IMG/VR virus record: IMGVR_UViG_3300024239_000013
Span: 62,001-126,000 of that record
DNA length: 64,000 nucleotides
Strand: one strand, 5' to 3'
Shown here: positions 1 to 64,000 of the stretch, in pieces
Numbering within the stretch: position 1 is the stretch's first letter
Layout of the letters: the number at the start of each line of letters is the position of its first letter
Position numbers and translations under genes: made by a program
Notes under the pieces: model-generated
Seen by the model: the letters and a program-made list of their open reading frames with translations, nothing else
Told to the model about the DNA's origin: nothing
Database searches by the model: none

Positions 1-525
1 AGTACTTTAGCAACCTCAGTTCATCACGGACTAAAGATAAGAAAAAAGAATTCTGTTTTTGTAGGAGAGGCTGCAACGGACTATATAGCGGAATGGGGAG
101 TTCCTGACAGTCCAACAGATCAGATAGTTATTTTTTATAAGCAGCTCAGTAGAGAAAATATGTACAAAGATTCCAAGGAATGGGTTATTTGTGACTCTAG
201 CTCTATATTAAATTATTTCTATTTTAGATCTTTGTTTAATTCTAAATTAAGTTTAAAGGATATTGCGACAATTAATCATATACAGAAGGAAATTCTAAAA
301 TCCATAAACCAATGGCACAAAATTTATTACGTTCCCCCTTTTTTAGATGACGAAGATCCTGTAGATGGTATAAGATTCCATGATAGAGAGGATATAATTA
401 AGATAGACGGAATGATTCGAAATTATTTAGATCTGGAAAATATAGAATATACTGATTTGACAAATATACCCATAGATGAAAGGGACCAGTGGGTAATAAA
501 TGATCTATTAAAATCTAGAAAATAG
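1..525 (+). CDS. P-loop kinase/ATPase (AAA_28, NadR/Ttd14-like), 5'-truncated by window edge
   Basis: Frame open from base 1 (STLATSVHH..., looks like the tail of a GKSTL Walker A); WVICDSS strand and DGIR motif. Confidence 0.6.
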   Translation, partial: STLATSVHHGLKIRKKNSVFVGEAATDYIAEWGVPDSPTDQIVIFYKQLSRENMYKDSKEWVICDSSSILNYFYFRSLFNSKLSLKDIATINHIQKEILKSINQWHKIYYVPPFLDDEDPVDGIRFHDREDIIKIDGMIRNYLDLENIEYTDLTNIPIDERDQWVINDLLKSRK

Positions 526-969
526 TTATCTTACTGGTATTACAATGTCTGGCGAATTCTTTAAAAAGTATTCGCTATTTTTTATGGCTTTATTTAACGA
601 AGTTTCTTTTATAGTTTCTCTCCAATTGATTGTTTTATTCTTATTTAAACCAATCTTAAGATTCTTTATACTGGTCCATTTTTCTATATAAGTTGGATCA
701 TATGGAAGTTTTTTAGATTTCATATTTCCTTCCTCGTCTTTAACTATACCATAAAATTCTGGATATAATGTAGCCATATTAACCGGAATCCCTTCTTTAC
801 CTCCAACCTTATATCGGGAAAGCTCATTTACACTTTTTACCTGAGCAGCAAAAATGTTACATTTGCCCTCCTTGTTTTTCTTACCTTTTATTAAAAGCCA
901 TCCACCAAGAGACCATTTTATCCCTTGGTTGTTCCATTGGTTATATTCTAATATATTCTCCATATCCAT
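526..969 (-). CDS. hypothetical protein (likely start 963, MENILEYNQW)
   Basis: 147-aa ORF, AATATATA box just upstream of 963. Confidence 0.6.
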   Translation of the reverse strand: MDMENILEYNQWNNQGIKWSLGGWLLIKGKKNKEGKCNIFAAQVKSVNELSRYKVGGKEGIPVNMATLYPEFYGIVKDEEGNMKSKKLPYDPTYIEKWTSIKNLKIGLNKNKTINWRETIKETSLNKAIKNSEYFLKNSPDIVIPVR

Positions 970-989
970 ATATATTTAATAAAATATTG

Positions 990-997
990 GATATATA
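990..997 (+). promoter_or_regulatory. putative late promoter GATATATA(AATA); other copies 15570-15577(-), 16689-16696(-, GATAAATA), 18576-18583(-), 20201-20208(+), 21573-21580(-)
   Basis: Recurs 4-25 nt upstream of ATGs on both strands; two copies contain the T4 late box TATAAATA. Confidence 0.55.
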
Positions 998-1018
998 AAT
1001 AAAATAAGTGAATATGAA

Positions 1019-1282
1019 ATGAAAAAGTTTTTTATAGATTTGTTATCAGGGCAAACTGAGGTGTCAAGTAAGAGATTTGCTGCTCTTTTTGCATTAGTAA
1101 ATTTGGTGATTCTAACTTGGATTGCCACTTTAAATGATGATAATTTAATTACACCTGAATTTATGTTTGATGCATTACTAATGATCGCGGGAGGTGGTTT
1201 CGGTCTAAGCGTTGTGGAAAAAGTTCTGACTACAAAAAATTCTAAAAAAACTGATTCAAACGAACAAAACCCTACAATATGA
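1019..1282 (+). CDS. small two-TM membrane protein, holin-like
   Basis: SSKRF followed by two hydrophobic helices and a charged tail. Confidence 0.45.
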   Translation: MKKFFIDLLSGQTEVSSKRFAALFALVNLVILTWIATLNDDNLITPEFMFDALLMIAGGGFGLSVVEKVLTTKNSKKTDSNEQNPTI

Positions 1283-1545
1283 AAAATTTAAAACCGTTTG
1301 AAGATTATAACATTTCGAATTTAGACGAGGCTCTAGAAGAGTCTTCATGTTTAAGCGAGAATGCTAAGAATGAATTGAAAAGAATCTGTGAAGAGTATTT
1401 AGTTAAAGAAGCTATCGATTATGATGAAGATGATTATGATGAGCATACATACGATGGGTATGTAGAAGAGACCGCTAATTATATTAAAGAATGTTTAGGT
1501 AGACCCGGATATTCATCTTTAGATAAACCATACACAACACAATAA
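1279..1545 (+). CDS. acidic hypothetical protein with MKNLKPFEDY N-terminus
   Basis: ORF track; shared N-terminal motif. Confidence 0.6.
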   Translation: MKNLKPFEDYNISNLDEALEESSCLSENAKNELKRICEEYLVKEAIDYDEDDYDEHTYDGYVEETANYIKECLGRPGYSSLDKPYTTQ

Positions 1546-1546
1546 T

Positions 1547-2116
1547 ATGAGTAGATTGGTAAAATTTGATAAATATAAATCAGAAATCAAAGAATCTGAG
1601 GAGGAAGAATTTACATATAGCCTTGATGAAATTTCGGATGCTCTTGATTCAGTGGAAGATGATCTAATTAATTACATAGAAATTCATAATATAGAAATTT
1701 TAGATGTTGACCACGACGAAACTCGCGACGGAGAGGTGGTATTAAAGCCGATAATTGGTGAACATTCTGACCTTGTCTATGACTATAATACAGACCTAAA
1801 TGATTTAATTTTAAAAGAGCTTTCAAAATCAGGTAATGACGGACTTAAACCCCGATTTAATTCTGACGTTATATTTAATGCTATAGATTTAGTTTCTTCT
1901 TACATTGGAAAATATGTAAATGATGTATCGATGGATGATATAGAAATAGAATATGAAACAAGGTCCGGAAATTTTAATGAGATAACTGTAACATTCCTGA
2001 TAAATCAGAAAAGTTTAAAAAATGTTGAGATTTTATCTATTAATTTCAAAGAATGGAAAAAAGAAGTTCTCGGACAAATAGTTAAAAGTATAACCAGAAA
2101 GTTTAAATACATATAA
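1547..2116 (+). CDS. acidic hypothetical protein
   Basis: ORF track; MSRLVKFDKY N-terminus. Confidence 0.6.
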   Translation: MSRLVKFDKYKSEIKESEEEEFTYSLDEISDALDSVEDDLINYIEIHNIEILDVDHDETRDGEVVLKPIIGEHSDLVYDYNTDLNDLILKELSKSGNDGLKPRFNSDVIFNAIDLVSSYIGKYVNDVSMDDIEIEYETRSGNFNEITVTFLINQKSLKNVEILSINFKEWKKEVLGQIVKSITRKFKYI

Positions 2117-2148
2117 AAAAAATCCCAATCAAGATTGGGATTTTTTTT
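2115..2148. terminator. bidirectional intrinsic terminator
   Basis: A8-TCCCAATC-AA-GATTGGGA-T8 between convergent genes. Confidence 0.85.
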
Positions 2149-2168
2149 ATAATGATATTAGTTAAAGA

Positions 2169-4064
2169 TTATTTTTTGTCTTTCTTTTCTGATTTATCAT
2201 CTTCTGACGAATCTTTCATAATATCTTTCTTTTGTGATTTTTCTTGAATTTGTTTTAAAAGCTCCATTCCGAGTAATCCTGAAATTGGTCCATTTCCAAC
2301 ATCGTTACCAGAGATTAAAATTTCTGGGATAATTTTAATTCCATTTGTACCAATCATTTCAGTAACTTTTAATTTTCCGAAATTATCTTCTCCCATAGCT
2401 TTAACCTGTTTCTCATAAGCTTCAGCAGTTGCTTTACCGATAGCTGAGATTTTAGATGCCTCAGCATCGCCGGTTAATTTAATCTGGGCAGCTTCAGCTT
2501 CAGCCATTAGTTTCTTAGCTTTGGATTCAGCTCCAGCTTTTAACTCAAGAGCTTTAGCTTCTCCTTCTGATTTTTTAACAGCAGCTTCAGCTTCACGTTG
2601 TGAGATTTCTACCGATTGCTGAGCTGATACCATTTGACCTTGCATATTTGCTAATGCTTTTGCTGATTCTAGTGTCTTACGTTGGTCTTGTGCTTTTCTC
2701 TGGGTTTCGAATGTAATCTCCTCTTCCTGAGCAATCTTACGATCTGTTAAGGTTTTCATTAAAGATTCTGGCGGAACAATATCACCGATCAAGGTATCTA
2801 CTGCATGAACGTTATATTCTTCTAGTACTTTAGAAATACTTACTTTAGCTGCGTCTTGACGTTGTTGTCTTGTAGATAAAAATGAAATAACATCTGAATC
2901 TTGAGCGGAGTTTCTGAAATAGTTCCCGATTGTAGGTTCAAGAACCTGAGATACTAAATTTGACATAGATCCAAATCTTGCAATAACTTTAGGTGCTTCG
3001 TTAGAAGGAATGTGAATAATCTGAGATACGTCTAGATTGAATGGAAATCCATCTTTAGATCTAACCGTAATTGTGCTCAGGTTTTTATCCAGATCATGAG
3101 ATTCCGAACGAGCTGTAGCCCAATTGAGTACTAGGTTTGTTGTAGGAACTATTTCAATTTTCTGAGTATATGGATTGATAGCGTATTTACCTGGATCTAG
3201 TGGAGTTATCCATACGCCCCTTTGCCCTTTCTTAACTATATTTCCGTGTTTAAATCCATCACCAGTTGTGTCTTCTCCTTCCTCCCCTACATAAGAAATA
3301 ACTACACCGACGTGACCGATTGGAATCTGAGTCATTTCTCTCTTTTCAATTTCTACTGCCCAGGGGTTTAGTGAATATGATCCTGCTTGAATAACCTGTA
3401 CCTGTAAACCTCTCTGACCTCCGTTTTCTAAGAATTTATCAAAATTTTGAAAGTTGTTGTGTCCTTCAATAGGTGAACCTGCAATAGATCCAGGAGATAG
3501 CGGGATACCGTCTAATGCTGTTACCACTCCGACCATTCCATCTTCAATGTAAGTAATGTCTGCGATAAGAACATCAAATAAAAATTTATTGATACGATAC
3601 ACCCCGTTATTAAGATATCCTACTTGTTTACCCCTTTGCCCCCCTTTTGTCAAGAAAGCCCTACTGTCTTGGAAATTATCACAGTCTATATTTCTTGCTA
3701 AAATTGACCCAGTTGGAAGAGGTAACCCGTCTTTAGCAGAAAGTAATCCAATTTTACCTCTAGGTATTTCTGTTAAATCTGCCATTTCAACTGAGTATTG
3801 CCAAATCCAATATCCCCAATATAAACCGGGTGCTAAAGTGTCTGCCTGAAACCCTGCTTCTCCATTAAGAGCGATGATTTTTCCGTCGGGTAATGATTTA
3901 TTTTCACCAAAAAGAACAAATTTCTTGGTAACGAGACCAATTTTATCTTCTGGGATTATAACCATACCAAAGAAAACCCTCAGTGTAAATTTATAAAATA
4001 CAATCAATAATAATGGAACTAATACCCATCCGAATTTTAATAATAAGCTTAATGCTAAATCCAT
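2169..4064 (-). CDS. SPFH/Band-7/flotillin-like membrane protein
   Basis: N-terminal TM, repeated GQRG units, ITVRSKDGFPFNLDVSQ SPFH core, AEA-rich coiled coil. Confidence 0.85.
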   Translation of the reverse strand: MDLALSLLLKFGWVLVPLLLIVFYKFTLRVFFGMVIIPEDKIGLVTKKFVLFGENKSLPDGKIIALNGEAGFQADTLAPGLYWGYWIWQYSVEMADLTEIPRGKIGLLSAKDGLPLPTGSILARNIDCDNFQDSRAFLTKGGQRGKQVGYLNNGVYRINKFLFDVLIADITYIEDGMVGVVTALDGIPLSPGSIAGSPIEGHNNFQNFDKFLENGGQRGLQVQVIQAGSYSLNPWAVEIEKREMTQIPIGHVGVVISYVGEEGEDTTGDGFKHGNIVKKGQRGVWITPLDPGKYAINPYTQKIEIVPTTNLVLNWATARSESHDLDKNLSTITVRSKDGFPFNLDVSQIIHIPSNEAPKVIARFGSMSNLVSQVLEPTIGNYFRNSAQDSDVISFLSTRQQRQDAAKVSISKVLEEYNVHAVDTLIGDIVPPESLMKTLTDRKIAQEEEITFETQRKAQDQRKTLESAKALANMQGQMVSAQQSVEISQREAEAAVKKSEGEAKALELKAGAESKAKKLMAEAEAAQIKLTGDAEASKISAIGKATAEAYEKQVKAMGEDNFGKLKVTEMIGTNGIKIIPEILISGNDVGNGPISGLLGMELLKQIQEKSQKKDIMKDSSEDDKSEKKDKK

Positions 4065-4107
4065 TTTTTCTTTTTTTTTAAAATTTATAATTATTTTTTT
4101 AGATATC

Positions 4108-4128
4108 CAAATTTAAATAATAAAATCG
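4108..4128 (-). promoter_or_regulatory. promoter CG-N11-TAnnTTTG (copy 1 of 10; others 6706-6726, 8840-8860, 14326-14346, 20045-20065, 28650-28670, 42936-42956, 53146-53166, 54310-54330, 58838-58858)
   Basis: Bacteroidota -7 box with invariant CG exactly 11 nt upstream, each just upstream of a minus-strand gene run. Confidence 0.8.
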
Positions 4129-4139
4129 GATAAAAAAAA

Positions 4140-5972
4140 TTATTTTATTTTTTTCCAAGAAATTTCAAAGTTTTTTATGTGTGGATCGATTGGAACTAAA
4201 TCTATACTACACAATTTAACGATTTTGATCATATTTTCCATAGAAATCTCGCCGAAAATAGTCGGCCTAAATATGGCTTTACCGCTTTCGAGTAAATATT
4301 TTGTGATATTAAAGTTTTCCTTATTTGCAAATTCAATATCTGCAACCCAAAACCCATCTTCCAGATACATATCTCTGGTAAAGTGGTTAACCTTATCGCT
4401 TCCTTTAATTTTGATGCCTTCAGTGCTCTTAATATGTACAACCAAACCTTCTAAACATCTTTTTGATTTTTTAAAATCTTGAATTATAGAATCGATTTCG
4501 GAATCAGTATAATAATATCCATATTGATTTTTTTTACCAACTTCTGCTATAGGATATTTTATTTTCATAATATTTTTTCAAAATTTTTATTTATGTCTAA
4601 TTCTTATCCAATCTACCTCTTCGTAATCCCTAGCATTATTTTTTTCCAATTTTATGTGAAGCATAAGAATGTTTGTTCCTTGAATGGGTAAAATTTTATA
4701 AGTTAATTTATTCTGACCTCTATTTAAATCGCCATTAGTACTATAATTATAAAGATCTCTGATCTTATTATAGAGTAGCATGAGAGTCTCTTGTTTCCCG
4801 ATTCCTCTTCCTGTCGCATATTCTAAGAAAACGTGATCTGTAACTATAGATTCTCCAATCTCTAATAACTGAGAAACTGCAAAGCTTGCAATTCTGGTGG
4901 TTTTTCCATTATTTCTATTTGTTATCATGTCTATTTTTAATTTCTAATAATTTCTTATATTTTTTCCGATATAACGTTATTATAATAAGATAAGATATTC
5001 TCATATACAATCTACTGTCATTGTCTCTGGTCTTTTTATTAAAATAATAATCTAACTCGTGGGTATATAAATTGAATTTATTTGATTTTTGATTAGTCAC
5101 AATCCGATACTGCTCATTAAAAGATCTTAAATTAAATAAAATCATAGTATGAATCGGTATAACCCTTTCCTGATATACCATATCAGAACCGTCTGTAAAT
5201 TTCTTGTATATTTTAAAATCCCATCTAAACCAACTTGGCATATATCTATTTTTAACACATTCGGATTTTAACTTCATTTTAGGTTCAAACATCACGGAAT
5301 ATCTTTTAAGATTAAATTTTATGGTTCTTTTTTTAATCTCATTTAGACCTAATTCGTAATAATGATACCAAGAATTTAGTGCATATAACATCCCACTAGT
5401 ACTCATTTTTTCTAATCTACCAACTAAAGATCCTGATAGATAAGAATCTCTGAAGTAATATTTACCAGACTCTATCCAAGATAATCCATTTAAAGCAGCT
5501 TCACACCACCCAAAATTTGTACATTGATACCCATTCTTAAATGAAGGTTTAATATGATAAATTCTTTCCTCTATATCTTCATATCTTCCTCTATGAGTTA
5601 ATATTAGCTCGCTCTTACAAATAGGACAAAATATCTTATCTGACATTACTTAAATCTTTTTATAACTTTAAGTTTATCTATTTCAAATGCCATTTCTTCT
5701 AGTGACTTAGTTTCAAATATTATTTCATTTTTATCAACATCCATCATTACTCTATCATACTCACCAGTTTCTTTATTTCTTACTACGAAACAAGCCACTT
5801 TTAAAGAATCGTTCTGCTCACCAGATCCCCATAATACTGATTTATCGACTGCGTGTCTTGTGCTTATTTTGTCATGAAACCACTCGTGTGTTTCTGACTC
5901 CCAATACAAACCATCTCTTTCTAAAAATTCGTTTCTTTCCATACTTATTTTTCTGTTGTTGGTTTTAGCCAC
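4140..5972 (-). other. four hypothetical CDS (4140-4568, 4587-4928, 4915-5646, 5646-5972)
   Basis: Abutting minus-strand ORFs, no recognisable family. Confidence 0.6.
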
Positions 5973-6688
5973 ATTCCATTACTAAAAATGATCTGAATTA
6001 TTCTTGGATTAATTTTCTTTATATTTTCTAATAGCTCAAGTGTTTTGATAGTGTCTTCTTTGAACATCTTAAATATCTCCTCCCTTATTCTTTCCTGAGA
6101 AACAACCTTTTCTAATTTATCGATAACTTCTTCGTTTGAACAAACTTTCATAATCTCTTCCGAAATAGTAAATCCTTTTGTTACTGAAAATCTAAAAGCT
6201 CGTATAAGTCTTAATGGATCATCTAGCATGGTCTTTTCGGTTTCTAATGGTGTTATTAGGATTTTATTTTTCAAGTGCTCTAGACCACCAAAATGATCTA
6301 TAATTCGACCATATTCATCTTTTGCTAAAGCATTCAAAGTAAAATCTCTTCTTTTTAAGTCGTCGTTAAGATTACCTGGTTTTATTATAGGTTGTCTAGT
6401 TCCTGGAAAATAACCAACCTCTTTTCTTGACATTACAAAATCTGCAACCCCCTGATATTTGTGATTTGCTGGGAATTGTGCTCTTATTGTAAAACAATCG
6501 GGATGTGTTACAAATATTCTGAAACCCTCATTATTCAAATAGGTTTCCAGAATAGTAAACATTTCATAAGCTGTATAGTCTCTTGACAATAAACTTTCAT
6601 ACGGAACTGCTACATAATCAACATCCTTTGAAACCAAACCTAAAATTTCATCTCGGACCTTTCCTCCGACTTCGTAAAATGTAAACAT
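5945..6688 (-). CDS. cca: class II tRNA nucleotidyltransferase (CCA-adding/poly(A) polymerase family)
   Basis: VGGKVRD...DVD, RRDFTLNAL, DDPLRLIRAFRF motifs. Confidence 0.88.
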   Translation of the reverse strand: MFTFYEVGGKVRDEILGLVSKDVDYVAVPYESLLSRDYTAYEMFTILETYLNNEGFRIFVTHPDCFTIRAQFPANHKYQGVADFVMSRKEVGYFPGTRQPIIKPGNLNDDLKRRDFTLNALAKDEYGRIIDHFGGLEHLKNKILITPLETEKTMLDDPLRLIRAFRFSVTKGFTISEEIMKVCSNEEVIDKLEKVVSQERIREEIFKMFKEDTIKTLELLENIKKINPRIIQIIFSNGMWLKPTTEK

Positions 6689-6715
6689 TTTCTTTATTTT
6701 TTTAGCAAGATTAAT

Positions 6716-6755
6716 AAAAAAACACGAGGTATAAAAATTATCCTCGTGTTTTTTT
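6716..6755. terminator. intrinsic terminator overlapping the next promoter
   Basis: A7-CACGAGG...CCTCGTG-T7. Confidence 0.7.
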
Positions 6756-6778
6756 AAAATTTTATTTAATCTAAATCA

Positions 6779-7255
6779 CTATTCCACCTTAAGAAACTTT
6801 AAAACCGAATCCCATCCAGGAAACTCCGATTGTCCAAAATGTATATGGGTTCCTTTGAAATCAGCAACCCCATTTGCTATTCTGTCATCTATTAAATAGT
6901 CACCCATTACTAGTCCTTTATTATGGCACAGAATTAATTTTTTCTTTGAAGTATTACCAAGATATTTTTGTACCCAATTTCTTTTCTCTGCCCAAGCATT
7001 AGGATTACTCCATGGTGGTGTGCTTAATATATAGGTTTCGTATTTTTCCTGTAGTTTGTTCCATGCTTCAATAGCACCTTCAACAGGCTCTAGATCTTTG
7101 TAAGCATTTTCGTGCTTAAATAGGCTGTTACCCTTAATTCCTTGATTCTCTAGTTCTCTAGCTCTTTTATCGAAATCACAAATAACCCCATCCATATCTA
7201 TGAGAACTATCGGTTTTGTGATTGGTATAGTTGCCCTTAACCAGGATTTTTCCAT
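6779..7255 (-). CDS. 5'(3')-deoxyribonucleotidase, HAD superfamily
   Basis: DMDGV, ILSTPPW, EKRNWV, GDYLIDD. Confidence 0.85.
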   Translation of the reverse strand: MEKSWLRATIPITKPIVLIDMDGVICDFDKRARELENQGIKGNSLFKHENAYKDLEPVEGAIEAWNKLQEKYETYILSTPPWSNPNAWAEKRNWVQKYLGNTSKKKLILCHNKGLVMGDYLIDDRIANGVADFKGTHIHFGQSEFPGWDSVLKFLKVE

Positions 7256-9301
7256 TTATTTAAAGTATTTAATTTTTATTTTTTCTGAGGCTAATCTATA
7301 AACATCCATAAAATCAGATAATTCAGAATCACTAAGATTCAGAATTCTTGACCCGACGCTTTCTAAATCAACATCAGATTCTGATTTATTTAATCTTAAA
7401 AAAGCTACAACAAAACAAGATTCATTAGATTGAAAGAAAGATTTAGATATTTTGTGTCCATTTTTTTCTAAGAAATCTCCACCAAAACTATCGACATAGC
7501 CATCTTCTCTATATTCGTCCTCTTTTTCGAAAAGTTCGTTAACTCCCCATTTAATAATTTCATAGAAAGGCTGCTCTGATTTAGTTGAGTTGTACTTTCT
7601 AGCCTCTATGTTGTTTATTCTAATTTTCATATTCTTCAGCTTCTATAAATACATTCTTTATTTTTATAAATACTTAATACAGAACCCTGCCCGTGGGTAA
7701 TCCCTATTTGGTAATTGTAATATTCGTAAACAGAAGATGGAAAATTCTCAGTAAATTCGTCTATTGGATCTATAACAGTTCCATATCTTGATGCAAATTC
7801 AAATATAAATGATGTGAGATTTAAAGGTTTATCCTGGTATGTTTGATAATGCTTAGCATCGTATCTATTCTGTTTAGACATAACCCTATCCATTATCGAA
7901 TTGAATGAAGTTTCGTCTTTTATTTTTTCTCTAAATACTTGTATTCTTTCGTCTAAGATTGCTTCTTTAGCTTTAAGATTACTGATATATTCGGCAGTAG
8001 ATTTTTTTCCTTCTGGACTGTCCAGATATTTTTTTAATCTTTCTGATAAGCTTTCAGTGTCTATCATATCCTATTTTTTTTATTTAATTCTTTCCCAAAA
8101 TTCTCCTTTTTTCATCTTATTTTCAATTACATATTCAGCAGAAACAAAATCAAGTGCATCTTTAAGAACCTCTTCTGTGCATCCTCTTTCTGCATACGGA
8201 TCATTAAATCTTGAAATGATGTCGATATCTCTAGGTTGATCTAATAATTCTTTAGGCTTATATGCTCTAACCTTACCTTTTTTAATCTCGAATTCAATAA
8301 CTGGGATTTTTTCGCAATCCTCAGATATTTCCGAATTGATAAGTTGACATTTCAAATTAAGAAACGGAAACTCTTTAGCAATAATTATCCACTCATCATA
8401 GATCTCTCTAACATCTGGCCATTTTCCTATATTATAATTATTACATCCTATATTTCCGTCCCATGAACACCATCCATGAGGACCACCTATCCAAGAAGAT
8501 GCTATCCTATGATTATTCAAATAATATAAACCCGAAATTCTCCTGTATTTTTTAGCATAAAGTTCTTCTTTAAAGTCGTAAAGTTCCGAAAAATTGTTTA
8601 AATTAAATTCTTTCTTTAGCTCTACATAAAGATCGTTAGTGTCTAAATGATGTCCGAATATTAACTTATTGATTGTTTTTTCCCATTCTCTATCATTACA
8701 ACAGAAGCTGAAACTATCTGTCCTAACTAGGATTTCCTTAGCCTGATCTTTCGTTACACTTTTACCTTTTACAATTAATCCCGGCCATTTGGGTAAATTA
8801 ACTTCTAAAATGTTTTCCTTATTCATTTTATTTTTTTAGCAAATTTAACTCAAATGTACGGGAATTAAAAAAAATCTACGTGATATTTAACTAGTCTTTT
8901 ATTATAACCTTGAATTTTTTACCAGACTCCGAAATAATTTCATCTATCCAAGCTTGTGCTTCTTCATTACTATTGAATTGCCTATATACTATATCTTTGT
9001 GAGCTAGATTAATTTCTACAGTAGCTTTATTCCAAATCTTTTTATTTTTCTCATCGACTCTAAGCCAACTATATCTTTCAAAATAAGAAGAGTCCATTCT
9101 GATTCTTTCATCATCATCCGTTAAATATCCAAAATTTCCACTAGTCCATCCCTCAGGAATCTCTGGATGCTTTCCTACTACAAATCCCAGAAATTTTTTA
9201 TCTCTTTCTGGTATTCTTTCCTTCCATCTATATTCAGATTCTCTTTCAGTTGTGAATTGGATTGAAATTATGTTATCTAATTGGAAATATTTCTTTGTCA
9301 T
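7256..9301 (-). other. four hypothetical CDS (7256-7630, 7636-8067, 8080-8826, 8891-9301)
   Basis: ORF track, tightly packed. Confidence 0.6.
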
Positions 9302-9307
9302 TTCTTT

Positions 9308-9766
9308 TTAATTTTCTGATATTTGACTTGAAATCTTTTTAACTTTACCAATATCCGCTCTTCCTTGATATTTTTTATTAAACTCACCGATGGTTTTACC
9401 TATTAGCGCCTGCTTATTGGTAATCACGTTTTTAAAGCTTTTCATAATTTCTGAAAGTGCCTCTTCAACCTCTTTATCCGACATTTGTGCTGGCATATAA
9501 TTTCTAAGAACTGAAGCTTCTGCAGATTCCTTTATAGCCAAATCATGTCTTCCGTTTTTTTCAAAGATTTCAATTGACTCTTCCCTTTGCTTGATTGCCT
9601 TGTTAATTATTTTAAGAAAATCAGCATCTGTCATTTCCACATTTGGATTTGATTTTTCTGCAAGTGTAATTGCTGATTTTACACTACTCAAAGCTGCCTT
9701 AGCATCATTGTCCTTATTCTTCATTGCAGATAAAAAATCTGCATTTACCCTTTCTTTAATTGTCAT
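9308..9766 (-). CDS. GatB/YqeY domain protein
   Basis: AMKNKD...IKQREESIEIFEKNGRHDLA...YMPAQMS pattern. Confidence 0.85.
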   Translation of the reverse strand: MTIKERVNADFLSAMKNKDNDAKAALSSVKSAITLAEKSNPNVEMTDADFLKIINKAIKQREESIEIFEKNGRHDLAIKESAEASVLRNYMPAQMSDKEVEEALSEIMKSFKNVITNKQALIGKTIGEFNKKYQGRADIGKVKKISSQISEN

Positions 9767-10580
9767 CTATCTTTGTTTTTAAAGTATTTCTAATAAAATC
9801 TCTTTCCTGTGTAAATATTGGGGTTTCTACAACAGACCATTTATTCCTTTTGTATGTTTCTCCATTTTCTATGTTATTCATAGTAACCTGAATTTTTTTA
9901 ATTACCGCCCCCCTTTTTTTTCGGAAATCATAATCATTCCAGTTGATCCCCTTCTGAAAAATCATTTCTTGCAACTGGTCAGTTTTTACCCCATTTAATT
10001 GATTGTGACTATAAAGACTTTGTGCCACCGAAGAGATGCTATTCCTTACTGCATCTTGTTGTCTCCAGATAAAGTAGTTTTCGACCTCATCTATAAAAGG
10101 GATTTGAAATGCTCTGGCATCGAACGTAGCAAGTTTGAAATTTTCAATTTCAGATTCTTTTAAAAGATTTCCATCGTAATTCATCGAATGATTAGCAATT
10201 CCAAATTCATTACAAAACCTTTTCATTCTAAGTTGATTAAATTTTGCTGTAGCCATAGATGATGCAACAGAAACCATTTTTTGCAAGTTATTATCAAACC
10301 ATGCATGTGTTCCAAGATCGTCGAAATCTGTTAGTAAAAGACTTATCTCATCTGACTGAACGTAACCTAACTTGGTTCCTTGTATGTTTTTGCAGAGATA
10401 AACTGTTGTCTCATTCATGTCTTCAATTAGACCTTCGTCAAATGGACGTTCTAAACCTTTAGTGTAGGTGTGAAATGCTTTCCCGTCGATCCTGATGATC
10501 GTGTAAGTTCTTCTTGGGAGCTTGATCCTTGTTCTATCTTCGTAGAACTCTTTCATTCTGTCGCCTAATGCGTCTTTCAT
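9756..10580 (-). CDS. tRNA(His) guanylyltransferase Thg1-like protein
   Basis: RIDGKAFH, YVQSDEISL, FDARAF, YFIWRQQDAVRNS; start moved to MKDALG. Confidence 0.9.
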   Translation of the reverse strand: MKDALGDRMKEFYEDRTRIKLPRRTYTIIRIDGKAFHTYTKGLERPFDEGLIEDMNETTVYLCKNIQGTKLGYVQSDEISLLLTDFDDLGTHAWFDNNLQKMVSVASSMATAKFNQLRMKRFCNEFGIANHSMNYDGNLLKESEIENFKLATFDARAFQIPFIDEVENYFIWRQQDAVRNSISSVAQSLYSHNQLNGVKTDQLQEMIFQKGINWNDYDFRKKRGAVIKKIQVTMNNIENGETYKRNKWSVVETPIFTQERDFIRNTLKTKIDDN

Positions 10581-10679
10581 AATATTTGCTTTATGCAACC
10601 TTCAATAGTCGGATGCTGATTAATATTTATTTATAGATTATTTTTTATAAAAGTTCCTTTAGTAGTTTAATTTTTTTCA

Positions 10680-11793
10680 TTATGTATGAATTTTTTTTCC
10701 AACCAACCCACATAAAAATTCTGAAACCAATTCTGCCTCTGGATTCCTCCAAGCATGATTTAAGTAAACGTCGGCCTTATCGTGATAATGGTAATAATTT
10801 GAATCTAAATGTCTCTGTGCAGCCTTTGCTGTTAAGAATGAGTTGATATAAACTGGTTCCATTGAATATGTACATTTTTCTAATTCCGGAACATTTTCTT
10901 CAATCCATTCATCTAGTTCAAATCCAAAATCATCGTCCCACATTTCTTTTAGATTATCTGGCTCGTCTACTCCTTTTTCTATAAGATATTCTCTAAATTC
11001 CTCAAATTCTTCTATTACTTGGAAATCACCATCTCTGTCTATCCAACAGCGGGTATCCCCATTTAAGTCCCAATCATATACTCTTCGCCAGTCTCTTATT
11101 TGAAAAATATGAGGCATCCGTGTACATCTTGGATCCTGTGTTGTCATTTCAGTAGCAAGTTCTATTAGCTTATCGTACATTTCGTCACTAATCTCTATAT
11201 TTTTCATTATTTAATTCTTGATTTTCAATAAATTCTAATGTTGCTGCATAAGCAGATCCTTTAAAAACATCGTCTTTCGTCTCTTTTATTGCTCCTTTAA
11301 AAAGTCTCTTGAACTCATCAAATCCCTTGTTTTTTAAAATGATAAGTCCAACCCCCATTACAGTTTTTGGTCTATCCACTCCGGTTTCTCTGACTATTTC
11401 GTCAGCTATATTTTTTATCTCCTCCTGATAACTTGGTTTTATGTTATCTAGAGCATTTTCAAGAGCACTATAGAAGCAATTCTCTTCATTTATCAATCTA
11501 CCTTTGAATGATAAGGATCCGTTGGAGTTTCTAGATATATCCATATAATAATCCCTATCATCTCTTTCTTCGTGGTCGATTACTCTATATAGAGAATCCT
11601 TATAAACAAAATACTCTTCAGTAACATATCCCTTTGAAAAATTAGAATGATTAAATTTTTCCGCAAATTCAAAAATCCAATTTTCGCTCAATTCATAACC
11701 GAATCTTTTTGCTATGTATTTACAGGTCTCTTCTAGAGTTCCTTCTAGTTTAACCGGATATAATTTTCCAGTATGAAATTCAATTTTTTCCAT
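10680..11793 (-). other. two hypothetical CDS (10680-11207, 11188-11793)
   Basis: ORF track. Confidence 0.6.
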
Positions 11794-11796
11794 TTT

Positions 11797-12315
11797 TTAT
11801 CTGTTATAAATCACAACTGTTACTTTGCAATCTGTTATATTATTGTGTATAATTTCCTTTATTCTTTCCCAATTTCCTCCAGCTAAACCTGAGCCTATTT
11901 TTGGCATCCCTATATGTTTCCCTTTAAAAACCATATTTAATTTTCTCATGCATATGGTAAATGCTTCATAATCAAAAGGTATTCTAACCCCATCTTTATG
12001 ATTCATCCCATATCTAAATTGTGTATACGCATTAACAACGGTTAGCTCTGGTTCGTTCCTATTGTTTTTGGCATCTTCCAAAGACCATATTGATCTTTCA
12101 CCCAATACGAATGTCTGGTAATCTATATTACCTAATTTTTCTATGGAAGGACCGATTCTTTCCATATTGAATTTATCAGCTCCAAATGCCTTTGCCATCT
12201 GTGGAGCAATTCCAGCTCCCATTGTCGATTGACAATTACAACCATGAACTATAACATCAAAATTTCCTTTTTTGGCCAGATCTATTAAATCCCCATATAT
12301 TTCTTTGTATTCCAT
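11797..12315 (-). CDS. macrodomain (ADP-ribose processing) protein
   Basis: GDL, HGCNC..MGAGIA, MPKIGSGLAGG. Confidence 0.85.
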   Translation of the reverse strand: MEYKEIYGDLIDLAKKGNFDVIVHGCNCQSTMGAGIAPQMAKAFGADKFNMERIGPSIEKLGNIDYQTFVLGERSIWSLEDAKNNRNEPELTVVNAYTQFRYGMNHKDGVRIPFDYEAFTICMRKLNMVFKGKHIGMPKIGSGLAGGNWERIKEIIHNNITDCKVTVVIYNR

Positions 12316-12476
12316 GGTTATTATTTTCTCCTGTTAAAACCAGATATTTTAGCTATCACAAAAAAAGGAACTATTATTGCATAAAATTCCCAATTTAAGA
12401 AACTAATTCCACCAAAAAAAGAAAGAGCAGCTCCTAGATAAATTGGGCCGGATAATTCTAATAATTTTTTCATAAC

Positions 12477-13154
12477 TTATTTTATTTCGTCTATTAATGT
12501 TATTTCTGCTGTTTCGTAATCTATTCTGTAAATACCCTTAGGAACATCCTGATTTTTCCAGTTATATCTATTCTCTATTACAATGCAACTATTTCCTTTG
12601 ATGATTGAAGAACTATTTTCGAATATTCTCTCTCCTCTTCTTAGGTCATATATTCCTCCATTAACACTGGCTAAATTTCCGCCCAAATGATATATTGTTT
12701 CTAAGCCTCCTGCATCTAGACAAACATCACCTAATCGATTAACTACTACGTGATCTCCAAAGCCTTCGAATTTTAATGTTTTTTTACTTTTGTCTTGTAT
12801 TCTGTTTCCGTATCTTAATAGCGTGCAATAGCCATCCACAAATCCGTTTGTTCCGATTCCACCTTTTCTGAAAACTTCACTTGAAATTTTCAACCCGTTG
12901 TGGTATAGATACGAGTACCCTAATTTATTTTCCAAAGGTTCTCCTTTATCGTTTAATTCCTCAATAGGTCTTAGTTCATATCCTTCTTTCAGATCTTGAT
13001 ATTTAGATTCAATCTTCGATGGTTTAATTCCTTCCAATAAATTTGATATCAGATGTAAATTAAGAGACTCACTTTTAACAAGTCCAATAATATCTGGATT
13101 CATATCAAAATAATTAAATTTTGGATTTTTATTATTATTTTTCGACATATTCAT
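12477..13154 (-). CDS. hypothetical protein
   Basis: ORF track. Confidence 0.55.
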   Translation of the reverse strand: MNMSKNNNKNPKFNYFDMNPDIIGLVKSESLNLHLISNLLEGIKPSKIESKYQDLKEGYELRPIEELNDKGEPLENKLGYSYLYHNGLKISSEVFRKGGIGTNGFVDGYCTLLRYGNRIQDKSKKTLKFEGFGDHVVVNRLGDVCLDAGGLETIYHLGGNLASVNGGIYDLRRGERIFENSSSIIKGNSCIVIENRYNWKNQDVPKGIYRIDYETAEITLIDEIK

Positions 13155-13533
13155 ATTTGATTTTCAGAATTCTGTATATAAAATTAGCTTTTTCTATATC
13201 TTCTCTGGATTTTGCTAAATCTAATAGATCCTGGAATTCTTTATCGTATATTTTTACTAGATCTTCTCTAGATTCAGCATCTTCAATCATTTTTTCTACT
13301 TTCTCGAAAAAGTTTAAGAATTTAATTCTATCACGAGAAATCGAAATTATAGAGATTGACAAAATGCTTATAAAAATTCCCAAGGATAATCCAATCTTTA
13401 GGTTTACTAACATTGAAAATTTGGAATCCATTATCGAAAATAAAGCAAAAGAATAAATAGATGAGATGAGCCACATAACAATAAAAATTTTAAATAAGCT
13501 TGATTCCATCAAGAATGCTGAGAATTTTTTCAT
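13135..13533 (-). CDS. two-TM membrane protein, paralogue of 50987-51409
   Basis: Shared LFK-TM-TM-...EDL.KI...KY.Y layout. Confidence 0.6.
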   Translation of the reverse strand: MKKFSAFLMESSLFKIFIVMWLISSIYSFALFSIMDSKFSMLVNLKIGLSLGIFISILSISIISISRDRIKFLNFFEKVEKMIEDAESREDLVKIYDKEFQDLLDLAKSREDIEKANFIYRILKIKYEYVEK

Positions 13534-13544
13534 AATGATTGTAT

Positions 13545-13988
13545 TTATATTTTGATCTCTCTATTAATATCTCTTTCTATATCTCTATTTTTAATAACTT
13601 CCCTTTTATCATAGTTCTTTTTACCCCTAGATAAAGATATCTCTAATTTAAATAAGGACCTATCATTTTCATAAATTCTGCAAGGAACTATACTCATACC
13701 TTTTATTAGATCCTTTTGGAGTTTATTAAGCTCCTTTCTTTTTAATAAAAGTTTTCTATCTCTTTTTGGATTGTGTGAATAGTTTGGGTTCGTCGATGAT
13801 ATGTGTAGGTTTCTTATGAAAAGTTCATTATTTATAAAATAGCAATAAGAATCTGTAAAATCAATTCTATTTTCTCTAATAGATTTTACCTCAGATCCAA
13901 CCAATTGAATCCCTGCATCTAATTTTTTTATAAATTCAAATTCAAATTTTGCTTTTTTGTTAATGATATTTATTTTTGATGGTTTCAT
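13545..13988 (-). CDS. smpB: SsrA-binding protein SmpB
   Basis: NKKAKFEF, AGIQLVGSEVKSIR, RDRKLLL, RGKKNYDKRE. Confidence 0.92.
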   Translation of the reverse strand: MKPSKINIINKKAKFEFEFIKKLDAGIQLVGSEVKSIRENRIDFTDSYCYFINNELFIRNLHISSTNPNYSHNPKRDRKLLLKRKELNKLQKDLIKGMSIVPCRIYENDRSLFKLEISLSRGKKNYDKREVIKNRDIERDINREIKI

Positions 13989-14299
13989 ATTAGTCCTGAG
14001 AGTTTAAATTCGAGTCCATTTTTTTTAGCTTTAATCTCAGCTTTTACCTCTATAACAGCATCTCCTAGATAATCACGATCGGTTTTTTCTACTGTGATGT
14101 CTATGTATCCTTCGTCTAAAAGTTGATTCGTTAATTTATTTAATACCTCACTTTTCACTTTTTCGATGATAAGTTGTTCAACTGATGATCCTCGATAAGC
14201 AAAAGCTCCGAATCTATAAGATGCTGATGCTTTAAAAATCTTAGTTTCCGGTTCATCAAAAAGCTTTCTTATGGTTTTTAATGATTTATCATGATCCAT
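13985..14299 (-). CDS. hypothetical protein
   Basis: ORF track, follows promoter at 14326. Confidence 0.55.
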   Translation of the reverse strand: MDHDKSLKTIRKLFDEPETKIFKASASYRFGAFAYRGSSVEQLIIEKVKSEVLNKLTNQLLDEGYIDITVEKTDRDYLGDAVIEVKAEIKAKKNGLEFKLSGLI

Positions 14300-14357
14300 T
14301 TTTTTTTATATCTTTTTTACGATTGCAAATTTAATAACTATATACGATCAAAAAAAA

Positions 14358-14385
14358 TAAATCCTGGTTATTTAACCAGGATTTA
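14358..14385 (-). terminator. intrinsic terminator
   Basis: Perfect TAAATCCTGGTTA/TAACCAGGATTTA stem followed by a T-tract on the minus strand. Confidence 0.75.
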
Positions 14386-15565
14386 TATCATCTTTAAAAT
14401 ATTTTTAACCTTCGTTGTTTTTTTCAATTTTTTCAATATTTCATCACTAATTTCTTCTTCTAGTGTAAATTCTAATCTTTGAGAATTCCCATTGGGAGAA
14501 AAGTTCCAATCAAATCCTATCCCAATAATCTTTTTTAGATTTTCCACCAATTCGTCCATATAATAGGATATCCTTTTGGGTATTCTACCGTCGAATAACA
14601 TTGACCAATATTCTATTACAAATTGTTCTGAGTTGATGATTAAATAATCACATTCCATCATACGGTCCTTAAAAAATTCAGTAATATATGGCTTATAGAA
14701 ATCTATTAAAAATTCCAGATTCTCTTTCTCATCATCGAAATTCTCATAAATCTTAATGTTATTCATATTATATCATTTTCCAAATTTTCCTGGTTTTTAA
14801 AACATTCTTGATTGTTTTTAGATTTTTTTCATTAATCTCGATATTATCTTCATTAAAAATTTTAATGAATCCATGGAATATTCTTTTTTTAGCTGATATA
14901 GGTAGTTTATCTACTGATTCTATATACTGTGGATTTTCTAAAAGTGTCTTTGTGAATATTTCACTTAAAATATCTTTATCGACTATTTCACTTAGGGTTG
15001 ATGGATTATTATAAAATTCATCTATTAAATTATCGTAAAGATCTTTTACATTTTGTATTATTTTAGAGGATAAACCTTCAATTTTTTTTATATTAGAAGG
15101 AGCTATCAATCTAACATCCTTTAATTTCTCGATAAGATAATCTAATGCTTCCTCTATTATAGACTTTAATTGATTATAGTCTCTTGGATTTGCTATGACA
15201 TTTATTCTATGCCTTTCATCCCATTCATAGGTCTTTTTTATTTCATATTCACCTATATTTAAACTTTCATCTATTGATATTTTAATACTTAGAAAATTCC
15301 CGATTAAATCCGGAACTGTGTCAAATCCGGTTAGATCTAGAAGCTTCTCTATCTCAGTTTTTATTTCACCAACATATGTTTTAATGGTTATTAAATAGTA
15401 TGGAACTTTAGCTTCTAGTTTTCTGTCTATCTCTACGTATTTTCTACGATTATTTTTTGTGAAATCTAGATCTGCATAAAGTTTTTCTGAGAAATCTTGA
15501 TCTAAGAAATTTCTAGGCTTATCCGATGATTCATTTATCCAATTATTAAAATTCTTAACTTCCAT
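14383..15565 (-). other. two acidic hypothetical CDS (14383-14766, 14768-15565), candidate virion-internal proteins
   Basis: IKIYENF / VKNFNNWINE N-termini, GATATATA box, both end in KMI. Confidence 0.55.
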
Positions 15566-15600
15566 GGATTATATATCAAAATTTAAAACTTGATCTGCAA

Positions 15601-15987
15601 TTAAACCTCAGCTACTTTTTCGATACTTTCATTTTTGTGTCTTGCTACTAGTTTATTATAAAGGCATTCAATCTCATCCAAGGAAAGATTACTTTTTTTC
15701 CCGTTTATATCAACTGTACATGCAACTACATTTCCTTCAATATAACCCTTAGCTGAATCTACCCTATCGAAGCTTCTGGAATAAATTCCTTCCTCTTCGA
15801 AAATCCTATTTGTATAGTAACATGTTGGATAAGATAGCAATTTTTTAACAGATTCAAAATTTAGATCAAAATCAAGTTTCCTGTCCTGTGCACTCTGATA
15901 GATTTTTAACATTTTCTTAGCTACCTCTAGGTCACTGATTTCTTCTTTTTTTGTAATGGGTAAAGATTTTTTTTTAATTTTAGTCAT
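15601..15987 (-). CDS. T4 Srd-like / HNH-fold protein
   Basis: SAQDRKLDFDL...CYYT...SFDRVDSAKGYIEGNVVAC resembles the T4 Srd N-terminal region as I recall it. Confidence 0.55.
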   Translation of the reverse strand: MTKIKKKSLPITKKEEISDLEVAKKMLKIYQSAQDRKLDFDLNFESVKKLLSYPTCYYTNRIFEEEGIYSRSFDRVDSAKGYIEGNVVACTVDINGKKSNLSLDEIECLYNKLVARHKNESIEKVAEV

Positions 15988-16006
15988 TTTTTCAATTTTT
16001 TAGCGA

Positions 16007-16684
16007 TTAATTATGACCGAAATCTATTTCGGCTATATCGTCTATTGTGTATCCTTCATCATCATTCCCTGATGCATTAACCTCAACAACATATTTATTA
16101 TTATCTGAGGTTTTTGTGCTGTTATAGATAAAATAGTAATAAGCTAGTTCACCAGGATTATACATTTTCATGATTTCTACTTTTTCAAATTCTCCAGATA
16201 CTAATCCAGTCTTATTCCAAAATAACATTTCTATTACATCATCATCTATAGATTTAATATAAACATCCTTCATTACCCTAGGATATAAAGAAGAGATTTC
16301 CATCGTAGAAGATGTGCAGTTTATATTAACATAGACTTCTGATTCTTTGTATTTTAATTTAAGTACCACATCAAAGCCATATTCCAATTCATCTATGGTA
16401 CGTCTAGCTCTCATCTTACCTATAACTGAGAGTTTTTTTAATATATCTTCGGAAAGCTTTGGGTATGTAGATATTATATTTTTATTATCTTTAATAAAAT
16501 TGTAAAAATCTTCAAAGGATAAATTCTCGAATGGTTCTTCTATTCTAATATCATAGAATCTCAAACCAGATCTCCAATATTTTAATTTTATAGGTTTGCC
16601 TGTTAAGTTTGAAATCTCGTCTATTAATGATTCCAAGCTATCTGTGGGTTGGGTAAAATCTTCAAATATTTTAATTCTTCTCAT
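16007..16684 (-). CDS. hypothetical protein (MRRIKIFEDF start)
   Basis: ATG at 16684 follows a GATAAATA box. Confidence 0.55.
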   Translation of the reverse strand: MRRIKIFEDFTQPTDSLESLIDEISNLTGKPIKLKYWRSGLRFYDIRIEEPFENLSFEDFYNFIKDNKNIISTYPKLSEDILKKLSVIGKMRARRTIDELEYGFDVVLKLKYKESEVYVNINCTSSTMEISSLYPRVMKDVYIKSIDDDVIEMLFWNKTGLVSGEFEKVEIMKMYNPGELAYYYFIYNSTKTSDNNKYVVEVNASGNDDEGYTIDDIAEIDFGHN

Positions 16685-16857
16685 GATATATTTATCCAAT
16701 TCCTATGATCTTTTTTCCACGTACAAGAACTTTTTAGAATATCTATATTGTCCAATTCTGATTCCCGAGTATTCTTTGTGTCTTTGTGTGATCTGGTGAC
16801 CCAATGTACTCCCTCCTGTAATAATTATTTTCACAATTTTATTTTAAATAAGATAAC

Positions 16858-17595
16858 TTATTTCTCCTTTAGCAAGAATGAATTAGAAATGGATTTGAAA
16901 GATATTGTTTTATCCTTGTTTCTAATAACCACTCCTTCTCTCTCCGCTCCATTGTATAGTTTTGATTTACCCTCTGCGTAAAGAAGAATTTCATCGACAG
17001 TTTCTGGTAGGCTATAATTTTCCTCGAGCACAGGAACAAGTTCAAGTGGTTTATCGTCATTATTAACTTTAGATAGGAATTCCCTCATTTCATCTAATCC
17101 TAGATATTCTTGAGTGTCAATATTGAAAATATTGAAAACTCTAAGAGTATGCCCTTTTATTTTATATGGATTCCCTTGAATTCCTTCACCGATAAGTTCA
17201 CCCTGGATTGCGTAATTTTGATTAAGAGATCCTAGTTTTTCTGCTATCTTTAGCTCTCTAGCAACCTTCCAGAATGTATTTTCTTTTTTGGTTCTTTCGA
17301 CACCATCTTCACCAATGATAGTACCAGGTACAAATTCTCCAGGATCCGCTAACTCAAGGTTTCTTGAACAGACTCCGAAAACTCCGTCTTTTAAATAGAA
17401 GGTTGCGGAACTTCCGTCTAGTTTTTCAGTCACATAAAACCTTTCAGTCTTCCAGCCCTCGTACTCTTTGGTTAGATTTTGACAGTTATGTACTAAAATA
17501 TCGTTTGCATAGAAGTTATGAACTTTATCTACTTCAATGTCATAACGTTTTGATTCATGATTTATCTTCTTAATAGATTTAATTTTATCTAACAT
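16858..17595 (-). CDS. split-intein C-part (37 aa, 17595-17485) fused to RNA ligase catalytic domain
   Basis: YDIEV..HNFYANDILVHN|C splice junction; EKLDGSS, IQGELIG, REGVV, FKSIS ligase motifs. Confidence 0.92.
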   Translation of the reverse strand: MLDKIKSIKKINHESKRYDIEVDKVHNFYANDILVHNCQNLTKEYEGWKTERFYVTEKLDGSSATFYLKDGVFGVCSRNLELADPGEFVPGTIIGEDGVERTKKENTFWKVARELKIAEKLGSLNQNYAIQGELIGEGIQGNPYKIKGHTLRVFNIFNIDTQEYLGLDEMREFLSKVNNDDKPLELVPVLEENYSLPETVDEILLYAEGKSKLYNGAEREGVVIRNKDKTISFKSISNSFLLKEK

Positions 17596-18557
17596 AGTAT
17601 TTCTTTTAAAAGGTTATAGATTTCTTCGTTTGTCATATTATTAATATCACTCTCCCAAAAATAGTGAACTGTATATCCTTTAGATTCTATAAGCTTACGT
17701 TTCCGATTGTCTTTCTTCCAAACATCCTTTGCTAAAAGACCATCTAAAAGAACGTCAGACTCTTTATAGAACTTAGGATTAGCATGCCAAAAGTCACCTT
17801 GAACTTCTATGATAACTTTATTCTTAAATATCAGATCCCAGTTATATGCATATAGAAATCCGTTTGCCGTATATTCTACATCTAATTGATTTAGTATTGT
17901 CTGAATTCTGATCTCTTGACTACTTACATAATTTATATTAGCTCTTGCTTTTTCTGTCATCCGCCTGCGTTCATCCGCCGTCATTTTAGATATTCTTTTC
18001 TTCTGTGACTCTCCAATCTTCACCGAAACACCTGGGATTTGAGAAGGATTATAAACGCTATCTCCGTATTTTTTGATAAGAGTATCTCTTATAGATTCTT
18101 GGGCCTTTTCATAGTCTATATGTGACTGTGCAACCTTCCGTATCTTTGGGTTGCAGAAGTTGTTCTCATATCCAAAGTTCTTTAGGAACGTCTCTTTCTT
18201 TTTTTTCTTGATGGCTTTAGCCTGTGATGGATTCTTAACCCCAAACCGTTTCATATTAGTAGACTCAATCTTATCTTTATAAACCTTGGTCTTTTTGCTT
18301 TCGCTATTAGTTCGTTTAATCCCAAGTAATTCGATATAATTTGCAAATGAAACCCCATACATTTCTTTAAGATCAGAGACATTATAACCTTCAAGATATA
18401 GATCCTTTACCGTATCGAAGGTTCTATCTTCTATTTCTATTTGAGATTTAATGTAGTTTACCTCATTTGTTAATTTATTAATGTTGTGATGTCTATTAAT
18501 GTGTATTTTTAATATGTTCGTTTGATTGAATTCTTTATTGCAGATAATACACCTCAT
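17589..18557 (-). mobile_element. free-standing putative homing endonuclease (C2H2 finger, FGVKNPSQ-type repeats, Vsr/DUF559-like nuclease)
   Basis: CIIC..HINRHH; IEVQGDFWHANP..KKD..K..GYTVHYFWE; lies between the intein halves. Confidence 0.82.
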
Positions 18558-18631
18558 AATAAGTTTCCTTTTATTTATATATCTCTTATTTATATAAAAA
18601 ACAATAAATAATCAGTCTTTTTAATAACTTT

Positions 18632-19441
18632 TTAGGTTATTTTAACGGTTTCATTACCTAAAAGATCTCTAACTTCTCTGAAGCATTTTAATTCAGGAAG
18701 CCAAATACGATGATTTCCAGTAGCTTTAATAGTCTTACCAGACTCTAGTTCAATCATGTACCAATCGTTATTATTCTTTTGAATAGAATGACTGTTAATG
18801 GAGTTCATTTCATTTTCATCAGTTATAGTATTGTATGATAGAACCTTACCTGTATACTTTGACTCACAGATTTCCTTGATAGTCATTGGACCGTCTTCTG
18901 TGTTAACAATAACATCTTCAGACAAGCATCTTTCTTCATCAGTCTTTCTGATAAATGACGGGAAGTATCCCTTAACCTTTCCTGCTAGCTGTGCTGGAAT
19001 AGGAGGTTCGTATTTTATGATTCCGAGAAGATCTGTTACATCTAGACCCTCTTCTATAACAATAGAACCACCAGTCCCCAATTGTAATTTGTCTCCTTGT
19101 GGTTGTTTGCTAATTCCAACGACCATTTCTTTTTCACTTCTCAAAGTAGATAAAGGCAATAAAAGCCCTTGACTTAATTCTTGTCTAAGTCTAATAGTCT
19201 TTAATCTAAATCCTTCAATGTCCCCCATTTTTTTATATGAGGATTTTCTTAGAAATTCGAATTTTTCATCAATTGGTAAGAATGAATCAACTTCACAATA
19301 AATAGCCAATTCTCCCTCCTTATATTCTCCAATTCTAGTTATAACTTTCCATCCACCAATATGACAAATCTCAAGTGAGTCTGCATTGGGATGTTTAGTT
19401 ATTTTATCAATTCTCTTTACTGATGCTAATTTTCTTTCCAT
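18632..19441 (-). CDS. RNA ligase (DRB0094-type) N-terminal part fused to split-intein N-part (98 aa, 18928-18635)
   Basis: RKLASV..HPNADSLE..GW, LRQELSQGL, FPSFIRKTDEER|CLSED; intein block B ATGNH. Confidence 0.92.
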   Translation of the reverse strand: MERKLASVKRIDKITKHPNADSLEICHIGGWKVITRIGEYKEGELAIYCEVDSFLPIDEKFEFLRKSSYKKMGDIEGFRLKTIRLRQELSQGLLLPLSTLRSEKEMVVGISKQPQGDKLQLGTGGSIVIEEGLDVTDLLGIIKYEPPIPAQLAGKVKGYFPSFIRKTDEERCLSEDVIVNTEDGPMTIKEICESKYTGKVLSYNTITDENEMNSINSHSIQKNNNDWYMIELESGKTIKATGNHRIWLPELKCFREVRDLLGNETVKIT

Positions 19442-19444
19442 CTT

Positions 19445-19906
19445 TTAATCTTTTTTATTTAATATTGTATGGATTGTTTCCTTTATTATTTCATTATATG
19501 GAAGCCAGGCTTCTGACAATTTTGCTTTGGTGTAATTTTTAGATCCCCTACAATCTCCATCTTTAGAAGGTTTAAGATCTCTGCACTGAGCAGGTCTTTC
19601 TTCAAATGACATCGTGCATCCTTTATCTGTTAAAAATATACACTCTCCTCCCCAAGAAGGATCAAGTACTTTACCTAAGGATTTTTTAGTCTGTGGACGT
19701 AGAAAGTAAAATGTTATATCATCATATTCGGGATTTTCTGTAGGATTACCTTCCCAGTAATCAAATTGATATCCCTTCTCGTACATTTTCTCCAGAGAAT
19801 CGACAGTAATTTCTTTCATATCGTCAGGAGAAAGTATACCAGGAAGACTTTTACAACAACTTCCACACGATGAACAAATTGATATGTTTTCGTTATTTTC
19901 TATCAT
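19445..19906 (-). CDS. YkgJ-like CxxCxxCC cysteine-cluster protein
   Basis: CSSCGSCC, CIFL..GC..ERPAQCR. Confidence 0.8.
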   Translation of the reverse strand: MIENNENISICSSCGSCCKSLPGILSPDDMKEITVDSLEKMYEKGYQFDYWEGNPTENPEYDDITFYFLRPQTKKSLGKVLDPSWGGECIFLTDKGCTMSFEERPAQCRDLKPSKDGDCRGSKNYTKAKLSEAWLPYNEIIKETIHTILNKKD

Positions 19907-20233
19907 ATTTTTTAATTTATTAGATGTGACAGTTCTATATAGATATTAAAGTATCAACTATATTCTATTCAAAAAATAGGTTTAAAGAATCAATATCAGA
20001 TTCATTTATTATTATAAAATACTCTCATATATTAATTTTATACCCAAATTTACATTCAAATTACGGGATAAAAAAATATAGATATATAATTATTTTTTTA
20101 ATGGATCTTTTTAATTTGTCTAGATTACATTCTTTCGATGGACTGAAAGAAATAAATTAATTTGTAAAATATTATATGTCTAGTATAATTCTTATTTTTC
20201 GATATATAAAAAAATCATATATTTTTAGCAATA

Positions 20234-20812
20234 ATGAAATATCCAAAGAAGTATCTCACAGCAAATCCAAATGTAATGAAAAGAGAGATTAAAAAACACG
20301 GGGGAAAGGAAGACGACGATTCTTCCGCATACGGACCCTGGGATGCTGATTATAAAAGTAGAAAAGCTGGAAAGGGTAAACCGATTCCAACTAAACAGTC
20401 TAAATACACAAAAAAATACAAGGAACTCTTTGGAGAAAAAGAAAATTTTGAATCTAAAAACATACTAGATTTTGATGTGTTTAATCTACCAGACAATCTA
20501 TTTGAGGATATAATTATAGAAAATACTGAAATTACCGAAAAGGTTATTATGGAATCTTCGATGGAGAAAGATGGTCCTATATATAAGGCTTTAAAAAAGA
20601 AATCTGATAAAACTGGATTTCCTCTAAATATATTAAAAAAAGTTTGGTCTAGAGGGTATTCAGCCTGGAAAACCGGTCATATTCCTGGGACTACACCCCA
20701 GCAATGGGCTATGGCTAGAGTTAATTCTTTTGTTACTGGTGGTAAAACAACTAAAATGTCCGATAAGGCACTATATGACCAGGCAAAGAAAAACAAGAAA
20801 CAAAAAAGGTAG
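20234..20812 (+). CDS. conserved basic phage protein
   Basis: SKYTKKYKELFG and RGYSAWKTGH..QWAMARVNSF motifs; GATATATA box. Confidence 0.6.
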   Translation: MKYPKKYLTANPNVMKREIKKHGGKEDDDSSAYGPWDADYKSRKAGKGKPIPTKQSKYTKKYKELFGEKENFESKNILDFDVFNLPDNLFEDIIIENTEITEKVIMESSMEKDGPIYKALKKKSDKTGFPLNILKKVWSRGYSAWKTGHIPGTTPQQWAMARVNSFVTGGKTTKMSDKALYDQAKKNKKQKR

Positions 20813-20817
20813 TTCTT

Positions 20818-21567
20818 TTAAACTACCATATTTTTTTCAAATTGTTCATATGTCCATTTAAGATAATCGTTACCAGCTTGGGTATTTTTAAAGGGATCTA
20901 TTGGAATTTCGCCCCTATATTTATCAGGGCTTATCTTTTTCAGCTGTTCCCAAGCAGAAGGACCTATTTGAAATAGTCCTTTATAAGTTCTGTTTGTGTC
21001 TGGATCTGGATCAAATCTAGATTCTTTGTAAGCAACGGTCGTCAGAAATTCTTTTGGGAAATTAGGATTTGGTAGCTTTTCTATAGCATTCTTAACAACT
21101 TTATGTTGTGGAAGATTTATTTTATTTAAAGCTTCTTTTTTATATTTATCCCAAGTGTTCTTCTGATAATTCAGAAAAGCCAATACAGCTTCCTTATCGT
21201 TTCCTTTTAAAACTTTAGCGTATCCTGGATCAGAGGAAGGCATATTTTTAAGCATATTGTTTCTATCAGAACTGTTCAGTTTTTCCTTTCCTAGATAAAC
21301 GTTAACCAATTTAACTGCTCCAGAAGGACCCTGCTGATGAGGTAAATATAACATATGTTGTCCTTCTATAGGAGAAGGTTGTTTAGCAACCTGTTGTTTT
21401 TTAACCTGTGTTGGTTGGAGGGTTTTCTGTGCTTCTTTCTGAAAAATTCTAGATAATAGCTTTTTAAAACTATCCCACAAATTCTTAACTCCATCTGAAA
21501 ATCCCTCGTTAATTTCCAATTCGGGGTGAAATTCAAATTCTCTATATTCTTTAATGTGTTTTAGCAT
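20818..21567 (-). CDS. lytic transglycosylase (SLT/lysozyme-like)
   Basis: KESRFDP, GLFQI, DPFKN..G..YL. Confidence 0.8.
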   Translation of the reverse strand: MLKHIKEYREFEFHPELEINEGFSDGVKNLWDSFKKLLSRIFQKEAQKTLQPTQVKKQQVAKQPSPIEGQHMLYLPHQQGPSGAVKLVNVYLGKEKLNSSDRNNMLKNMPSSDPGYAKVLKGNDKEAVLAFLNYQKNTWDKYKKEALNKINLPQHKVVKNAIEKLPNPNFPKEFLTTVAYKESRFDPDPDTNRTYKGLFQIGPSAWEQLKKISPDKYRGEIPIDPFKNTQAGNDYLKWTYEQFEKNMVV

Positions 21568-21600
21568 AGTATTATATATCTATGAATCCCGTGGATAAAT

Positions 21601-21855
21601 TTAAAGTTTGGAATCTGCGGGCCAAAGATGTTCGTATCCCGTAATTTCACACCAATATTCAATATCAGAAAGCTCAAAATCCCGATCATCATAGAAATCT
21701 ATAAAGTGTGATCCGTCCATATAGCCTTCATAAACGACGGCTATATGGAATTTACCATTCTTGTCCATGGCTACCACTGGATCACTCATTGAACCGTCCC
21801 AGTGACCTTTTTTATATGCGTTTGGGGTTTCATTCTTTACGTTTTTCCACTTCAT
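21601..21855 (-). CDS. DUF551-like small protein
   Basis: MKWKNVKNETP...IEYWCEI; similar to 60282-60611 and the C-half of 60601-60945. Confidence 0.5.
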   Translation of the reverse strand: MKWKNVKNETPNAYKKGHWDGSMSDPVVAMDKNGKFHIAVVYEGYMDGSHFIDFYDDRDFELSDIEYWCEITGYEHLWPADSKL

Positions 21856-21862
21856 ATTTTTT

Positions 21863-22914
21863 CTATTTTTTAAATCTATTAAAAGAATTGACGGTGATCA
21901 AATTCCATTTAACTTTACCTATAAAATAATTAAGACTCCTTGAATTTGTGTAACTCATTGCAGAACTTAAATAGCTTTTTAAGTTATCAACCCATCCGTT
22001 GATTGTATATTCAACCGGCTGCATTCTAGTAACACCCTCGCTAGTTTTAAGTACAGTTTTACCCATTGCTAACTGTGCCTCCTTGGTACTCATTCCTCTG
22101 AACTTCTTAAACATTTTGGTTCCGAAGTTAAATAGCTGTTCAGTTTCCTTGGAGTATTGATCTACTCTTTCTCCAGGCTCTGTCCACCCTTCTTTTTTAT
22201 TGTTTGCAAGATATGTTTCCCCGCACTCTCTAGAGCTTTATTTAATATAGACCCAAGCATAATATAATCTGCTCCTAAAGCCAATCCTTTAATAATATCA
22301 GAATAACTTTTAAATCCACCATCAGCAACTATTTTTGAAGGATTCGTTAGAGATTTTTTAATTCGATAACACTCATCAATTAGTGATGCCATAGGATAAC
22401 CGATACCTGTCTGAACTGTAGTAAGACATCCTCCCCCATTACCAATACCAATTCTAATATAATCTGCTCCGGCATCTGAAAAAATCTTATATGTTTCAGG
22501 ATAAGCAACATTCCCGACCATTAATACTAAATCTTCTCCGTACATATCTTTGCCTTTTTTGACTAGATCTAGTAATTTAGTCATATGGCCGTTAGCTATA
22601 TCGATAAGAATATAATACTTTCCCTCTCTCTTATTTTTAATAAAGAGTTCTTCGAATTGGTCCATTCCAATAGCTCTAAAAAAATCGAAAGATGTATTTT
22701 CTAAATTGGAATCAGAATATTCGGTCCTTGGCATTATTACTTTGATTCCTGCTTTAAGGAAGAAATCTTTATTTTCTTCACAAATTACAGTATCCATAGG
22801 TGCTGTAAAAAGGGGAAGATATCCATCCTCATATAAAACATTAACTTCTTTTCTTGAAGTAATTTCGCTAATCGTAGCGGGAGTAATTAAAATATCATCA
22901 AAATCAAATTTCAT
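21863..22914 (-). CDS. GMP reductase/IMP dehydrogenase family, frameshifted near 22219
   Basis: FDDILI, APMDTV, DIANGH, GIGNGGGCLT, ADGG, GADYIMLG in 22162-22914; FRGMST and LKSYLSSAMSY in 21863-22114; adding one G at the G run joins them. Confidence 0.85.
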
Positions 22915-23780
22915 TTATTTAGTTTTTTTTAAGTAATTAACAACTGATTGTAATTTATCCGCATCCTTTTCGTTAAAGATGAATTCATCAAAAGCACCAT
23001 AATTACATTTTCTCCCGAAAATATACATTAAGCCGTATTTTAATCTTTCAAAGAAAGGTCTTTTGTTTAGATGTATATGAAAATAACACATTGGATGTTT
23101 TACCCCATTAATATCATCATCGCTATATAAAATAATCATTTGATGTTCAGTCGAATAGCAACTACACAAAAGAATGTCTTTTTTATCGGTCATTTCCGAT
23201 TCTTTTAAAAAATCTGTTTCCTCCATTTTCTTTTATATTTTTATTTATTTTTTTTTATTAATTCTCCTCGTACACATCAAACCCATCTTGATCATAATGA
23301 TATTCGCAACAAGGATACGGTCTTCCTTTTTCGTCTATCTTTTGCCAAGCTTTTTTCTCATAGCTAACCCATATCCAATCAACACCTTCAATTCCAATTG
23401 GATGATCCTCAGATTCCAATGGGGGATCGTATGAATATGGGTCGATGTATCTATGACCACATTCACATTCTCTATTTACACAATCGTCGCATACATATGG
23501 ACTGCTTCCGTCTCTGTATCCTGGAACGTAACACCATACGGCTAATTTTCCGCAATCACACAATATTTTTTCTTTATTACCAACTGTCAACATCTGTTAA
23601 ATCTAATTCTGTTTTTGTTAAATGACTATATACCGATATTTCCAAACCTATAGAATTGGGTGTTATTTTCCAAGTAAATGTTCCATATTCACCATAAATA
23701 GCCTTAATGTGACTAATCCATTCCTGATATAAAGAATTCTGCTTATCGGATAATTCTGCATGAATTACCTTATTATTCAT
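22915..23780 (-). other. three small hypothetical CDS (22915-23226, 23258-23593 Cys-rich, 23577-23780)
   Basis: ORF track. Confidence 0.55.
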
Positions 23781-23794
23781 CTTGATTAATTTTT

Positions 23795-24469
23795 TTATTT
23801 CAACTTTTTAGATTTGATAACTTCATCAATTATACCATATTCAACTGCATCTTCTGAGCTTAACCAGAAATCTCTGGTTGCATCATTTTTTACCTGTTCG
23901 GCAGTTTTTCCACAATATTCGCCAAGAAGCTCAAATAAAATCTCATTGTATTTTTTCCACTCTAACATATCAATTTCTGCGTCTTGTATGTTTCCGCTAA
24001 ATCCACCGCTGGATTGGTGAAGCATAACCTTACTAAATCTTAGTGAGGCTCTTTTACCCTTAGTTCCTGCTCCCAATAAAACAGATCCCATTGAAGCTGC
24101 CATTCCTGTATTCACTGTTACTATGTCGGATTTAATGTAACCCATAACGTCAACCATACTAAGTCCAGATTTAACAGATCCTCCTGGTGTGTCAATATGC
24201 ATTGTAATGTCTCTATCATCAACAGAATCTAGAAACATAAGTTGTGCTTGTACAACGGTAGACATGTCGTCGTTAACAACTCCCGCAACCCAAAGAATTC
24301 TATCCATCATTAACCTATCAAAGACTGTCATCTGAGTAACTCTAAGCTGTCTCTCCTCGAGAATCATAGGAGTCATTGATGACTGGATTTTTTTGTCATA
24401 ATAATCCAATTTCATAGAACTTATTCCGCTGCTCAGAGCATATTTTTTAAATTCCGCTGATGTATTCAT
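23795..24469 (-). CDS. clpP: ATP-dependent Clp protease proteolytic subunit
   Basis: DRLMMDRI, TPGGSV, GMAASMG (Ser), MLHQ (His), RDFW (Asp); start moved to MNTSAEF. Confidence 0.93.
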   Translation of the reverse strand: MNTSAEFKKYALSSGISSMKLDYYDKKIQSSMTPMILEERQLRVTQMTVFDRLMMDRILWVAGVVNDDMSTVVQAQLMFLDSVDDRDITMHIDTPGGSVKSGLSMVDVMGYIKSDIVTVNTGMAASMGSVLLGAGTKGKRASLRFSKVMLHQSSGGFSGNIQDAEIDMLEWKKYNEILFELLGEYCGKTAEQVKNDATRDFWLSSEDAVEYGIIDEVIKSKKLK

Positions 24470-24491
24470 ATTTAATCTATATTTTGTTTTT

Positions 24492-24896
24492 TTAATAATG
24501 TAAATCAATAAATAAAAAATCCTGATCGTCTTTATAGCTAACACAACTCCAAGCAGGATGATATTGTTCTTTCAGCTCATCCCCAATCTCAATAATATTC
24601 GATAATGGATCCTCGATATCATATTCAGGTTCAAGACCACATTCTCTTCTTTTAGATTCTTTTAAAAGATTTTCATTCATTTTTTTTGCTGAATGATAGG
24701 TAACACCTTCCTTTAGATAAACCCCCCAATCATTTCTTTCGAAATAAAAGTCCTCAACCCTCTGTATCATTATTTTTGCGTCATCTGGGATTCCATTTTT
24801 CTTTACGAATTCCTTTAGCCCACCAACAGTCAAATGCTGTTTATAATTCTTAATATCTTCTTTTGTGAGTTTTTTAATATTATTTTTATTCCTCAT
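24492..24896 (-). CDS. hypothetical protein
   Basis: ORF track. Confidence 0.55.
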   Translation of the reverse strand: MRNKNNIKKLTKEDIKNYKQHLTVGGLKEFVKKNGIPDDAKIMIQRVEDFYFERNDWGVYLKEGVTYHSAKKMNENLLKESKRRECGLEPEYDIEDPLSNIIEIGDELKEQYHPAWSCVSYKDDQDFLFIDLHY

Positions 24897-25291
24897 TTTT
24901 TTCTAAATTTAACATAGTTTTCTAAATATGAGGAGATGTTTTTTCCTCCTGCAGGATTCATAGAATGAACCAAATATTCAGGAAGATCCAAATCATTATC
25001 TATACAATAATCAACCAACCACTTTGCACAATCTAACCCAGTTTTTTCTTTAAATCTTTTGTACAATTTATTATAAGAACCCCCGTACATTTTTGGAGAG
25101 TAATGCTCATCAGCGAGGTCATGATCAAAAGAAATTATCTTAGGAAGACCTTTTTTGATGATGTAATCAACAAACTCGTCATAGTTTCTAACGATTACCC
25201 ATTCCAATTTAGAATATATTGGGAGCTTCATATACTTTATACAGTCATAAGGATGTCTAAAATCATCCAGAAATAAATTGTAATTCATCAT
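24893..25291 (-). CDS. cyclic-phosphate-processing receiver-like domain protein
   Basis: LFLDDFR, SFDHDL, TGLDCAKWL, HSMNPAG. Confidence 0.8.
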   Translation of the reverse strand: MMNYNLFLDDFRHPYDCIKYMKLPIYSKLEWVIVRNYDEFVDYIIKKGLPKIISFDHDLADEHYSPKMYGGSYNKLYKRFKEKTGLDCAKWLVDYCIDNDLDLPEYLVHSMNPAGGKNISSYLENYVKFRKK

Positions 25292-25302
25292 TATTTTTCC
25301 GT

Positions 25303-26425
25303 TTATTTTATTTTAATAAATAAATTTCCTGATTCTATAGAGGAAATACACAATAAATATTCAACCAATGTGATTTTTTTATTGTTTATTTCCATGTAAA
25401 TTGAGTTTAGAAGAACTCTATCACTAAATGTTCCACCAAATTCGTCACACTTTAGAATTATCTTAGTGTTCTTACCAAAAATCTCTGTTCCGAGGTCAGT
25501 TAAAAGATCCCTTGAAATATTAAAACTTATAGTTTTATGTGCATATCTAGCAAATACCCTTAGAATAGATCCACGAAGTTTTGTTTTAAAGATTTCCAGA
25601 ATTGGGGATTCTCCTAGCTCTTCATAGCTCATATTATAATTTTCGAGATCCTCTTTTTTTATATTGAAATCTATGGTAGGCATATTATCTGAACCAGTTT
25701 ATCATACCATCCCACATTGCATCTCCGTGATTTATAGCCCCAAAATCGTAAAATTCCTCAATTCCAGATTCATCAAAATCCCTATCTTCTTCTGTGTAAT
25801 ATTCGGATTTTTCTAGAGTTTCTATTGGATTTTTTCTTTCCTTGTAATATTTCCACCATTCTTCTTTAGAGATATTCTCATAATCTGGATATATTGAAAT
25901 TTCACCGGGATTATATAGACTAGGTTTAACCTTAGCAGGAAGACCATAGTACCATATCTTTCTGTCAGTCTCATTTTCAGGGTTTATGAAATTGTAAGGA
26001 TGTTCTAATAGTTCTATAGTTAAAGCTTGAGCTTTCGACATTGCATAACCAAGATCTCTAGAAGCAAATGAATATATCAATTTACCATTTGCATAGATTT
26101 CACATTTACCATTAGCCCTTAAATCATATTCATCCCACTTATGTTTCAGATAATTATTTTGTTTATATCTGATTTCCCAACAAATTCTATTATTGCCTTT
26201 ATTTATATAAGGAGTAAGTTCTCTTTCGAAATTAATCTCACCTCTTACAGGTTCTTCTGTGTGATCTAGCCACCAAGTTGTTGGTGAATCATTCATTTCT
26301 CCTAATACATGGTGATATCCGTCTATGTCGTAAACCGTACATAGTCTATCGTCCAAATATACGTCAAAAGCTTTTCTTACTTTATATTTTTCCCTTGCTT
26401 TGCTTATAGTTAAATATTTCCCCAT
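25303..26425 (-). other. two hypothetical CDS (25303-25683, 25685-26425)
   Basis: ORF track. Confidence 0.55.
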
Positions 26426-26429
26426 ATTT

Positions 26430-26849
26430 TTATAATTCTATTTCAAATCTATCTTTCATTTTTCTTATAGATTCTTCAGGAACCTCGTGAACATTAGTTC
26501 CCCCGTGTCTGTTCTCTATAATTATACTAGTTACCATATAACCATATTCCTTTGCCAATTTGAAATATGGTTCCATTTCCCATTCTTGTGTAAATGTATT
26601 GGAAACTACTATTTCTGGATAATATCGAGAGTTTTGTTTATTCTCTTTCATTCTATTCTCAACCTCATTTCTACACCATTCATGTGCAGCTTTTAATTTA
26701 GAAGGATTGAAATTATATTCCCCAGTTTCTTTATCGTAGAAATATTTGTCAGCCTCGCATATTTCACAATCATTCCAAAGATGTCTTGCGAATGTAGATT
26801 TACCAGAGCCAGGTACACCTCTAATTAAAAATAGTGTAGGATTCAACAT
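26430..26849 (-). CDS. P-loop polynucleotide-kinase-like protein (AAA_33)
   Basis: RGVPGSGKST, EADKYF, VSNTF, NVHEVP. Confidence 0.82.
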   Translation of the reverse strand: MLNPTLFLIRGVPGSGKSTFARHLWNDCEICEADKYFYDKETGEYNFNPSKLKAAHEWCRNEVENRMKENKQNSRYYPEIVVSNTFTQEWEMEPYFKLAKEYGYMVTSIIIENRHGGTNVHEVPEESIRKMKDRFEIEL

Positions 26850-26882
26850 TTTTGTGGATTTTTTTAGATTTAATTTATTAAA

Positions 26883-27527
26883 TTAATTTTCCATGTGATG
26901 GTCTTTAGGTAGGACAAGAGTCTTTATTGGTCTGCCTTTTAAAATACCTAAGATCTCGTCTAGACTATATGGCTTTAAATCGTTACCATCAACTCCTACA
27001 TCCATTGCTCTCCCCGAATTTACCTTTAAATTAGGTGGAAGATGAACGTGTCCATGCAGATGTGGAACTCCCCTCCCCATATCTTCCCAGCTAGCAACAG
27101 GGAAGTGACTGCAGAAAAATTTGTATTTTTCAGTTTCTTTATCCCGAGGTCTTCTTATTTCTAAGATATCATAGAATGCAACTTCTTTGAATATCTCTTG
27201 AATACCTTCTCTATTATTTTTTATGTGATGATCGTGATTTCCAAGAAATATGATAATATTCTTACATTTTATTTGAGATCTAAATTGTTCTATGGATTCA
27301 AATCCACCAAAACTCCAATCCCCTAAGTGGACTAAATAATCATTCTCGTCAACATATAAATTTATTCCGTTAACAAGAGCGGAATTCATTTCCCCTAAGC
27401 TGTGGAAATCCCTAGTTCTGCTGGATTTATCACTCCAAGTTGAAACTCCTCGACAAATATTCTGGTGTGAATAGTGAGTATCGCTAGTAAACCAAATTTT
27501 CTGGTTCTTTTCTAATGTTATTTTCAT
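26883..27527 (-). CDS. calcineurin-like metallophosphoesterase
   Basis: SDTH, HLGD, GNHD, HLHGHVH. Confidence 0.88.
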   Translation of the reverse strand: MKITLEKNQKIWFTSDTHYSHQNICRGVSTWSDKSSRTRDFHSLGEMNSALVNGINLYVDENDYLVHLGDWSFGGFESIEQFRSQIKCKNIIIFLGNHDHHIKNNREGIQEIFKEVAFYDILEIRRPRDKETEKYKFFCSHFPVASWEDMGRGVPHLHGHVHLPPNLKVNSGRAMDVGVDGNDLKPYSLDEILGILKGRPIKTLVLPKDHHMEN

Positions 27528-27533
27528 AATTAT

Positions 27534-28631
27534 CTAATCTTCTGTTTTATTCCAAAATGGTTTTTGATATTTGGGTCTTATCATTTTCCAGATTTTTTCT
27601 GAATAGTCATTCCCATCATAGAACATAAATAAAATACTTGTTATATCTCTATCTTGTTCTTTTGCCCATTCTGCAAATTCCTTCCTTCCTTTATCTTTTT
27701 CAAAATCTGGTCTTTTTTCAAAGAAGCTCTTGTAAATATCGTTTACTCTTTCCTCTATTGATGAATAGTTATATTTCAATTCTTTTATTATTTTCTTCAC
27801 CCAAAGATCAAATTCATCAGGAACCCTATCCAAAAAATTACCAAGATCCTGTTTATTTTTTAAGAGCTCCCAGATATCCACATTCGAGAAGTTTGTCAAT
27901 AGTCTATGTAATCTAACATATTCCTCGCCTTTTATTTTCATTCTGAATCCGGAAGAAAATCTAATAACGAAACCCTCGGAATTTGAAGATATTATTTTTT
28001 TAAGCTCTTTGTAATTATTAAGACCGTCATATTTTTTAACTACTTTAAACCCTATAGTTCCTAGAATACCCTGGTTTTTTAAGTTCATTAAGCTTTTTTC
28101 GTCAGAGTGAATATCATATTCATATCCATCTAAATTATCAATAACTGAAAGTAAAATGATATCCTCAAAATCATAGCTAACAACTATTCGATTTTCTGGG
28201 TAGATAATCTCGAATAAATAAGTGCAATCTTTCAACAAATCCTTATAATGATATTTCTCCAATATAGATCTTCCCCTTATCGCTTGCTCTGAAGTGAATG
28301 ATCCTTTTGTAGCAAAATGCCATTCCCCTTCGTAATTGAAAAGTATACCCAAGGATCCGTCCATCTTCTCGAAAACATCAAAATTTTCGTTCGGAATATC
28401 GCTAGAATCCAATTCTTCTAAATTAAAGAATTTAGGAAATGTCCTTGCAACGACATTTCCTTCCCTATCAAGAACCGTCCCTCTCATATTAAGAGTGATT
28501 TCATCCCACTCTTTAGAGAATTGGCACTCTCTTGAATAGTTATAAATATCCAAAGGTAATGATGGATGAGAATTTTTTTCTAAAAGACCTCTTTCAATAT
28601 AGGAATTGAGAATATTTATATCGTATTTCAT
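27534..28631 (-). CDS. T4 Rnl1-like RNA ligase
   Basis: FPKFFN, EKMDGSLG, FEII, EGFV, KIKGEEY. Confidence 0.88.
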   Translation of the reverse strand: MKYDINILNSYIERGLLEKNSHPSLPLDIYNYSRECQFSKEWDEITLNMRGTVLDREGNVVARTFPKFFNLEELDSSDIPNENFDVFEKMDGSLGILFNYEGEWHFATKGSFTSEQAIRGRSILEKYHYKDLLKDCTYLFEIIYPENRIVVSYDFEDIILLSVIDNLDGYEYDIHSDEKSLMNLKNQGILGTIGFKVVKKYDGLNNYKELKKIISSNSEGFVIRFSSGFRMKIKGEEYVRLHRLLTNFSNVDIWELLKNKQDLGNFLDRVPDEFDLWVKKIIKELKYNYSSIEERVNDIYKSFFEKRPDFEKDKGRKEFAEWAKEQDRDITSILFMFYDGNDYSEKIWKMIRPKYQKPFWNKTED

Positions 28632-28930
28632 TTCATATTATTATAGTCGCAAATGTATGATATTATTTCGGGATTAAAAAAAATTAAAGATAAAGTTTTA
28701 CTTTTTTAATGATTATTTATATAAGAATGAATGCAGGTAACTTTCAATTTATATTTTATCCACATAACAATAACCATTTCAATTAAGGTCGTTTGTAATT
28801 TTAAATTTCAGAAAAGGAACGACACATACATCTATCAATTAAAAGTAATTCTAAAAAAAATTAATAGAATTTAAGATAGATATATTTTTTAAAAATACGC
28901 GTGAACAACTTCTATTTTCATATTCACGTT

Positions 28931-29236
28931 TTATCTGTAATATTTTTTCTTTAGATTAATTTCAAGCGTATCTGTAAATGTTTTATCGCAAACATTTACA
29001 TCATAATAACCAATATGCCATTCGTGTTTACCGTTCACGAAGTTATATCCATAGTGGTACCCAAATTTATTTTCAACGTGAGAATCGACACATTTTCCAA
29101 TAATCCTATATTCTCTACCGTTTTTAATGAAATTCGGTTTACGTGTAATTTCACATCCAACCAATAACGATAATGTCATTACATAGAAAAGTAATCTCGT
29201 ATTTAATACTTTATTATTGTTCAATAGTATTTTCAT
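28931..29236 (-). CDS. putative lipoprotein
   Basis: Hydrophobic stretch ending LVGC. Confidence 0.45.
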   Translation of the reverse strand: MKILLNNNKVLNTRLLFYVMTLSLLVGCEITRKPNFIKNGREYRIIGKCVDSHVENKFGYHYGYNFVNGKHEWHIGYYDVNVCDKTFTDTLEINLKKKYYR

Positions 29237-29238
29237 AT

Positions 29239-29676
29239 TTATTTGATTGTATTTTCGTTTATAAAAAAACCAAAATCAACTAAATCTTCAATATTTTTCA
29301 TGTTATCCCTAAATAAAAATTCAACACCTTCTTCATAGGAAATAAATCTTCCTATTGATATGTCATTATTGTGTACTAGATACCCATTTTTGTCTATTTT
29401 AAATCCTTTAAACAAAACTTTTTCTTTTGCTCTTAAATAATTATAAATTTCATCATTGTAGGCATCATCATAACCTTCAATATAATTTTCAGGTTTTTCT
29501 AAAACATTACCATCCTCGTCACAAGGAACAAACATTTCTAGTTTTAAAGATTGTTTTAGAAATTCCACATATCTTTTCACTGTATTAATATGTCTTATGG
29601 CTTCTTCCTGCGTTGGAATATTTTCTAATAATTCAAAATGATCTAAAACAAAATCAGAAATTGATATTAGTTTCAT
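29239..29676 (-). CDS. family D paralogue 1
   Basis: MKLIS...FLKQ.LKLEM..PCDED...KEKVLF shared with 30828-31208 and 37442-37882. Confidence 0.75.
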   Translation of the reverse strand: MKLISISDFVLDHFELLENIPTQEEAIRHINTVKRYVEFLKQSLKLEMFVPCDEDGNVLEKPENYIEGYDDAYNDEIYNYLRAKEKVLFKGFKIDKNGYLVHNNDISIGRFISYEEGVEFLFRDNMKNIEDLVDFGFFINENTIK

Positions 29677-29684
29677 AATTATCA

Positions 29685-29710
29685 CCACTTACTACAAGTG
29701 GGAAGTTTTA
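29685..29710 (-). repeat. gene-junction hairpin repeat AAAACTTCCCACTTGTAGTAAGTGG (copy 1 of 11)
   Basis: Other copies: 30528-30551, 31717-31740, 32110-32134, 32457-32484, 32876-32904, 37891-37914, 38528-38552, 38708-38736, 40150-40174, 41987-42009. Confidence 0.9.
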
Positions 29711-29713
29711 AGG

Positions 29714-29899
29714 TTAAAAAGGACAATATTCTTTTTTAGGTTTGTCCTGTAATTCTACATAATCTCTTTTTATTTTCTCTGAGATTGCTTTTCTTACAAA
29801 ATCTGAAACCTTTATATTTCTGGATTTCAATTTCTCTAAAGTTCTTTTTTGGGTAGCTGAAATTTTAAGCGTAAAAACTTCGGTATATAAAGGTCTCAT
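29714..29899 (-). CDS. small ribbon-helix-helix-like protein
   Basis: FTLKIS strand then helices (VSDFVRKAISEKI). Confidence 0.55.
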   Translation of the reverse strand: MRPLYTEVFTLKISATQKRTLEKLKSRNIKVSDFVRKAISEKIKRDYVELQDKPKKEYCPF

Positions 29900-29905
29900 A
29901 ATGAT

Positions 29906-29944
29906 TTTGTATTACTTTTTATTCGTCTATATAGATGTTATACG
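29906..29944. repeat. about 40-bp repeat TTTGTATTACTTTTATTCGTCTATATAGATGTTATA (also about 38760-38797, 40186-40222, degenerate 30564-30590)
   Basis: Direct comparison; always paired with a hairpin repeat. Confidence 0.85.
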
Positions 29945-30364
29945 CTATATTATTTTTCCCATCCTCTTTTCAAGTAATTGCGGATTTTCATAAATATTTC
30001 CTATTTTTTTATAAAGTCTATTTTCAAGTGGAAAAGTCCAGAACATACTTTCATCCAGTTCTTTTATATCCCCATCTTTATATTTCTCAAACTCATAATC
30101 TAACAAAGCTCCGAACATTCCCCATTCTTTAATCCAAACTACAACAGTAATATTTCCTTCTTTATCCTCAAGAATATCACTTTCCCATATAAATTTAAAT
30201 TCAGTGTCTTCAAATCCTGTCTTTTCCATTGCTATTATTTCAGCAAGATTTGCCCACTTATATTCTCCTGTTCCGTCTGGAATATAAAGAGCTTTTCCGT
30301 TTCCTACGATGGCATTGTATCTCATTTTTTTGCCATCCCATAATCTGTAATTAGGTCTTTTCAT
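29945..30364 (-). CDS. YopX family protein
   Basis: YRLWDGKKM, TGFED..IWESDIL, IGNIYENPQLL. Confidence 0.8.
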   Translation of the reverse strand: MKRPNYRLWDGKKMRYNAIVGNGKALYIPDGTGEYKWANLAEIIAMEKTGFEDTEFKFIWESDILEDKEGNITVVVWIKEWGMFGALLDYEFEKYKDGDIKELDESMFWTFPLENRLYKKIGNIYENPQLLEKRMGKII

Positions 30365-30365
30365 T

Positions 30366-30831
30366 TTATAATTTTTTAGTATTAATATTACACGCTTCAA
30401 CAGCATCTGTTAATCCTTGTGAATAACAACTATAACAAAGAGTTTTTAAATCAAATTCAGGCGTTTCTGGTTTAAAATCTTTAAACTTTGATTGAAATCT
30501 TTGTTCATCCAAATACATATTAATAAACACTTACTACAAGTGGGAAGTTTTAATATTAATTGTTTTTATTTCGTCTATTTTTGTGTTATAAGCAATTATT
30601 ACCAGACATTCGGTTAATTCTAATCTGTAGGTTTTCTCGCTCTTCATATAATTCCGACAAACGTTTATTGTAGTCAAAATCTTTGTTGGTTTCCATCGAA
30701 ACTTCAAATCTGTGAATACCATTTAAAACAATCGTTTCACCCTTTTTAATGCGAAAAATAACATTTATAGCACCATTTATTATTTCAACCTTGTTTTGCA
30801 TGTTGATTAATAATCTGTTTTTTTTTTTCAT
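30366..30831 (-). other. two small CDS (30366-30518, 50 aa, not in track; 30586-30831)
   Basis: Manual translation; the 30518 ATG follows a hairpin repeat. Confidence 0.5.
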
Positions 30832-31208
30832 AGTCCTATTTGTTTAATTGCTGATTCGGTTAAATAAATTGGTGTTATTGTATTAATAATATCTGATAAA
30901 GATTCTATTGTTGAGAATGTATTCACTAACCATTTAGCTTGAGCAATAGGTATATTTTCAAATAAAACTTTTTCTTTAGAATTATTGTATTGTATTTGTT
31001 TAAATTCTTTTTCACTTCCTGCATCTTTATCAGAAGCAAATGGATTATTTAAAATATTTCCATCTTCGTCACAAGGAAAAAACATTTCTAGTTTTAAAGG
31101 CTGTTTTAGAAAGTTAGCATATTTTACAATTGAATCTCTTTGTTTTATATCTGTAATATCTTGATTAAGAACAAAATCTGTCATTGATATTAATCTAAAT
31201 GTTTCCAC
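30828..31208 (-). CDS. family D paralogue 2, 5' end displaced by HNH insertion
   Basis: LISMTDFVL...FLKQPLKLEMFFPCDEDG. Confidence 0.75.
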   Translation of the reverse strand: METFRLISMTDFVLNQDITDIKQRDSIVKYANFLKQPLKLEMFFPCDEDGNILNNPFASDKDAGSEKEFKQIQYNNSKEKVLFENIPIAQAKWLVNTFSTIESLSDIINTITPIYLTESAIKQIGL

Positions 31209-31708
31209 GTTTTTCGGTTAATTATATTATATATATTACGATATGTTACTTTGTATTTTAGTGCAAGTTCAGTTGGTTTTAATGTTGAATTTCTAATTTC
31301 AATTATATCTTTTTCTGTTAATTTGCTTTGATGGTGTTTTTCACCTGTCATAGTATTTGAAATTGACTTTTTATGCTTATCTGTTATAGAAGTCCCTTTT
31401 CTAGCATTTATAAATTTTTCTGATACACCTTTATTAGATATACGTTTTTTAGACTCTAATCCTATTTTGTTTTTAGATTCTATTGTATGTTTATAGCCTT
31501 CTGGATGGTCATAATTATAATGACATTTTCTACAAAGCTTTATATAGTTTTCAACATTCTTTTCATGAAACTTGCCATTTATTAATGCATTATCCAATAT
31601 AGATTCTGTATCTCCACATCTTTCACAGGCTTTTATGTGTTTCATTCTTCTTCTAATCCAATCATGAATATTTCTATAATCTTTTGAGTTCGTTGATATT
31701 AGTTTCAT
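31190..31708 (-). mobile_element. HNH-type homing endonuclease-like gene with NUMOD3/HTH C-terminus
   Basis: HDWIRR..CERC..LCRKCHYNYD; HT.ESK.KI; SKLTEKDIIEIR..LALKYKVT..RKTWKH; 9-bp flanking duplication. Confidence 0.75.
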
Positions 31709-31710
31709 AA

Positions 31711-33355
31711 TTATATCCTCTTATAACAAGTGGGGTTTTTAACAAGTTCTATGTTTGATTGTTTGTAGTATCTAAGGGATTTTAATTTTTCTTGGATACG
31801 AGATTCTACATCAGAAAAATCAATTTCTTTAAATAGATCATGAATTATGTCAGTATCGTCCCCTGTTATCTCATTCCACAATTCCCAAGTTGAATCTGCT
31901 AATAAATCTCGAATTTGATTTTCGTCTATTCCATTAAAAATAATAGGAGTTTTTTCAGTTGCCATTGGAGATTTATCGAAATTAATAGCATCAATATCAT
32001 CAGAAATATTTTTTAGTCTTTGGTGACCTTCATCAGGATATACATAATATTTATATCCATTATTTATTGCTTCTTGTAATGTCATTTTTATATTTTTCAT
32101 TTTATGCTTCCACTTACTACAAGTGGGAAGTTTTTGATTCGTGTAATAATCTATCTATTTCAGCTACTATTAGTGCTCCTGCTTTTTGTAAATCTCTAAT
32201 TCGTAAATTAGTATTATCTGTATAATCTCTTTTTAACCATTCTAAATCAAATGGCCAGAAATGTAAAAACATATCATTTCCCCATTCATTATCAATAAAA
32301 CTAATCATATCATTAGTCATAGCATATGCACAGGCCGCATTTGCCAATTCTCCTTCTTTATGTTCTGCATCATGTTCATAAGTCCATCCTTCTATTTCAA
32401 TTTGTCTTTGCCTTTCTTCAGCAATTAATTGTATTTCTGTTTTCATTTTATTAAATCCACTTACAAATTCTAGTGGGAAGTTTTAGTTTTGTTTATCCAT
32501 CTAGCCAATCAGACCTATCATAACATAAATAAGAGTGGTCTTCTGGTTCTTCATATTTACAATTATTACAAAAAGCCTCAGAAAATTCTTCGTGAGTTGC
32601 TAATTCACCACAACCGCAGTAAAGTCTTTCTATTGAACCTTTTTTTATTTTTAACCTAATATTTCTATATTTAAAACAATCATCTATATTTTCAGGATAA
32701 CCATTTTTATCAATATCTCCTTCAACATAGTCTTTGTTATCGTACATTTCTTCAACGTTCATAAAATCTTGACCATAAGACCTAACATTTCCCCAAACTT
32801 CATCTCCAATTTCTATATGAACATAATCTCCTATTACTTCTTGTTCTGATATTGCTTTTACAAACATATTTTAATCCACTTCGCTATGCCTAGTTGGAAG
32901 TTTTAAATTTTTCTAACTCAACTAAGGAATCCATGTACAAATAGCAACTTTGTCCCAATTTTTATTTTCAAGTAAAGTCTTATCATCAGACCATTGACCT
33001 AAATGATTTCGTTCGCCACTCTCTTTATCCCACATCCAATCACAAAATTCATCCTCAAAACCAGTACCATTACCAGCATTAACAGTAACTCCATGAAATC
33101 TTGACAAGTCACCATCTACCAATAAAAATTGTAATGGGCTTTCAATGTCATTGTAAATAATTAAAGTTTTCATTTATTAATTCTTTTGTCTTTTTCTAAA
33201 ATTTCTTTTTTGTGTTCGAGGACTTTTCTAGCTTCTGTAGAAATTCCTTTATTTTTCTTTAAAGCATCAACAATTTTTCCCCATTCATATACATTTGAAT
33301 GACTTAATGATGCTGTTCTTACTTGCCCTTTAAACCAATAATTAATTGCTAACAT
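31711..33355 (-). other. five small CDS (31711-32100, 32117-32446, 32493-32867, 32922-33173, 33170-33355)
   Basis: The first three are each preceded by the hairpin repeat; 32117-32446 has the common phage IAEERQRQ...KAGALIVAEIDRL pattern. Confidence 0.65.
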
Positions 33356-33394
33356 AATTTTTCAATATTTAAAATTGTATAAAATTCTTTTGAT

Positions 33395-33797
33395 TTAGTG
33401 GCATTTCATTAACTTTCTATTGAATTCTTGAGTATGGTTTATTAATGGGTGGTTAAATTCAATTTCGTTAAACTTATTTTTATCAATATCAATTCGGATA
33501 CAACACTTCATCACATCAACATTACTGAATACACGTTCTTCTATTTCGTCATTTTTTTGGAATAAATTTAACGTCATTTAATTCATTGTACTCCTTTAAA
33601 GAAAAAGGTTTCACCTTATAATTTTGTCTTAATTTACCATAATCAAAAACCATTCTTATACCTCTATGGGCCAAATAATTATAATCTCTTGTCATATAAA
33701 CACAGGGATATAATATCCTCTGATCCATATAAATAAAACCAGTATCTAAAATTGATTTTAATCTTTTTAAGTTTAGTATATTATGATATAGTTCCAT
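33395..33797 (-). pseudogene. frameshifted gene, possible ADP-ribosyltransferase-like fold
   Basis: 33549-33797 and 33395-33577 join by removing one A from the A7 run at 33552-33558; LYH...TR...EIEER. Confidence 0.45.
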
Positions 33798-33848
33798 AAA
33801 TTAAATGTTAAAATACTACACACAGATCCAAAATTTTTACTAGAAATA

Positions 33849-34130
33849 CTAAACAATATTTGCCACACCATTGGTAATTATATAATGAGTTTTACACCCA
33901 AACCTATGAAGTATTGACGGACTTATGGTCGCTTTACCGTTATTAATGGTTAAGTTCCATTCACCTTCTTTAATAGGTATTGGTGTTTGCTTTCCACAAC
34001 CACAAGGACAAAGGTGATTTGCTATTTTATATTCTTTTGAATAATATAGTTTACCTGATTCCATTTCATTGAATCCTGGAATAAATTCTACTTCAATAAG
34101 TTCTAAAGGAACTTTCTGTAATGTTTTCAT
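33849..34130 (-). CDS. DUF6527-like metal-binding protein
   Basis: HLCPCGCG, TISPSI, CKTHYIITNG. Confidence 0.7.
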   Translation of the reverse strand: MKTLQKVPLELIEVEFIPGFNEMESGKLYYSKEYKIANHLCPCGCGKQTPIPIKEGEWNLTINNGKATISPSILHRFGCKTHYIITNGVANIV

Positions 34131-34153
34131 TTTAATATTTTTTTAAATAAAAA

Positions 34154-35363
34154 TTAACCCCATATAGAATCTTCCAATTTTTCAACATCTTCTAGACTTC
34201 TAATATCAACATATTTAATCCTAATCCCATTATGAAAAACTGACACATGAAAGGATTTATTGTCGGTAACCATTCTAAAAGAAATGTCATGACCATAGAG
34301 CCCATTTTTAGAATATTGTAAATCAAATAATGATGTTGCAACTTTTCTTAGTTCGTTATGATTTAGTTCGTTATGATTCATACTTTTCTTGTATATGTTA
34401 ATATCGATATTTTTTCTAAAAATAATTTGACTATCCAATAAGTTTTACCCGAGAGGCTATCTTGAATCCAGCAATTGTATGAACTTCATGTTCACTAGTT
34501 CCAAAGTAATTAGTCACAAGATAATTGCCGGGTTTTGGAGAAATCTTGACAACTGATCCGGATGGTTCTTTTACATCACTGACATTTCCAAACATGTATC
34601 TCCACATATCACATGAAATTGAACCGCAATAAATCCAACCCAATTTTGGAAGTTCTTCACTGGCCTCGAACTCCATTCCAGAATTATCTCCTTGACCTTC
34701 AGCCCAACGATAAGTCTCTTCTATGATTATGAATTCTTGTTTATCACTAGACAAATAGATATCAATTGACGTATTTCCCAGTTGTTGGTAGCCAATATTG
34801 TCATTGGCATGAAACTCAGCAATACGTCTTCTTCCAACTATAGTATTCAAAGAAAAGTAATTATAAGAAAAGTCTTTTTCAGCTTCGTCTAGTTTAGCAA
34901 TGTGATCTTTAAAGAAGTTAGCAAAGACGATTTCTCCATTTACTTTAAATTCAAATGACTGGGGTAAGTTATGTTCTAATTCGCAACGATCTTCCTGGTA
35001 TTCATAAAACCATTTACTTGCTGGAGATTCTTTGGTATTGAGTTCAGCAACAAAACAAATAATCTTAGACTCTAGTGGATCATACCTCCAACCGAGTGAT
35101 CGATTACAATTTGCACATGGTGAATCCAGTTCTATTTCCCTAATGTGTTTATCACCGTCCGGAATTGACTCAGTAATTAAAGACTCTGACCAAACAATCC
35201 CTTTTTTCGAAAGAGCTGAACTATTATCCCAAAATTCAATTCTTTTTCCAAGACGTTTTATCATTCCATCAGGGCCCCATCCATAAAAAGGATTGTGCCC
35301 ATTCTCGTCTATTTTAATCTCTCCGGAAACAAGTCCATCGTAGAGCTGTTTTATTGTTATCAT
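34154..35363 (-). other. two hypothetical CDS (34154-34438, 34431-35363)
   Basis: ORF track; 15-bp tandem duplication at 34349-34378 (NHNEL twice). Confidence 0.55.
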
Positions 35364-35429
35364 AAAGTAAATAATTTCATTTTTTTTAATCTAACTTCTT
35401 CTTTTGTCATTTTTCAGAGTCCTCTATAT

Positions 35430-35715
35430 TTAAAAAATATCAACTACACGTCTGCAAACTTTCTTTGTCCACCAGTTAATTCCACCTTTATTGTTTCTTA
35501 TAATCAATCTCTTTTCGTTGTTTCCCTTTACAGGTGAGTGTAAAATCTACCTTTCGCCTTGCAATAAACAATATCTCCTCCGTTGCAATATTTCCGTTTT
35601 ACAGGAGAAAGTTTATATCCTTGACCTGATTTAATTAAAGGTACCGTTGAATTTCCTTTTCGATTGTAACGAATGTTTCCTCGTTCTCTAATTTTTCTAA
35701 TTTATAATTTTTCAT
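35430..35715 (-). pseudogene. degraded copy of the S24/S26-like gene at 40230-40520
   Basis: Starts MKNYKLEKL, ends RVVDIF*; internal frameshifts. Confidence 0.8.
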
Positions 35716-35796
35716 TTGTATAAAATTTTTGATATTAAATATAGCAGCAAATATAAGAAATAAATATAACTGTTGCTTTCAATCTTATAGTGAATT

Positions 35797-36287
35797 TTAA
35801 ACCCCTACAGTCATACATTTTGTTGTTGGTACAAATTCATATTCTTTACCTGATGGGTATTTGACTTTTATCAAAGATGATAGCCCATTATCCAAAATTT
35901 CCACAATGACATCATCCCATTCCATCCAACCTATGCACCATAACCTTACCTTATCTCCGGTTTTGCAATCTTTAAGTTCTTTTTCCATAATAAAACGTAC
36001 TATAATATTTCACAAAAAACAAGAGTGCCGAAACTCTGTCTGTATGTTTTGGTTATTTTAGACCTTTTTTAGTGTATTTCTTGATGTTAGGAGTAATTTT
36101 TACCACACCTATTACACTTAGTGTTTTTTGGCATACGTCCATCACTTGGTACGTATCCAAATTCATCTATACAATCTTGAATCTTACAAGTGAATTGATG
36201 CCAACCAATTAAGCAAAGTAATCTTGAAACAAAACTACGCCTAGCAGAAGTGATATTCAATTTTGGATTTTTTTCTTCTTTTCCCAT
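35797..36287 (-). other. two small CDS (35797-35988, 36087-36287)
   Basis: ORF track. Confidence 0.5.
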
Positions 36288-36429
36288 TTTTGTTATCTAA
36301 TTTAAGTTATTCATATTTTGATAATTTGTGATTCTGAGCCCGCAAGTAAATATTTTCATCTTTAGACACACTGCATATAAACCCAGGTTCTGTTTCAAAA
36401 AATTCAAAGGCTTATAGTTTTATATCAAG

Positions 36430-37410
36430 TTAAATCTGAATAATTTCAAATCCTTTATATAAATCATTTTTCCAACGCCAGTCTAGATAATCTTTTTTTA
36501 GTAGTTTAACCTTTTTACCAAGAGAAAGAGCAAGATGTGCAACAACGGTATCAATAGTCCAAATCTCATCACATTTTAGAATCAATTCTGATGTATCTAA
36601 TAAATTATTTATTTCAACATAATCCGCAAAATCTAATTTTTGATCATGTTGAAGAGATACTATTTTTTTATCGTTGATTTTATCTCTGATTAAATTTGGA
36701 TCTATACTTCTTTCCTTGGTATTTTTAGATTTTGAATTTGCTGACCAGCAAAGACCAATATCCCATTTTCTACTTTCCTGTTGAACCTCTATCAGATAAC
36801 TTTGATCCGATAAATCAAAGAAGAAATCACCAGATAATAAAAATCTGTCGTGATTCATTACAAATTCGTATGAAATTGATCTTTCTGTAAAGAATGTAAC
36901 ATTTTGAAATTTAAAATATTTTTTAAAGAATTCTAAGGTTTCTTCATATACCTGATAAGATACGCTTTTATATTTTTTTGATAAAAATTCTATCTGCCGG
37001 GAGAACAGAATCTCGTCACCAAATCCTTGTTCGTTCAAGACAAGAATTGCATCTGCTTCCTCACCGAATTTCAATCTTTTTATAGGTAGATCTGGATATG
37101 ATTTTCTGATACCCTCACATCTAAATTTCCAATATCCCTTAGCTTCTTCTGCTTTTTTGAGATGCATTAAACATAAAAATATTTCATACTGTGATTCACC
37201 ACCATTTAATTCAGATTTTCTATAACATCTTAAAGCAGATTTCCAATCAAATATTGCAGATTTACAAAGACCCATATTGTAGTAAATTATTGATAGTGTT
37301 TTACTATCTAATTTTTTACCGAGTATTTTTTTTAGTATATCATAGGAACCTTTATAATCACCATTATTATAAAGTAAAATAGATTTCCCAACTATAGCCG
37401 AAATGTCCAT
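36430..37410 (-). CDS. TPR plus glycosyltransferase family 9-like protein
   Basis: N-terminal TPR (YYNMGLC), EQGFGDEILFSR, TIDTVVAHLA, DWRW. Confidence 0.78.
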   Translation of the reverse strand: MDISAIVGKSILLYNNGDYKGSYDILKKILGKKLDSKTLSIIYYNMGLCKSAIFDWKSALRCYRKSELNGGESQYEIFLCLMHLKKAEEAKGYWKFRCEGIRKSYPDLPIKRLKFGEEADAILVLNEQGFGDEILFSRQIEFLSKKYKSVSYQVYEETLEFFKKYFKFQNVTFFTERSISYEFVMNHDRFLLSGDFFFDLSDQSYLIEVQQESRKWDIGLCWSANSKSKNTKERSIDPNLIRDKINDKKIVSLQHDQKLDFADYVEINNLLDTSELILKCDEIWTIDTVVAHLALSLGKKVKLLKKDYLDWRWKNDLYKGFEIIQI

Positions 37411-37441
37411 ATTTTATTTTTTTAATCTATTAATTTCTAGC

Positions 37442-37882
37442 TTAATTTTTCTGTTTTCGTATTCCTATTTGTTTTACTGCGTTTTCGGTTAATATAGGTT
37501 CATAGTGTATTAAGCATTCTATTGTAGTTTGATATAAATCCTTTACTTTTAATATAGGGACTGAACACATGTAAATAGTTCCTTTAAAAATTTCAAATCC
37601 TTCAAACAAAACTTTTTCTTTTGCTTTTTTATATCTGTAAATTTCATCATTGTACTCTGTCATAATATTAGGAAGTCTCTGTTCATAGTCTTTAGGTTCG
37701 TATAAAATTTCATCATCTTCATCACAAGGCGCAACCATTTCTAATTTTAAAGGCTGTTTTAGAAAATTATCATAATTAGTTCTTATTTCTTCATACCAAG
37801 CAAGATATACATTTCTTGTAGGAAATTCTTTTTCTTTTGATTTACATAACTCACCAAAAGAAGTATTTGATATTAGTTTCAT
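37442..37882 (-). CDS. family D paralogue 3
   Basis: MKLIS...FLKQPLKLEMVAPCDED...AKEKVLFEGF. Confidence 0.75.
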   Translation of the reverse strand: MKLISNTSFGELCKSKEKEFPTRNVYLAWYEEIRTNYDNFLKQPLKLEMVAPCDEDDEILYEPKDYEQRLPNIMTEYNDEIYRYKKAKEKVLFEGFEIFKGTIYMCSVPILKVKDLYQTTIECLIHYEPILTENAVKQIGIRKQKN

Positions 37883-38088
37883 AATTATTACCACTTACTA
37901 CAAGTGGGAAGTTTATTTTTTTGTTATATATTTCAACACTTATAATTCTTTCTGAGGTACGATTAATTTTCCAAATCGCTTGTTCTATTGCTCTTTCAAA
38001 TGATAATGCTGAAATATTTATCCTTCGTTTTTTTTTCCAGAAATATCATTTATAATGGTAATTCTATAAGTTTCCATAATTATGATTT

Positions 38089-40139
38089 TTAAATATTAAT
38101 AGAATCTAATTTTTTTTCTAATTCTGCAAATAATTCCTTGTCTTTTCCTTCTTTAATTATTCCCAAAATACAACTAGTTTGATAACGCAATGAACCAACG
38201 ATGTCTTTTATTCTTTGTTCTTCTAATTCTTCATCTATATGAAAATTCAAATCAACTTCATTATCTTGAACAAAATCAATTGTAAACTGTTCATAATTTC
38301 CACTATGGATTTTATCCTCATAATACCTGAAAATTTCTAAAGCTTGTTTTAACATGTTTTTAATTTTTATTTTTTTATTATCTTTATCTTGTCTATTGTA
38401 GGAACTATAATGTTCAATTCATGGCATTTATTACGAATTATCATCCAAGCAGCTACTTTACTAATTGCTTTAGCTTTAAATCCATGAATTTCATCAATAA
38501 ATTCTTTATTATTTTTCATAATTTTTACCACTTTCTACAAGTGGGAAGTTTTATTTAAAGCCAAATTTCTTTTTACCTTTAATTTTACGCTCCGTTTTTC
38601 TACGATAGTTACGTTTTTCTCTGCTAGAAACTAAGTCAGACTTACCTAAAAACTCGTAATCTCTAGTTATTTTATAACTATTTGTTTCTTTTTCCATTTT
38701 AGTAATTCCACTTCTCTATGCCTAGTGGGAAGCTTTAAGGTTAAATGCTCCATAGCGATTTTGTATTACTTTTATTTCGTCTATATGGATGTTATACACA
38801 ATACTACATTAGGGTTTCAATTATAGTTCTGTGTAAAATAAAATTATGAAGGTATAAATCCATATCTAAAACCTTCTCTACCGTATAACGCATCGGTACA
38901 AATAATTCCATCTGAGTTGTTAATTTCGTCTATATCTTCTTTTGTAAGTTCAGTTCTAATTAACATACTTACCATTCTATTGTTCTCATAAGAAAGTCTT
39001 TTGTTTCCATTCACATCATCAATAATTTCTAATGGTTCTATACCATTTTCACCAACAATACATTTTCTTGATAAAGACCAATTAACAACGCTTGGATGTT
39101 TTGTTGTAATTATTTTGTTTTGATGAACACCTGCTTTAACATATTTTTCTACTAATTCCTTCATATTTTTATTTTTTTCACCGCACAATTAGTTTTTAGT
39201 TAAATCTGTTCTTATCCAACAACCTATAAATTTAGCCTGCTCAATTAATTGTCTTTCAAATTCTTTAGCGTCTTCTTTTTTGATGAAAACCTTTGCTTGT
39301 CTTCTTGTGTCGTCTGACCACCCTGTTTTTACATACCAAGTTACCGTCCAGCTTTCAAGTTCTGTAACTGTTTGCATTTTCTCTTTTGGAATAAATAATT
39401 TAAATAATTTCATTTTTTTAAATTTGTTTAAGCCAACCCACAAAAAATAAAAATATCCTATGACACGGGTTTGGCGTAATGTCACCAGATAATTTAGTGC
39501 TAAAATTTAAGCTCATGGAAAGGTGCACTAACACCAAGCAGAAAAATGTTAGATGAAATTCTTTTCAATAAAATCATCTAATCCCATTTTACGAAGTTTG
39601 CTATTTAATATCTCCCCTTTTTTATTACATTCTGTACCTCTTTTTGATTTTTCAAGATAGAATGTGTAAAACTCTAAACCTATTGGGTTTTCATATTTTT
39701 TTGATAATTCTGCTTTATAAATTTCCATTTTATTTTTTTTTAAGTTAAACATTTGTTTTTCCAAAGTCACTACATCACAAATGCTTTAGCGAGACCATAG
39801 TTATTAAGTTAAATTTTAGTTATAGTCCTTTTACGAAAGTGATAACTCCTCTTCGCAAATAGTTTGAATCATTGCAATCCTAAATCCGGAACGAAGTCCA
39901 AACTTAGAATCATTACAATCTACATCTTTAATTTTTGTATAAACTTTTTTCCAAAACTCTATGTCTTGCTTCATTTCATCGATAATTAAATCAACCAAAT
40001 TGCAAAACATATCCCAAGATTGGTTATCAAACGAATCAACGTTTTCTAAAACAAATTTTTGAAACTCATTTTTTGCTTCTTCGGAATTATGTCTTTGATT
40101 TCCGAGTTGTATCATTTTTACTTTATTATCCCAGTGCAT
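38089..40139 (-). other. small hypothetical CDS (38089-38355, 38367-38519, 38551-38697, 38844-39188, 39189-39485, 39549-39770, 39831-40139)
   Basis: ORF track plus two manually translated 48-50 aa ORFs that follow hairpin repeats. Confidence 0.55.
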
Positions 40140-40229
40140 AATTTTATTTCACTTGCTTTATAGCGGGAAGTTTTAAGGTTAAAGGTTTGTATTACTTTTA
40201 TTTCGTCTATATAGATGTTATATGCAAGG

Positions 40230-40520
40230 CTAAATAACCTCTACCACACGACCATAAACTTGCTTTGTCCATCCATTGATACCACCTTTATTATTTCCGA
40301 TGAGCAATCCCTTTTCGTTGTTTTTGCCCTTAACCAAGTGAGTGTAAAAATTACCTTTCACTTTACAATAAACAATATCACCTTCATTACATTCTTCCCA
40401 CTTTACAGGAGCAAGTTTATGTTCCTGTCCTGATTTAATTAGTGGTATCATTGAGTTTCCTTTTTCACTTGTTACAAACGTTTCTCCATTCTGTAACTTT
40501 TCTAATTTGTAATTTTTCAT
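40230..40520 (-). CDS. peptidase S24/S26-like small protein
   Basis: GNSMIPLIKSG, GDIV, THLV. Confidence 0.55.
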   Translation of the reverse strand: MKNYKLEKLQNGETFVTSEKGNSMIPLIKSGQEHKLAPVKWEECNEGDIVYCKVKGNFYTHLVKGKNNEKGLLIGNNKGGINGWTKQVYGRVVEVI

Positions 40521-40521
40521 T

Positions 40522-40812
40522 CTATTTAACTTTAAATTTTACTAGTTCTCCAAAATCCATTAATTTACCTCTAAAATCACAAATTTTAGATTTTCCTGAA
40601 ACCTTATAATAAGGGCAATCCTTATTACATTCAGATTTATCACCAACAGTTTCTAATTCTGAACACCATATATAATCTTTTTCTTTTGAAGGAATTGCTT
40701 CAAAAAGTTCTATTTCATTCAATCCTTCTTCTTTTGCTCTTTCTAAATAAGTTTGTAAAGGATAACAAATGTTAGCATCTTCATTTTCAAAATATAATTT
40801 TTCTGTTTTCAT
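40522..40812 (-). CDS. Cys-rich hypothetical protein
   Basis: ORF track. Confidence 0.55.
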   Translation of the reverse strand: MKTEKLYFENEDANICYPLQTYLERAKEEGLNEIELFEAIPSKEKDYIWCSELETVGDKSECNKDCPYYKVSGKSKICDFRGKLMDFGELVKFKVK

Positions 40813-41362
40813 AACTTAATTTTCTTTCAATTTAATCCAACCATATTCAATTAGGTTATCTACAGATAAACCCACGTAAGGTAATGCATAACCTTTAGAA
40901 CGGAGGTAATCAAAAACTTGCATCCAATTTTTAATTCCATTAGTACTAGAAGTAGTTCCGCTGTCATTAATTGAAGTTCTAAAAATTGATAGTATTAATT
41001 CTTTAATTGCACCAGATAAATGACCTAGTCCAAATATTTTAGAAACCTCAATAGCATCTTCATCACTTATCTGTGAAAGTGGGTTTAGTATTAATTGGCA
41101 TTCATTTATATTTGCATTACATGATAATTCATTTTTTTCAAAATTTTCATCTTCTAATGATACTATCCAAACCTGCTTTGTAAAATTTCCACATGATAAA
41201 TAGAATGAAACTATATTTCCTATTCTATCTTGGTAAAATACTTGTTGATTTAAATACTGAGCAAAAAACTTTGCTTTATTTTCTAATGTGTTTTCTGTTT
41301 TCATAACTTAATTTTCTTTCAATTTAATCCAACCATATTCAATTAGGTTATCTACAGATAAA
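40799..41362. repeat. perfect 72-bp direct repeat (40799-40870 and 41291-41362)
   Basis: Covers the 3' end of each family E gene and the next MKTE start. Confidence 0.9.
40816..41304 (-). CDS. family E paralogue 1
   Basis: MKT.NTLENKAKFFAQY...PLSQIS.ED...RSKGYALP...LIEYGWIKLKEN. Confidence 0.75.
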   Translation of the reverse strand: MKTENTLENKAKFFAQYLNQQVFYQDRIGNIVSFYLSCGNFTKQVWIVSLEDENFEKNELSCNANINECQLILNPLSQISDEDAIEVSKIFGLGHLSGAIKELILSIFRTSINDSGTTSSTNGIKNWMQVFDYLRSKGYALPYVGLSVDNLIEYGWIKLKEN

Positions 41363-41769
41363 TCCATCCAAGGTAATGCATAACCTTTGGAACGAAAGTA
41401 ATCACATTCCTTTGACCCAATTTTTCTATCACCATTCCAATGATGGAGACTTCTGAAGGTCTTAAAATTACGACCTAATTCAATCGAGGCAATTTCACTA
41501 AAAGTAAAATAATGATTAACTTCCAATATCTCCCCTAGTTCATCATAAGTTTTATTATATGTAAACATAATGCCCTGGATCGTGTCTTCATTACTAATCT
41601 GTGAAAGTGGTTTTAGCTCTAAGTAACTCCTATCTATACCATACATATTCGATGTATCTACAGGATAAATTTCTTTATTCCCTGAATTTGATATATCCGA
41701 TAAAACTTTTTGTCCCCAATACTGAGCAAAAAACTTTGCTTTATTTTCTAATGTGTTTTGTGTTTTCAT
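41308..41769 (-). CDS. family E paralogue 2
   Basis: Same constant blocks, unrelated interiors. Confidence 0.75.
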   Translation of the reverse strand: MKTQNTLENKAKFFAQYWGQKVLSDISNSGNKEIYPVDTSNMYGIDRSYLELKPLSQISNEDTIQGIMFTYNKTYDELGEILEVNHYFTFSEIASIELGRNFKTFRSLHHWNGDRKIGSKECDYFRSKGYALPWMDLSVDNLIEYGWIKLKEN

Positions 41770-41774
41770 AATTT

Positions 41775-43327
41775 TTAATCTTTTTCTAAGTAAATTATCC
41801 CTTCACCTTCCAATAAGATATTGTCTGCAATATCTGAAAAAATGTCTGGTGCCTCTATTAATGCATCGTCACTTTGCTGTATACATTCTCCTATTCCATG
41901 TTTTTCTAAAAACTCTGTTATTTTTTCTATTGCTAATTCTTTTTTTTCGGTTGTCCAATTTACTTGATATGCCATAATCTTTAATTCACTTAATATAAGT
42001 GAGAATTTTTTATTAAATAAGATTAAATTAAATATTATTTCTGGGATAAAGTTGTTATTTTAATGAGGTATAAAAACCTATCTGAATGTAAATATAGATG
42101 ATTAATCGTGAATCTAAAATAAAACTCCATTACCTTTCGATTTCTTTCTCCTTTACTATAACAGGGAAACATATAGTGTCACTTTCTTTAAAACTCATAT
42201 ATTCATGGAGGTTAACTTCTCTCAATTCACTATTATCGAGCAAAAAGTAATACCTTTCTACTATAATTCCTCTTCCTATAGATCCCGTTACATACTTTTT
42301 GGATTTGATTTCATAACATTGATCTTCATAAGTGTAAACATAACTTTCTTTTTCACAAGAAAAAAGAAATGATAAAATAATTAAAAAATTTACTAATCTC
42401 ATATAATTTAAAAATTTTACTATTTATTTTTAAATTCTTTTTTAATGAATCTTTCACCGTCTCTCTTAATGGAATCTAGTATGGAATCATTTGATGAATA
42501 ATAGGAATAGAAAGAATCTTTAATGTATTCGTATTTTTTATCTGGTGGAAGATTCTCAAAATAGCTGTTCATTTTACCGATAATAAATTCAACTAATCCA
42601 TCTAAAGAGCAAATGAAAGAAATAAAATTATTATTTGTCTCAATTTCTTCCTGAGTAATATTCTCCTTATTTATTCTAGATTTTAGAATTCTCATCTGAT
42701 ATTGAACATTAGTGGATAATATTGCTATTTTATAATAATCATTTTTTGTAAAATTATTATTGTTTTTTTCACAATATTCTAGGAAAAAATATTGAAATAT
42801 CGAAATCTCCCGGTCAGAATAAGGAAGCCACTTAACGATGTTTAAGTATTTATTTATTCTATCCTTTGATGAAATTTTCTCAGTAACATCTTGCTGAATA
42901 TTATCTAATCCCATTTGATCTTTTTTTTAATCCAACAAAATTAATAAACATCTACGATAAATAAAAAAAATTACGGAAATCCCATAATTTTTTTTAATAT
43001 CAGTAAATGCCTGTCAATTTAACTATCTCTTTTAAGACACAGGAGAAATAAGATGAAATTGCTTTTAATTTGGTTATATTATCTATTAAATCTTTATTTA
43101 TATAAATTAACCAAATAGTTTATGATCAAAAAAATTGAGATTGCGTGGATAAATGCTGATGTGTAAAATATAATTTTAGTGTAGTTAAATTTTTTAAAAA
43201 ATTCACCATCATCCAAAATTAAATATTTAAAAACATATAGAATTCCTATTACTGGAATATGAATGTTAAATAATTTTCTCATATTGTATAATGTTTTAAT
43301 GCTTTTAATAAACATTGTTCCAAACAC
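41775..43327 (-). other. small CDS (41775-41975; 42130-42402 lipoprotein LFSC; 42420-42914; 43094-43327 membrane)
   Basis: ORF track. Confidence 0.55.
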
Positions 43328-43644
43328 TCTTCATAGTCCGTAAAATTTGATCCTATTGATATATTTACGTCATCTCCTACGATCAAACCTTCAAAGAAAA
43401 ACCTCTTATCTTTTTTCTTAGGTATCACTGCTATGTGAATATTTTTATATTCCCTTAGCCACTTTTGGAGAAGAGATTGTGTGGGGACTTCTATCTGAAA
43501 ATATCCAATCTGGCTATTATATTGGCTCCTTGTAAGATCCCCATTCTTTTCATAATAAACATTCGAATAAGATGTAAATATAGTGCTAAATCCTATGTCT
43601 CTTGCAGCCTTAGCTGTTTTGAAAGATACTAATTTTTCTTGCAT
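43279..43644 (-). CDS. family C paralogue
   Basis: TAKAAR.IGF...PTQSLLQKWLRE...YEECLE..L.KALK. Confidence 0.75.
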   Translation of the reverse strand: MQEKLVSFKTAKAARDIGFSTIFTSYSNVYYEKNGDLTRSQYNSQIGYFQIEVPTQSLLQKWLREYKNIHIAVIPKKKDKRFFFEGLIVGDDVNISIGSNFTDYEECLEQCLLKALKHYTI

Positions 43645-43648
43645 TTTA

Positions 43649-44842
43649 TTATAGTTCTCTAATTATTTTCATTTTTTCTGCTAAAATCCATTCACCTCCT
43701 TGTGATTCTGGTCTGTTGAAAGTTTCAAAATTTTCAACCTCAACTTCAACCCAAACCCTATCTTTTTTGGATAGATGAGGAGCTTTTGGTTTCTTTAGAC
43801 AATGCCACCCCTTTCTAGATGAATATCCTTTGGTCGGATGTTCCTCTGCTACCATCCACTCGTCGATCGATAATCGCTGTTTTTTGTTTATAAAAAGAGG
43901 GGAAAGCGAACCATCTTTAAGTTTTCTAACTAATTTATAAGCCTTCATCTAATGTTGTCTTTTGTTGTTCAATGGTTTGTTGGGTTTTAGTTATCTCAGA
44001 ACCTAAAACTTCATACGAACACCCAGATCCCGAAGATTTACAGTTTATTTTTTTTAACCAGTACGTCCCATCATATTCATTAAAAGATTCCACAATGAAA
44101 CTTTCATTTGAGACATAGACCAATGATCCTTCTTTAAATTCTTTTTTAACTGTTTTATCTGGCTGATACTGTTGTAGATTTGTCCCACAATCTTTACACC
44201 CAATAGTGAATAAAACTAAAATCAATAATAATTTTTTCATACTATTTTTAAATGTGATTTATGTTCTTTCTTACGTATCAATTAGAAGTTTATAGAATCT
44301 TGTTCGTCTTGTTCTTTTTTATGAATTAAAAAGTTTAATCTATTCTCATATACCAACTCTATGCATTGTGTTTTGTGGATTTTTACTGAATATCCAGTTG
44401 TGTCGAGGATCCAAAAAGAGGTATACCTTGCTTTCTCGAATCTTACTGCCTGAAGTTCATATCCATCACCTTCATAATAAGGGGATTCAAAAGATTCGTA
44501 TCTGTCTTGTGTTATCCCATATTTTTTATTGAAAATTTCTACATATTTCCTATATTCGTCCTTTAGGCTATACCAGCTTGTTTGTTCTGGTAAATAAACT
44601 GCAAATTTCCAAACTGTATAAGATTTTGGACTGCTTACCAAAACTATATTAGCATTAGAATATTGGACCTTTCCGCTTAGAACTATGATGTTTTTATCAC
44701 TGTCAATTACTTTAAATCCCTTTGCTTTAAATTTGGCAACAACTTCATAAAGTTTACCTGAAACTTTAACTCCTAAAAATTCTTGTGAGTATCCTAAAGT
44801 TATTGTAAAAATTAACATTAGGAATGTGATGGTTTTTTTCAT
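43649..44842 (-). other. three CDS (43649-43948; 43935-44240 lipoprotein TIGC; 44282-44842 signal-peptide protein)
   Basis: ORF track, N-terminal hydrophobic signals. Confidence 0.55.
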
Positions 44843-44995
44843 TAAGATATATTTTAATAATTATTTTTTTTTATAAAATTTAATTCTGGATCATATCATT
44901 TATTCCCAGTTTGATTGATATCTACTGAACGATCTTCAGCGGATCCAATAGAATCTAAATCAATTGAAAATTCATAGAAAAACAAATATTTTATT

Positions 44996-45412
44996 CTATT
45001 GTATTAATTTTAAAGATTCCTTTAAAGCAGACTCCAATGCAGATTCATAGGTACAACCCCCTTCTTTTATGAAGAAATATAAATAGTGGTCTGAATATTC
45101 ATCAGTTTTATAGATCTCTACTTTATATTCATTATATCCAGGTTTATTTCGTAATATTTGGATATCTATTTTATGTTCTTCTCTAAGCCACTTCTGTAAA
45201 AGAGATTGTGTTGTTACGTAATACCTTTCACCTTCGTCGAATTCATTATTGCAATCATATATTACACCATCCAAATCTTCGACTATTAAAAACTCATCAT
45301 GCTCCGTGCATAATCCTTTATAGTTGTCACAATAAAAATCTGCAAATCTTAAATTGAATCCTTTTTTCTTAGCCAATTTTGCGGTTTCCTCCGATATCTT
45401 TGTTTCTAGCAT
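44996..45412 (-). CDS. family C paralogue
   Basis: ETAKLAKKKGF...TQSLLQKWLRE...TYESALE..LKESLKLI. Confidence 0.8.
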   Translation of the reverse strand: MLETKISEETAKLAKKKGFNLRFADFYCDNYKGLCTEHDEFLIVEDLDGVIYDCNNEFDEGERYYVTTQSLLQKWLREEHKIDIQILRNKPGYNEYKVEIYKTDEYSDHYLYFFIKEGGCTYESALESALKESLKLIQ

Positions 45413-45479
45413 TTTTTTGTTTTTAAAAAATATAATAATTCTAATATCTTTATAGATTCAATAAATTCCTTATGAAATA

Positions 45480-45725
45480 TTATTCATAATCTTCCGAATC
45501 CTTATTTATATCAAGACTGTCACAAACAGAAAAGATTCCTTTATACTTTTCGTCGTAATCTTCTTCCCAATTCTTCGATATTTCGTTCCAAATATATCCT
45601 TATGAACCTTTAGAGTTTTCCGAATATCTAAATTCAACAATCTCGTCATCAACATCAACCTTTCACTGGATACTTTCGACTCGCCATACAACTTGAACGT
45701 CCTCAAGTAACTTAATTTTTTCCAT
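45480..45725 (-). pseudogene. acidic 81-codon gene with two premature stops
   Basis: MEKIKLLEDVQVVWRVESIQ*KVDVDD...KGS*GYIWNE...EDYE*. Confidence 0.55.
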
Positions 45726-46572
45726 ATTTTTTATATTGTTCAAAACATTTTTTCATTCCACTATAGATTTTAGAATAGTCCTTATTATCTCTTAATTCTA
45801 CACTATGTAAAGCATTTATAATTTCCTCCTCACTATACATTCTTTCTTGTTGCCATTTAGCAATATGAATAAACATTGATTTTATCCAAGTTTTTTCATG
45901 GGGTTGAATGGTTTTTGCTTCTAATAATTCTAAACTATACTTTTCAGCAGCTTCTTCAAGGGTTTCTTGTTTTTGATTTTCTAAAAACTCTTTAACTCCT
46001 TCCTTATCTAAATGTTGAAATTCATTCCAATCTCCAAGAACTTTTTCTTTCGGGTTATTTTTTAGATATTCTTGTAAATTTTCAACAATTGTTTTAGGTT
46101 TGTGTTTTTCTTTTGAAATGATTATTTTGTAAAAAATTTGTGGGTTACATTTATAAGTATAATCACAAGATGATTTAACAGAACTATCACAAGATGTGCA
46201 TTTACAAATAGAATCAAATTTAACCTCCTCACAATTAGGATTTTTAACAAACCATTCTAAAAACTCATCATCAATAGCTTGTACACCATCTTTGATTAAG
46301 TCTTGGTCTGTTGTCATTATGACTAATTTACATTCGGATAAATCAGTTAGATAATTAGGAAACTTATTTAAAATATTTCCTTTTTCTAAATGCCATTTCC
46401 CTTTATGTAGTCTTACATCTTTAATTTCTTCATCATAAGTGATGTAAATGTGTTGGTTATTCAATCTTCCTCCTCTAATAATACAATTCTTATCAAGTCC
46501 TAAATTATTTGTCAATTCAGATCTAAATAATCTACTTGGTTTATCTGTTGGCACTAAATGTATGTTTTTCAT
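45712..46572 (-). CDS. family B paralogue
   Basis: MKNIH..PTDKPSRL / IYIT..EEIK / TTDQDLIKDGVQ.IDDEFLEWFVKNP.CE / KQETLEEAAE / AKWQQE..YSEEE. Confidence 0.85.
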   Translation of the reverse strand: MKNIHLVPTDKPSRLFRSELTNNLGLDKNCIIRGGRLNNQHIYITYDEEIKDVRLHKGKWHLEKGNILNKFPNYLTDLSECKLVIMTTDQDLIKDGVQAIDDEFLEWFVKNPNCEEVKFDSICKCTSCDSSVKSSCDYTYKCNPQIFYKIIISKEKHKPKTIVENLQEYLKNNPKEKVLGDWNEFQHLDKEGVKEFLENQKQETLEEAAEKYSLELLEAKTIQPHEKTWIKSMFIHIAKWQQERMYSEEEIINALHSVELRDNKDYSKIYSGMKKCFEQYKKYGKN

Positions 46573-46577
46573 GACCT

Positions 46578-46970
46578 TTATTTTTCTTTAACAATTTCAA
46601 TTAATTTCTTTAAACATTCAAGTTCTGCTTCTTCTTGTGTTCTACACAAGTACCATTCTCCTATTCCGATTTCCTTATAATTTCCAAAATGTTCATATTG
46701 GAATATGTCAAAACAGAATTTGGGATCTGTTGTTCTGTCTATTTGAATTTCACAAAATAGGTTATATTTCTCTCTAAACCATCTAAATGCTTGTGAGAAT
46801 GTCGGGGCATATATATTTTGAATTGCTTCTTCTAAATAATTGTAATCATTAGGAGAATCCTGATAGTAGATTAAACTATTATTTTGACTATAAAATCCAA
46901 AACAAGATTCATCAAATCCTAATTCTTTTAAAGCTAATGCAATTTTATAAGGTACGAATTCCCTTTCCAT
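46578..46970 (-). CDS. family A paralogue
   Basis: ME.EF.PY..AL.LKELGFDE.C / APTFSQAFRWFREKY / EEAELECLKKLIEIVK. Confidence 0.85.
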   Translation of the reverse strand: MEREFVPYKIALALKELGFDESCFGFYSQNNSLIYYQDSPNDYNYLEEAIQNIYAPTFSQAFRWFREKYNLFCEIQIDRTTDPKFCFDIFQYEHFGNYKEIGIGEWYLCRTQEEAELECLKKLIEIVKEK

Positions 46971-46971
46971 T

Positions 46972-47382
46972 TTAAATTAATTTTAATGCTTCTTGTAACC
47001 CAACCTCGTAGGCTTCTTCATAAGTATCGTAAGTAATATCACCTCTTTTCCACATTTGGATAATACCAACTGGTAATCTATGTAAATCAAATGACCAATT
47101 TAATAATTTATTGTAATTATTATTACTTATTTCAATATGGATATTATGTTGTTCTCTCAACCATTTAGCAAGTAGTGATTGTGTTGGTGCATAAGCAACT
47201 ATTGTTAATATATTACCAAAACTATCTACACTTCCTACAGAATGACTATGATGTAGCTTTATTTTCTTATACTGCTTATTATCACTATTAGGAGTGTTAG
47301 CAAAACAAACATCTGTAAAAATGTTAAATCCTTTTTCTTTTGCAAGTTTTGCTGTTTTAAATGTTATAAGTGTATCTTCCAT
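46972..47382 (-). CDS. family C paralogue
   Basis: TAKLAKEKGF / APTQSLLAKWLRE / TYEEAYEVGLQEALKLI. Confidence 0.85.
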   Translation of the reverse strand: MEDTLITFKTAKLAKEKGFNIFTDVCFANTPNSDNKQYKKIKLHHSHSVGSVDSFGNILTIVAYAPTQSLLAKWLREQHNIHIEISNNNYNKLLNWSFDLHRLPVGIIQMWKRGDITYDTYEEAYEVGLQEALKLI

Positions 47383-47400
47383 AGTTTTTTGTTTGGTAAG

Positions 47401-47886
47401 TTAAAGTTGTTTTTCATTTTGCCCTTTAACAATTTCAAATAATTTCTTTAAACATTCAAGTTCTGCTTCTTCATACGTAAGTGGATGAATGTTTAAATCT
47501 TCTAAAGTTTCACCTTCATCAAACATATCTAATGTTGCGGTAAACCATTCACCTACAGGATATCCCATATAATAAGAATTTTGAGTCCCCTTATTAGTTA
47601 TAAAAATATCGTAATCCCCCCCTAATATAGGGAAAGAATCGTACCCATTTTTTGAACCTAATATGGGTTTCATTGCGTAATGAATATTATATTTCTCTCT
47701 AAACCATCTAAAGATTTGTGAGAACGTTGGAGAAAGACATCCATTATTTCTCTTGAATATATTTCCATTTCTAGCATACTGAATATACAAATAACCATCA
47801 GTACCATAGAAACCAAAGCAAGGTTCATCAAAACCTAAGTCTTTAAGTTCTAATGCTTGTTCATAAGGTATAAATTCTTTTTCCAT
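47401..47886 (-). CDS. family A paralogue
   Basis: Same three constant blocks. Confidence 0.85.
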   Translation of the reverse strand: MEKEFIPYEQALELKDLGFDEPCFGFYGTDGYLYIQYARNGNIFKRNNGCLSPTFSQIFRWFREKYNIHYAMKPILGSKNGYDSFPILGGDYDIFITNKGTQNSYYMGYPVGEWFTATLDMFDEGETLEDLNIHPLTYEEAELECLKKLFEIVKGQNEKQL

Positions 47887-47923
47887 TTATTACTTTTTAA
47901 TTATATAAACACCATGAATTTCT

Positions 47924-48145
47924 TCATATTGAGGTAATCCATTTTTTAAGTTCTTTTATTTCCTTTTTGTAATCATCTTGTTGTACTATTAAACTAAAGT
48001 TTAAAGCGATCGAAAATCCAAATAAAACCACCATTAAAAATACATAATATATTCTTGAATATTTTTTATCATCAATGGCATAGCATACTTTAAAATATCC
48101 TATTATAAATAGAATAATCATTATTACAAGCACTGTTTCTCTCAT
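47924..48145 (-). CDS. small two-TM membrane protein
   Basis: Two hydrophobic segments. Confidence 0.55.
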   Translation of the reverse strand: MRETVLVIMIILFIIGYFKVCYAIDDKKYSRIYYVFLMVVLFGFSIALNFSLIVQQDDYKKEIKELKKWITSI

Positions 48146-48495
48146 AATTTATTTCTTTTATATTGTTCAAACCATTTTTTAAAAACATCTTTCTTAGATA
48201 TTTCAATAATTTCCCATTTTTCTAATTTTATTAACTCTTTATATTGATAATAAAAATCAGCAAATTCAATCATATCTTCCTCTGTATACAAGTTTTTATT
48301 TTGTTCTTGTTGCCATTTAGCACCTTCGATCCATTCGTCCCTATATTGTTTATTTTTATCCCATTCATCATCTTCTAAAACAATTGGGTATAACATATAA
48401 GCAATCTCTTCAAGTGTTTCTTGTTTAGGTTCTTCTAATGGAGTACAATCACAATAAATTGTATGACCACAATAACATTTTGTTTTATTTTCCAT
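48142..48495 (-). CDS. family B C-terminal module with short Cys-rich N-terminus
   Basis: CYCGH..CDC then PKQETLEE...GAKWQQEQNKNLY...WFEQYK. Confidence 0.8.
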   Translation of the reverse strand: MENKTKCYCGHTIYCDCTPLEEPKQETLEEIAYMLYPIVLEDDEWDKNKQYRDEWIEGAKWQQEQNKNLYTEEDMIEFADFYYQYKELIKLEKWEIIEISKKDVFKKWFEQYKRNKL

Positions 48496-48499
48496 TATT

Positions 48500-49285
48500 T
48501 TACTTTTTAAATTGTTTTAAAATTAATTTATTAAACCAATCGCCAAACTGTATTTTTGAAAAACCTACAGATGATAATGCTTCATTATAAGAGTGTTTAG
48601 CAATTTTTTCAACCTCTTCCTCATTATACAAGTTTTTGTTTTGCTCTTGTTGCCATTCTGAACCTAGTCTAAAAAATAATATAAGACTATCAATTAGTGT
48701 TTCGTTTGATATTTTTCCACCTTTAGGATAATCTGAAAAAGTCTTATTAAAAGTTTCTAAAGCAATTCTTTTTGCTATTTGTTCAAGTGTTTCTTGTTTA
48801 GGTTCTTTTTTTGGAATGATTATTTTATATAATTGACCACCGTTATTTAACCACTCATCAAATTCCCTGTCAGTTAACCCTATATCATGTCCGTGAATAT
48901 TTAATTCAACTTCTATCTCATCAGGAGTTTTTTCATCAACATTAATAAACTCACAACTAGGATTTTTAACAAACCATTCTAAAAACTCATCATCAATAGC
49001 TTGTACCCCATCATTTATTAAGTCTTGGTCTGTTGTTAAGATGATTTTAGAAGCATTATCTAATTCTTTAGAAAGTAAATATGATACTTGAACCAATCTA
49101 CCATCTTTAGTGATTATCCAATCATTATCTTTAATGTCTTTTTCAGAAGTAATGTAGATATTTTTAGGTTCAACATATTCAACACCTCCTCTAGGAAATT
49201 TATCAAATATCAAATAGTTTTCCTTTCTAGTTGATAACCATAACCTACTTGGTTTATCTGTTGTTAATAAATGTATGTTTTTCAT
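48500..49285 (-). CDS. family B paralogue
   Basis: All constant blocks. Confidence 0.85.
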   Translation of the reverse strand: MKNIHLLTTDKPSRLWLSTRKENYLIFDKFPRGGVEYVEPKNIYITSEKDIKDNDWIITKDGRLVQVSYLLSKELDNASKIILTTDQDLINDGVQAIDDEFLEWFVKNPSCEFINVDEKTPDEIEVELNIHGHDIGLTDREFDEWLNNGGQLYKIIIPKKEPKQETLEQIAKRIALETFNKTFSDYPKGGKISNETLIDSLILFFRLGSEWQQEQNKNLYNEEEVEKIAKHSYNEALSSVGFSKIQFGDWFNKLILKQFKK

Positions 49286-49290
49286 AATAA

Positions 49291-49680
49291 TTAAATTTTA
49301 AAATCAATATTTTCAGGTTTTAGAATATTTTCATATGCTTCTTTATAAGCTTTTTTTATATAATATGACCCAATTCCTGCATAATAAAAAATATCTGCAA
49401 GTGTTTTGTCTTCTGATTTATTAAATTCATTAGTTGCTAATATTTTTATAAGTCTATCTACTTCATTCTTTAAAGAAGTAAAATAATTATATTCTTCACT
49501 ACCAATTTCGAATTTTTTTACTATTCTATCTTTACCATTATTAATCCAAGTGAAATTATATCTATCAGGTTTATAATCAATATGTTCTATTCTTAAATTT
49601 TTTCCTTCTTCTGCCGATACGTAATAGTATTTAATACGACCTCTAAAATTTATAAGAGCGTAATAATCTTTATTTTCCAT
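49291..49680 (-). CDS. hypothetical protein (MENK start)
   Basis: ORF track, start adjusted. Confidence 0.55.
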   Translation of the reverse strand: MENKDYYALINFRGRIKYYYVSAEEGKNLRIEHIDYKPDRYNFTWINNGKDRIVKKFEIGSEEYNYFTSLKNEVDRLIKILATNEFNKSEDKTLADIFYYAGIGSYYIKKAYKEAYENILKPENIDFKI

Positions 49681-50065
49681 AATTTTGTTCTTTAGCAATT
49701 TCAATTAATTTCTTTAAACATTCAAGTTCTGCTTCTTCGTAAGAATTAAATGATATTCCTTCATGTAAAGTCCAATACATTTCAATATCGCAAAAAACAG
49801 CAAATGTATATGAAGGTTTTGTATGATAATGCACAAATTTATGTAAATTGTGGGTTTTTCTAAACCATCTAAATGCTTGTGAAAATGTTGGTGCAGCAAT
49901 CATTAGTTTATCTCTATTTGAATGAAATGAACATATTTCATCTTTCATAGGAATAGGTTTTAATTTGTTATTTTCTTCTATATCAAAATAAAAACTCAAT
50001 GCTTCATCAAATCCTAATTCTTTTAAAATTAATGCTAAATTATAAGGGATAAATTCTTTTTCCAT
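49670..50065 (-). CDS. family A paralogue
   Basis: Constant blocks. Confidence 0.85.
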   Translation of the reverse strand: MEKEFIPYNLALILKELGFDEALSFYFDIEENNKLKPIPMKDEICSFHSNRDKLMIAAPTFSQAFRWFRKTHNLHKFVHYHTKPSYTFAVFCDIEMYWTLHEGISFNSYEEAELECLKKLIEIAKEQNYGK

Positions 50066-50069
50066 TATT

Positions 50070-50984
50070 TTACTTTTTAAATTGTTGAATCAAGTAAGTT
50101 ATAAACCAATTTCTTTTTCTAACCCACTCATCAAAATTTGTGTTGGAGTTATCTTTTAATTCTTTAGTGTTAATATAATTACTTATATTTATAAGCATGT
50201 CTTTAACTTCTTCCTCTGTATACAAATTTTTATTTTGTTCTTGTTGCCATTTAGCACCATTTATGAAGATTAATCTTTCTGTTTCACTCATATCAAAACC
50301 TGAATCAGTAAAACTATTTATTGTTGTAGGATATAATCTTTCGGCAGCTTCTTCAATTGTTTCTTGTTTTATTTCTTCTTTATCTTGCATCATTGGAATA
50401 GCTAATTTGATTGTCTCTTCACCTATACTTACTAATTCAAACTCTTCTTCTTTTGGTGAATATCCACAATAACATTGTGTTTTAGGTGTTAATGTCATTC
50501 CTTTTGAACCACATTCAGGACAAATATCTTCTTCTTTTGTAATAATTAACACATAAGAATGACTACTTTCATCAAAATAAGGAACTTTGAGAGTTCTAAC
50601 AAAATCACAATTAGGATTTTTTACAAACCATTCTAAGAACTCATCATCAATTTCTTGTACACCATCATTAATTAAGTCTTGGTCTGTTGTTAGGATAATT
50701 TTTTTACAATCACAAATTAAAACTTCAATACCATTAATATGATAGTTTTTTTCTCTAAAAGATTTATTACCGTTCGATTCAGTAATTACTCCAACTTCTA
50801 ATATTCGATTTGTATATAAATGTAAAACAAAACCTTCTTTAATTTCTTCATCAGAAGTGATGTAGATATGTTGATTTAATATAGTATCAGTGCCATATTG
50901 AAATCCTTTAGCAAATCCTAACTTTCCATTATAAATATATAATCTACTTCGTTTTTCTGTTGGTAATAAATGTATGTTTTTCAT
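50070..50984 (-). CDS. family B paralogue
   Basis: Constant blocks; CPECG..CYCG insert. Confidence 0.85.
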   Translation of the reverse strand: MKNIHLLPTEKRSRLYIYNGKLGFAKGFQYGTDTILNQHIYITSDEEIKEGFVLHLYTNRILEVGVITESNGNKSFREKNYHINGIEVLICDCKKIILTTDQDLINDGVQEIDDEFLEWFVKNPNCDFVRTLKVPYFDESSHSYVLIITKEEDICPECGSKGMTLTPKTQCYCGYSPKEEEFELVSIGEETIKLAIPMMQDKEEIKQETIEEAAERLYPTTINSFTDSGFDMSETERLIFINGAKWQQEQNKNLYTEEEVKDMLINISNYINTKELKDNSNTNFDEWVRKRNWFITYLIQQFKK

Positions 50985-50986
50985 AA

Positions 50987-51409
50987 TTATTCTTTAATGT
51001 ATGTGTATTTTGTTAGAATCATAGTTTTAAGTCTCCTTACTTCTCCTATTTGAGCACCTCCTTGACATTTATTAACAAGTTCATTATACTCATTGTACCA
51101 GATTTTTTCTAAATCTTCTTTAGTACCTGTTTTATTTACTAATTCTTCAAAATACTCAGCATAATTCCAGAATATAATAGATTTTCTATTTATAGATATC
51201 GCAAGAATAACCAACCAAGAAAATATCATTCCCATTAAAACACCATATTTTAAATAATTAAGATTATCAGTAAATGTTCTTTCTCCAGAAATGTAGTCTA
51301 ATCCATAGAACAAAGTTGATATAAAAAATATTAAAATTGGATATATTACTATCCACACCTTAAATAAATGTGTCTTTTCGAAAAATCTGTTAAATGTTTT
51401 CATAGACAT
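50987..51409 (-). CDS. two-TM membrane protein, paralogue of 13135-13533
   Basis: Sequence comparison. Confidence 0.6.
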   Translation of the reverse strand: MSMKTFNRFFEKTHLFKVWIVIYPILIFFISTLFYGLDYISGERTFTDNLNYLKYGVLMGMIFSWLVILAISINRKSIIFWNYAEYFEELVNKTGTKEDLEKIWYNEYNELVNKCQGGAQIGEVRRLKTMILTKYTYIKE

Positions 51410-51831
51410 TTTTTCTTAAATTGTTCAAACCATTTATCATAAGTAATATGAACAGGATTATTTTCAACATTATTTTGATAAGATTCAATTATATCGTGAA
51501 CTTCTTCCTCACTATACAATTTTTTATTTTGTTCTTGTTGCCATTTAGCACCATTAATAAAATCTAATTTATTTACTTCACTTGGAACAACATTTTCATA
51601 ATCTAAACCTGTTATTTCTTCCCAATTTTCTGAATATTTTTCAGCAGCTTGTTCGAGTGTTTCTTGTTTAGGTTCAATTTTTTTATAATCAATCCATTCA
51701 AACTTACCTTTATTTTCATAAGAAAATTTACTTGACCATACTTTAATACCTTCATCATAATCATAAAAAGGTTCAGTTTTTAAAATAGTACCATCATTCC
51801 ATTTAATAATACCAATCCAATGTTTTCTCAT
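51400..51831 (-). CDS. chimera: unrelated N-terminus plus family B C-terminal module
   Basis: PKQETLEQAAE...FINGAKWQQEQNK.LYSEEE...WFEQFKKK. Confidence 0.8.
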   Translation of the reverse strand: MRKHWIGIIKWNDGTILKTEPFYDYDEGIKVWSSKFSYENKGKFEWIDYKKIEPKQETLEQAAEKYSENWEEITGLDYENVVPSEVNKLDFINGAKWQQEQNKKLYSEEEVHDIIESYQNNVENNPVHITYDKWFEQFKKKCL

Positions 51832-51832
51832 A

Positions 51833-52630
51833 TTATTTCTTTTTGAATTGTTCTAAACTTTCATTTTCTGTAAAATGACCAATACTACCAAAATCATACA
51901 TTTTTCTCATATCTTCCTCTGTATACAAGTTTTTATTTTGTTCTTGTTGCCATTTAGCACCTTCGATCCATTCGTCCCTATATTGTTTATTTTTATCCCA
52001 TTCATCATCTTCTAAAACAATTGGGTATAACATATGAGCAACCTCTTCAAGTGTTTCTTGTTTTGGTTCTTCTGTGTAGTGACCTTCACTTCCGCAAGGA
52101 GCATCACAAGTTACACATCTGTAAAATTTATTAGCTTCTCCACATAGAATGTATTTAGTTTCTTCTTTTGTAATTATTATTTGATACCCTATTTTTTCAT
52201 GGTAAATATATGGTAGTCCATTAAGATGTCTCTCTCTTAATTCATCAATATTAAAATACCTTAATTTATCAATAACTTCAATAAATTCACATTTTGGATT
52301 CTTTACAAACCATTCTAAGAACTCATCATCAACTTCTTGTACACCATCTTTGATTAAATCTTTGTCAGTTGTTAGAATAATTTTACTATAATGTTCAACA
52401 TCATTGTATGCTTTTTCAAGTCCTTTAAAAACCTTTTGAATATCGTAGTCTTGTGAAGTGCTATGAACATAATCTCCTTTTTTAATCTCTTCATCAGAAG
52501 TTATGTAGATATGAACCCCTTTATTAAAAAATGAATTCTTTGAACATAATTCAAATTCAAATTCATTTATACCTTTAAACAATTGTAATCTACTTGGTTT
52601 TTCTGTTGGTAATAAATGTATGTTTTTCAT
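51833..52630 (-). CDS. family B paralogue
   Basis: Constant blocks. Confidence 0.85.
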   Translation of the reverse strand: MKNIHLLPTEKPSRLQLFKGINEFEFELCSKNSFFNKGVHIYITSDEEIKKGDYVHSTSQDYDIQKVFKGLEKAYNDVEHYSKIILTTDKDLIKDGVQEVDDEFLEWFVKNPKCEFIEVIDKLRYFNIDELRERHLNGLPYIYHEKIGYQIIITKEETKYILCGEANKFYRCVTCDAPCGSEGHYTEEPKQETLEEVAHMLYPIVLEDDEWDKNKQYRDEWIEGAKWQQEQNKNLYTEEDMRKMYDFGSIGHFTENESLEQFKKK

Positions 52631-52652
52631 GCCCTTATTTTTTTAGTGATTA

Positions 52653-53126
52653 TTACATAATATCAGTAGAATGATCAATAAGTTTAAGAGATTCATACAA
52701 ACCCTCCTCTAGTGCATTCTCGTAGGTTTTATGGTGAATAGTAAAGAAAGATAATCTTTTCCAAGGTTTACCCGACGGATTTTCCTTATTTGGAACATAG
52801 ATTTCGAATCCAAAATCTCCAGCGATTTTTTGGACTATTAGGACCCTTATTTTATGGGTCTCTCTTAACCAGCATTGAAGATGTGATTGAGTAGGAGCAG
52901 AATATACCTCATAAGAATTATTCGACATATCAAAACCATCGACACCATTCTTATGATAAAAATTTGACATTTCGACCTGATCTTTTTTATAAGATTCTGG
53001 GTGATCTGGATCATCGTCATAAACGTAATCTTTCTTATAAATCACATATGAATTATAAACTCCTAAATCAAAATTCTTATTCTTAGCTAATTTTGCGGTC
53101 TTCTTTGATATCAATCTATCTACCAT
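52653..53126 (-). CDS. family C paralogue
   Basis: TAKLAK.K.F / APTQS.LQ.WLRE / TYENALEEGL.ESLKLI. Confidence 0.8.
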   Translation of the reverse strand: MVDRLISKKTAKLAKNKNFDLGVYNSYVIYKKDYVYDDDPDHPESYKKDQVEMSNFYHKNGVDGFDMSNNSYEVYSAPTQSHLQCWLRETHKIRVLIVQKIAGDFGFEIYVPNKENPSGKPWKRLSFFTIHHKTYENALEEGLYESLKLIDHSTDIM

Positions 53127-53229
53127 ATCGTTTTATATTATGAAGCAAATCTATAAAATTATTACGGAGATAAAAAATAACAACAAAAAATGCACGCTCT
53201 TTATGTGTGATAATTTTTTGGATTCATAT

Positions 53230-53601
53230 TTAGTCACATTGATCCTTGCATAATCTAATTAATGTGTTAAGGCACTCTAGTCTGGCTTCATCGTAGATAC
53301 TAAATTCTTTAGATTTAATAAAAGTAAAACCGGGTTTCGTTACTACAGAGTAGTATAGTGGTAATTTAGGATTTTCGAAAGCATAGGAAACACTACTCTC
53401 CATTTTATAGTTATATCTAAAAAAATCAAAAGCTTGCTGCCAAAGGGGAGCTGATGCAACTTGACCATGGAAACTGAATTGTTTTTTACAATACTCCATA
53501 TTAAGGTACTTATCATCAAGATAACAAGCATAGCATGGTTCATCAAATCCAAGTTTTTCAAGTTCTAATGCTTGTTCATACGGGATAAATTGTTCTTCCA
53601 T
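53230..53601 (-). CDS. family A paralogue (divergent)
   Basis: FIPYEQALELEKLGFDEPC / APLWQQAFDFFR / YDEARLECL. Confidence 0.8.
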   Translation of the reverse strand: MEEQFIPYEQALELEKLGFDEPCYACYLDDKYLNMEYCKKQFSFHGQVASAPLWQQAFDFFRYNYKMESSVSYAFENPKLPLYYSVVTKPGFTFIKSKEFSIYDEARLECLNTLIRLCKDQCD

Positions 53602-53607
53602 AATCTT

Positions 53608-53922
53608 CTATTTTCGTTTGACAATTTCAATTAATTTCTTTAAACATTCAAGTTCTGCTTCTTCGTATGTTTTAAAAACGCTCAGGTTCCACTTTTCAAA
53701 AAACCACATTCCGTATTTTATTTGTATTGAGTAGTACAGTCCATACTTTTCCCTAAACCATCTAAATGTTTGTGAAAATGTTGGTGCTTTATTGATACCA
53801 TCGGAATATCCATAACAAACTTTATTGTTACTAAACTCGTCATAAAATCCCAAACAAGATTCATTAAAACCTAATTCTTTTAAAGATAATGCAACTTCAT
53901 AAGGTAAAAACTCTTTTTCCAT
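53608..53922 (-). CDS. family A paralogue (shortest)
   Basis: Constant blocks. Confidence 0.85.
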   Translation of the reverse strand: MEKEFLPYEVALSLKELGFNESCLGFYDEFSNNKVCYGYSDGINKAPTFSQTFRWFREKYGLYYSIQIKYGMWFFEKWNLSVFKTYEEAELECLKKLIEIVKRK

Positions 53923-53923
53923 T

Positions 53924-54291
53924 TTAAATTAATTTTAATGCTTCTTGTAAACCAATCTCGTAGGATTCTTCATAATTATTTTTTTCTACACTTTGATACC
54001 CTTTTACAATTGGTTTGTCAAAACAAGGTGTTAATATATATTTTTTAATTCCATTGGAAAAAGCTCTCTGAACTAAATATCAATTTCATGTTCTTCTCTC
54101 AGCCATTTAGCAAGTAGTGATTGAGTTGCCCTTTCGTACCATTCTTTACAAGTATCAACCATAGCACCACCTATCCCTAAATTTTCTATACTACCATCAT
54201 CTCTAAACTTTCCTTTTGTTTTTCTTGATTGTGGAAATCCTTTTTCTTTAGCAAGTTTTGCTGTTTCAGATGTTATTCTTGTATCTACCAT
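53924..54291 (-). pseudogene. family C paralogue with 1-nt frameshift near 54075
   Basis: After EEHEIDI the alternative frame reads LVQRAF...YEESYEIGLQEALKLI*. Confidence 0.8.
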
Positions 54292-54423
54292 ATCGTTTTT
54301 ATTATGAAGCAAATCTATAAAATTATTACGAGGATAAAAAATAACAATAAAAAAAATAGATGTTCTTTATGTGTGATAATTTTTTGGATTCATATTTAGT
54401 CACATTGATCCTTGCATAACCTT

Positions 54424-54792
54424 CTATTTTCGTTTGACAATTTCAATTAATTTCTTTAAACATTCAAGTTCTGCTTCTTCGTATGTACCATTATAGTTCA
54501 TAGGTTCAGTTCCAAGTTGTCTATTTCCTTTATTATCAAAAACTTGATAAGAAAACTCTTGTGTTCCAATCTCAATTAAACCACATAATTTATACTTTTC
54601 TCTAAAGAATCTAAATGCTTGTGAGAATGTTGGGCAGTTAATTGTATTATACAACATTGAACCTCTTGGTGAAGATTTACTTCCTTTAACGTGAATGTAA
54701 CCTATTTGGTCTATACTACCAAAACAAGTCTCATCAAATCCTAATTCTTTAAGTTCTAATGCCAAATTATAAGGTACAAATTCTTTTTCCAT
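54424..54792 (-). CDS. family A paralogue
   Basis: Constant blocks; last about 60 nt identical to 53608-53922. Confidence 0.85.
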   Translation of the reverse strand: MEKEFVPYNLALELKELGFDETCFGSIDQIGYIHVKGSKSSPRGSMLYNTINCPTFSQAFRFFREKYKLCGLIEIGTQEFSYQVFDNKGNRQLGTEPMNYNGTYEEAELECLKKLIEIVKRK

Positions 54793-54990
54793 TTATTTCT
54801 TTTTAAATTTATCACATCTTTTAATCCAGTGTGGGTCATAATTACTAGGAAAAAAGAAAGACCATTGATTCCATGTAGCATCTAATTTTTTATTTCTTCC
54901 TTTAAAATCTTCTTTTTGCCATTCAGCATTACATTTTGAATGAGCGTCTCCTATAATTTTTTCTCTAAATTTACAATTTATACAATTCAT
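54793..54990 (-). CDS. small Cys-rich protein
   Basis: CINC..GDAHSKC..FP.NYDP.W..C. Confidence 0.55.
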   Translation of the reverse strand: MNCINCKFREKIIGDAHSKCNAEWQKEDFKGRNKKLDATWNQWSFFFPSNYDPHWIKRCDKFKKK

Positions 54991-54993
54991 GAT

Positions 54994-55857
54994 TCATTTA
55001 TTTTTAAATTGTTCAAACCATTGTTGTTCTGTTAAATTAGAGTCTAATCCATATGTTTCAGAATAACTAATATTTTGTTCTCCTTGTCTAAATGCTTCCC
55101 TTAAATCTTCCTCACTATATAAGTTTTCATCTTGTTTTTGTTGCCATTTAGCACCAGTTATAAATGAACCGTAGTTGTCTCCTGCGGTATTATCGTTATT
55201 TGACCACTTATTACCATTGATTTCAAATACCCATTTTTTAGCAGCTTCTTCTAGTGCTTCTTGTTTAGACTCTAACTCATGAGAATATTTTTCTAAACCT
55301 TGTTGCTCGTATTCTTGAACTGTTTGTTTAGGCTCTTTTTTTCTCATAGGACAATGTATTGAATGACAATTTTTAAAATTAGAGGTTCTACATTTTGGAC
55401 AATTGATAGGTTCTTCTTTTGATATTTCGGTATCTTCTTTTGGAATGATTATTTCATAGTCGTAAGTATCCCCAACTTCATGAAAATATTTTTCAACTTC
55501 AACCTCCTCACAATTTGGATTCTCAACAAACCACTCTAAAAACTCATCATCAATTTCTTGAACACCATCTTTGATTAAGTCTTGGTCTGTTGTTAAAATG
55601 ATTTTTTTAGGTTTATTATTACTTCTTAAAGCCATTGTGTTTTGCCAAAACCAAACTCTACCGTTATTATAAACCCAAACATCATTTTCAAAACCTGTTA
55701 TTTCTTCATCAGAAGTGATATAAATATTAACATATTCTTTAAATGAGTCATTTACTTCAACATCTAATTTTAATGTGAAAGTTTCTCTATTAACATCATT
55801 GTAAATTTTAACTAATCTACTCGGTTTATTTGTTGGTAAGATGTATAAGTTTTTCAT
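54994..55857 (-). CDS. family B paralogue
   Basis: Constant blocks; CPKC..CHSIHC insert. Confidence 0.85.
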   Translation of the reverse strand: MKNLYILPTNKPSRLVKIYNDVNRETFTLKLDVEVNDSFKEYVNIYITSDEEITGFENDVWVYNNGRVWFWQNTMALRSNNKPKKIILTTDQDLIKDGVQEIDDEFLEWFVENPNCEEVEVEKYFHEVGDTYDYEIIIPKEDTEISKEEPINCPKCRTSNFKNCHSIHCPMRKKEPKQTVQEYEQQGLEKYSHELESKQEALEEAAKKWVFEINGNKWSNNDNTAGDNYGSFITGAKWQQKQDENLYSEEDLREAFRQGEQNISYSETYGLDSNLTEQQWFEQFKNK

Positions 55858-55994
55858 TGTTGTTTTAATTTTCTATAACAAATATATAACAATTATTTTT
55901 TATTCAACGGGATATTTTATAAAAATTTAATACTACTACAAAATCATCATTTACTTTTAATCTTTTGAAATTGTTCAATCATTTTAATATGTTT

Positions 55995-56654
55995 TTATAG
56001 GTTTTTTTCAACCCATTTATCCCATTCAAAAAAGACACTATGCAAAGAATCCGATTTCCAGCCATTTTCACAATATTCCTTTACTTTATTAGCAAATTCA
56101 ATAACCTCTTCCCTACTCCAGCTATCTTTTGCTATCTTAATTGTAATAGTATTGTCTTGTGGATTTATTTTTAATATAGATTTAACCTTATCATAACCAT
56201 ATGCATCTAGTTCATCCACATATTCTTTACCCTCAAATTTATTTTCACATTCAACTAATACATCGGTAATAATGTTCCCACGATTATATTCTTCAATATA
56301 TTTTTGAATAAATTGTTGTGATGGTTGAGGTAATTCTAAAGAAGAGTCAGTCGAAGCAATTACTTTTTTAGCTACATTTTTAAATTCCTTAGTAATAGCC
56401 TCTAATCTTTTTGAATCACATTTATGTAATCCATAATAAGAAGATTTCATAGATGTACCTAAATACCAGTCATTTTCTTTAATTTCATCATCTGAAATAA
56501 TATAAAGATGATGCCCAATATAATCTTCATGTTCCATTAAATATTTAGTTTTAATAGCAATTATTTTATCTTGTCCTGTTATATCTTTACAAATCATTCC
56601 ATCTGTTTTTTGATTAGTTGGTAGCATTACCACATTCGCATTAATAAAGCTCAT
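55995..56654 (-). CDS. distant family B relative
   Basis: MLPT / HLYIISDDEIKENDW / KVIASTD / WSREEV. Confidence 0.65.
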   Translation of the reverse strand: MSFINANVVMLPTNQKTDGMICKDITGQDKIIAIKTKYLMEHEDYIGHHLYIISDDEIKENDWYLGTSMKSSYYGLHKCDSKRLEAITKEFKNVAKKVIASTDSSLELPQPSQQFIQKYIEEYNRGNIITDVLVECENKFEGKEYVDELDAYGYDKVKSILKINPQDNTITIKIAKDSWSREEVIEFANKVKEYCENGWKSDSLHSVFFEWDKWVEKNL

Positions 56655-56693
56655 TTTTTTTATTTTTTTTAAGTTCTGTAAAATTATTATTTT

Positions 56694-57104
56694 TTAAATT
56701 AATTTTAATGCTTCTTGTAATCCAATCTCATAGGCTTCTTCATAAGTTTTAAAATGCAGTGTGAAGTATGCTAATCTTTCAAAAGGTTTTCCGACAGGAT
56801 TGTCTTTATTTGGAATATAAATTTCGAATCCAAAATCTCCTGCAATTTTTTGTATTGGGTATACTCTTATACTATATTCTTCTCTCAACCATTTAGCAAG
56901 TAGTGATTGTGTTGGGGCAGAAACAAATTCTATATCAGATGTATTTTCTCCTCTTATATACTTTCTTATCCTCCAATCTGATACATCTCCTTTAAATTCT
57001 CCCTTGTAATTATAATAAGGAATTTCAAGTCTGTTAGTTTCTTGGAAAAATCCTTTTTCTTTAGCAAGTTTTGCGGTTTCAAATGTTACTCTTGTATCTT
57101 CCAT
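56694..57104 (-). CDS. family C paralogue
   Basis: MEDTRVTFETAKLAKEKGF / APTQSLLAKWLRE / TYEEAYEIGLQEALKLI. Confidence 0.85.
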   Translation of the reverse strand: MEDTRVTFETAKLAKEKGFFQETNRLEIPYYNYKGEFKGDVSDWRIRKYIRGENTSDIEFVSAPTQSLLAKWLREEYSIRVYPIQKIAGDFGFEIYIPNKDNPVGKPFERLAYFTLHFKTYEEAYEIGLQEALKLI

Positions 57105-57128
57105 ATTTTTTTGTTTAGTAAGCAAAAG

Positions 57129-57563
57129 TTATTTTATATTTTGTTTTTTAACAATTTCTATTAATTTTCTGATACAAGCAAGTTCTGCCTCCTCGTAAGA
57201 GTTATAAATTATTCCACTTTGCATTTCAGATAAAAAGTCTTGCCTTATGTTTTCAGAAATATTTTTAATCTCATAAGCATAATCTATTTTATTAATTGGT
57301 AAAACTATACAAGAGTGTAATTTATACTTCTCTCTAAACCATCTAAATGCTTGCTGATATAGTGGTGCGGATATAGGTTCATTTTCAAATCCTTCTAATT
57401 GACTATTTAGAAGTAAATGAGGACAATGTGATAGAGGATTACCTTCATTTACAGTATCATAACAAAATAAACTTATTTCATCAAAGCCTAATTCTTTGAG
57501 TTCTAATGCTAATTCGTAAGGACAGAAAAGACTTTCCATTCCTTGTTTTTTTACTTCTTCCAT
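57129..57563 (-). CDS. family A paralogue
   Basis: Constant blocks. Confidence 0.85.
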   Translation of the reverse strand: MEEVKKQGMESLFCPYELALELKELGFDEISLFCYDTVNEGNPLSHCPHLLLNSQLEGFENEPISAPLYQQAFRWFREKYKLHSCIVLPINKIDYAYEIKNISENIRQDFLSEMQSGIIYNSYEEAELACIRKLIEIVKKQNIK

Positions 57564-58424
57564 TTATTTCTTTTTAGATAATAAAAAATCTTCTTTTGCA
57601 TCTACTCTAAATGAACTAGCATATTTATGAAATAATAAATCAATAATTTTTAAAACCTCTTCTTCACTATACATTCTTTCTTGTTGACATTTGACTAATT
57701 CTATTGCTCGTTTGATGACTATAGGTTTTGTTATATCTCCAAAACCGTCAAATATTCTTTCAGCAGCTTCTTCAAGTGTTTCTTGTTTGGGTTTTAAATT
57801 TTGTAACTCAATAATACTTCTAGTACCAAAGCCTATTTGTTTTAGTTTACTTTGTTCTATATTAAGTGCTTCTTCTAAAGTTAGATTAAATTGTTTTAAA
57901 GAGTTCTCTAATCTTACTGATATTACTTGTTTCTTTTCTTCTTTTGGAATGATTATTTTAAATAGTATGTGAGTTCTATAATTACCATGACAGGTTTTAT
58001 ATTTAGGATTGTTTTTGTCTTCATTACAATTACTACATACGTAATTATATTTAACATCAACCTTTTCACAACTTGGATTCTTAACAAACCATTCTAAGAA
58101 CTCATCATCAATTTCTTGAACACCATCTTTGATTAAGTCTGGGTGTGTTGTTAGGATTACTTTTTTATACTTATAATCAGTACCTGTTGATATATTCAAG
58201 ACTTGTTCCTCATTACATTTAAATAATTCAGTAATTTTTTCATTATTAGGTGTAAATTCGATACACCAATCTCCCTTTTTAATTATTTCATCAGAAGTAA
58301 TGTAGATGTGTTGAGATGTATTGAATGGTAATACATTTTTTGATAATTCTAACTTACCTTGAAGTAAATTATTTTTCCATAATCTACTTGGTTTATCTGT
58401 TGGTAATATATGTATATTTTTCAT
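57564..58424 (-). CDS. family B paralogue
   Basis: Constant blocks. Confidence 0.85.
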   Translation of the reverse strand: MKNIHILPTDKPSRLWKNNLLQGKLELSKNVLPFNTSQHIYITSDEIIKKGDWCIEFTPNNEKITELFKCNEEQVLNISTGTDYKYKKVILTTHPDLIKDGVQEIDDEFLEWFVKNPSCEKVDVKYNYVCSNCNEDKNNPKYKTCHGNYRTHILFKIIIPKEEKKQVISVRLENSLKQFNLTLEEALNIEQSKLKQIGFGTRSIIELQNLKPKQETLEEAAERIFDGFGDITKPIVIKRAIELVKCQQERMYSEEEVLKIIDLLFHKYASSFRVDAKEDFLLSKKK

Positions 58425-58816
58425 AGTTTTTCTTCTTTAACAATTTCTATTAATTTTTTTAAACACTCATGTTCTGCTTCTTCGTAAGAATAGTAAGGAC
58501 TTGAATAAAAATCTTTTTTAATGTAATCATCTATTCCAAAATAGAACCCTTTATTTTCTCTTTGTTGATACAATGACTTAATATGAGACTCTATATTATA
58601 TTTCTCTCTAAAAAATCTAAATGCTTGAGAAAATGTTGGTGCTCCACATAAATCTTCCCATTCACTATTTTTTGCTAAATAAGGAAAATCTTTTAATATG
58701 TGCCTTTCAATATAATCTAAATCTCCATTTGGTTCATAATAACCAAAACAAGGTTCATCAAAACCTAAGTCTTTAAGTTCTAATGCCAAATTATAAGGTA
58801 TAAATTCTTTTTCCAT
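58421..58816 (-). CDS. family A paralogue, first gene after promoter 58838
   Basis: MEKEFIPYNLALELKDLGFDEPCFG... Confidence 0.85.
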   Translation of the reverse strand: MEKEFIPYNLALELKDLGFDEPCFGYYEPNGDLDYIERHILKDFPYLAKNSEWEDLCGAPTFSQAFRFFREKYNIESHIKSLYQQRENKGFYFGIDDYIKKDFYSSPYYSYEEAEHECLKKLIEIVKEEKL

Positions 58817-58879
58817 AATGTCCATCTTATTAAAGGACAAATTTATAAAAATGTTACGAATAAAAAAAATATCAGAAAT

Positions 58880-59447
58880 CTATAAGTTTCCTGATATTAA
58901 TCTTTTAGCATTAGAAATAATTTCTTCTATTTCATAAGCCCCTTCAAAGGTTCCTGTGCTAAGTACACATACACATTTTCCATTTTTATCTAATATTCTA
59001 GGAGGTGATTTACCATCCCATTCAAATGTCCATGGGGTTTCTAGTGAATCTTTAATATTAGCAATAGAAATTCTTCTTTGAGCTTCAGCATTATGCTCTT
59101 CTGGAGTCATTTGTTTCTTTTTAGCCATTCCTTTATTATTTGAATGCAAAAATAATAAAAGATAACGAGATAAAAAAAATAATCTATAATAATATGTTTT
59201 TAATACACATGACCAAGCAATCCTCAATTGTTTTTATATTTTCTGTGCAGTAATCGCCACCAAATCCCCCATGAACAGCATGCATTCCTCTTTCATCTGT
59301 TACAGAAACATAAAAATCGTCTATTCTTTGTTTCTCTATAATTATTTGATGGTTTTTGTAGTAGCATTCAAGAGAATTTTCACTTTGATGTGTTATCATT
59401 TTATCTCTTATTATTCTGGTCTTACCTTCAACTAAAACTTTTATCAT
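58880..59447 (-). other. two small hypothetical CDS (58880-about 59128, 59184-59447)
   Basis: ORF track. Confidence 0.5.
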
Positions 59448-59473
59448 AATAATAATTTTTTATTTTATTTCGA

Positions 59474-60268
59474 CTATCCCGTTACTGATTTATTACTTAT
59501 TAGAGAATTGTAACCATTTTTAATGGAGTCATATTTTAGAATATATTCTGATTCTATTCTAAAAACTTCTTTATCTGGAGTATCTGGTGGTAATTCATCC
59601 AGAACTTCGAATGTCCATTCGCTTAATTTCGTTTCCCTTAGATATAAACCAAATGGGCTTGACGAGTGTGTTAAATGGTTCCACCATCTAAAAAATGGAG
59701 CATTTCTTGTTTTCCCTATGTAGCTTTTACCTGTTGATTTTTCTGTACATTTATAGATGTAATTAGGAGATCCTTCATTTATATAATTGATATCATCCTC
59801 TAGTTCTGCATTTTTATAATACTCAATTTTCCAATTTTCGTAGCAATCCGGGGTCTCTATAATATCGTTACCAGTTCTATAGTCGCTTCCACAAAAAACC
59901 TTTCCGGGAAAAATTCTACTCACTAGAGGTCTGCTTTCATATCTATTCTTATGAACATTTCCGCAATAATCACATTTCCATTCTCCTTTTTTTATATCAT
60001 TTATTTCATATTGATATAATGGAAATATAACAACATAAAAAAATTGTGCTTGATCCTTGGTCTCTCTTTCATAGACCTTGTTATTAGGAAAGAATTGTGG
60101 ATATTTTTCTAATAATATCGATTTTACTTCAGTTTTATCCTTGGCCTCTATAAGAGGCTCTCTTAGAACCTCGACTGTGTCAAATCCACTATAAGAATCA
60201 GTAGCTATAGATTTAACGACCCTTATAATTGCTTTATAGTAATTAGTTTCATTTTCTATCATATTCAA
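59474..60268 (-). CDS. GIY-YIG nuclease domain protein
   Basis: YIYKCT...SYIGKT..RWWNH...ESEYI...GYN. Confidence 0.75.
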   Translation of the reverse strand: MNMIENETNYYKAIIRVVKSIATDSYSGFDTVEVLREPLIEAKDKTEVKSILLEKYPQFFPNNKVYERETKDQAQFFYVVIFPLYQYEINDIKKGEWKCDYCGNVHKNRYESRPLVSRIFPGKVFCGSDYRTGNDIIETPDCYENWKIEYYKNAELEDDINYINEGSPNYIYKCTEKSTGKSYIGKTRNAPFFRWWNHLTHSSSPFGLYLRETKLSEWTFEVLDELPPDTPDKEVFRIESEYILKYDSIKNGYNSLISNKSVTG

Positions 60269-60281
60269 TCAACCCTTTTAT

Positions 60282-61742
60282 CTAATATAAAAAATTTCCA
60301 TCTGGCCCTTTCGGCAATCTTCTCCAGTGAGTGTATGCTAGACCAGAAGGTTCACTTCCTGAAACCCCACCAGTACTCATCCAACATTTCCTTTCCGGAG
60401 ACCACCATGCTGTATCGATAACCCATCCACAGTCATAAGTATCTATAGAAGCAAGAACCACCTCGTGACCGGGTTTTTTCTTTTCAAAATCAAACCAAAC
60501 TTCATTCTCGTCGGTTTCCGGATCTTTTTCTAATTGGTATTGTAAAGCGAATTCAATCTTCGGTTCTTCTTTCTTTCCAAAGAATCTTTTAATAAGTTTT
60601 TTAATTTTCATATTTCCATTTAATTACTTTAATCATCAAACAGCATCCAGAAAGGGAACATCTCCATTCTAAGCAGTTATCATTTTTACAATCGCATCTA
60701 AAACAACAATATGAATTCCCATCTTCGTCTTTTGCTATTACGTCCACACCTTTTTCAGGAAGTTGGTCTGATATAGATATAAAATTCTCTTCTTGTTGTC
60801 TATAATATTCCGACTCTTGGTTAGTTGCACCTATTATTCTTTTTATAATTGATGGATTTGCTTTTTTATTGTCCCAATCTAAAATAGCGTCCGCTTTTTT
60901 AGTGAGTTTTTTTAGAATTCTTAATTTAGATCCCCCAGCTTTCATATTAATTTTTTTTTAATCTTTCTTCGATGTATTCGGCTATATCTATAATCGATCT
61001 TGAATCTATCCAATTATAATCAACACCGTTTAGAGTTACTGAAAAATCCCCATCACTCCAGTCCCATACAACACTATCAAAAGAAGTAATTTTTATGGTT
61101 TGGTTATTTAGATCCTCCACAATCTCATCGAATATTTTTATTCTTTTTTTAGTTTTAAGTTCCATTTTTTTACCAAAATAGACCACGTTCTCGTGGTTAG
61201 CACATCTCAATGTTAGTGATAGATCAGAGTAATCCTCAATCCTATTATAATTGTCCAGTATATAGATTTTAGCACATTCTAAAACAGATCTTAACTCTGA
61301 TGATAATTTATAGTAATTACCATAAAAATTCCCGTCTTTATATTTATTAGATTCTCTTATTACATCTAATATATTTTCTTCATTTTTAGATAGATCAACT
61401 AACATATTTTTTTTATTTTATTGATTTAATCTTAATCTTTTTATCCTGGTATCCAATCGGTTTCCGTGATTCTTAATCTTTATATGAACCTATGTGTATA
61501 TGATACCATCTACAAAATGTTTTGTTGGTTTCCTTTAGTGCTTTTAGCCCGTTTATAGTATAATTTCCTTCTATTGCTTTTTTTAAAACTGTCTGCCTCC
61601 AGGGTAAACCTATACTTATATAAAGTTTAAAAAATTGAATGCCTAAATGATTAGCACCTCTAGATTTCCAAAATTTTTTATACCAATCTCTTTTTCTTAT
61701 GGATATCCAAAAAACCCATGGAAATTTTATTTTTTCTGTCAT
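60282..61742 (-). other. four hypothetical CDS (60282-60611 and 60601-60945 DUF551-like; 60947-61405; 61473-61742)
   Basis: ORF track; THWRRLP and VIKWKY endings. Confidence 0.55.
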
Positions 61743-61768
61743 ATTTATATCTATTTAATTAAATTAAT

Positions 61769-63217
61769 TTAAAACCTTTTCAGAACATACATCTTTCTAC
61801 TTGCTCTTGTGTATGCAGTGTATTTTATTCTATTTCTCTCTATTATGTCTAGATTCATATCAATATCATCCTCGAGAACAAAAGTTGTGTTATATGTGCT
61901 TCCTTGTGATTTATGTGCTGTTATAGCATATGCATAATTAACATCTGCATAAGACCTTAGAAAATTGTAATAATCTAACCAGGATCTATCTTTACCTTTC
62001 TTTCTTATTGCTCTAAGTTTTAATATATTTGCAATCTTCTGGAATTCGATTTCACTGTCTTCGTGAAGTATTTTAATGGTTTCTTCTTTATGCTCATCAG
62101 AATCGTCTAAATATTCAACAACAGTTTTATAATACTTCAATTCAATCTCTAACGGTTCTGCGTCTGGATGGTCGTCAATGACAAATCTTCTGGATTCGGT
62201 TTTTGTTTCATATTTAATCACCGAGAATTCATCGTTTGTGTTGAATACGATCTCCCTTTCTTCAATAATCGGATTATTAGCTATTAGTTTTTCCCCCTTT
62301 AATATCTTAGATTTCTCTGACAATTCACCATATATAGCTTTTCTGATTATTCCATTCATTGTTGACACTGTCTTATTCCTCCAAGCTATCACCTTAGAAT
62401 ATTCAGAATCATTCGCAAATTTATCAGTTACGAAATACTCTTTTAACTTTTCAGAAAATCCCCTTCTTACCTCCGGAGAATTGAGATTTAAAAACTCAAC
62501 ACCCTCCCCATTTGAATTTACCTTAGAAATATTATCTATACTAAGTTTATTTGAATGTAATTCTTTTCTTATTATTACAGACGAATCTATTATTGCATTA
62601 CCTTCTTTCTGTCTCATTATCTGATTAAGCTGAAGGGTCTTGATTCTATAGTGGTCCGCTAATTCTTCTCTGAAAGGTATACAGTCCGGCTTACCTACTG
62701 GTGGTATCTGAGCAGGATCTCCCATGCATATAATTTTAATCTTATCCCTGTATTTTAATATCTCGTGAAATAAATCGTCATTTAGCATAGAAACCTCGTC
62801 GATGATAAGTAGTCTAACTGTTTTTATCTGAGGCTTAAAGTCCCCTTGATTTACGAATTCTTGTTTGCCATCATTTGTTATTTTTTCAGTCAACCCAAGC
62901 AACTTATGTATTGTTTGAAATGTTACTCTACTATTTCTTAATCCGCTAGTTTTCTTAATAACTCTAACAGATTTATTTGTAGGTCCAGTAACTGCTATTT
63001 TAAACCAATTATGTTTAGGATGTATCACTTCAAGAGCATATCTAACCAGTAAACTCACACAGTAAGTTTTACCGGTTCCTGCCCAACCTTTAAGAACATA
63101 AACACTATCGTCGGATTTATCATATATGAAATCCCTTAATTCTTCAAAAGCTTTCTTTTGATCTGAATTAAGGGTTTCTAGATTTATTATTGGTTTTTTG
63201 CTTTTAAATTTAGACAT
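61769..63217 (-). CDS. dda: Dda/RecD-like SF1B DNA helicase
   Basis: GWAGTGKT, IIDEVSM, GDPAQIPPV, RQ, YAITAHKSQGSTY, YTAYTRA. Confidence 0.88.
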   Translation of the reverse strand: MSKFKSKKPIINLETLNSDQKKAFEELRDFIYDKSDDSVYVLKGWAGTGKTYCVSLLVRYALEVIHPKHNWFKIAVTGPTNKSVRVIKKTSGLRNSRVTFQTIHKLLGLTEKITNDGKQEFVNQGDFKPQIKTVRLLIIDEVSMLNDDLFHEILKYRDKIKIICMGDPAQIPPVGKPDCIPFREELADHYRIKTLQLNQIMRQKEGNAIIDSSVIIRKELHSNKLSIDNISKVNSNGEGVEFLNLNSPEVRRGFSEKLKEYFVTDKFANDSEYSKVIAWRNKTVSTMNGIIRKAIYGELSEKSKILKGEKLIANNPIIEEREIVFNTNDEFSVIKYETKTESRRFVIDDHPDAEPLEIELKYYKTVVEYLDDSDEHKEETIKILHEDSEIEFQKIANILKLRAIRKKGKDRSWLDYYNFLRSYADVNYAYAITAHKSQGSTYNTTFVLEDDIDMNLDIIERNRIKYTAYTRASRKMYVLKRF

Positions 63218-63267
63218 CGCCTTTTATTTTTTTAAGTTATTTAGATGGACTGGATAACTTTTATTCA

Positions 63268-63876
63268 CTAGGGGCAGTATAATATAACCATATTATCTTT
63301 ATGTACATCTATATTTGGGTAAACCTCTCTAAATTTTTTAAGGTTGAAAGGTCTACATATCACATGAATCCCATTTTTTGTAGGGATCGTATGAACACTA
63401 TCATCTCTTCCTGTTTCGAAAATTAATTTCTGAACAAATTCAATAATTTCATTAATTCTCATATCATGGTCGCCTTCCAGATCCTTATAGTCTATATCTA
63501 CTATCCACTTTTTATCTGGATCTGAATGATGCTCCCCTGTAGAGGATGCATACGCGTTTTTTACGGCTTTGTAATTTCCTGAAGTGATATGATCCACAAT
63601 TTTCTTTAAAGTCTGCATAGCCACCTTATTTGCGTCTCTAACATTAAGTCTGAAGTATGCCCTAGCATTATGTTGGTTACATGTGGCTATGATATCAGAT
63701 TTCATACCATCAAATTGTTCCAGACTATAGATATAGTGATCTGATATATGGACCATATCCTTATTTAGATCCGGATTGTCTTTTCTTCTTTTAAGTATCT
63801 GAAGGAAGTAGAATGAATTCTCATTATCAAATTTTAAAAGATTTCTTATTGTATCAAAGTTGTTTACGATTTTCAT
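63268..63876 (-). CDS. conserved phage protein, possible AEP/primase-like fold
   Basis: WIVDID and TKNGIHVI resemble AEP motifs I and II. Confidence 0.4.
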   Translation of the reverse strand: MKIVNNFDTIRNLLKFDNENSFYFLQILKRRKDNPDLNKDMVHISDHYIYSLEQFDGMKSDIIATCNQHNARAYFRLNVRDANKVAMQTLKKIVDHITSGNYKAVKNAYASSTGEHHSDPDKKWIVDIDYKDLEGDHDMRINEIIEFVQKLIFETGRDDSVHTIPTKNGIHVICRPFNLKKFREVYPNIDVHKDNMVILYCP

Positions 63877-64000
63877 GATTTTAACATATCTAATTTTTTA
63901 TTCCATTTTTATCTAAATTATTCAAGAACCTCTGTTTCTATCACATCCCATCTTTCAAAAGTTCCAAATTCATATGGCGGATCTTGATCGATATACTGAT

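Follow-up and report, generated by a model that had tools for sequence, protein, structure and literature searches.

Naturally split inteins are scarce, and one type of locus, the fractured gene, is the source of the fastest protein-ligation tools, gp41-1, NrdJ-1 and IMPDH-1. In the phage loci that Dassa et al. (2009) described from ocean metagenomes, among them gp41-1, NrdJ-1, IMPDH-1, NrdA-2 and a DNA ligase, the host gene is divided between two ORFs, a class 1 intein with a short IntC is split at the usual endonuclease insertion point, and a free-standing gene for a Vsr-like endonuclease, preceded by a hairpin with TATAAATA, lies on the same strand between the IntN and IntC ORFs (PMC2677866). 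The hosts include helicase, IMPDH, DnaE, NrdA, NrdJ, DNA ligase and terminase (PMC2677866). The Vsr-like or EDxHD endonuclease family was first described in fractured genes (PMC2677866), and its members also occur in group I introns, as exemplified by I-Bth0305I in recA (PMC3239194, PMC2677866). In later surveys, the RNA ligases that host inteins are of the RtcB type only, with examples in archaea and actinobacteriophages (bioRxiv 10.1101/2025.01.02.630785).

The stretch of DNA analysed here, a 64,000-nt window of a metagenomic contig (IMG/VR UViG 3300024239_000013), contains an RNA-repair ligase gene of a jumbo phage that a mobile cassette divides into two parts. It shares with the loci of Dassa et al. 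the host gene in two ORFs, the class 1 intein divided where an endonuclease is usually inserted (its IntC has 37 aa), the free-standing Vsr-like endonuclease gene on the same strand between the two intein ORFs, the hairpin with TATAAATA before that gene, and the phage origin. Unlike them, it has as its host an ATP-dependent RNA ligase of the Rnl5 family, outside the eight host types given for those loci (PMC2677866); RtcB is likewise an RNA-repair ligase, but one of unrelated fold and GTP-dependent. The literature searched, which lacks many subscription papers and the InBase tables, reports no intein in an ATP-dependent RNA ligase, and the absence of such ligases from the host lists is consistent with the suggestion of an earlier note on this DNA that the host is new. 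The arrangement is known; an ATP-dependent Rnl5 ligase as its host we did not find described before.

Layout of the fractured ligase gene

Three ORFs on the minus strand make up the locus: the N-half of the ligase (19441..18632, 269 aa), a free-standing endonuclease (18557..17589, 322 aa) and the C-half of the ligase (17595..16858, 245 aa). The N-half comprises an N-extein of 171 codons (18929..19441), which encodes an OB-fold N domain and a linker, runs into the first part of the nucleotidyltransferase domain and ends in KTDEER, followed by an IntN of 98 codons and a TAA stop (18632..18928; N-half residues 172-269), with Cys1 at 18928-18926 and TGNH as block B at IntN positions 70-73. That stop, a 74-nt A+T-rich spacer (18558..18631) and the endonuclease gene (17589..18557) separate the two halves. 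The C-half begins with an IntC of 37 codons (17485..17595; C-half residues 1-37), whose ATG overlaps the endonuclease stop in the 7-nt sequence ATGTTAG, compared with overlaps of 6-69 bp in the loci of Dassa et al. (PMC2677866). The IntC ends in VHN, followed directly by Cys+1 (C-half residues 35-38), the first residue of a C-extein of 208 codons and a stop (16858..17484) that carries the nucleotidyltransferase core with motifs I, III, IV and V; motif I is KLDG, its lysine at +21 of the C-extein. The three ORFs, the extents of exteins, IntN, IntC and endonuclease, and the class 1 splicing motifs (Cys1, TxxH, terminal HN and Cys+1) are thus exactly as the earlier note had read them, and the product of about 379 aa that it predicted agrees with the computed 171 + 208 = 379 aa. 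With the endonuclease gene between the halves, the hairpin upstream of it and the 3' overlap, the locus shows the features that Dassa et al. describe for fractured genes, and the window gene is a real fractured gene.

Both intein halves are recognized by NCBIfam models, IntN by intein_Nterm (TIGR01445; 33.1 bits on N-half residues 172-246, cut-off 24.5) and IntC by intein_Cterm (TIGR01443; 36.1 bits on C-half residues 18-38, cut-off 15.6); the matches to Pfam Intein_splicing, at 27.4 and 29.7 bits, lie under its gathering score of 35.8. Because the NCBIfam models pass their cut-offs and the two ligase halves match complementary parts of TIGR02306 (112.7 bits over profile positions 2-149 and 66.2 bits over 144-341), the arrangement is not a product of chance. 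The 98-aa IntN is weakly similar to the NrdJ-1 intein (8ubs; E 0.005). The resemblance of the IntC to that of gp41-1, which had been pointed out before, holds at E 5e-4 (PDB 6qaz), the NrdJ-1 IntC being slightly closer (8ubs; E 8e-5). Among 138 related IntN sequences, with identities to the window IntN down to 26%, conservation is 100% for Cys1 and 99% each for Thr70 and His73, and HN followed by Cys is found in 13 of 13 related C-halves. Compared with the homologous locus L048, dN is 0.15-0.31 for IntN, IntC and endonuclease; dS is saturated, so that only a qualitative statement on dN/dS holds. By these sequence tests on both of its halves, the feature is identified as a naturally split class 1 intein. 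The two intein halves are predicted to form a complex with each other: the ipSAE is 0.70, against 0.00 for the best control, and a score this high was obtained for 51 of 78 solved complexes and for 2 of 108 mismatched pairs. The score could reflect the model's memory of solved split inteins.

The host ligase belongs to Rnl5, a family of RNA ligases that seal nicks. Its uninterrupted, intein-free allele P0023 matches NgrRnl (PDB 5cot) at E 1.6e-66 and scores 188.9 bits on TIGR02306 (cut-off 151.15), and the N- and C-exteins of the window match PF21189 (E 3.3e-34) and PF09414 (E 2e-29), respectively. As in NgrRnl and DraRnl (PMC7261155, PMC1807946), an N-terminal OB domain precedes the nucleotidyltransferase domain; the phage Rnl5 proteins are about 40 residues longer. 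In the alignment to NgrRnl, the equivalents of Lys170, Asp172, Glu227, Phe248, Glu312 and Lys326, active-site residues according to PMC7261155, are all kept, and the N-extein can be followed as far as Arg149. Unlike those of NgrRnl and DraRnl, the coding sequence in the window is interrupted between the residues equivalent to Arg149 and Val150, 21 residues ahead of the motif I lysine. Arg149 of NgrRnl contacts the gamma phosphate of ATP, and an R149A protein keeps 15% of nick sealing (PMC7261155). The comparison with intein-free alleles called for earlier reveals an exact insertion: P0023, L002-L007 and many more, among them uninterrupted alleles of 380 aa, read KT[DE]EER-IQNL across the junction with no residue gained or lost. 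Of 170 uninterrupted alleles, 158 have Ile or Val at +1, where the mature window protein would have Cys. With the Rnl5 motifs intact across the halves, splicing would restore the ligase with KTDEER-CQNL upstream of KLDG, as had been proposed, and the spliced product is predicted to be an Rnl5 ligase. A second ligase in the window, Rnl1-like, is encoded at 27534..28631.

The endonuclease and the mobility of the cassette

The endonuclease has a C2H2-like zinc finger at its N terminus, then a helical region (DUF7487) and, at about residues 210-322, a C-terminal Vsr-like (EDxHD) nuclease domain, with Pfam and NCBIfam matches. A profile built from six homologs finds I-Bth0305I (PDB 3r3p) and Vsr (1cw0), with E-values of 1.5e-8 and 9.6e-4, respectively, and Foldseek ranks the same two structures first and second for the structure model (TM 0.76-0.78 over target for 3r3p), whose C-terminal domain has a pLDDT of 80-94. 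D241, E251, D255, H258, D283 and E302 are invariant in the homologs, and D241, FWH256-258 and D283 align with Vsr and I-Bth0305I, corresponding to D51, H69 and D97 of E. coli Vsr. The gene that the earlier note placed between the halves thus encodes, as judged by profile and predicted fold, a member of the EDxHD or Vsr-like homing endonuclease family. Like I-Bth0305I, it is a multidomain protein with the nuclease at the C terminus and a Vsr-type Asp/His/Asp arrangement (PMC3239194). It differs from that enzyme of a recA group I intron in being free-standing inside a split intein and in its N-terminal part, the C2H2-like finger and DUF7487.

Within the spacer lie the hairpin and, at 18594-18587 and 18579-18572, two copies of the TATAAATA motif; the ribosome-binding-like site AAAGGAAA comes next. 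The hairpin lies upstream of this site and, unlike those in the loci of Dassa et al., does not cover it. A 121-nt stretch around the spacer folds with -21.8 kcal/mol (z -3.3), and the hairpin is weak or absent in the related loci L048 and L051. A function for the hairpin and TATAAATA, and late-promoter regulation of the endonuclease gene, may be supposed by analogy with other fractured loci. In the window, promoter-like sites found by a scan with promoter and terminator consensus sequences show no excess (18, with 18.2 expected from shuffles), and TATAAATA is not enriched (23, with 18.5 expected).

Transfer has left footprints at the population level: a cassette (IntN, spacer, endonuclease gene and IntC) that is 99.1% identical in diverged ligases, and a diverged tract at the insertion site. 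The ligase locus of another phage (L062), in which the genes flanking the ligase are unrelated to those of the window, has only 13 mismatches in 1497 nt over positions 17450..18946, a recently transferred tract that comprises the cassette along with flanks of 18 nt in the N-extein and 35 nt in the C-extein, the Cys+1 codon included. Outside this tract the identity of the ligase exteins drops at once to about 50-75%. The intein-free allele L061 is 95-100% identical to the window over most of the ligase gene and only 55-75% identical between about -45 and +280 nt relative to the insertion point, a divergence that could also stem from ordinary recombination among ligase alleles instead of endonuclease-driven co-conversion. 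A river sequencing run (X8) contains the invaded form together with a minor contig that reads EER-IQNL straight over position 18929. These footprints indicate that the cassette is mobile. During co-infection, the endonuclease would presumably cut intein-free ligase alleles near the KTDEER/IQN codons, and repair off the invaded allele would then copy the cassette together with the Cys+1 codon and short stretches of the exteins beside it.

Proposed protein splicing and alternative explanations

The locus is, very probably, best explained as a fractured gene in which a split intein and an endonuclease gene interrupt an Rnl5 ligase and the two halves are joined by trans-splicing. The halves would be translated separately, the start of the C-half overlapping the endonuclease stop; IntN (98 aa) and IntC (37 aa) would associate and splice in trans, joining Arg171 to Cys+1 in a 379-aa ligase with KTDEER-CQNL where uninterrupted alleles have Ile or Val. 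Either half alone should be inactive, because the break parts the OB domain and the ATP contacts equivalent to Thr145 and Arg149 from the Lys-AMP core.

It could instead be supposed that the protein is never spliced, the intein halves serving as a non-covalent dock between two ligase subunits or persisting as a decaying, non-functional remnant. The predicted IntN-IntC binding fits mere docking as well, and loss of the split ligase might be tolerated since the window has the Rnl1-like ligase. However, docking has no need of Cys1, Thr70/His73, the terminal Asn or Cys+1, all of which are kept in very diverged copies, and the replacement of the prevalent Ile or Val by Cys+1 makes sense only for splicing; moreover, the ligase catalytic motifs are all intact and dN is far under the saturated dS, all of which makes this explanation improbable. 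Even less credible is that the insert leaves the transcript as a self-splicing intron carrying the endonuclease gene, with the intein-like flanks incidental. EDxHD endonucleases are indeed known from group I introns, and rare spliced transcripts would be compatible with the RNA libraries examined. Against this stand the ends of the insert, which coincide in frame with Cys1 and with HN/Cys+1, the passing of NCBIfam intein models by both flanks, and the occupation of the same site by P0227, a mini-intein that is naturally contiguous, in a single reading frame. The earlier note had named RNA-level joining of the halves as the observation that would speak against protein splicing. Rfam has no match below E 0.2 in 16000-20500, where a permissive threshold yields two chance-level matches and no intron, and no contig that skips the insert occurs in the cDNA runs X2 and X15, libraries that may contain DNA. 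The sole skipping contig is that of the DNA run X8, which represents an intein-free allele because it has Ile at +1.

That the window is a metagenomic contig leaves room, in principle, for a chimeric assembly or an artefact of sequencing confined to a single metagenome, but the chance of this is negligible: single contigs from independent samples and studies, including wastewater (X2, 6047 nt), a river (X8, 8031 nt), run X10 and L062, span the entire arrangement, so that it is not an artefact of assembly; more diverged versions are present in L048, L049 and L050, and about a hundred N-half clusters are broken at the same site. Trans-splicing being preferred, the ligase halves most likely rejoin as protein.

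A family of split inteins in phage RNA-repair ligases

The element of the window is not rare; metagenomes contain a very large family of such elements, of which it is one copy. Related IntN halves fall into at least 137 protein clusters, all metagenomic, and the three-ORF layout recurs in L045/L048, L046/L049, L050 and L062. Among 50,697 GenBank phage records, blastn gave one match, of 99 bp in a ligase gene, and a tblastn search with the N-half revealed no convincing IntN in the 307 records with a ligase N domain; three matches had a coverage of at least 80%, of which the one inspected (BUCT-ZZ01) is an uninterrupted 377-aa gene and two, in Pseudomonas phage 201phi2-1, have 28.6% identity. 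A scan of 185,579 species genomes gave 498 relatives; no split form was seen among the best 80 of these, since all seven matches that extend past residue 171 are uninterrupted genes for 330-379 aa. We see roughly even chances that the family constitutes a very large population of split inteins of the gp41-1/NrdJ-1 kind, undescribed so far, still on the move and specialised on phage RNA-repair ligases. If so, it would be a natural library of many diverged pairs, possibly fast and mutually orthogonal, and a clean system in which to measure EDxHD homing and co-conversion in the wild.

ATP-dependent RNA ligases add a class of split-intein host, with more than 100 diverged IntN/IntC variants that could be screened for speed, orthogonality and junction tolerance (Arg at -1, Cys-Gln-Asn at +1). 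The shared 99% cassette, the invaded and empty alleles in one sample and the diverged tract form an unusually clear natural record of homing, and they link the traffic of selfish elements to RNA repair in large phages, whose repair modules are believed to counteract the RNase defences of the host (PMC7824862).

The family occupies two ligase sites: the split follows KTDEER in at least 102 of the clusters and, in at least 35, falls within motif I behind KxDG, 21 residues downstream of the KTDEER site. A position beside the ATP-contacting arginine or, as in these relatives, within the lysine-adenylylation motif lends support to the rule that inteins prefer those functional sites that are most conserved. 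A related cassette is also found in a second type of ligase, an OB-less PF09414 protein (L051). In a tree of 131 IntN sequences, there are nine label changes between the two insertion sites; being a quick tree of only 100 columns, it does no more than suggest that the inteins moved between the sites more than once.

The fractured ligase gene and its host protein

The interval 16858-19441 contains three consecutive minus-strand ORFs, exactly as the earlier note had claimed. The N-half (19441..18632, 269 aa) consists of an N-extein, residues 1-171, that ends in KTDEER, and of the N-terminal intein half IntN, residues 172-269, which starts with Cys and contains TGNH. Its TAA stop is followed on the same strand by an A+T-rich spacer of 74 nt and an endonuclease ORF of 322 aa (18557..17589), the last codons of which overlap the start of the C-half by 7 nt (ATGTTAG). 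The C-half (17595..16858, 245 aa) comprises 37 residues ending in VHN (IntC), then Cys and then KLDG, with the KLDG lysine at +21. The window lies within a 319-kb viral contig, and its source is therefore probably a jumbo phage.

The N-half contains a PHA02142 OB-fold domain (Pfam, E 3.3e-34) and the C-half an RNA_ligase domain (PF09414, E 2e-29), and TIGR02306 (RNA ligase, DRB0094 family) is matched in complementary parts by the N-half (2-149) and the C-half (144-341). Uninterrupted relatives of 357-382 aa are abundant. Since the closest of these, the intein-free allele P0023 (380 aa), scores 188.9 bits against TIGR02306, above the cut-off of 151, and matches the Naegleria gruberi RNA ligase NgrRnl (PDB 5cot) over its full length with an E-value of 1.6e-66, the host gene is predicted to encode an Rnl5-type, nick-sealing RNA ligase.

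In an alignment to P0023 and six viral loci, the end of one ligase half meets the start of the other exactly, with no residue lost or gained. Comparison with intein-free alleles supports the splice junction proposed earlier, uninterrupted KT[DE]EER-IQN corresponding to KTDEER / intein / CQN in the window. Relative to motif I, with its lysine taken as NgrRnl Lys170, the insertion point falls between the equivalents of Arg149 and Val150. In NgrRnl, Arg149 contacts the ATP gamma phosphate, with R149A keeping 15% of nick sealing, and Thr145, in the same KTDxER motif, touches the ribose (PMC7261155). The C-extein has equivalents of Asp172, Glu227, Phe248, Glu312 and Lys326. Because the break puts the OB domain and two ATP contacts apart from the adenylylation core, neither ligase half is expected to be active alone. 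The residue after the arginine is Cys in every split allele; most of the 170 uninterrupted alleles have Ile (111) or Val (47) there, and the others have Cys (6), Ala (5) or Leu (1). The six uninterrupted proteins with Cys after KTD[EQ]ER (P0089, P0094, P0109, P0246, P0249 and P0266) may carry the footprint of a precise intein loss or, alternatively, a pre-adapted invasion site.

Directly upstream of the N-half is a PF03692 gene (CxxCxxCC zinc- or iron-chelating domain; 19445-19906, minus strand), whose stop precedes the start codon of the N-half by 3 nt. The window encodes a second RNA ligase, of the T4 Rnl1 type (27534-28631, minus strand; PF09511, E 3.6e-18), and at the related locus L048 an Rnl1-like gene is found two ORFs after the split Rnl5 gene. 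Several RNA ligases are often present in large phages, as RNA-repair back-ups (PMC7824862). Other genes on the minus strand of the window encode a 631-aa SPFH/Band 7 domain protein (2169-4064) and a Dda/PIF1-like helicase (61769-63217).

The split intein

The N- and C-terminal parts of the Pfam Intein_splicing model were both found, each below the model's gathering score, and the NCBIfam models intein_Nterm (33.1 bits, cut-off 24.5) and intein_Cterm (36.1 bits, cut-off 15.6) were passed. The likeness of IntC to gp41-1 IntC, claimed from the sequence alone, was recovered at the C-terminal end of the solved intein (E 5e-4). IntC also matches the C-terminal end of the solved NrdJ-1 intein (E 8e-5), to which IntN has a weak match (E 0.005). 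When IntN and IntC, each with five extein residues, were modeled as a complex, ipSAE was 0.00 for the best of three controls and 0.70 for the pair in three runs, a mark that 51 of the 78 solved complexes and 2 of the 108 mismatched pairs attain, although resemblance to solved split inteins can itself yield such a score.

Across 138 related IntN sequences, with identities to that of the window down to 26%, Cys1 is conserved in 100%, Thr70 in 99% and His73 in 99%, and all 13 related C-halves have an IntC of 36-37 aa that ends in HN and is followed by Cys. In comparison with the diverged copy in L048, dS is saturated and dN is 0.24 (IntN), 0.15 (IntC) and 0.31 (endonuclease). Since these residues are kept and dN is low compared with the saturated dS, the conservation patterns fit selection for splicing chemistry and not for mere docking. 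No contig skipping the insert was found in the cDNA libraries X2 and X15, both of which may contain DNA and so are no proof of transcription.

The endonuclease, the spacer and known fractured genes

Searched as a single sequence, the endonuclease matched DUF7487, DUF559, Vsr and 3r3p (E 0.013), all weakly. When six homologs encoded at related loci were combined into a profile, this matched the catalytic domain of I-Bth0305I (3r3p) with an E-value of 1.5e-8 and E. coli Vsr (1cw0) with an E-value of 9.6e-4. The AlphaFold2 model (mean pLDDT 73.9; C-terminal domain 80-94) has 3r3p as its best PDB fold match (E 6.4e-5, TM 0.76-0.78 over the target), with Vsr second. D241, E251, D255, H258, D283 and E302 are invariant; in the alignment, D241, H258 and D283 correspond to Asp51, His69 and Asp97, the catalytic residues of Vsr (named in PMC2677866). 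Because of the profile match, the fold match and the invariant catalytic equivalents, the ORF is predicted to be a Vsr-like member of the EDxHD family, which was first predicted from fractured genes (PMC2677866) and for which activity has been demonstrated in I-Bth0305I (PMC3239194).

The spacer upstream of the endonuclease gene contains a hairpin (z -3.3, 121 nt folded) and two TATAAATA motifs; TATAAATA is not enriched in the window. Among related loci, L050 has a strong hairpin (z -5.6), and L048 and L051 have a weak one or none. Most fractured loci have like spacer features and an endonuclease 3' end that overlaps the IntC ORF (PMC2677866), and a regulatory meaning for the hairpin and TATAAATA might be proposed by analogy only.

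The locus shares its architecture, endonuclease family, hairpin and overlap with the fractured genes of Dassa et al. 2009 and differs from them in the host protein, the hosts described there being gp41 helicase, IMPDH, DnaE, NrdA, NrdJ, DNA ligase, terminase and one unknown protein (PMC2677866). A 2025 survey of actinobacteriophage inteins lists, among RNA ligases, only the RtcB type (bioRxiv 10.1101/2025.01.02.630785). Full-text literature searches gave no report of an intein linked to Rnl5 or any other ATP-dependent RNA ligase, in agreement with the novelty that had been suggested for an RNA ligase host. Since all these features match and the searches gave no such link, we rate the fractured-gene arrangement as already known and the predicted ATP-dependent Rnl5 RNA ligase as a new host.

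Relatives of the intein and the surroundings of the cassette

A word-indexed search with the N-half retrieved dozens of N-halves of 244-285 aa among the matches listed beside uninterrupted forms, and many appeared again among the 150 best matches of an exhaustive HMMER search of 1.84 billion cluster representatives. IntN homologs are present in at least 137 proteins, after KTD[EQ]xR, as in the window, in at least 102, and in at least 35 after KxDG, which lies within motif I, 21 residues farther downstream. P0227 (539 aa; L064 4001-5620) has a contiguous mini-intein without endonuclease at the window's exact insertion site (PRTDQER / Cys ... VHN / CQNL). In four Rnl5 ligases of 503-707 aa (P0162, P0243, P0258 and P0172), the motif I site is occupied by a contiguous intein (KLDG / Cys ... 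HN / Ser-Ser); three of the four, of 690-707 aa, have LAGLIDADG-like inserts, and the fourth is 503 aa long. Some motif I-site IntN are up to 58% identical to that of the window, many same-site ones less so, down to 26%, and a quick IntN tree requires 9 insertion-site changes, which hints at repeated moves between the two sites.

L051 3095-5741 (contig of L008; IMG/VR 3300037067_012533) contains a different fractured ligase, of PF09414, which lacks the OB domain and has an HNH-like zinc finger at its N terminus. A related cassette, composed of an IntN, an EDxHD endonuclease gene (338 aa) and an IntC with Ser+1, interrupts it directly behind motif I (TEKLDGEN / Cys ... HN / Ser), and the gene that follows is HD plus AAA_33 kinase-like. 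P0122 (394 aa) has an HNH endonuclease domain fused N-terminally to a ligase N-half, with IntN ending it at the motif I site. P0074 (173 aa) is an N-extein ORF that stops directly after KTDQER-Cys, without IntN, possibly because a fractured allele has decayed or been frameshifted. No split form was found in 50,697 GenBank phage records or in the best 80 of 498 matches among species-representative cellular genomes; all split copies seen are metagenomic (subsurface, wastewater, river, soil).

Four comparisons indicate that the cassette is mobile. L062, a contig of another sample, has the same three ORFs, with a cREC phosphoesterase gene as the next gene downstream and a PolyA_pol-family nucleotidyltransferase gene ~4.5 kb upstream. 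Over the 1497 positions from 18946 to 17450, L062 has 13 mismatches to the window (99.1% identity); immediately beyond either end of this tract, identity between the ligase exteins drops to ~50-75%, and the adjacent genes do not align. The common tract comprises the cassette (IntN, spacer, endonuclease gene and IntC) and extends 18 nt into the N-extein and 35 nt into the C-extein, where it takes in the Cys+1 codon. Across most of the gene, the joined exteins of the window share 95-100% identity with the intein-free allele L061; identity falls to 55-75% in a tract that begins ~45 nt ahead of the insertion point and ends 280 nt past it. Import of flanking extein DNA together with the cassette would be expected to leave such a pattern; ordinary recombination could also have produced the diverged tract. 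The metatranscriptome library X15 contains the cassette region (17306-19015) at 98-99% identity, and one of its contigs (record 13) departs from the window at 19015 into a diverged ligase N-extein.

The river DNA run X8 contains the invaded form at a depth of ~30 and a minor contig, at ~6, that diverges precisely at window position 18929; from there it encodes IQNLTENYNE and is an empty allele. In the X8 split-form contig, the 48 nt that the window has between 16762 and 16811, a short way downstream of the ligase gene, are replaced by 932 other letters, and a same-length diverged patch of 151 nt lies within the C-extein (17208-17360); both point to further mosaic recombination. About half of the sampled words are present in X10, X11 and X14, small 2014 runs with single-organism labels, and a 2542-nt contig of X10 runs from the C-half through the endonuclease gene to IntN, with ~98% identity; these runs could represent a culture holding this phage or a relative.

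What the first reader, a model, noticed from the sequence alone, without database searches (positions are those of the whole stretch)
29701..40226. Filled and empty versions of the same site: an RHH-like gene present once and absent twice
At 29.7-29.9 kb the order is hairpin-TAAGGTTAAA, the 61-aa RHH-like gene, then TTTGTATTAC...GATGTTATA. At 38708-38797 and 40150-40222 the same two flanks are nearly joined with no gene. A degenerate version is at 30528-30590. So a composite module was copied several times and gains or loses cargo. The RHH-like protein is a candidate binder of these repeats (inference).
Basis: partly seen in the sequence, partly recalled or inferred. Interest (0 to 1): 0.65.

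Follow-up and report, generated by a model that had tools for sequence, protein, structure and literature searches.

The report
Shuffled gene cassettes in jumbo phage
A small DNA-binding-protein gene, with its upstream control sequence and a conserved hairpin that sits just before the next gene, is swapped as a unit between unrelated Flavobacterium-family phages, and this 319-kb phage also keeps three copies of the flanks with the gene deleted.

Summary
On the coding (minus) strand the order at 29.7-29.9 kb is P, a 61-aa RHH-like gene, then U. P is a 37-nt block. U is a hairpin element ending 8-10 nt before the next ATG. At 38.7 and 40.2 kb P and U are 14 and 2 nt apart, and a degenerate pair lies at 30.5 kb.

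The two flanks are different things. P is the RHH gene's own 5' region: in every other contig examined it precedes that gene. U is separate. It reads TAAAACTTC, then a 6-bp stem with compensatory changes, then a short spacer and ATG. There are 9 strong and 3 weak copies in this genome, and it occurs in at least 14 other phage contigs and 8 Flavobacteriaceae genomes before unrelated small ORFs.

The 271-nt P-RHH-U unit is 95% identical in an otherwise unrelated 35.5-kb phage, so it moves horizontally. The "empty" sites keep the last codon, the stop and the trailing bases of the RHH gene (TTTAACCTT), so they are deletion scars, not virgin targets.

The nearest analogues are T4-type PeSL cassettes and mycobacteriophage start-associated sequences. 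The functions of P, U and the protein are inferred, not shown. I rate it a new variant of a known kind.

The parts
29906..29942 (-). P1: 37-nt 5' control block directly upstream of the RHH gene. It ends 7 nt before the gene's ATG and starts 2 nt after the stop of the upstream YopX-like gene.
29714..29899 (-). 61-aa ribbon-helix-helix-like gene (phrog_25647), the only copy in the genome.
29671..29715 (-). U1: stop-hairpin-start element before the 145-aa gene 29239-29676. The RHH stop codon lies in its 5' extension.
38760..38796 (-). P2: copy of P without the gene.
38743..38759 (-). Scar between P2 and U9. It holds an ATG region resembling the start of the RHH gene, joined to TTTAACC, the end of the gene.
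38692..38742 (-). U9: variant U with a 9-nt loop like that of U6, before the 48-aa gene 38551-38697.
40186..40222 (-). P3: copy of P without the gene, 7 nt after the stop of gene 40230-40520.
40134..40185 (-). CC, then the TTTAACCTT scar, then U10 (weakened stem), before the 102-aa gene 39831-40139.
30560..30590 (-). P4: degenerate P. Its TATAAC overlaps the stop of gene 30586-30831.
30513..30557 (-). U2, before the 50-aa ORF 30366-30518.
32095..32140 (-). U4, before the 129-aa gene. The upstream 109-aa gene ends ...KTSHL* at the loop TAG.
32441..32490 (-). U5 (8-nt loop), before the 109-aa gene that is shared with provirus G004.
32862..32910 (-). U6 (9-nt loop), before the 124-aa gene.
37877..37921 (-). 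U7, before the 146-aa paralogue of the gene behind U1.
38514..38558 (-). U8, before the 50-aa ORF 38367-38519.
31703..31745 (-). Weak, degenerate U before the 172-aa gene 31190-31708.
   Evidence: E 0.13
41970..42016 (-). Weak U variant. Its stem TCACTT/AAGTGA has the outer pair changed on both sides. It precedes the 66-aa gene.

Best explanation
The region 29.6-42 kb is an accessory-gene block of a 319-kb Flavobacteriaceae jumbo phage in which small ORFs are linked by portable regulatory sequences.

U is an intercistronic 'stop-hairpin-start' element. It has an invariant TAAAACTTC whose TAA often ends the upstream ORF. Next comes a 6-bp stem with a GTAGW or longer loop; the loop's TAG closes a second frame. 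An A/T-rich spacer of 8-10 nt and the next ATG follow. I infer that U acts in the mRNA on initiation, re-initiation or processing of the downstream cistron, and that it uses a host factor or none.

P is the RHH gene's own 5' promoter/operator region.

P-RHH-U is a cassette that passes between unrelated phages, most simply by homologous recombination in the conserved U and P sequences during co-infection or with prophages. In this genome the cassette was copied to further U-bearing junctions and the redundant RHH ORF was deleted. That left P fused to U in front of three other ORFs. The single remaining RHH protein then probably controls all P copies in trans.

Shown: the anatomy, the copy distribution, the stem covariation, the horizontal sharing and the scars.
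Inferred: the recombination mechanism, action at the RNA level, P as promoter/operator, and RHH binding.
For: Cassette exchange:
- Of the whole 35.5-kb G001, only 271 nt match the 319-kb genome at high identity (95%). The match runs exactly from the outer end of P to the ATG behind U.
- G002 shares the module at 90%, plus the adjacent 96-aa gene at 91%. That homology starts at the ATG, and the gene lies 10 kb away in the window.
- The RHH ORF is under purifying selection: synonymous to non-synonymous codon changes are 7:1, 11:3 and 21:6.

Scars:
- TTTAACCTT between P and U is present only in the P-linked U copies of this genome. It equals the end of the RHH gene.
- The two scars have different junctions.

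P belongs to RHH:
- Searches show P in front of the RHH gene in other contigs.
- Distant homologues, including the one in Flavobacterium phage 6H, keep a GTAWTACAA motif just before the start codon.

U:
- 58 distinct matches, 95.2% of cells paired against 24-45% when the partner is slid.
- 3 of 6 pairs show changes on both sides: CCACTT/AAGTGG against CCGATT/AATCGG in 5 copies, plus TCACTT/AAGTGA and others. No shuffle of 500 reaches the covariation score.
- The spacer to the ATG is 8-10 nt although its sequence differs between copies.
- 15 upstream ORFs stop at the TAA of U and 11 at the loop TAG.
- No protein family is common to the U-bearing phages, and the RHH gene is absent from G004 and G005.

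Mosaicism: U9 carries the loop of U6 behind the RHH-type 5' extension.

A second case of loss at U: in G004 an extra 64-aa ORF lies between the 109-aa gene and the next U. In the window that gene is fused straight to U.
Against: - P as a promoter and U as an RNA element are therefore unproven.
- P has no Bacteroidetes -33/-7 (TAnnTTTG) promoter, although that type occurs elsewhere in the window.
- The high sequence conservation of U's flank and loop suggests a specific binding partner that I could not name.
- The covariation was counted on an alignment fitted to the model.
- RHH-less P-U junctions were not found in other viral contigs, so loss of the gene is documented only within this one genome and, partially, in G003.
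- No close relative of the whole phage was available for comparison.
- The RHH fold assignment rests on sub-threshold Pfam hits and weak structural matches.
Confidence: 0.6

Rival explanations
1. Insertion rather than loss: P-U is the ancestral intergenic unit and the RHH ORF was inserted into one copy.
For: The P-to-U joins are very tight (2 and 14 nt). Cassettes clearly move between phages.
Against: - Outside this genome P was never found without the RHH gene.
- The empties carry the gene's last codon, stop and trailing bases, and one carries an ATG remnant.
- The two empties have different junctions.
Confidence: 0.13
2. U is a double-stranded DNA operator, comparable to the stoperators of mycobacteriophage L5, bound by the RHH protein or another repressor. 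It would not be an RNA element.
For: It is an inverted repeat in short intergenic gaps, in one orientation, overlapping stop codons. The RHH gene is always followed by a U.
Against: - Changes on both sides keep complementarity while altering base identity.
- Loop length varies from 5 to 9 nt.
- U occurs in phages with no RHH homologue and no shared protein.
- The distance to the ATG is fixed.
Confidence: 0.1
3. U is a promoter, for example a hairpin promoter of the kind used by phage N4 virion RNA polymerase, or a site for a phage-specific polymerase or sigma factor. It would give very short leaders.
For: A conserved asymmetric sequence plus a hairpin lies at a fixed distance from gene starts. 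P lacks a host-type promoter.
Against: - U-bearing phages share no polymerase or any other protein.
- It occurs in small temperate phages and proviruses.
- Many upstream ORFs are translated into U, as expected for an intercistronic site.
Confidence: 0.1
4. An active mobile element moves the cargo: an integron-like cassette with U as an attC-type site, or a transposon or MITE with P and U as its ends.
For: The hairpin has conserved flanks, small promoterless ORFs are exchanged, and gene-boundary breakpoints are sharp.
Against: - No integrase or transposase is common to carriers.
- P and U are not inverted copies of each other.
- No target duplication is seen.
- U lies at a fixed distance before start codons rather than at cassette 3' ends only.
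Confidence: 0.05
5. Chance similarity, upstream regions duplicated along with paralogous genes, or metagenome mis-assembly at short repeats.
For: The record is a metagenome contig. Two U-led genes are paralogues (29239-29676 and 37442-37882).
Against: - Zero matches are expected by chance.
- The genes behind the four P-U copies are unrelated.
- The same elements occur in independent assemblies.
Confidence: 0.02

Closest known systems
PeSL (promoter-early stem-loop) cassettes of T4-type phages (Arbiol et al. 2010, PMC2839356; Comeau et al. 2014, PMC4122927)
   Same: Short conserved composite regulatory repeats are concentrated in a block of small ORFans. The ORFs between them are present or absent between genomes. 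[quoted passage not shown]
   Different: - A PeSL is a terminator stem-loop followed by a sigma-70-type early promoter and a Shine-Dalgarno sequence. Here the hairpin lies 8-10 nt before the ATG, with no U-tract, no host-type promoter and no SD.
- P and U are separable, and P belongs to one gene.
- U is shared by unrelated phage types, not by one lineage.
- Mini-circles were not tested.
Start-associated sequences (SAS/ESAS) of Cluster K mycobacteriophages (Pope et al. 2011, PMC3203893)
   Same: A conserved asymmetric motif in one orientation lies a few nt before start codons of a subset of non-structural genes from different families. The upstream stop codon sometimes lies inside it. It is absent from the host genome. 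Its function is unknown but is thought to concern translation initiation.
   Different: - SAS contains the SD core, and the ESAS inverted repeats show no base-pair covariation. U has no SD and does covary.
- SAS is confined to one phage cluster.
Morons and other autonomous accessory-gene cassettes of temperate phages
   Same: A small gene with its own control region is found in varying contexts.
   Different: Morons carry their own promoter and terminator and have no conserved linker. Here conserved flanks recur.
Small ribbon-helix-helix regulators (Arc/Mnt of P22, CopG, omega, SegB, RHH antitoxins)
   Same: Similar size and a predicted strand-helix-helix order. Members hit RHH-clan Pfam families. 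The gene sits directly behind a conserved repeat-bearing upstream block, as autoregulators do.
   Different: No curated family reaches its threshold. There is no toxin partner, since the downstream gene varies. DNA binding was not tested.
Integron gene cassettes with attC sites
   Same: Promoterless small ORFs are bounded by structured repeats whose structure, more than their sequence, is kept.
   Different: There is no integrase. The element is 25 nt rather than 57-141 nt, and its position relative to start codons is fixed.

Membership tests
PeSL-type mobile regulatory cassette | Contains a host-type early promoter | tested here: not met
   Neither P nor U has a TTTG / TAnnTTTG promoter, although such sites exist at 28657, 35755 and 42943. 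The sigma-70 scan gave no more hits than shuffles.
PeSL-type mobile regulatory cassette | The stem-loop acts as a terminator upstream of the promoter | tested here: not met
   The hairpin lies downstream of P, 8-10 nt before the ATG, and is followed by an A-rich spacer. It looks terminator-like only on the antisense strand.
PeSL-type mobile regulatory cassette | Repeats cluster in a hyperplastic block of ORFans | tested here: met
   All strong copies lie in 12 kb of a 319-kb genome. Most linked ORFs have no Pfam or annotated PHROG hit.
PeSL-type mobile regulatory cassette | ORFs between repeats are present or absent between genomes, with breakpoints in the repeats | tested here: met
PeSL-type mobile regulatory cassette | Circular excision products | not testable with these tools
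   Needs inverse PCR or raw reads.
Ribbon-helix-helix (Met_repress clan) DNA-binding proteins | Sequence match to an RHH family | tested here: inconclusive
   For the window protein: DUF6290 E 0.004 and CcdA E 0.11, both below cut-off. Among 15 homologues: DUF6290 in 13 (best 2.4e-5), CcdA in 9, RHH_1 in 4, RHH_3 in 3 (best 9.9e-6). PDB profile search: NikR at E 1.2.
Ribbon-helix-helix (Met_repress clan) DNA-binding proteins | Strand-helix-helix fold | tested here: inconclusive
   The AF2 model has an extended N-terminal segment and helices 15-26 and 32-46, with mean pLDDT 68. The best structural matches are RHH proteins but are weak: SegB Z 3.8, omega Z 3.3, TacA Foldseek E 7.7.
Ribbon-helix-helix (Met_repress clan) DNA-binding proteins | Obligate dimer with a two-stranded sheet that binds DNA | not tested
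   No usable computational result (see Tried and rejected). Needs biochemistry.
Start-associated sequences (Cluster K type) | Conserved motif in one orientation a few nt before start codons of unrelated genes | tested here: met
Start-associated sequences (Cluster K type) | Contains the Shine-Dalgarno core | tested here: not met
   There is no GGAGG-like core in U. The only 16S complementarity is one 8-mer, about what chance gives.
Integron cassette / attC | Linked integron integrase | tested here: not met
   No protein family is shared by the U-bearing genomes.
Known RNA families (Rfam 15) | Match to a curated covariance model | tested here: not met
   No match at E up to 1 in 28.5-42.5 kb.

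The most novel reading that the evidence does not exclude
U is a previously undescribed class of structured 'stop-hairpin-start' junction used by many unrelated Flavobacteriaceae phages. Its hosts largely lack Shine-Dalgarno-led initiation. U would let ribosomes or an RNase of the host start or re-start on each downstream cistron independently of context. Because it is conserved, it would also serve as the universal linker through which single ORFs are exchanged between jumbo, small lytic and temperate phages.
Probability: 0.3. Interest if true: 0.75.

Novelty: new variant of a known kind. Interest (0 to 1): 0.6.

Why it matters
It gives a concrete, sequence-defined route by which single small genes pass between phages as different as a 319-kb jumbo phage, 35-kb phages and proviruses of one host family. 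It extends the PeSL idea beyond T4-type phages.

The hairpin element is conserved, covarying and tied to start codons in a bacterial group that largely lacks Shine-Dalgarno initiation. That makes the control of internal cistrons in Bacteroidota phage operons directly testable with a 25-nt element.

P copies without their regulator gene suggest how a mobile repressor cassette can seed a small regulon.

Tried and rejected
- Homodimer prediction of the 61-aa protein: verdict 'no answer'. It is not used as evidence either way.
- Foldseek against the PDB: nothing significant.
- Exact P pattern in viral contigs: no match. The looser P core matched only G001 and G002 plus chance hits.
- P-to-U junctions with a gap of 0-30 nt in viral contigs: four unrelated hits only.
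- Relatives of the whole phage through the 310-aa gene: none. Megablast of 14 kb against cultured phages gave one 268-nt hit.
- U against 50,697 cultured-phage records: no true match.
- The literature holds none of the three spellings of the hairpin searched.
- Rfam: no match.
- The sigma-70 promoter scan gave no more hits than shuffles. The terminator scan flags U only on the antisense strand.
- Pairing of U with 16S rRNA of a Flavobacterium: one 8-mer at positions 651-658, about chance level, and nothing convincing at the 3' tail. I dropped this idea.
- An alternative pairing, ACTT with AAGT enclosing an inner mini-hairpin, was considered from the window copies. I dropped it because the compensatory changes fit the CCACTT/AAGTGG stem.
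- A toxin-antitoxin reading of the RHH gene: rejected, because the downstream gene differs between contexts.


Full report
SETTING

The window is bases 62001-126000 of a 319,334-bp virus record. It has about 30% G+C and CheckV rates it complete. All credible genes between 27 and 43 kb are on the minus strand, so I read the elements on that strand.

Promoters of the Bacteroidota type (TAnnTTTG) occur in the window. The hairpin element also lies in genomes of Flavobacterium, Myroides and Paenimyroides. RHH homologues lie in Flavobacterium psychrophilum phages 6H, 2A and 23T and in the FPSV series. The host is therefore most likely a member of the Flavobacteriaceae (inference).

THE OBSERVATION

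The 37-nt block that I call P occurs three times: at 29906-29942, 38760-38796 and 40186-40222. These copies have 2, 1 and 0 mismatches to the pattern, which is the 40.2-kb copy. None is expected by chance, and P occurs nowhere else in the genome. A degenerate copy lies at 30560-30590.

Each P is followed, in the direction of transcription, by the element that I call U.
- At 29.8 kb a 61-aa ORF (29714-29899) lies between P and U.
- At 38.7 kb 14 nt lie between them.
- At 40.2 kb 2 nt lie between them.
- At 30.5 kb there is nothing between them.

U IS A SEPARATE, WIDESPREAD ELEMENT

Repeat finding and a covariance model give 9 strong and 3 weak copies of U in the genome. All are on the coding strand, and all but one weak copy lie in window 29.6-42 kb.

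U has four parts:
- an invariant TAAAACTTC;
- a 6-bp stem, usually CCACTT/AAGTGG;
- a loop of GTAGT or GTAGA, or a longer loop of 6-9 nt;
- an A/T-rich spacer of 8-10 nt, then ATG.

A 15-nt word from U found the same element, with the same spacing to an ATG, in at least 14 IMG/VR contigs. These range from 26% to 39% G+C and from 15 to 115 kb, and they include two proviruses. Each has 1-3 copies. The downstream ORFs are small and unrelated to each other.

On 58 distinct copies, 95.2% of stem cells pair, against 24-45% when the partner is slid. Three of the six pairs show changes on both sides. One whole alternative stem, CCGATT/AATCGG, occurs in five copies. No shuffle of 500 reaches the covariation score. 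That alignment was fitted to the model, which favours pairing, but the alternative stems are plain in the raw sequences.

Upstream ORFs very often end inside U: 15 stop at the TAA of TAAAACTTC and 11 at the loop TAG. As a result, unrelated proteins end in KTSHL.

U has no Rfam match. It has no match in 50,697 cultured-phage records. The hairpin sequence appears in no paper of the library.

The complete U-bearing records G000, G001, G002, G004 and G005 share no protein family. G004 and G005 have no RHH homologue.

P BELONGS TO THE RHH GENE

In viral and metagenome contigs, every true P (with the TAAC...ATAGACG signature) is followed by the same 61-aa gene.

More distant homologues, at 40-60% identity, keep only a GTAWTACAA motif just before the start codon. 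This includes the one in phage 6H.

The protein has at least 332 clusters of close relatives. It belongs to phrog_25647, of unknown function. It is under purifying selection.

It is probably a ribbon-helix-helix protein:
- Members of the family repeatedly hit RHH-clan Pfam models, all below or near threshold.
- The model shows an extended N-terminal segment and two helices.
- The best, though weak, structural matches are the RHH proteins SegB, omega and TacA.

Its downstream neighbour varies, so it is not half of a toxin-antitoxin pair.

THE CASSETTE MOVES

G001 is a complete 35.5-kb phage. Only one 271-nt stretch of it matches the 319-kb genome at high identity (95%). That stretch runs from the outer end of P to the ATG behind U.

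G002 (34 kb) shares the module at 90%, and next to it a 96-aa gene at 91%. In the window that gene lies 10 kb away, at 40522-40812. The homology begins exactly at its ATG.

In G003 most of the RHH ORF is replaced by another ORF. That ORF is fused, out of frame, to the last ~40 nt of the RHH gene, and it ends at the loop TAG of U.

The U-led 109-aa gene at 32117-32446 is shared with provirus G004. There a further 64-aa ORF lies before the next U, whereas in the window the gene is joined straight to U.

Cargo therefore does vary, and the breakpoints lie at U, at P or at start codons.

WHAT THE 'EMPTY' SITES ARE

Between P and U, both empties carry TTTAACCTT. In the filled copy these bases are the last codon, the stop and the trailing bases of the RHH gene. 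U copies in this genome that are not linked to P lack them.

The 38.7-kb copy also keeps an ATG-containing stretch like the gene's start.

The two junctions differ. U9 carries the loop of U6 behind the RHH-type extension, which makes it a mosaic.

RHH-less P-U joins were not found in other contigs.

The simplest reading is that the cassette was copied within this genome and the redundant ORF was then deleted. The empties are not unoccupied targets.

MECHANISM (INFERRED)

Exchange is most simply explained by homologous recombination in the short conserved sequences, as proposed for the PeSL cassettes of T4-type phages (PMC2839356, PMC4122927). No shared recombinase exists.

I infer that U works in the mRNA, for these reasons:
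- the stem covaries;
- the loop length varies;
- the distance to the ATG is fixed although the spacer sequence varies;
- upstream ORFs are translated into it.

Its role could be re-initiation after termination, insulation of the initiation region, or processing and stabilisation of the downstream cistron. I cannot tell which.

P has no host-type promoter. It may be an unusual promoter giving a near-leaderless RHH mRNA, an operator, or both. The single RHH protein would then act on all four P copies.

COMPARISON AND NOVELTY

The system works like PeSLs and resembles the start-associated sequences of Cluster K mycobacteriophages (PMC3203893). It fails defining features of both: it has no host-type promoter, no terminator and no Shine-Dalgarno core.

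I rate it a new variant of a known kind. The hairpin element itself appears to be undescribed.

LIMITS

There are no transcript or read data. No close relative of the whole phage was available. The record is a metagenome assembly.

Noticed in passing
window 45000-59000: Several paralogous gene families are each present in 6-9 tandemly scattered copies (repeat families D1-D15). This is a large multi-gene expansion next to the studied block.
   Followed up: no
window 28636-28694, 53132-53190, 54296-54354, 58824-58882: A conserved intergenic repeat containing a Bacteroidota-type -7 box (TAnnTTTG). These are probably host-type promoters, and they are of a different kind from P.
   Followed up: partly
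window 29239-29676, 30828-31208, 37442-37882 (minus strand): Three paralogues of a ~125-146-aa family (phrog_12560 / phrog_31163, unknown function). Two of them lie directly behind U copies.
   Followed up: partly
window 32117-32446; L024, L019, L064, L013 and others: Eleven unrelated ORFs in different phages end in ...KTSHL because they read into U and stop at its loop TAG. Fifteen others use the TAA of TAAAACTTC as their stop.
   Followed up: yes
window 40522-40812 and 40134-40222; G002 25320-25906: The gene order in G002 is P-RHH-U-g96. In the window it is g96, an S24-like gene, P, the scar and U. This is a circular permutation and would fit a circular intermediate, but that is speculative.
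   Followed up: partly
window 40230-40520: This 96-aa ORF has a weak Peptidase_S24-like hit. It is 81% identical at the DNA level to a 634,780-bp uncultured phage record (LR745206.1), the only megablast hit of the 14-kb region among cultured or deposited phages.
   Followed up: no
window 31190-31708 (minus strand): This 172-aa ORF has Cys-rich CxxC...CxxCH motifs and a helix-turn-helix-like tail (weak Mor hit). It may be a homing-endonuclease-like or regulatory gene, and it is preceded by a degenerate U.
   Followed up: no
window 40816-41304 and 41308-41769: Two tandem paralogues with nearly identical N- and C-termini lie just upstream of the 96-aa gene.
   Followed up: no
window 26883-28631: A T4-type RNA ligase (PF09511) and a metallophosphoesterase gene lie next to the accessory block. 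This may be an RNA-repair pair.
   Followed up: no
G000:C1:54495-54542 (outside the window): One further weak U-like match (E about 1e-3) on the minus strand, about 37 kb upstream of the cluster.
   Followed up: no

Follow-up and report, generated by a model that had tools for sequence, protein, structure and literature searches.

Results

The window analysed here, a 64-kb stretch of a 319-kb IMG/VR virus contig, contains a tract of about 35 genes between 29.6 and 42.0 kb in which a short hairpin element recurs 11 times on the minus (coding) strand (Table 1). Each copy consists of a leader, U-AAAACUUCC, followed by a 6-7 bp hairpin (mostly CCACUUG-UAG-UAAGUGG) and an A/U spacer of 8-10 nt that ends at the ATG of a small gene. 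The element marks roughly one gene junction in three within the tract, not all of them. Three copies of a 37-nt box and a ribbon-helix-helix (RHH)-like gene are found in the same region.

Table 1 Features of the hairpin tract. Distances are from the stem end to the ATG of the downstream ORF. CM, covariance model.
Position (strand)	Feature	Downstream ORF (distance to ATG)	Context and support
29674..29710 (-)	Element 1, canonical: U-AAAACUUCC, CCACUUG-UAG-UAAGUGG	145 aa (8 nt)	CM 48.8 bits, E 1.4e-10; MFE -7.9 kcal/mol, z -2.6; preceded by the RHH gene; right-hand end of the 842-bp strain deletion
30516..30552 (-)	Element 2, canonical except that the basal pair is lost (GUGU)	50 aa (8 nt)	CM 47.8 bits; MFE -3.4 kcal/mol; loop UAG is the stop of ORF 30534-30722 (stop at +15); left-hand end of the 842-bp strain deletion
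31706..31742 (-)	Element 3, decayed copy (AAAAACCCC, one internal mismatch)	172 aa (8 nt)	Not found by the CM; MFE -2.0 kcal/mol, no better than shuffles; lies inside the 3' end of ORF 31711-32100, which reads through it
32098..32135 (-)	Element 4, canonical	129 aa (9 nt)	CM 47.8 bits; MFE -8.4 kcal/mol, z -3.2; loop UAG is the stop of ORF 32117-32446 (...KTSHL, then stop)
32444..32485 (-)	Element 5, long-loop variant (CCACU, 10-nt loop, AGUGG)	109 aa (10 nt)	CM 28.7 bits, E 2.4e-5; homologues of the downstream gene in contigs L048 and L172 carry the canonical and the CGAUU-type hairpin, respectively
32865..32905 (-)	Element 6, long-loop variant with a weakened stem (CCAACU...AAGUGG)	124 aa (8 nt)	CM 16.7 bits, E 0.032; MFE -6.1 kcal/mol with an alternative fold
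37880..37916 (-)	Element 7, canonical (UAAACUUCC)	146 aa, paralogue of the gene after element 1 (8 nt)	CM 46.6 bits; MFE -6.7 kcal/mol
38517..38553 (-)	Element 8, canonical with a GUAGA loop	50 aa (8 nt)	CM 51.7 bits; MFE -7.4 kcal/mol, z -3.0; upstream ORF stops with the UAA that overlaps the first bases of the element (stop at -1)
38695..38737 (-)	Element 9, long-loop variant (AAAGCUUCC; CCACU, 11-nt loop, AGUGG)	48 aa (10 nt)	CM 18.1 bits, E 0.014; preceded by an 'empty' RHH cassette
40137..40175 (-)	Element 10, decayed copy (flank intact, stem reduced to 3-4 pairs)	102 aa (9 nt)	CM partial hit only, E 0.29; MFE -2.5 kcal/mol; preceded by an 'empty' RHH cassette
41973..42011 (-)	Element 11, compensated variant (AAAAAUUC; UCACUUA-UAU-UAAGUGA)	66 aa (10 nt)	CM 37.2 bits, E 1.5e-7; MFE -5.6 kcal/mol; two pairs changed on both sides; first copy of the tract in the direction of transcription
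29714..29899 (-)	61-aa RHH-like gene (weak DUF6290 match)		Pfam E 0.004, below the family cutoff; with its upstream box and element 1 forms a ~270-bp module, 95% identical in contig L116 and 90% in L122, which are otherwise unrelated
29906..29942 (-)	37-nt conserved box upstream of the RHH gene, possibly its promoter or operator; palindromic core GTAATAC		Three copies with <=2 mismatches against 0 in shuffles; conserved upstream of RHH homologues
38760..38796 (-)	Second copy of the 37-nt box		RHH ORF deleted; box lies directly upstream of element 9
40186..40222 (-)	Third copy of the 37-nt box		RHH ORF deleted; box lies directly upstream of element 10
29686..30527 (.)	842-bp segment (RHH, YopX-like and 50-aa ORFs) absent in a related strain		Joint 29685->30528 falls inside the 26 nt shared by elements 1 and 2

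The observation made in the preliminary description of this DNA, namely 11 co-oriented hairpins lying directly upstream of start codons and confined to this tract, was confirmed. All 11 sites were found on the minus strand at the ATG positions it gave (29676, 30518, 31708, 32100, 32446, 32867, 37882, 38519, 38697, 40139 and 41975). The distance from the stem end to the ATG is 8-10 nt at all of them, rather than the 8-11 nt originally proposed. The strict pattern CCACTT-N4-10-AAGTGG gave 4 matches in the window against 0 in 100 shuffles. A covariance model was built from 38 standard-length copies, 32 from other contigs and 6 from this window, and was run over the whole window with filters off. 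Nine hits had E <= 0.03, all on the minus strand between 29683 and 42014, and no other position in the 64 kb reached significance; the six seed copies match the model by construction, but three further window sites that were not in the seed still scored. The two remaining sites, 31708 and 40139, are decayed. The exact 23-mer occurs nowhere else on the 319-kb contig.

The claim that the element sometimes supplies the stop codon of the upstream gene (KTSHL followed by the stop) also held, for ORFs 32117-32446 and 30534-30722, as did the compensatory U-A pair, at 41984-42014. By contrast, the claim that G.U pairing maintains the stem at about 40150 is weakly supported, as the sequence there forms only a 3-4 bp alternative fold that is not better than shuffles.

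The element was found in about 23 other IMG/VR phage contigs and in 8 genomes. The exact 23-mer is present in 17 IMG/VR stretches and 8 GTDB genomes, five of which are isolates of Flavobacteriaceae genera (Myroides, Paenimyroides and Flavobacterium) and three of which are MAGs labelled Flavobacterium or Bacteroidetes. The neighbouring genes are phage genes such as those for TerL, portal, capsid and DnaB. The element is absent from Rfam, from cultured-phage records and from the literature searched.

Comparison of the copies showed that the stem is conserved as a structure, with 95.7% of cells in the alignment paired. Four of the seven pairs change on both sides (CG<->UA, AU<->GC/UA, CG<->AU and GU<->GC/AU/UG). 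None of 500 shuffles reached the observed covariation, and partners slid by 1-3 columns pair in only 26-45% of cells. The number of independent compensatory events is, however, small and the CGAUU/AAUCG type is one lineage, so that these statistics overstate independence. In an unbiased scan in which only the leader and UUGUAG were fixed, 32 of 97 hits had a perfectly complementary 3' arm (27 of the CAC and 5 of the CGA type), where about 0.1 would be expected by chance. Wobble pairs favour the coding strand: G.U closes the stem in 25 of 45 distinct copies and one contig (L115) has a U.G pair inside the stem, all of which would be A.C mismatches on the other strand.

The element could alternatively be read as an intrinsic terminator for antisense transcription, since on the plus strand it appears as a hairpin followed by GAAGUUUUA, in which the invariant AAAAC of the leader would be the U-run. 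A simple terminator scan flagged 3 of the 11 copies on the plus strand, but 2.8 were expected in shuffles, the U-run is only 4 nt long and is separated from the stem by an invariant GAAG, and the G.U pairs are lost on that strand. This reading, which also does not explain the fixed distance to sense-strand start codons, is very unlikely.

The stem-to-ATG distance is 8, 9 or 10 nt in 45 of 46 scorable copies, while the loop varies from 3 to 11 nt and the spacers and downstream genes are unrelated. The locked spacing could partly be inherited with the module rather than selected. The 110 other genes of the window have upstream regions typical of Bacteroidia, with no Shine-Dalgarno (SD) sequence (G <= 15%), a high A content at -14..-11, -6 and -3 and a mean upstream MFE of -0.57 kcal/mol. 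The genes preceded by the element average -5.5 kcal/mol. This matches the initiation rules of F. johnsoniae, where structure within -20..+20 lowers initiation and replacement of -14..-11 cut reporter output by up to 90% (PMC6847099). The anti-SD is sequestered in these ribosomes (PMC7797042).

A phage-type or hairpin-type promoter, or another transcription signal, starting near-leaderless mRNAs for each small gene was also considered. A conserved sequence of ~26 nt lies directly upstream of each gene, the stem (5-7 bp) and 3-nt loop resemble the early promoters used by the N4 virion RNA polymerase, and four window copies follow untranslated gaps of 58-176 nt. However, nothing is conserved upstream of the U at -1, and the variable loop changes the leader-to-ATG distance by up to 8 nt, which is incompatible with two-box promoter geometry. 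The wobble pairs favour the non-template strand, and many copies overlap or lie within 0-11 nt of the upstream stop codon inside apparent operons. In addition, the carriers are unrelated phages that share no polymerase or sigma factor in the sequence available, and most F. johnsoniae mRNAs are described as leadered (PMC6847099). A promoter is very unlikely.

An RHH-like gene directly precedes element 1 and together with the element forms a conserved module in four other contigs, represented by five loci. This raises the possibility of a palindromic DNA operator bound by a dimeric repressor such as the RHH protein, in which the arms would co-vary because both half-sites bind the same protein. 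The spacing between the half-sites varies, however, from 3 to 11 nt, and different stem types (CACUU, CGAUU and CUAUU) coexist within one phage locus. The RHH family is present in only 5 of 24 element-bearing loci, counting the window, more distant RHH homologues lack the element, and the RHH gene has its own conserved palindromic box upstream. Of the alternatives, this is the least likely.

Genes are gained, lost and exchanged at the copies. The strain variant that lacks the 842 bp between elements 1 and 2 was seen in a 28.5-kb DNA contig of one sequencing run (X3) and in contigs of two others (X6 and X9). The homology of the RHH module with L116 and L122 stops at the element, after which different genes follow, and related phages with the same TerL...portal backbone carry different cassettes after the element. 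One indel in the tract (31227->32662) is not at a copy.

Discussion

The preliminary description proposed either a cassette recombination site or an RNA element, such as a processing site or translational operator, and this interpretation is partly supported. The hairpin is under selection as a structure on the coding strand, and its lock to the start codon within +/-1 nt favours RNA and translation, while the gene turnover supports the cassette idea as an outcome. Dedicated site-specific recombination is not supported. In such a model the hairpin would form in single-stranded DNA of the coding strand and be cut and joined by a structure-specific recombinase, like integron attC sites or IS200/IS605 and REP hairpins. 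Consistent with this, co-oriented small ORFs are separated by a structured repeat whose loop varies, the strain deletion is precise, different genes follow the element in related phages, and G.T wobbles are tolerated in DNA hairpins too. Against it, no integrase, transposase or HUH family was seen among the 25 commonest families listed for 102 window proteins and 148 neighbours of the element in other loci, the hairpin is 17-25 nt long against 57-141 nt for attC and has no GTTRRRY core, and the lock to the ATG is not needed for a recombination site. Moreover, 26 nt of identity is enough for ordinary homologous recombination, as proposed for PeSLs (PMC4122927). We consider a dedicated recombination site very unlikely.

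An RNA processing and stabilising site is the strongest of the alternatives, though still unlikely. A host endoribonuclease of the RNase E/G or Y type would cut in the single-stranded UAAAAC/UUCC leader of a polycistronic transcript, leaving the downstream mRNA with a hairpin 3-4 nt from its 5' end that protects it from decay, as in the intercistronic processing hairpins of T7 or 5' stem-loop stabilisers. The structure is on the sense strand with an invariant, A/U-rich single-stranded leader directly 5' of the stem (its likeness to an RNase E site is a putative one), and the element fills the whole spacer between tightly packed co-oriented ORFs. A conserved host enzyme would explain identical sequences in unrelated phages, and three copies lie 10-45 nt downstream of the conserved box, which could be a promoter and would put the hairpin near a 5' end. 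However, a processing or stability signal does not need a fixed stem-to-ATG distance, and the 7-bp stem is too short for RNase III. The ends of contigs assembled from RNA-labelled runs reflect repeats rather than RNA ends.

The element resembles the PeSL/PmSL cassettes of T4-type phages (Arbiol et al. 2010, PMC2839356; Comeau et al. 2014, PMC4122927) in gene shuffling but not in anatomy. Both are short, conserved, co-oriented regulatory cassettes in the intergenic junctions of a variable tract of small ORFan genes, both end at the start codon of the next gene, and in both the breakpoints of deletions, insertions and exchanges lie in the repeat, through what is thought to be homologous recombination between copies. 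A PeSL, however, is a terminator stem-loop followed by a sigma-70-type -35/-10 promoter, an SD sequence and the ATG, whereas here only 8-10 nt separate the hairpin from the ATG and there is no promoter, U-tract or SD. The hosts are Bacteroidota rather than Proteobacteria, and the same sequence is shared by unrelated phages while PeSL sequences are specific to a phage pair.

Integron attC sites are likewise structured repeats between co-oriented small ORFs that apparently lack their own promoters, with structure conserved more than the loop, a position just upstream of the next start codon and gain and loss of cassettes at the site. They are, however, imperfect palindromes with R/L boxes and extrahelical bases that need IntI, whereas this element has a perfect hairpin and an invariant 10-nt leader. 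T7 RNase III processing sites and bacterial REP elements are also repeated hairpins inside polycistronic units at gene junctions, and REPs have a conserved short leader 5' of the stem; RNase III sites are irregular duplexes of about 20 bp, while REPs are chromosomal, tied to RAYT transposases and not locked to start codons. In structured, SD-independent or 'split' initiation regions (the E. coli rpsA leader and the T4 gene 38 and gene 25 hairpins) and in phage translational operators (the MS2 coat-protein hairpin, the T4 gp43 and RegA sites and the Mu Com site), as in the reading proposed here, a small hairpin at a fixed distance upstream of the AUG is part of the ribosome-loading region, with a single-stranded A/U-rich flank next to the stem. 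Those are single sites tied to one gene and one regulator, whereas this is a multi-copy module placed in front of unrelated genes in many phages of an SD-blind host, with no regulator identified.

The explanation we favour, although it is about as likely as not, is that the element is a portable gene-junction module of about 36 nt, found in phages and prophages of Flavobacteriia, that acts on the sense-strand transcript as part of the translation-initiation region of the gene that follows. The analysis itself establishes the existence of the element and its restriction to one tract, its conservation across phages, the stem covariation and coding-strand bias, the locked spacing, the atypical structure compared with other genes and the gene turnover at the copies. 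That the hairpin forms in RNA, that translation is the process affected, which partner recognises it and whether it serves as an operator, processing or docking site are matters of inference from sequence alone. With the observed spacing the hairpin would occupy about -10 to -26 relative to the AUG, a stretch that in SD-less Bacteroidia mRNAs is normally unstructured and A-rich and helps the 30S subunit load. It would therefore set or gate ribosome loading on the downstream small gene, and may do so by folding alone or together with a conserved host factor. The very strong sequence conservation of the leader and the UAG loop (46 bits in all) is not explained by folding alone and calls for a recognising factor, but none was identified, as no protein family is shared by the loci that carry the element. 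Translational coupling cannot be the general mechanism, since four window copies have no upstream ORF ending within 58 nt.

In this view, the UAA at the start of the element and the UAG/UAA in the loop stop upstream ORFs in two of the three reading frames, so that any gene could be joined upstream of it. Because copies are identical over about 26 nt, homologous recombination between them would delete, insert and exchange the genes that lie between, and would spread the module among phages.

Identification of the element in the window and in other genomes

The window is AT-rich DNA (27-32% G+C in the tract), in which nearly all ORFs lie on the minus strand and 91% of the sequence is coding under the standard bacterial code. 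At each of the 11 positions listed in the preliminary description, the minus strand carries the same arrangement, namely a U, the leader AAAACUUCC, a hairpin (canonically CCACUUG-UAG-UAAGUGG), a short A/U-rich spacer and an ATG that opens an ORF of 48-172 codons. A covariance model (CM) was built from 38 standard-length copies, 32 from other contigs and six from this window, as MAFFT misaligned the long-loop copies, which were instead aligned to the finished model. The six window copies match the model by construction, but three window sites that were not in the seed also scored. When run without filters, the model found nine copies in the window, one further site gave a partial hit, one gave nothing and no other position was significant. 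Folding gives -5.1 to -8.4 kcal/mol for eight copies and -2 to -3.4 kcal/mol for the decayed ones. The observation made in the preliminary description is thus confirmed, with the caveats that two of the eleven copies are relics and that the element marks only about a third of the roughly 35 junctions in the tract.

The exact 23-mer (W at one loop position) is found nowhere else on the window's own 319-kb IMG/VR contig, but occurs in at least 17 IMG/VR stretches and in 8 species-representative genomes. Five of these are named isolates (Paenimyroides ummariense DS-12, P. baculatum SNL9, Myroides sp. C6-3 and 1354, and Flavobacterium sp. JP2137) and the other three are two Flavobacterium MAGs and one Bacteroidetes MAG. 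The flanking genes, seen over at most 14 kb at the other loci, are phage genes encoding the large terminase (TerL), portal, capsid, prohead protease, DnaB and exonuclease. Copies occur singly or as two or three within a few hundred bases, each before a small ORF. A looser pattern scan of IMG/VR returned mostly chance single hits, and the single metagenome scan gave four hits that the CM scores as weak or chance. Searches of the INPHARED collection with the tract, with the Dda-like helicase and with the element itself revealed no close relative and no cultured phage carrying the element. No hit in the window reached the gathering score of any Rfam family (release 15), the only hit at E <= 10 within 29-43 kb being one unrelated chance hit, and a literature search for the sequence found nothing. 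Distant relatives of the 326-aa tract protein (loci L232-L238) do not carry the element.

Coordinates of the features in the window and in related loci
Feature	Position	Strand	Details
CM hits, nine copies	29683-42014	minus	E <= 0.03
CM, partial hit	40139	minus	
CM, no hit	31708	minus	
Strain deletion	29685 joined to 30528		842 bp; RHH-like, YopX-like and 50-aa ORFs
Indel not at a copy	31227 joined to 32662		1,434 bp including three hairpin copies; 1 nt of overlap
37-nt box, before the RHH-like gene	29906-29942	minus	
37-nt box, before a remnant of the gene	38760-38796	minus	
37-nt box, before a remnant of the gene	40186-40222	minus	
37-nt box, partial copy	near 30564-30589	minus	
'Empty' RHH module	38695-38796		box plus element, ORF deleted
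'Empty' RHH module	40137-40222		box plus element, ORF deleted
Region matched by abundant RHH-like contigs	29594-29987		RNA-labelled run X6
Direct repeats after distant RHH homologues	about 3175-3260 in L244		two repeats of about 20 nt
Paralogue	29239-29676		phrog_12560 and phrog_31163 (three paralogues together)
Paralogue	30828-31184		
Paralogue	37442-37882		
'Gap' upstream of element 7	37883-38088	minus	206 nt
15-mer without the element	12480-12494; 59463-59477	minus	
15-mer, other sites	30564; 38770; 40196		
Interrupted RNA ligase gene	16858-19441	minus	
ORF with N-terminal intein motif	18632-19441	minus	PHA02142 OB-fold
Intervening ORF	17589-18557	minus	zinc finger, DUF7487, DUF559 endonuclease-like
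ORF with C-terminal intein motif	16858-17595	minus	RNA ligase domain
RNA-repair and translation-related genes	1-28700		for example 5945-6688, 9756-10580, 22162-22914, 27534-28631, and further ORFs not mapped individually
Tandem paralogous genes	45800-58900	minus	shared word at 45862, 48322, 50256, 51550, 51959 and 55153
Terminator-like hairpin	2113-2150		between convergent genes

The hairpin is conserved as a structure on the coding strand

Across 45 distinct copies, 95.7% of stem cells pair. Four of the seven pairs change on both sides, CG<->UA at the base, AU<->GC/UA, CG<->AU and the closing G.U<->G-C/A-U/U.G. No shuffle out of 500 reached the observed covariation and sliding the partners by 1-3 columns dropped pairing to 26-45%. 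The compensatory events are few, however, as the CGAUU type is a single lineage, so these statistics overstate independence. A scan that fixed only the leader and UUGUAG returned at least 97 distinct hits; of the 97, 32 have a perfectly complementary 3' arm (27 CACUU/AAGUG and 5 CGAUU/AAUCG), while the rest are chance hits inside genes. The closing G.U pair (25 of 45 copies) and an internal U.G pair (locus L115) would be A.C mismatches on the other strand.

Different stem types coexist in one phage (loci L043, L118, L124, L128 and L132) and loops range from 3 to 11 nt, which rules out a dimer-binding DNA palindrome and any two-box promoter geometry; an operator for the RHH protein is regarded as very unlikely. 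Promoters of the N4 type have a 5-7 bp stem with a 3-nt loop on the template strand and are recognised by a virion RNA polymerase. The stem and loop sizes of the canonical copies fit this description, but loops reach 11 nt, the wobble pairs favour the non-template strand and no giant polymerase was seen in the flanks. A hairpin promoter is likewise considered very unlikely.

The element is not an intrinsic terminator, which is a G+C-rich hairpin immediately followed by a U-run, as none is predicted on the sense strand, where no U-tract follows the stem. On the antisense strand 3 of 11 copies were flagged, against 2.8 expected by chance, and a GAAG spacer lies between the stem and the U-run, so that an antisense terminator is also very unlikely. 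By contrast, a perfect 6-bp G+C-rich hairpin flanked by an A-run and a T-run (AAAAAATCCCAAT-CAAG-ATTGGGATTTTTTTT) between convergent genes of the window looks like a bidirectional intrinsic terminator, showing that canonical terminators exist in this genome and look different from the element. With 6-7 bp in the stem, the element is not an RNase III site of the T7 type, which is an extended duplex of about two helical turns. An endonucleolytic processing site with a 5' stabilising hairpin remains possible but unlikely.

The element is locked to the start codon

The distance from the last stem base to the A of the ATG is 8 nt in 14 copies, 9 nt in 27 and 10 nt in 4, out of 46 scorable copies. 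The remaining copy, and three unscorable ones, also have an ATG at 8-9 nt. This holds although the spacers differ in sequence and the downstream proteins are unrelated. Upstream of the U at -1 there is no conservation at all, so no shared promoter precedes the element.

The upstream ORF usually ends either at the UAA formed by the U at -1 and the first two A's of the leader, or at the loop UAG, which is followed in frame by UAA; read-through of the loop UAG is therefore rejected. In four window copies, however, no ORF ends within 58 nt, which excludes translational coupling as the general mechanism. Mimicry of a Shine-Dalgarno (SD) sequence by the 3' arm is also rejected, because the CGAUU-type arm (AAUCGG) has no resemblance to an SD. 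The 'gap' upstream of element 7 contains a 19-codon ORF and, in another frame, a 64-codon open frame, separated by a run of nine A's, and may be a frameshifted or slippage-prone small gene.

The 110 other genes of the window show no SD signal (G <= 15% at every position from -20 to -1), are A-rich at -14..-11 (0.61-0.73), at -6/-5 and at -3, and have essentially unstructured upstream regions, with a mean MFE of -0.57 kcal/mol against -5.5 kcal/mol for the motif genes. This is the pattern described for Flavobacterium johnsoniae, where adenines at -3, -6, -12 and -13 promote initiation, structure between -20 and +20 lowers it and replacing -14..-11 with UCCC cut a reporter by 90% (PMC6847099). 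In those ribosomes the anti-SD is sequestered by bS21, bS18 and bS6 (PMC7797042). The 11 motif genes do not fit this description and form a separate class of initiation region, as they keep the A/U-rich -1..-9 stretch but place a G/C-containing helix over -10..-26.

Gene turnover at the copies

When contigs from other samples were compared with positions 29200-35100, a 28.5-kb DNA contig (run X3) and contigs from two further runs were found to lack the RHH-like, YopX-like and 50-aa ORFs, and the 26 nt shared across the joint are exactly the element. One other indel, in contigs of runs X6 and X9, is not mediated by the element; it fuses the 3' part of ORF 31190-31708 to ORF 32493-32867. The module made of the 37-nt box, the RHH-like gene and the element is 95% identical to the one in locus L116 and 90% identical to that in L122. 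The homology stops at the element, and different genes follow it in the window, in L116/L122 (a homologue of window 40522-40812), in L032 and in L242. Four phages share the backbone TerL ... c17-c4-c16 (working labels of this analysis) but carry different cassettes after the element. Integron arrays are associated with an IntI-type tyrosine recombinase and attI. No integrase or transposase family appears among the 25 commonest Pfam families listed for the 102 ORFs of the window, which covers 64 of the contig's 319 kb, or for 148 neighbouring ORFs in other loci.

The 37-nt box (TATAACATCTATATAGACGAAATAAAAGTAATACAAA) precedes the RHH-like gene and, in the two 'empty' cassettes, only a remnant of it. 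Its GTAATAC core is palindromic and is conserved upstream of RHH homologues that are only 42-62% identical, and the box is probably the operator or promoter of the RHH gene. More distant RHH homologues (loci L244-L249) are followed not by the hairpin but by two direct repeats (TTTAAGGTTATAGCTTTAAA), a different repeated signal. In run X6, short contigs resembling the RHH-like gene (5-16 mismatches) reach word depths of 2,000-17,000, while the neighbouring phage sequence reaches about 60-1,200; run X9 shows about a 10-fold excess and run X2 about 3-fold. The RHH module is therefore far more abundant, or more highly expressed, than this phage in wastewater, and is presumably carried by many other elements.

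Three paralogues of unknown function in the tract share 35-43% identity. Two of them carry the element and share the first 16 nt of coding sequence (ATGAAACTAATATCAA), as does ORF 31190-31708, which suggests that the element was duplicated or converted together with the 5' end of the gene. A 15-nt box (ATAGACGAAATAAAA), often preceded by ATAACA, recurs just upstream of gene starts and seemed to recur upstream of several copies of the element, with 33 matches at <=3 mismatches against 17 expected, a number that no shuffle reached. It could be a phage promoter-like box, but in part it encodes the C-terminal peptide ...IDEIK at the ends of ORFs, and at two sites it occurs without the element.

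Other features of the window

An RNA ligase gene appears to be interrupted by an intein, with the N- and C-terminal splicing motifs on two ORFs and a separate ORF between them, the three pieces being in different frames or separated by stops. The window also carries a dense set of RNA-repair and translation-related genes, a Thg1-like tRNA-His guanylyltransferase, a CCA-adding/poly(A) polymerase head domain, T4 Rnl1-type and other RNA ligases, a cyclic-phosphate processing receiver domain (cREC_REC), a metallophosphatase, SmpB, ClpP, YqeY and an IMPDH/GMP-reductase domain. A phage-encoded SmpB is unusual. Next to the hairpin tract, at least six tandemly arranged paralogous genes share 12-18-nt identical words (for example TGCTAAATGGCAACAAGA), representing an expanded multigene family.

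Proposed function and comparison with known systems

We propose, with moderate confidence, that the element is a sense-strand RNA hairpin which is part of the translation-initiation region and sets or gates ribosome loading on the downstream gene. In this view, its built-in stop codons and near-identical copies also make it a portable junction at which homologous recombination shuffles accessory genes. The structure, the strand bias, the spacing, the atypical initiation region and the turnover were demonstrated by the sequence analysis, whereas action in RNA, an effect on translation and the identity of any partner are inferences. The invariant leader and UAG loop argue for a recognising factor. 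No partner protein shared by the motif loci was found in the flanks examined, TerL being merely a frequent neighbour, while RHH occurs in 5 of 24 loci and ASCH in 3. This factor would most simply be a conserved host component such as the ribosome or an RNA-binding protein.

In evolutionary role the element works like the PeSL (promoter-early stem-loop) cassettes of T4-type phages (PMC2839356, PMC4122927), as 11 copies are clustered in 12.4 kb of small ORFs and an 842-bp deletion lies between two copies and cassettes are exchanged after the element in related phages. It does not, however, fit their anatomical definition of a terminator stem-loop, then a sigma-70-like -35/N17/-10 promoter, then an SD and start codon. 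The hairpin has an MFE of only -2 to -8.4 kcal/mol, the 8-10 nt between stem and ATG contain no such promoter, and the ATG is present without an SD. The element is not an attC, which is an imperfect palindrome of 57-141 nt with R''-L''/L'-R' boxes and a GTTRRRY core, as the hairpin is 17-25 nt long, the stem is perfect and no GTTRRRY follows it. An attC-like single-stranded DNA recombination site is very unlikely. The nearest mechanistic analogues are structured SD-independent or split initiation regions and phage translational operators, which are single-gene devices. The element is regarded as a repeated regulatory junction cassette whose anatomy differs from that of the PeSLs.

A further possibility, considered unlikely on present evidence, is that the hairpin and its leader are a ribosome-docking device of phage mRNAs for SD-blind Bacteroidia ribosomes. 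A 7-bp helix held 8-10 nt from the AUG would sit where the SD/anti-SD duplex sits in other bacteria and would be recognised, together with the invariant UAAAACUUCC, by the 30S platform or by a conserved host or phage factor. Horizontally acquired accessory genes would then carry their own portable, switchable initiation signal, and this would be a new class of bacterial translation-initiation element.

How genes are translated and regulated in Bacteroidia, whose ribosomes ignore SD sequences, is still being worked out and almost nothing is known for their phages. The element occurs in prophages of cultured Myroides, Paenimyroides and Flavobacterium strains, which makes experiments feasible, and a portable initiation or insulator module could also be useful for genetic tools in Bacteroidota. 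As a compact module supported by covariation, placed with single-nucleotide precision before the start codons of unrelated accessory genes in many Flavobacteriia phages, from ~30-kb prophage-like contigs to a 319-kb jumbo phage, it gives a directly testable handle on SD-independent initiation or its control. It also extends the idea of regulatory cassettes as shuffling junctions, known from T4-type coliphages and vibriophages, to another bacterial phylum and to a different anatomy, with a gene-loss event between two copies caught in natural populations.

Follow-up and report, generated by a model that had tools for sequence, protein, structure and literature searches.

A tandem array of 23 mosaic paralogues with conserved framework blocks and variable inserts in a 319-kb jumbo phage

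The gene array and its components

We analysed a window of 64,000 nucleotides (positions 62,001 to 126,000 of IMG/VR record IMGVR_UViG_3300024239_000013) from a 319-kb phage, probably of a Flavobacterium or other Bacteroidota host. Clustering of all open reading frames of the window by blastp yielded exactly two groups of paralogues, a 14-member A/C superfamily and a 9-member B family. All are encoded on the minus strand between positions 43279 and 58840 (Table 1). There are eight A genes, five intact C genes and one C pseudogene, six full-length B genes, two genes with only the C-terminal B module, and one distant B member. A and C share one layout, and both match phrog_12005. The A/C proteins have 104-161 amino acids. 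The B proteins have about 260-300 amino acids and consist of an N-terminal module (BN) and a C-terminal module (BC). Below, genes are named by family and first coordinate.

Table 1. Features of the array (window coordinates)
Coordinates	Strand	Feature	Remarks
58838..58858	-	CG-N11-TAnnTTTG promoter-like site	upstream of A58421
58421..58816	-	A-family gene A58421	first gene of the array; ATG start fixed by comparison with relative L084
57564..58424	-	B-family gene B57564	full length (BN + BC)
57129..57563	-	A-family gene A57129
56694..57104	-	C-family gene C56694
55995..56654	-	distant B-family member (Bdist)	phrog_15656, E 2e-13
55879..55886	-	TAnnTTTG-only site	upstream of B54994
54994..55857	-	B-family gene B54994	full length
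54793..54990		interleaved ORF	Cys-rich
54424..54792	-	A-family gene A54424	AlphaFold model
54332..54422		partner of the 91-nt direct repeat	86%
54310..54330	-	CG-N11-TAnnTTTG promoter-like site	upstream of the C pseudogene
53922..54312	-	C-family pseudogene	79-aa N-terminal ORF (54073-54312) plus out-of-frame C-terminal remnant (53922-53980)
53608..53922	-	A-family gene A53608
53230..53601	-	A-family gene	most divergent A copy
53166..53256	.	91-nt intergenic direct repeat	junction of a deletion in L084
53146..53166	-	CG-N11-TAnnTTTG promoter-like site	upstream of C52653; no further intergenic TAnnTTTG match from here to the low-coordinate end of the array
52653..53126	-	C-family gene C52653
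51833..52630	-	B-family gene B51833
51400..51831	-	gene with the BC module only
50987..51409		interleaved ORF	membrane protein
50070..50984	-	B-family gene B50070	phrog_15656, E 2e-9
49670..50065	-	A-family gene
49291..49683	-	interleaved non-family gene
48500..49285	-	B-family gene
48142..48495	-	gene with the BC module only (Bc48142)
47924..48145		interleaved ORF
47401..47886	-	A-family gene
46972..47382	-	C-family gene C46972	phrog_12005, E 9e-31
46578..46970	-	A-family gene
45712..46572	-	B-family gene B45712	no PHROG hit
45506..45706		interleaved ORF
44996..45412	-	C-family gene
43649..44842	-	three interleaved non-family genes	a phrog_12224 protein and two predicted lipoproteins
43279..43644	-	C-family gene	last and most divergent copy
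59474..60268	-	GIY-YIG homing-endonuclease-like gene	immediately upstream of the array

The first-pass annotation had described three interleaved families in which short constant blocks, conserved also as DNA, alternate with unrelated segments, and this observation is confirmed. Pairwise nucleotide identity is 0.75-1.00 in the constant blocks, whereas in the variable segments it is 0.29-0.67 in family A and 0.45-0.67 in family C, compared with a mean of 0.54 and a maximum of 0.63 in shuffled controls. The only exception is one cassette shared by C52653 and C56694 (var2, 0.77). A 66-bp block occurs at the six reported positions, 46249, 48971, 50625, 52307, 55528 and 58086, with 52 of 66 columns invariant and mean column identity of 95%.

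Two corrections are needed. Firstly, the array had been described as driven by CG-N11-TAnnTTTG promoters. However, only three such sites and one TAnnTTTG-only site lie within it, and the array is therefore a few tightly packed operons rather than a series of genes with individual promoters. The motif is nonetheless enriched in the window, with 13 matches against 1.6 expected, 12 of them on the gene strand. Secondly, variable segments v2 and v3 of family B are not fully unrelated, as their mean identity is 0.29 against 0.16-0.18 in shuffled sequences, and AlphaFold confidently models them as beta strands.

In the predicted structure of an A protein (pLDDT 84) the three constant blocks are the three helices and the variable parts are the beta strands. 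The only fold lead for A, T7 Gp1.2, is weak (E 0.17). The model of B (pLDDT 83) has no fold match in PDB.

Distribution, reassortment and silent-site conservation

The families are not restricted to this genome. Family B has at least 8,000 homologues and, in metagenomes, 11,939 cluster representatives at 50% identity (E<=1e-3), and family A has at least 7,960 homologues. Neither has a Pfam or NCBIfam model, and a tblastn search with B51833 returned no hit in 50,697 GenBank phage records. Most of 80 IMG/VR loci hold one B copy. The A/C and B genes lie on the same strand within 10 kb in 30 loci and are often adjacent. In other phages B lies among replication genes. Genes for Gad2 and GmrSD_N, and a weak Acb1 hit, were observed near family members in relatives.

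Variable segments reassort between genes. In a 293-kb relative (L086), gene 9650-9997 is identical at the DNA level to A53608 by 98.7% in var1 and 97.6% in the middle constant block, and then switches, inside the middle constant block, to 94.4% identity with A54424 in var2. The var1 type of A54424 is found with at least nine var2 types, including that of A57129, and its var2 type with at least seven var1 types. In family B, 245 of 6,105 pairs are mosaic, that is, one segment is >=70% identical and another <=25%. B51833 shares v1, v2, v3 and v5 each with a different set of metagenomic proteins, and the chimeric protein P0003 of another relative (L095) combines v1 of B51833 with v3-5 of B50070 (94-100%). 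Pairwise identities of variable segments are bimodal, with a large near-random mode, few values between 0.4 and 0.7, and a small mode above 0.7. Mosaics are also seen within the window itself. The constant blocks of C46972 and C56694 are 0.93/1.00/0.94 identical in DNA, but their variable segments only 0.60/0.61, and 167 nt of Bc48142 are 98.2% identical to codons 186-242 of B51833, including a variable segment. On the other hand, the PHI test gave no signal, with 45-56% of site pairs incompatible at all distances, and among 46 unbiased B genes almost every cassette is unique (41-42 types per segment). Recombination reassorts diversity but does not explain its origin.

The arrays differ between close relatives. 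L084 and L085, two independent assemblies 97.5% identical to the window in the flank, lack A58421 together with two thirds of B57564, lack exactly A57129, have Bdist and B54994 collapsed into a chimeric remnant, and lack 54235-53256, with the junction inside the 91-nt repeat. L095, a contig recovered in two samples, has a permuted gene order and two chimeric B genes. Four of six mapped junctions lie in constant blocks or a repeated spacer. However, some junctions in L084 are at microhomologies or start codons.

The constant blocks retain position-specific, even rare, codons across about 80 phages (same-codon fraction 0.79 against 0.52-0.59 expected). Within the window this fraction is 0.76-0.79 in the A and B blocks, against 0.50 expected, although family C is close to saturation (0.53 against 0.46). 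It is 0.78-0.79 for window-window, window-other and other-other pairs alike, against 0.585 expected. It is 0.90 against 0.57 for the BC module and 0.70 against 0.52 for A. Specific codons are fixed at specific columns: CTA at 73% (12% globally), GAC at about 90% at two Asp columns but GAT at 96-99% at three others, GAG at 90%, and AAG at 83%. In contrast, control genes of the same loci (ResIII/DEAD helicase, UDG, DnaB-like, ThyA), at 35-50% amino acid identity, give 0.45-0.54, about as expected, and are saturated. The silent-site conservation is a property of the whole family, not of this array.

Interpretation and alternatives

The most likely explanation, in which we have moderately good confidence, is that the region is an exceptional lineage-specific expansion of three co-occurring, very widespread and uncharacterised phage gene families. 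Each protein would be a fixed framework, three helices in A/C and seven short blocks in B, interrupted by hypervariable cassettes in the form of beta hairpins, loops and small zinc-ribbon-like inserts. The data, all of which come from short-read metagenome assemblies, demonstrate that cassettes reassort across the constant blocks both between paralogues of one array and between different phages, that recombination between constant blocks and repeated spacers expands, contracts, permutes and chimerises the array, and that the blocks are conserved at silent positions family-wide. The remainder is inference. The diversifying mechanism is likely general homologous recombination during replication or co-infection, with the constant blocks as homology arms. 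The silent-site conservation may reflect a shared, continually exchanged pool of block DNA, selection to keep the blocks recombinable, or both. From sequence and context alone, the products may be cytoplasmic binding proteins expressed early or in the middle of infection, whose framework would engage something constant and the cassettes something variable, host-takeover or counter-defence targets being the best guess.

The interpretation given in the first-pass annotation is supported in part. Its core, the swapping of variable segments across constant blocks acting as homology arms, passes the tests proposed with it: reshuffled alleles exist in related genomes, arrays differ between near-identical relatives, and synonymous sites of the constant blocks are far from saturated. 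However, nothing shows a dedicated system. No reverse transcriptase or site-specific recombinase was found among the window proteins scanned, all repeats are direct, and ordinary homologous recombination is sufficient. The suggested antibody-like repertoire against host defence proteins is conjecture; the only context is the early/replication gene neighbourhood and a few known counter-defence genes nearby in relatives.

One possibility, unlikely but the least unlikely of the alternatives, is that the silent sites preserve a functional nucleic acid element, such as an RNA or ssDNA structure, a translational pause or a binding site, with recombination as a by-product. Indeed, the 81-nt consensus of B block b3 folds to -22 kcal/mol (z = -3.07 against synonymous recodings, only 0.6% of which are as stable). 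Moreover, the plateau of silent-site identity, equal for all pairs, with identity to the consensus codons independent of locus GC (r=0.09), as expected for direct constraint, could also come from direct nucleotide-level selection unrelated to recombination. However, there is no covariation, and third-position variants mostly break the predicted pairs. Across the eleven blocks the mean z runs from +0.63 to -1.72, with most values near zero; b3 in the six window copies averages -0.8 and only the short b2 block reaches -1.72. No antisense or alternative-frame ORF is shared by the blocks, and a single element cannot explain eleven or so unrelated blocks in three families.

It is improbable that these are ordinary old tandem duplications, with the constant blocks as a protein core under purifying selection, the variable segments as fast-evolving loops and no special role for recombination. 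In favour of this reading, the blocks are the family-wide conserved motifs and form the predicted core secondary structure, B segments v2 and v3 keep weak residual similarity, and family C is near silent-site saturation. However, amino acid selection cannot fix rare synonymous codons column by column, nor hold same-codon identity at 0.79 while helicase and ThyA genes of the same phages are saturated. It also does not explain 99%-identical cassettes next to 78%-identical flanks, the many combinations of var1 and var2, or a 100%-identical constant block between segments at random-level identity. This reading is largely refuted.

Assembly artefacts are about equally improbable. Assemblers could switch between paralogues or strains at exactly the constant blocks, possibly in the window contig as well; most breakpoints lie where this would happen, and exact matches between paralogues reach 46-50 nt. 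However, the same variant array was assembled independently from two runs (L084 and L085), L095 was recovered in two samples, one combination (var1 type 0 with var2 type 1) occurs in 20 protein clusters and others recur too, and contigs of 270-319 kb run through the arrays. Several L084 junctions are not at repeats, and the codon conservation does not depend on linkage.

A programmed device (a diversity-generating retroelement, a shufflon/invertase, or silent-cassette gene conversion) is very unlikely: although the constant-variable architecture resembles the targets of such systems and a GIY-YIG endonuclease-like gene abuts the array, no reverse transcriptase or site-specific recombinase was found among about 50 proteins scanned in the 64 kb of the 319-kb genome, the variable segments differ in length and cannot be aligned, so they are not template/variable repeat pairs, all repeats are direct and on one strand, and all but one copy are intact ORFs in operons, not silent cassettes.

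Comparison with known systems

The families, the scale and the silent-site conservation appear to be undescribed, whereas the principle of shuffling has been proposed before. The corresponding PHROG entries, phrog_12005 and phrog_15656, carry neither a function nor a description of the mosaic architecture.

Large phages are known to expand single small-protein families, for example about 35 zinc-ribbon copies in Bacillus phage G (PMC7824862), and a homing endonuclease can drive amplification of anti-defence loci in T6 (PMC13096335). By analogy, the adjacent GIY-YIG endonuclease-like gene may stimulate recombination here, but this is only a lead. The copies in our array are old and diverged (<=58% amino acid identity) rather than fresh amplicons, and the distinguishing feature is the cassette architecture with its family-wide silent-site conservation, not copy number alone.

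In polymorphic toxin and Rhs C-terminal displacement systems (PMC3482391, PMC2935791), a conserved part provides homology for recombination that brings in alternative variable modules from nearby cassettes. Those have one constant N-terminal region and one variable toxin tip with a cognate immunity gene, whereas here there are several internal cassettes per protein of 100-300 amino acids, and no toxin or immunity domains were found.

In mosaic multigene families of antigenic variation, such as the Plasmodium var genes with their homology blocks (PMC3680017), conserved blocks interleave with hypervariable segments, ectopic recombination between paralogues creates new mosaics, and copy number varies. 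Bacterial pilS/vls cassettes are of a similar kind. These systems serve immune evasion by surface proteins, and many have one expression site plus silent cassettes. Here almost all copies are complete ORFs of a virus in predicted operons, and the exchange also runs between different phage genomes.

The closest analogy is the Gp38 tail-fibre adhesins of T-even phages (Straboviridae), in which short conserved glycine-rich motifs alternate with hypervariable segments and are proposed to be recombination hotspots for modular shuffling between phages (PMC12032242, citing Tetart, Desplats and Krisch 1998 and Trojet et al. 2011). The logic is the same, but the proteins are unrelated, with no Pfam or PHROG link and no glycine-rich motifs. 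Gp38 is a single-copy virion adhesin encoded in the tail-fibre locus, whereas the genes described here lie in the replication/early region, belong to three families, reach 23 copies in one array, and are conserved at silent sites across about 80 phages.

The array and the distribution of its families

The window belongs to IMG/VR contig UViG_3300024239_000013 (319,334 bp). It is about 28-30% G+C, and nearly all its genes lie on the minus strand. The gene content is typical of a large lytic phage: RNA ligases, a Thg1-like enzyme, ClpP, an SLT transglycosylase and homing endonucleases. All-against-all blastp of the window's ORFs yields two large clusters, both confined to the array, a 14-member A/C superfamily and a 9-member B family. 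Family A has eight copies, and family C has five intact copies and one pseudogene. Family B has six full-length copies, two genes with only the C-terminal module (BC) and one distant member (Bdist). Below, individual genes are named by family and window coordinate.

The total agrees with the 23 paralogues counted in the first-pass annotation. The 66-bp block named there has 52 of 66 columns invariant. Constant blocks are 75-100% identical in DNA, whereas variable segments score 0.29-0.67 (0.77 for the one shared cassette, var2 of C52653 and C56694), the same as shuffled sequence at mean 0.54. Thus the observation of constant scaffolds alternating with variable segments is confirmed. The genes are packed 0-40 nt apart in a few operons. 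The array had been described as driven by CG-N11-TAnnTTTG promoters; only three such sites and one TAnnTTTG-only site lie inside it. However, the motif is strongly enriched in the window, with 13 matches, 12 of them on the gene strand, against 1.6 expected on both strands. It probably marks one class of phage promoters recognised by a Bacteroidota-type sigma factor.

The families are very large. In metagenomes, B has at least 8,000 homologues in the 90%-identity collection and 11,939 50%-identity cluster representatives at E<=1e-3, of which 4,332 are at <=1e-30. A has at least 7,960 homologues in the 90%-identity collection. Pfam, NCBIfam and PDB sequence searches gave no meaningful hit, and PHROGs lists the families only as being of unknown function. 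C46972 (E 8.7e-31, residues 3-136), C52653 (E 1.5e-21) and A46578 (E 9.5e-8, N-terminal two thirds) match phrog_12005. In B, where phrog_15656 corresponds to the N module, Bdist matches it with E 2.1e-13 (residues 4-194), B50070 matches it with E 2.1e-9 but only over residues 34-106, and B45712 gave no hit.

Both families are almost absent from cultured phages. Megablast of the array and of 20 kb of flank against 50,697 GenBank phage records found nothing. In the same records tblastn found nothing with B, and with A only three megaphages and a Leptolyngbya phage. A scan of 185,579 species genomes gave eight hits, all on MAG contigs and four of them in Flavobacterium bins; the families are therefore not resident bacterial genes. 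A search of BFVD returned only uncharacterised phage proteins, including one from Tenacibaculum phage PTm1. Together with the TAnnTTTG motif, the Bacteroidota -7 promoter element, this points to Bacteroidota hosts.

Related loci were collected with the six full-length B genes. In 80 IMG/VR loci most phages have one B gene within 10 kb either side. A/C lies nearby on the same strand in 30 loci and is often adjacent, and extra BC-only genes are common. Where the neighbours can be named, they are replication and nucleotide-metabolism genes: a ResIII/DEAD helicase, UDG, a DnaB-like helicase and ThyA. The array is therefore an exceptional expansion of a common early-region module.

AlphaFold models A54424 at pLDDT 84. 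In the model, the three constant blocks are the three helices and the two variable segments are the beta strands. The best PDB match found by Foldseek is weak, T7 Gp1.2 with E 0.17, followed by dsRBD-like folds. B51833 is modelled at pLDDT 83 as a beta-rich N module and a helical C module joined by a low-confidence linker, and Foldseek found no PDB match for it. Many B cassettes carry CxxC...CxxC motifs. The constant blocks are the same motifs that are conserved across the whole family.

A set of RNA-repair genes in the window suggests countermeasures against tRNA-cleaving host defences. One of these, an RNA ligase gene, appears split, and could represent an intein with a frameshifted or free-standing endonuclease.

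Positions of features in the window and in related large phages (L001, L086 and L096)
Sequence	Position	Strand	Feature
Window	2169-4064		631-aa protein with an SPFH/Band 7 domain (Pfam E 1.3e-25)
Window	5945-6688, 9756-10598, 16858-19441, 26883-27527, 27534-28631		RNA-repair genes: polyA/CCA-polymerase head domain, Thg1-like tRNA-His guanylyltransferase, RNA ligase, metallophosphoesterase, T4 Rnl1-like ligase
Window	18632-19441		Apparently split RNA ligase gene: OB-fold plus intein N-part
Window	17589-18557		Apparently split RNA ligase gene: homing-endonuclease ORF
Window	16858-17595		Apparently split RNA ligase gene: intein C-part plus ligase domain
Window	23795-24544		ClpP protease (Pfam E 5.5e-55)
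Window	29239-29688 / 30828-31208 / 37442-37894; 40816-41304 / 41308-41769; 13135-13533 / 50987-51409		Three further small paralogue sets, including a membrane-protein pair with one member inside the array
Window	4108, 8840, 14326, 20045, 28650, 42936, 59147 (examples)		CG-N11-TAnnTTTG motif
Window	43279-58840		Array of A/C and B genes
Window	43649-43948		phrog_12224 protein, embedded near the low-coordinate end of the array
Window	43935-44240, 44282-44842		Two predicted lipoproteins (signal peptide plus Cys), embedded near the low-coordinate end of the array
Window	52290-52372	-	Example of B-family block b3
Window	53922-54312		C-family pseudogene: N-terminal 79-aa ORF, frame break, C-terminal remnant in another frame; lies within the stretch (54235-53256) that relative L084 lacks
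Window	59474-60268		GIY-YIG homing-endonuclease-like gene directly upstream of the array; also present in relative L084
L086	9650-9997		A-type gene combining window cassettes
L096; L086; L001	14139-14750; 11696-12241; 11246-11812		Genes with Pfam hits to Gad2 (anti-Gabija), GmrSD_N and, weakly, Acb1, 0.3-4 kb from A or B genes

Reassortment of variable segments and rearrangement of the array

The first-pass annotation had proposed looking for reshuffled alleles in related genomes, and such alleles were found. In L086, a relative of 293 kb, one gene is 98.7% identical to A53608 in var1 and 97.6% in the middle constant block, and then switches to 94.4% identity with A54424 in var2. Its first 63 nt match neither gene well (78-79%). 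The neighbouring L086 gene carries the A54424 var1 (95.8%) with an unrelated var2. Among 111 parsed homologues, the var1 type of A54424 is joined to at least nine var2 types, one of which is that of A57129, and its var2 type is joined to at least seven var1 types. The sample is biased towards A54424-like proteins, which shapes the table of combinations but not the conclusion.

In family B, 245 of 6,105 pairs have one segment at >=70% identity and another at <=25%. B51833 shares its variable segments v1, v2, v3 and v5 each with a different set of metagenomic proteins. P0003, a protein of the relative L095, combines v1 of B51833 with v3-5 of B50070. Identities of variable segments are bimodal, with a near-random bulk, few values between 0.4 and 0.7, and a small mode above 0.7. 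In an unbiased set of 46 B genes almost every cassette is unique, and sharing at one segment predicts sharing at another only 0-33% of the time. Mosaics also occur inside the window contig itself. C46972 and C56694 have a 100%-identical middle block flanked by segments at random-level identity, and the BC-only gene Bc48142 and B51833 are 98.2% identical over 167 nt. On the other hand, a PHI recombination test on the constant blocks was uninformative, as incompatibility is about 50% at all distances.

The relatives L084 and L085 were assembled independently from two runs. They are 97.5% identical to the window over 4.8 kb of flank, yet their array differs in four ways. Firstly, they lack A58421 and two thirds of B57564, and the A start codons are fused to the BC module at a microhomology. 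Secondly, they lack A57129 exactly, with the junction at the ATGGAAGA start. Thirdly, Bdist and B54994 are collapsed into a frameshifted chimera, joined in the IYI(T/I)SD(E/D)EI block. Finally, they lack 54235-53256, with the junction inside a 91-nt spacer repeat. L095, recovered in two samples, shows a permuted gene order and two chimeric B genes whose switches lie in constant blocks. Thus the array is highly dynamic, and four of the six mapped junctions lie in constant blocks or a repeated spacer. However, these observations rest on short-read metagenome assemblies, as does the rest of the analysis; independent recovery of the same variants argues against assembly chimeras but does not exclude them.

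Conservation of silent sites in the constant blocks

In the constant blocks of the window, identical residues use the same codon 76% of the time in A and 79% in B, against 50% expected from codon usage. Family C is near saturation, at 53% against 46%. Unexpectedly, the same value holds between phages. For the 27-codon block b3 of family B it is 0.78-0.79 for window-window, window-other and other-other pairs, against 0.585 expected. Particular rare codons are fixed at particular columns, while other columns of the same residue use the common codon. Examples are CTA at 73% against 12% globally, GAC at about 90% at two Asp columns but GAT at 96-99% at three others, GAG at 90% and AAG at 83%. The BC module gives 0.90 against 0.57, and A gives 0.70 against 0.52. 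Control families from the same loci, at 35-50% amino-acid identity, give 0.45-0.54, about the expected value; essential replication genes of the same phages are saturated. The effect does not depend on locus G+C (r=0.09). The whole B gene keeps a low GC3 whatever the locus composition, although only three loci are G+C-rich.

Amino-acid selection cannot produce this pattern. Either the block DNA belongs to a shared and continually exchanged pool, or it is selected as DNA or RNA. An RNA structure explains at most one block. The 81-nt b3 consensus folds into a long hairpin of -22 kcal/mol (z = -3.07 against synonymous recodings, only 0.6% of which are as stable). However, there is no covariation, and most other blocks are at z near 0, with the short b2 block lowest at -1.72; the result is suggestive for the b3 consensus only and does not generalise. 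An overlapping antisense ORF was rejected, as plus-strand ORFs overlap only two of the six b3 copies.

Interpretation and comparison with known systems

We consider it demonstrated that cassettes are exchanged across constant blocks within and between genomes, that unequal recombination remodels the array, and that the blocks are conserved at silent sites family-wide. What follows is inference. The agent is likely to be general homologous recombination: no reverse transcriptase or site-specific recombinase was found among the scanned proteins of the window, which covers 64 kb of the 319-kb genome, and all repeats are direct. The adjacent GIY-YIG endonuclease-like gene may stimulate recombination, by analogy with SegB-driven amplification in T6 (PMC13096335). 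A GIY-YIG gene family also recurs within 10 kb of B genes in nine other phage loci. The proteins are inferred, from sequence and predicted structure alone, to be intracellular binders with a constant and a variable face. The enormous diversity of the cassettes themselves is not accounted for by this mechanism.

Thus the earlier interpretation, in which constant blocks act as homology arms and give an antibody-like repertoire, possibly against host defence proteins, is supported only in part. The anti-defence idea rests only on context, namely the Gad2, GmrSD_N and weak Acb1 hits near family members in relatives, which are consistent with an accessory or counter-defence neighbourhood. The fold similarity of A to T7 Gp1.2 is likewise only a weak lead. 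A bolder possibility, which we regard as unlikely, is that the constant blocks are maintained at the DNA level because they are recombination arms. In this view selection would act on evolvability, and the three families would form a phage-borne combinatorial library of small binding proteins, with a fixed framework and exchangeable cassettes. The library would be shared across a large community of Bacteroidota phages and used to keep pace with diversifying host targets such as defence proteins. It would be a germline-only, population-level counterpart of an antibody repertoire.

If the shuffling is confirmed, it extends the principle of recombination between conserved motifs from tail-fibre tips to intracellular early proteins. 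It also offers a natural scaffold-plus-cassette binder design, and a tractable case for asking whether homology for recombination can itself be selected. The 23-gene array, together with relatives that differ in its make-up, is a ready-made system for such questions.

On what was scanned in this 64 kb of the 319-kb genome, enzyme-driven and cassette-switching systems do not fit the array. A diversity-generating retroelement has a reverse transcriptase and a template/variable repeat pair of equal length differing mainly at adenines, whereas here no reverse transcriptase was found among the scanned window proteins, and the variable segments differ in length and are at random-level identity. Shufflons have inverted repeats in conserved regions and a site-specific recombinase. 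Here all family genes and repeats are direct and on one strand, and no recombinase domain was found among the scanned window proteins. Silent-cassette antigenic variation of the pilE/pilS or vlsE type has one expressed locus and promoterless partial cassettes, but 22 of the 23 copies are complete ORFs with start codons. A recent gene accordion would consist of near-identical tandem copies of one segment. The paralogues are 20-58% identical in protein and only short tracts exceed 95%, although copy number does differ between relatives. Polymorphic toxins and Rhs proteins have a large conserved N-terminal region, a variable C-terminal toxin domain and an adjacent immunity gene, whereas these proteins are 104-304 aa long, with several internal cassettes and no toxin or immunity domains.

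Literature searches found analogues but no paper describing these families. The closest known case is gp38 of T-even phages, in which conserved glycine-rich motifs between hypervariable segments are proposed to be recombination hotspots for modular shuffling (PMC12032242, citing Tetart et al. 1998). The similarity is one of architecture only. There is no Pfam, PHROG or NCBIfam link, the blocks are not glycine-rich, and the neighbours are replication and RNA-repair genes rather than a tail-fibre locus. Plasmodium var homology blocks, Rhs and polymorphic toxins, and lineage-specific expansions in jumbo phages (PMC7824862) are further analogues. The families are unrelated to gp38 and to each of these analogues. 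Recombination between conserved motifs is thus an already proposed principle; what differs here is that the families sit in the early/replication region, form a 23-gene array, and show family-wide conservation at silent sites.
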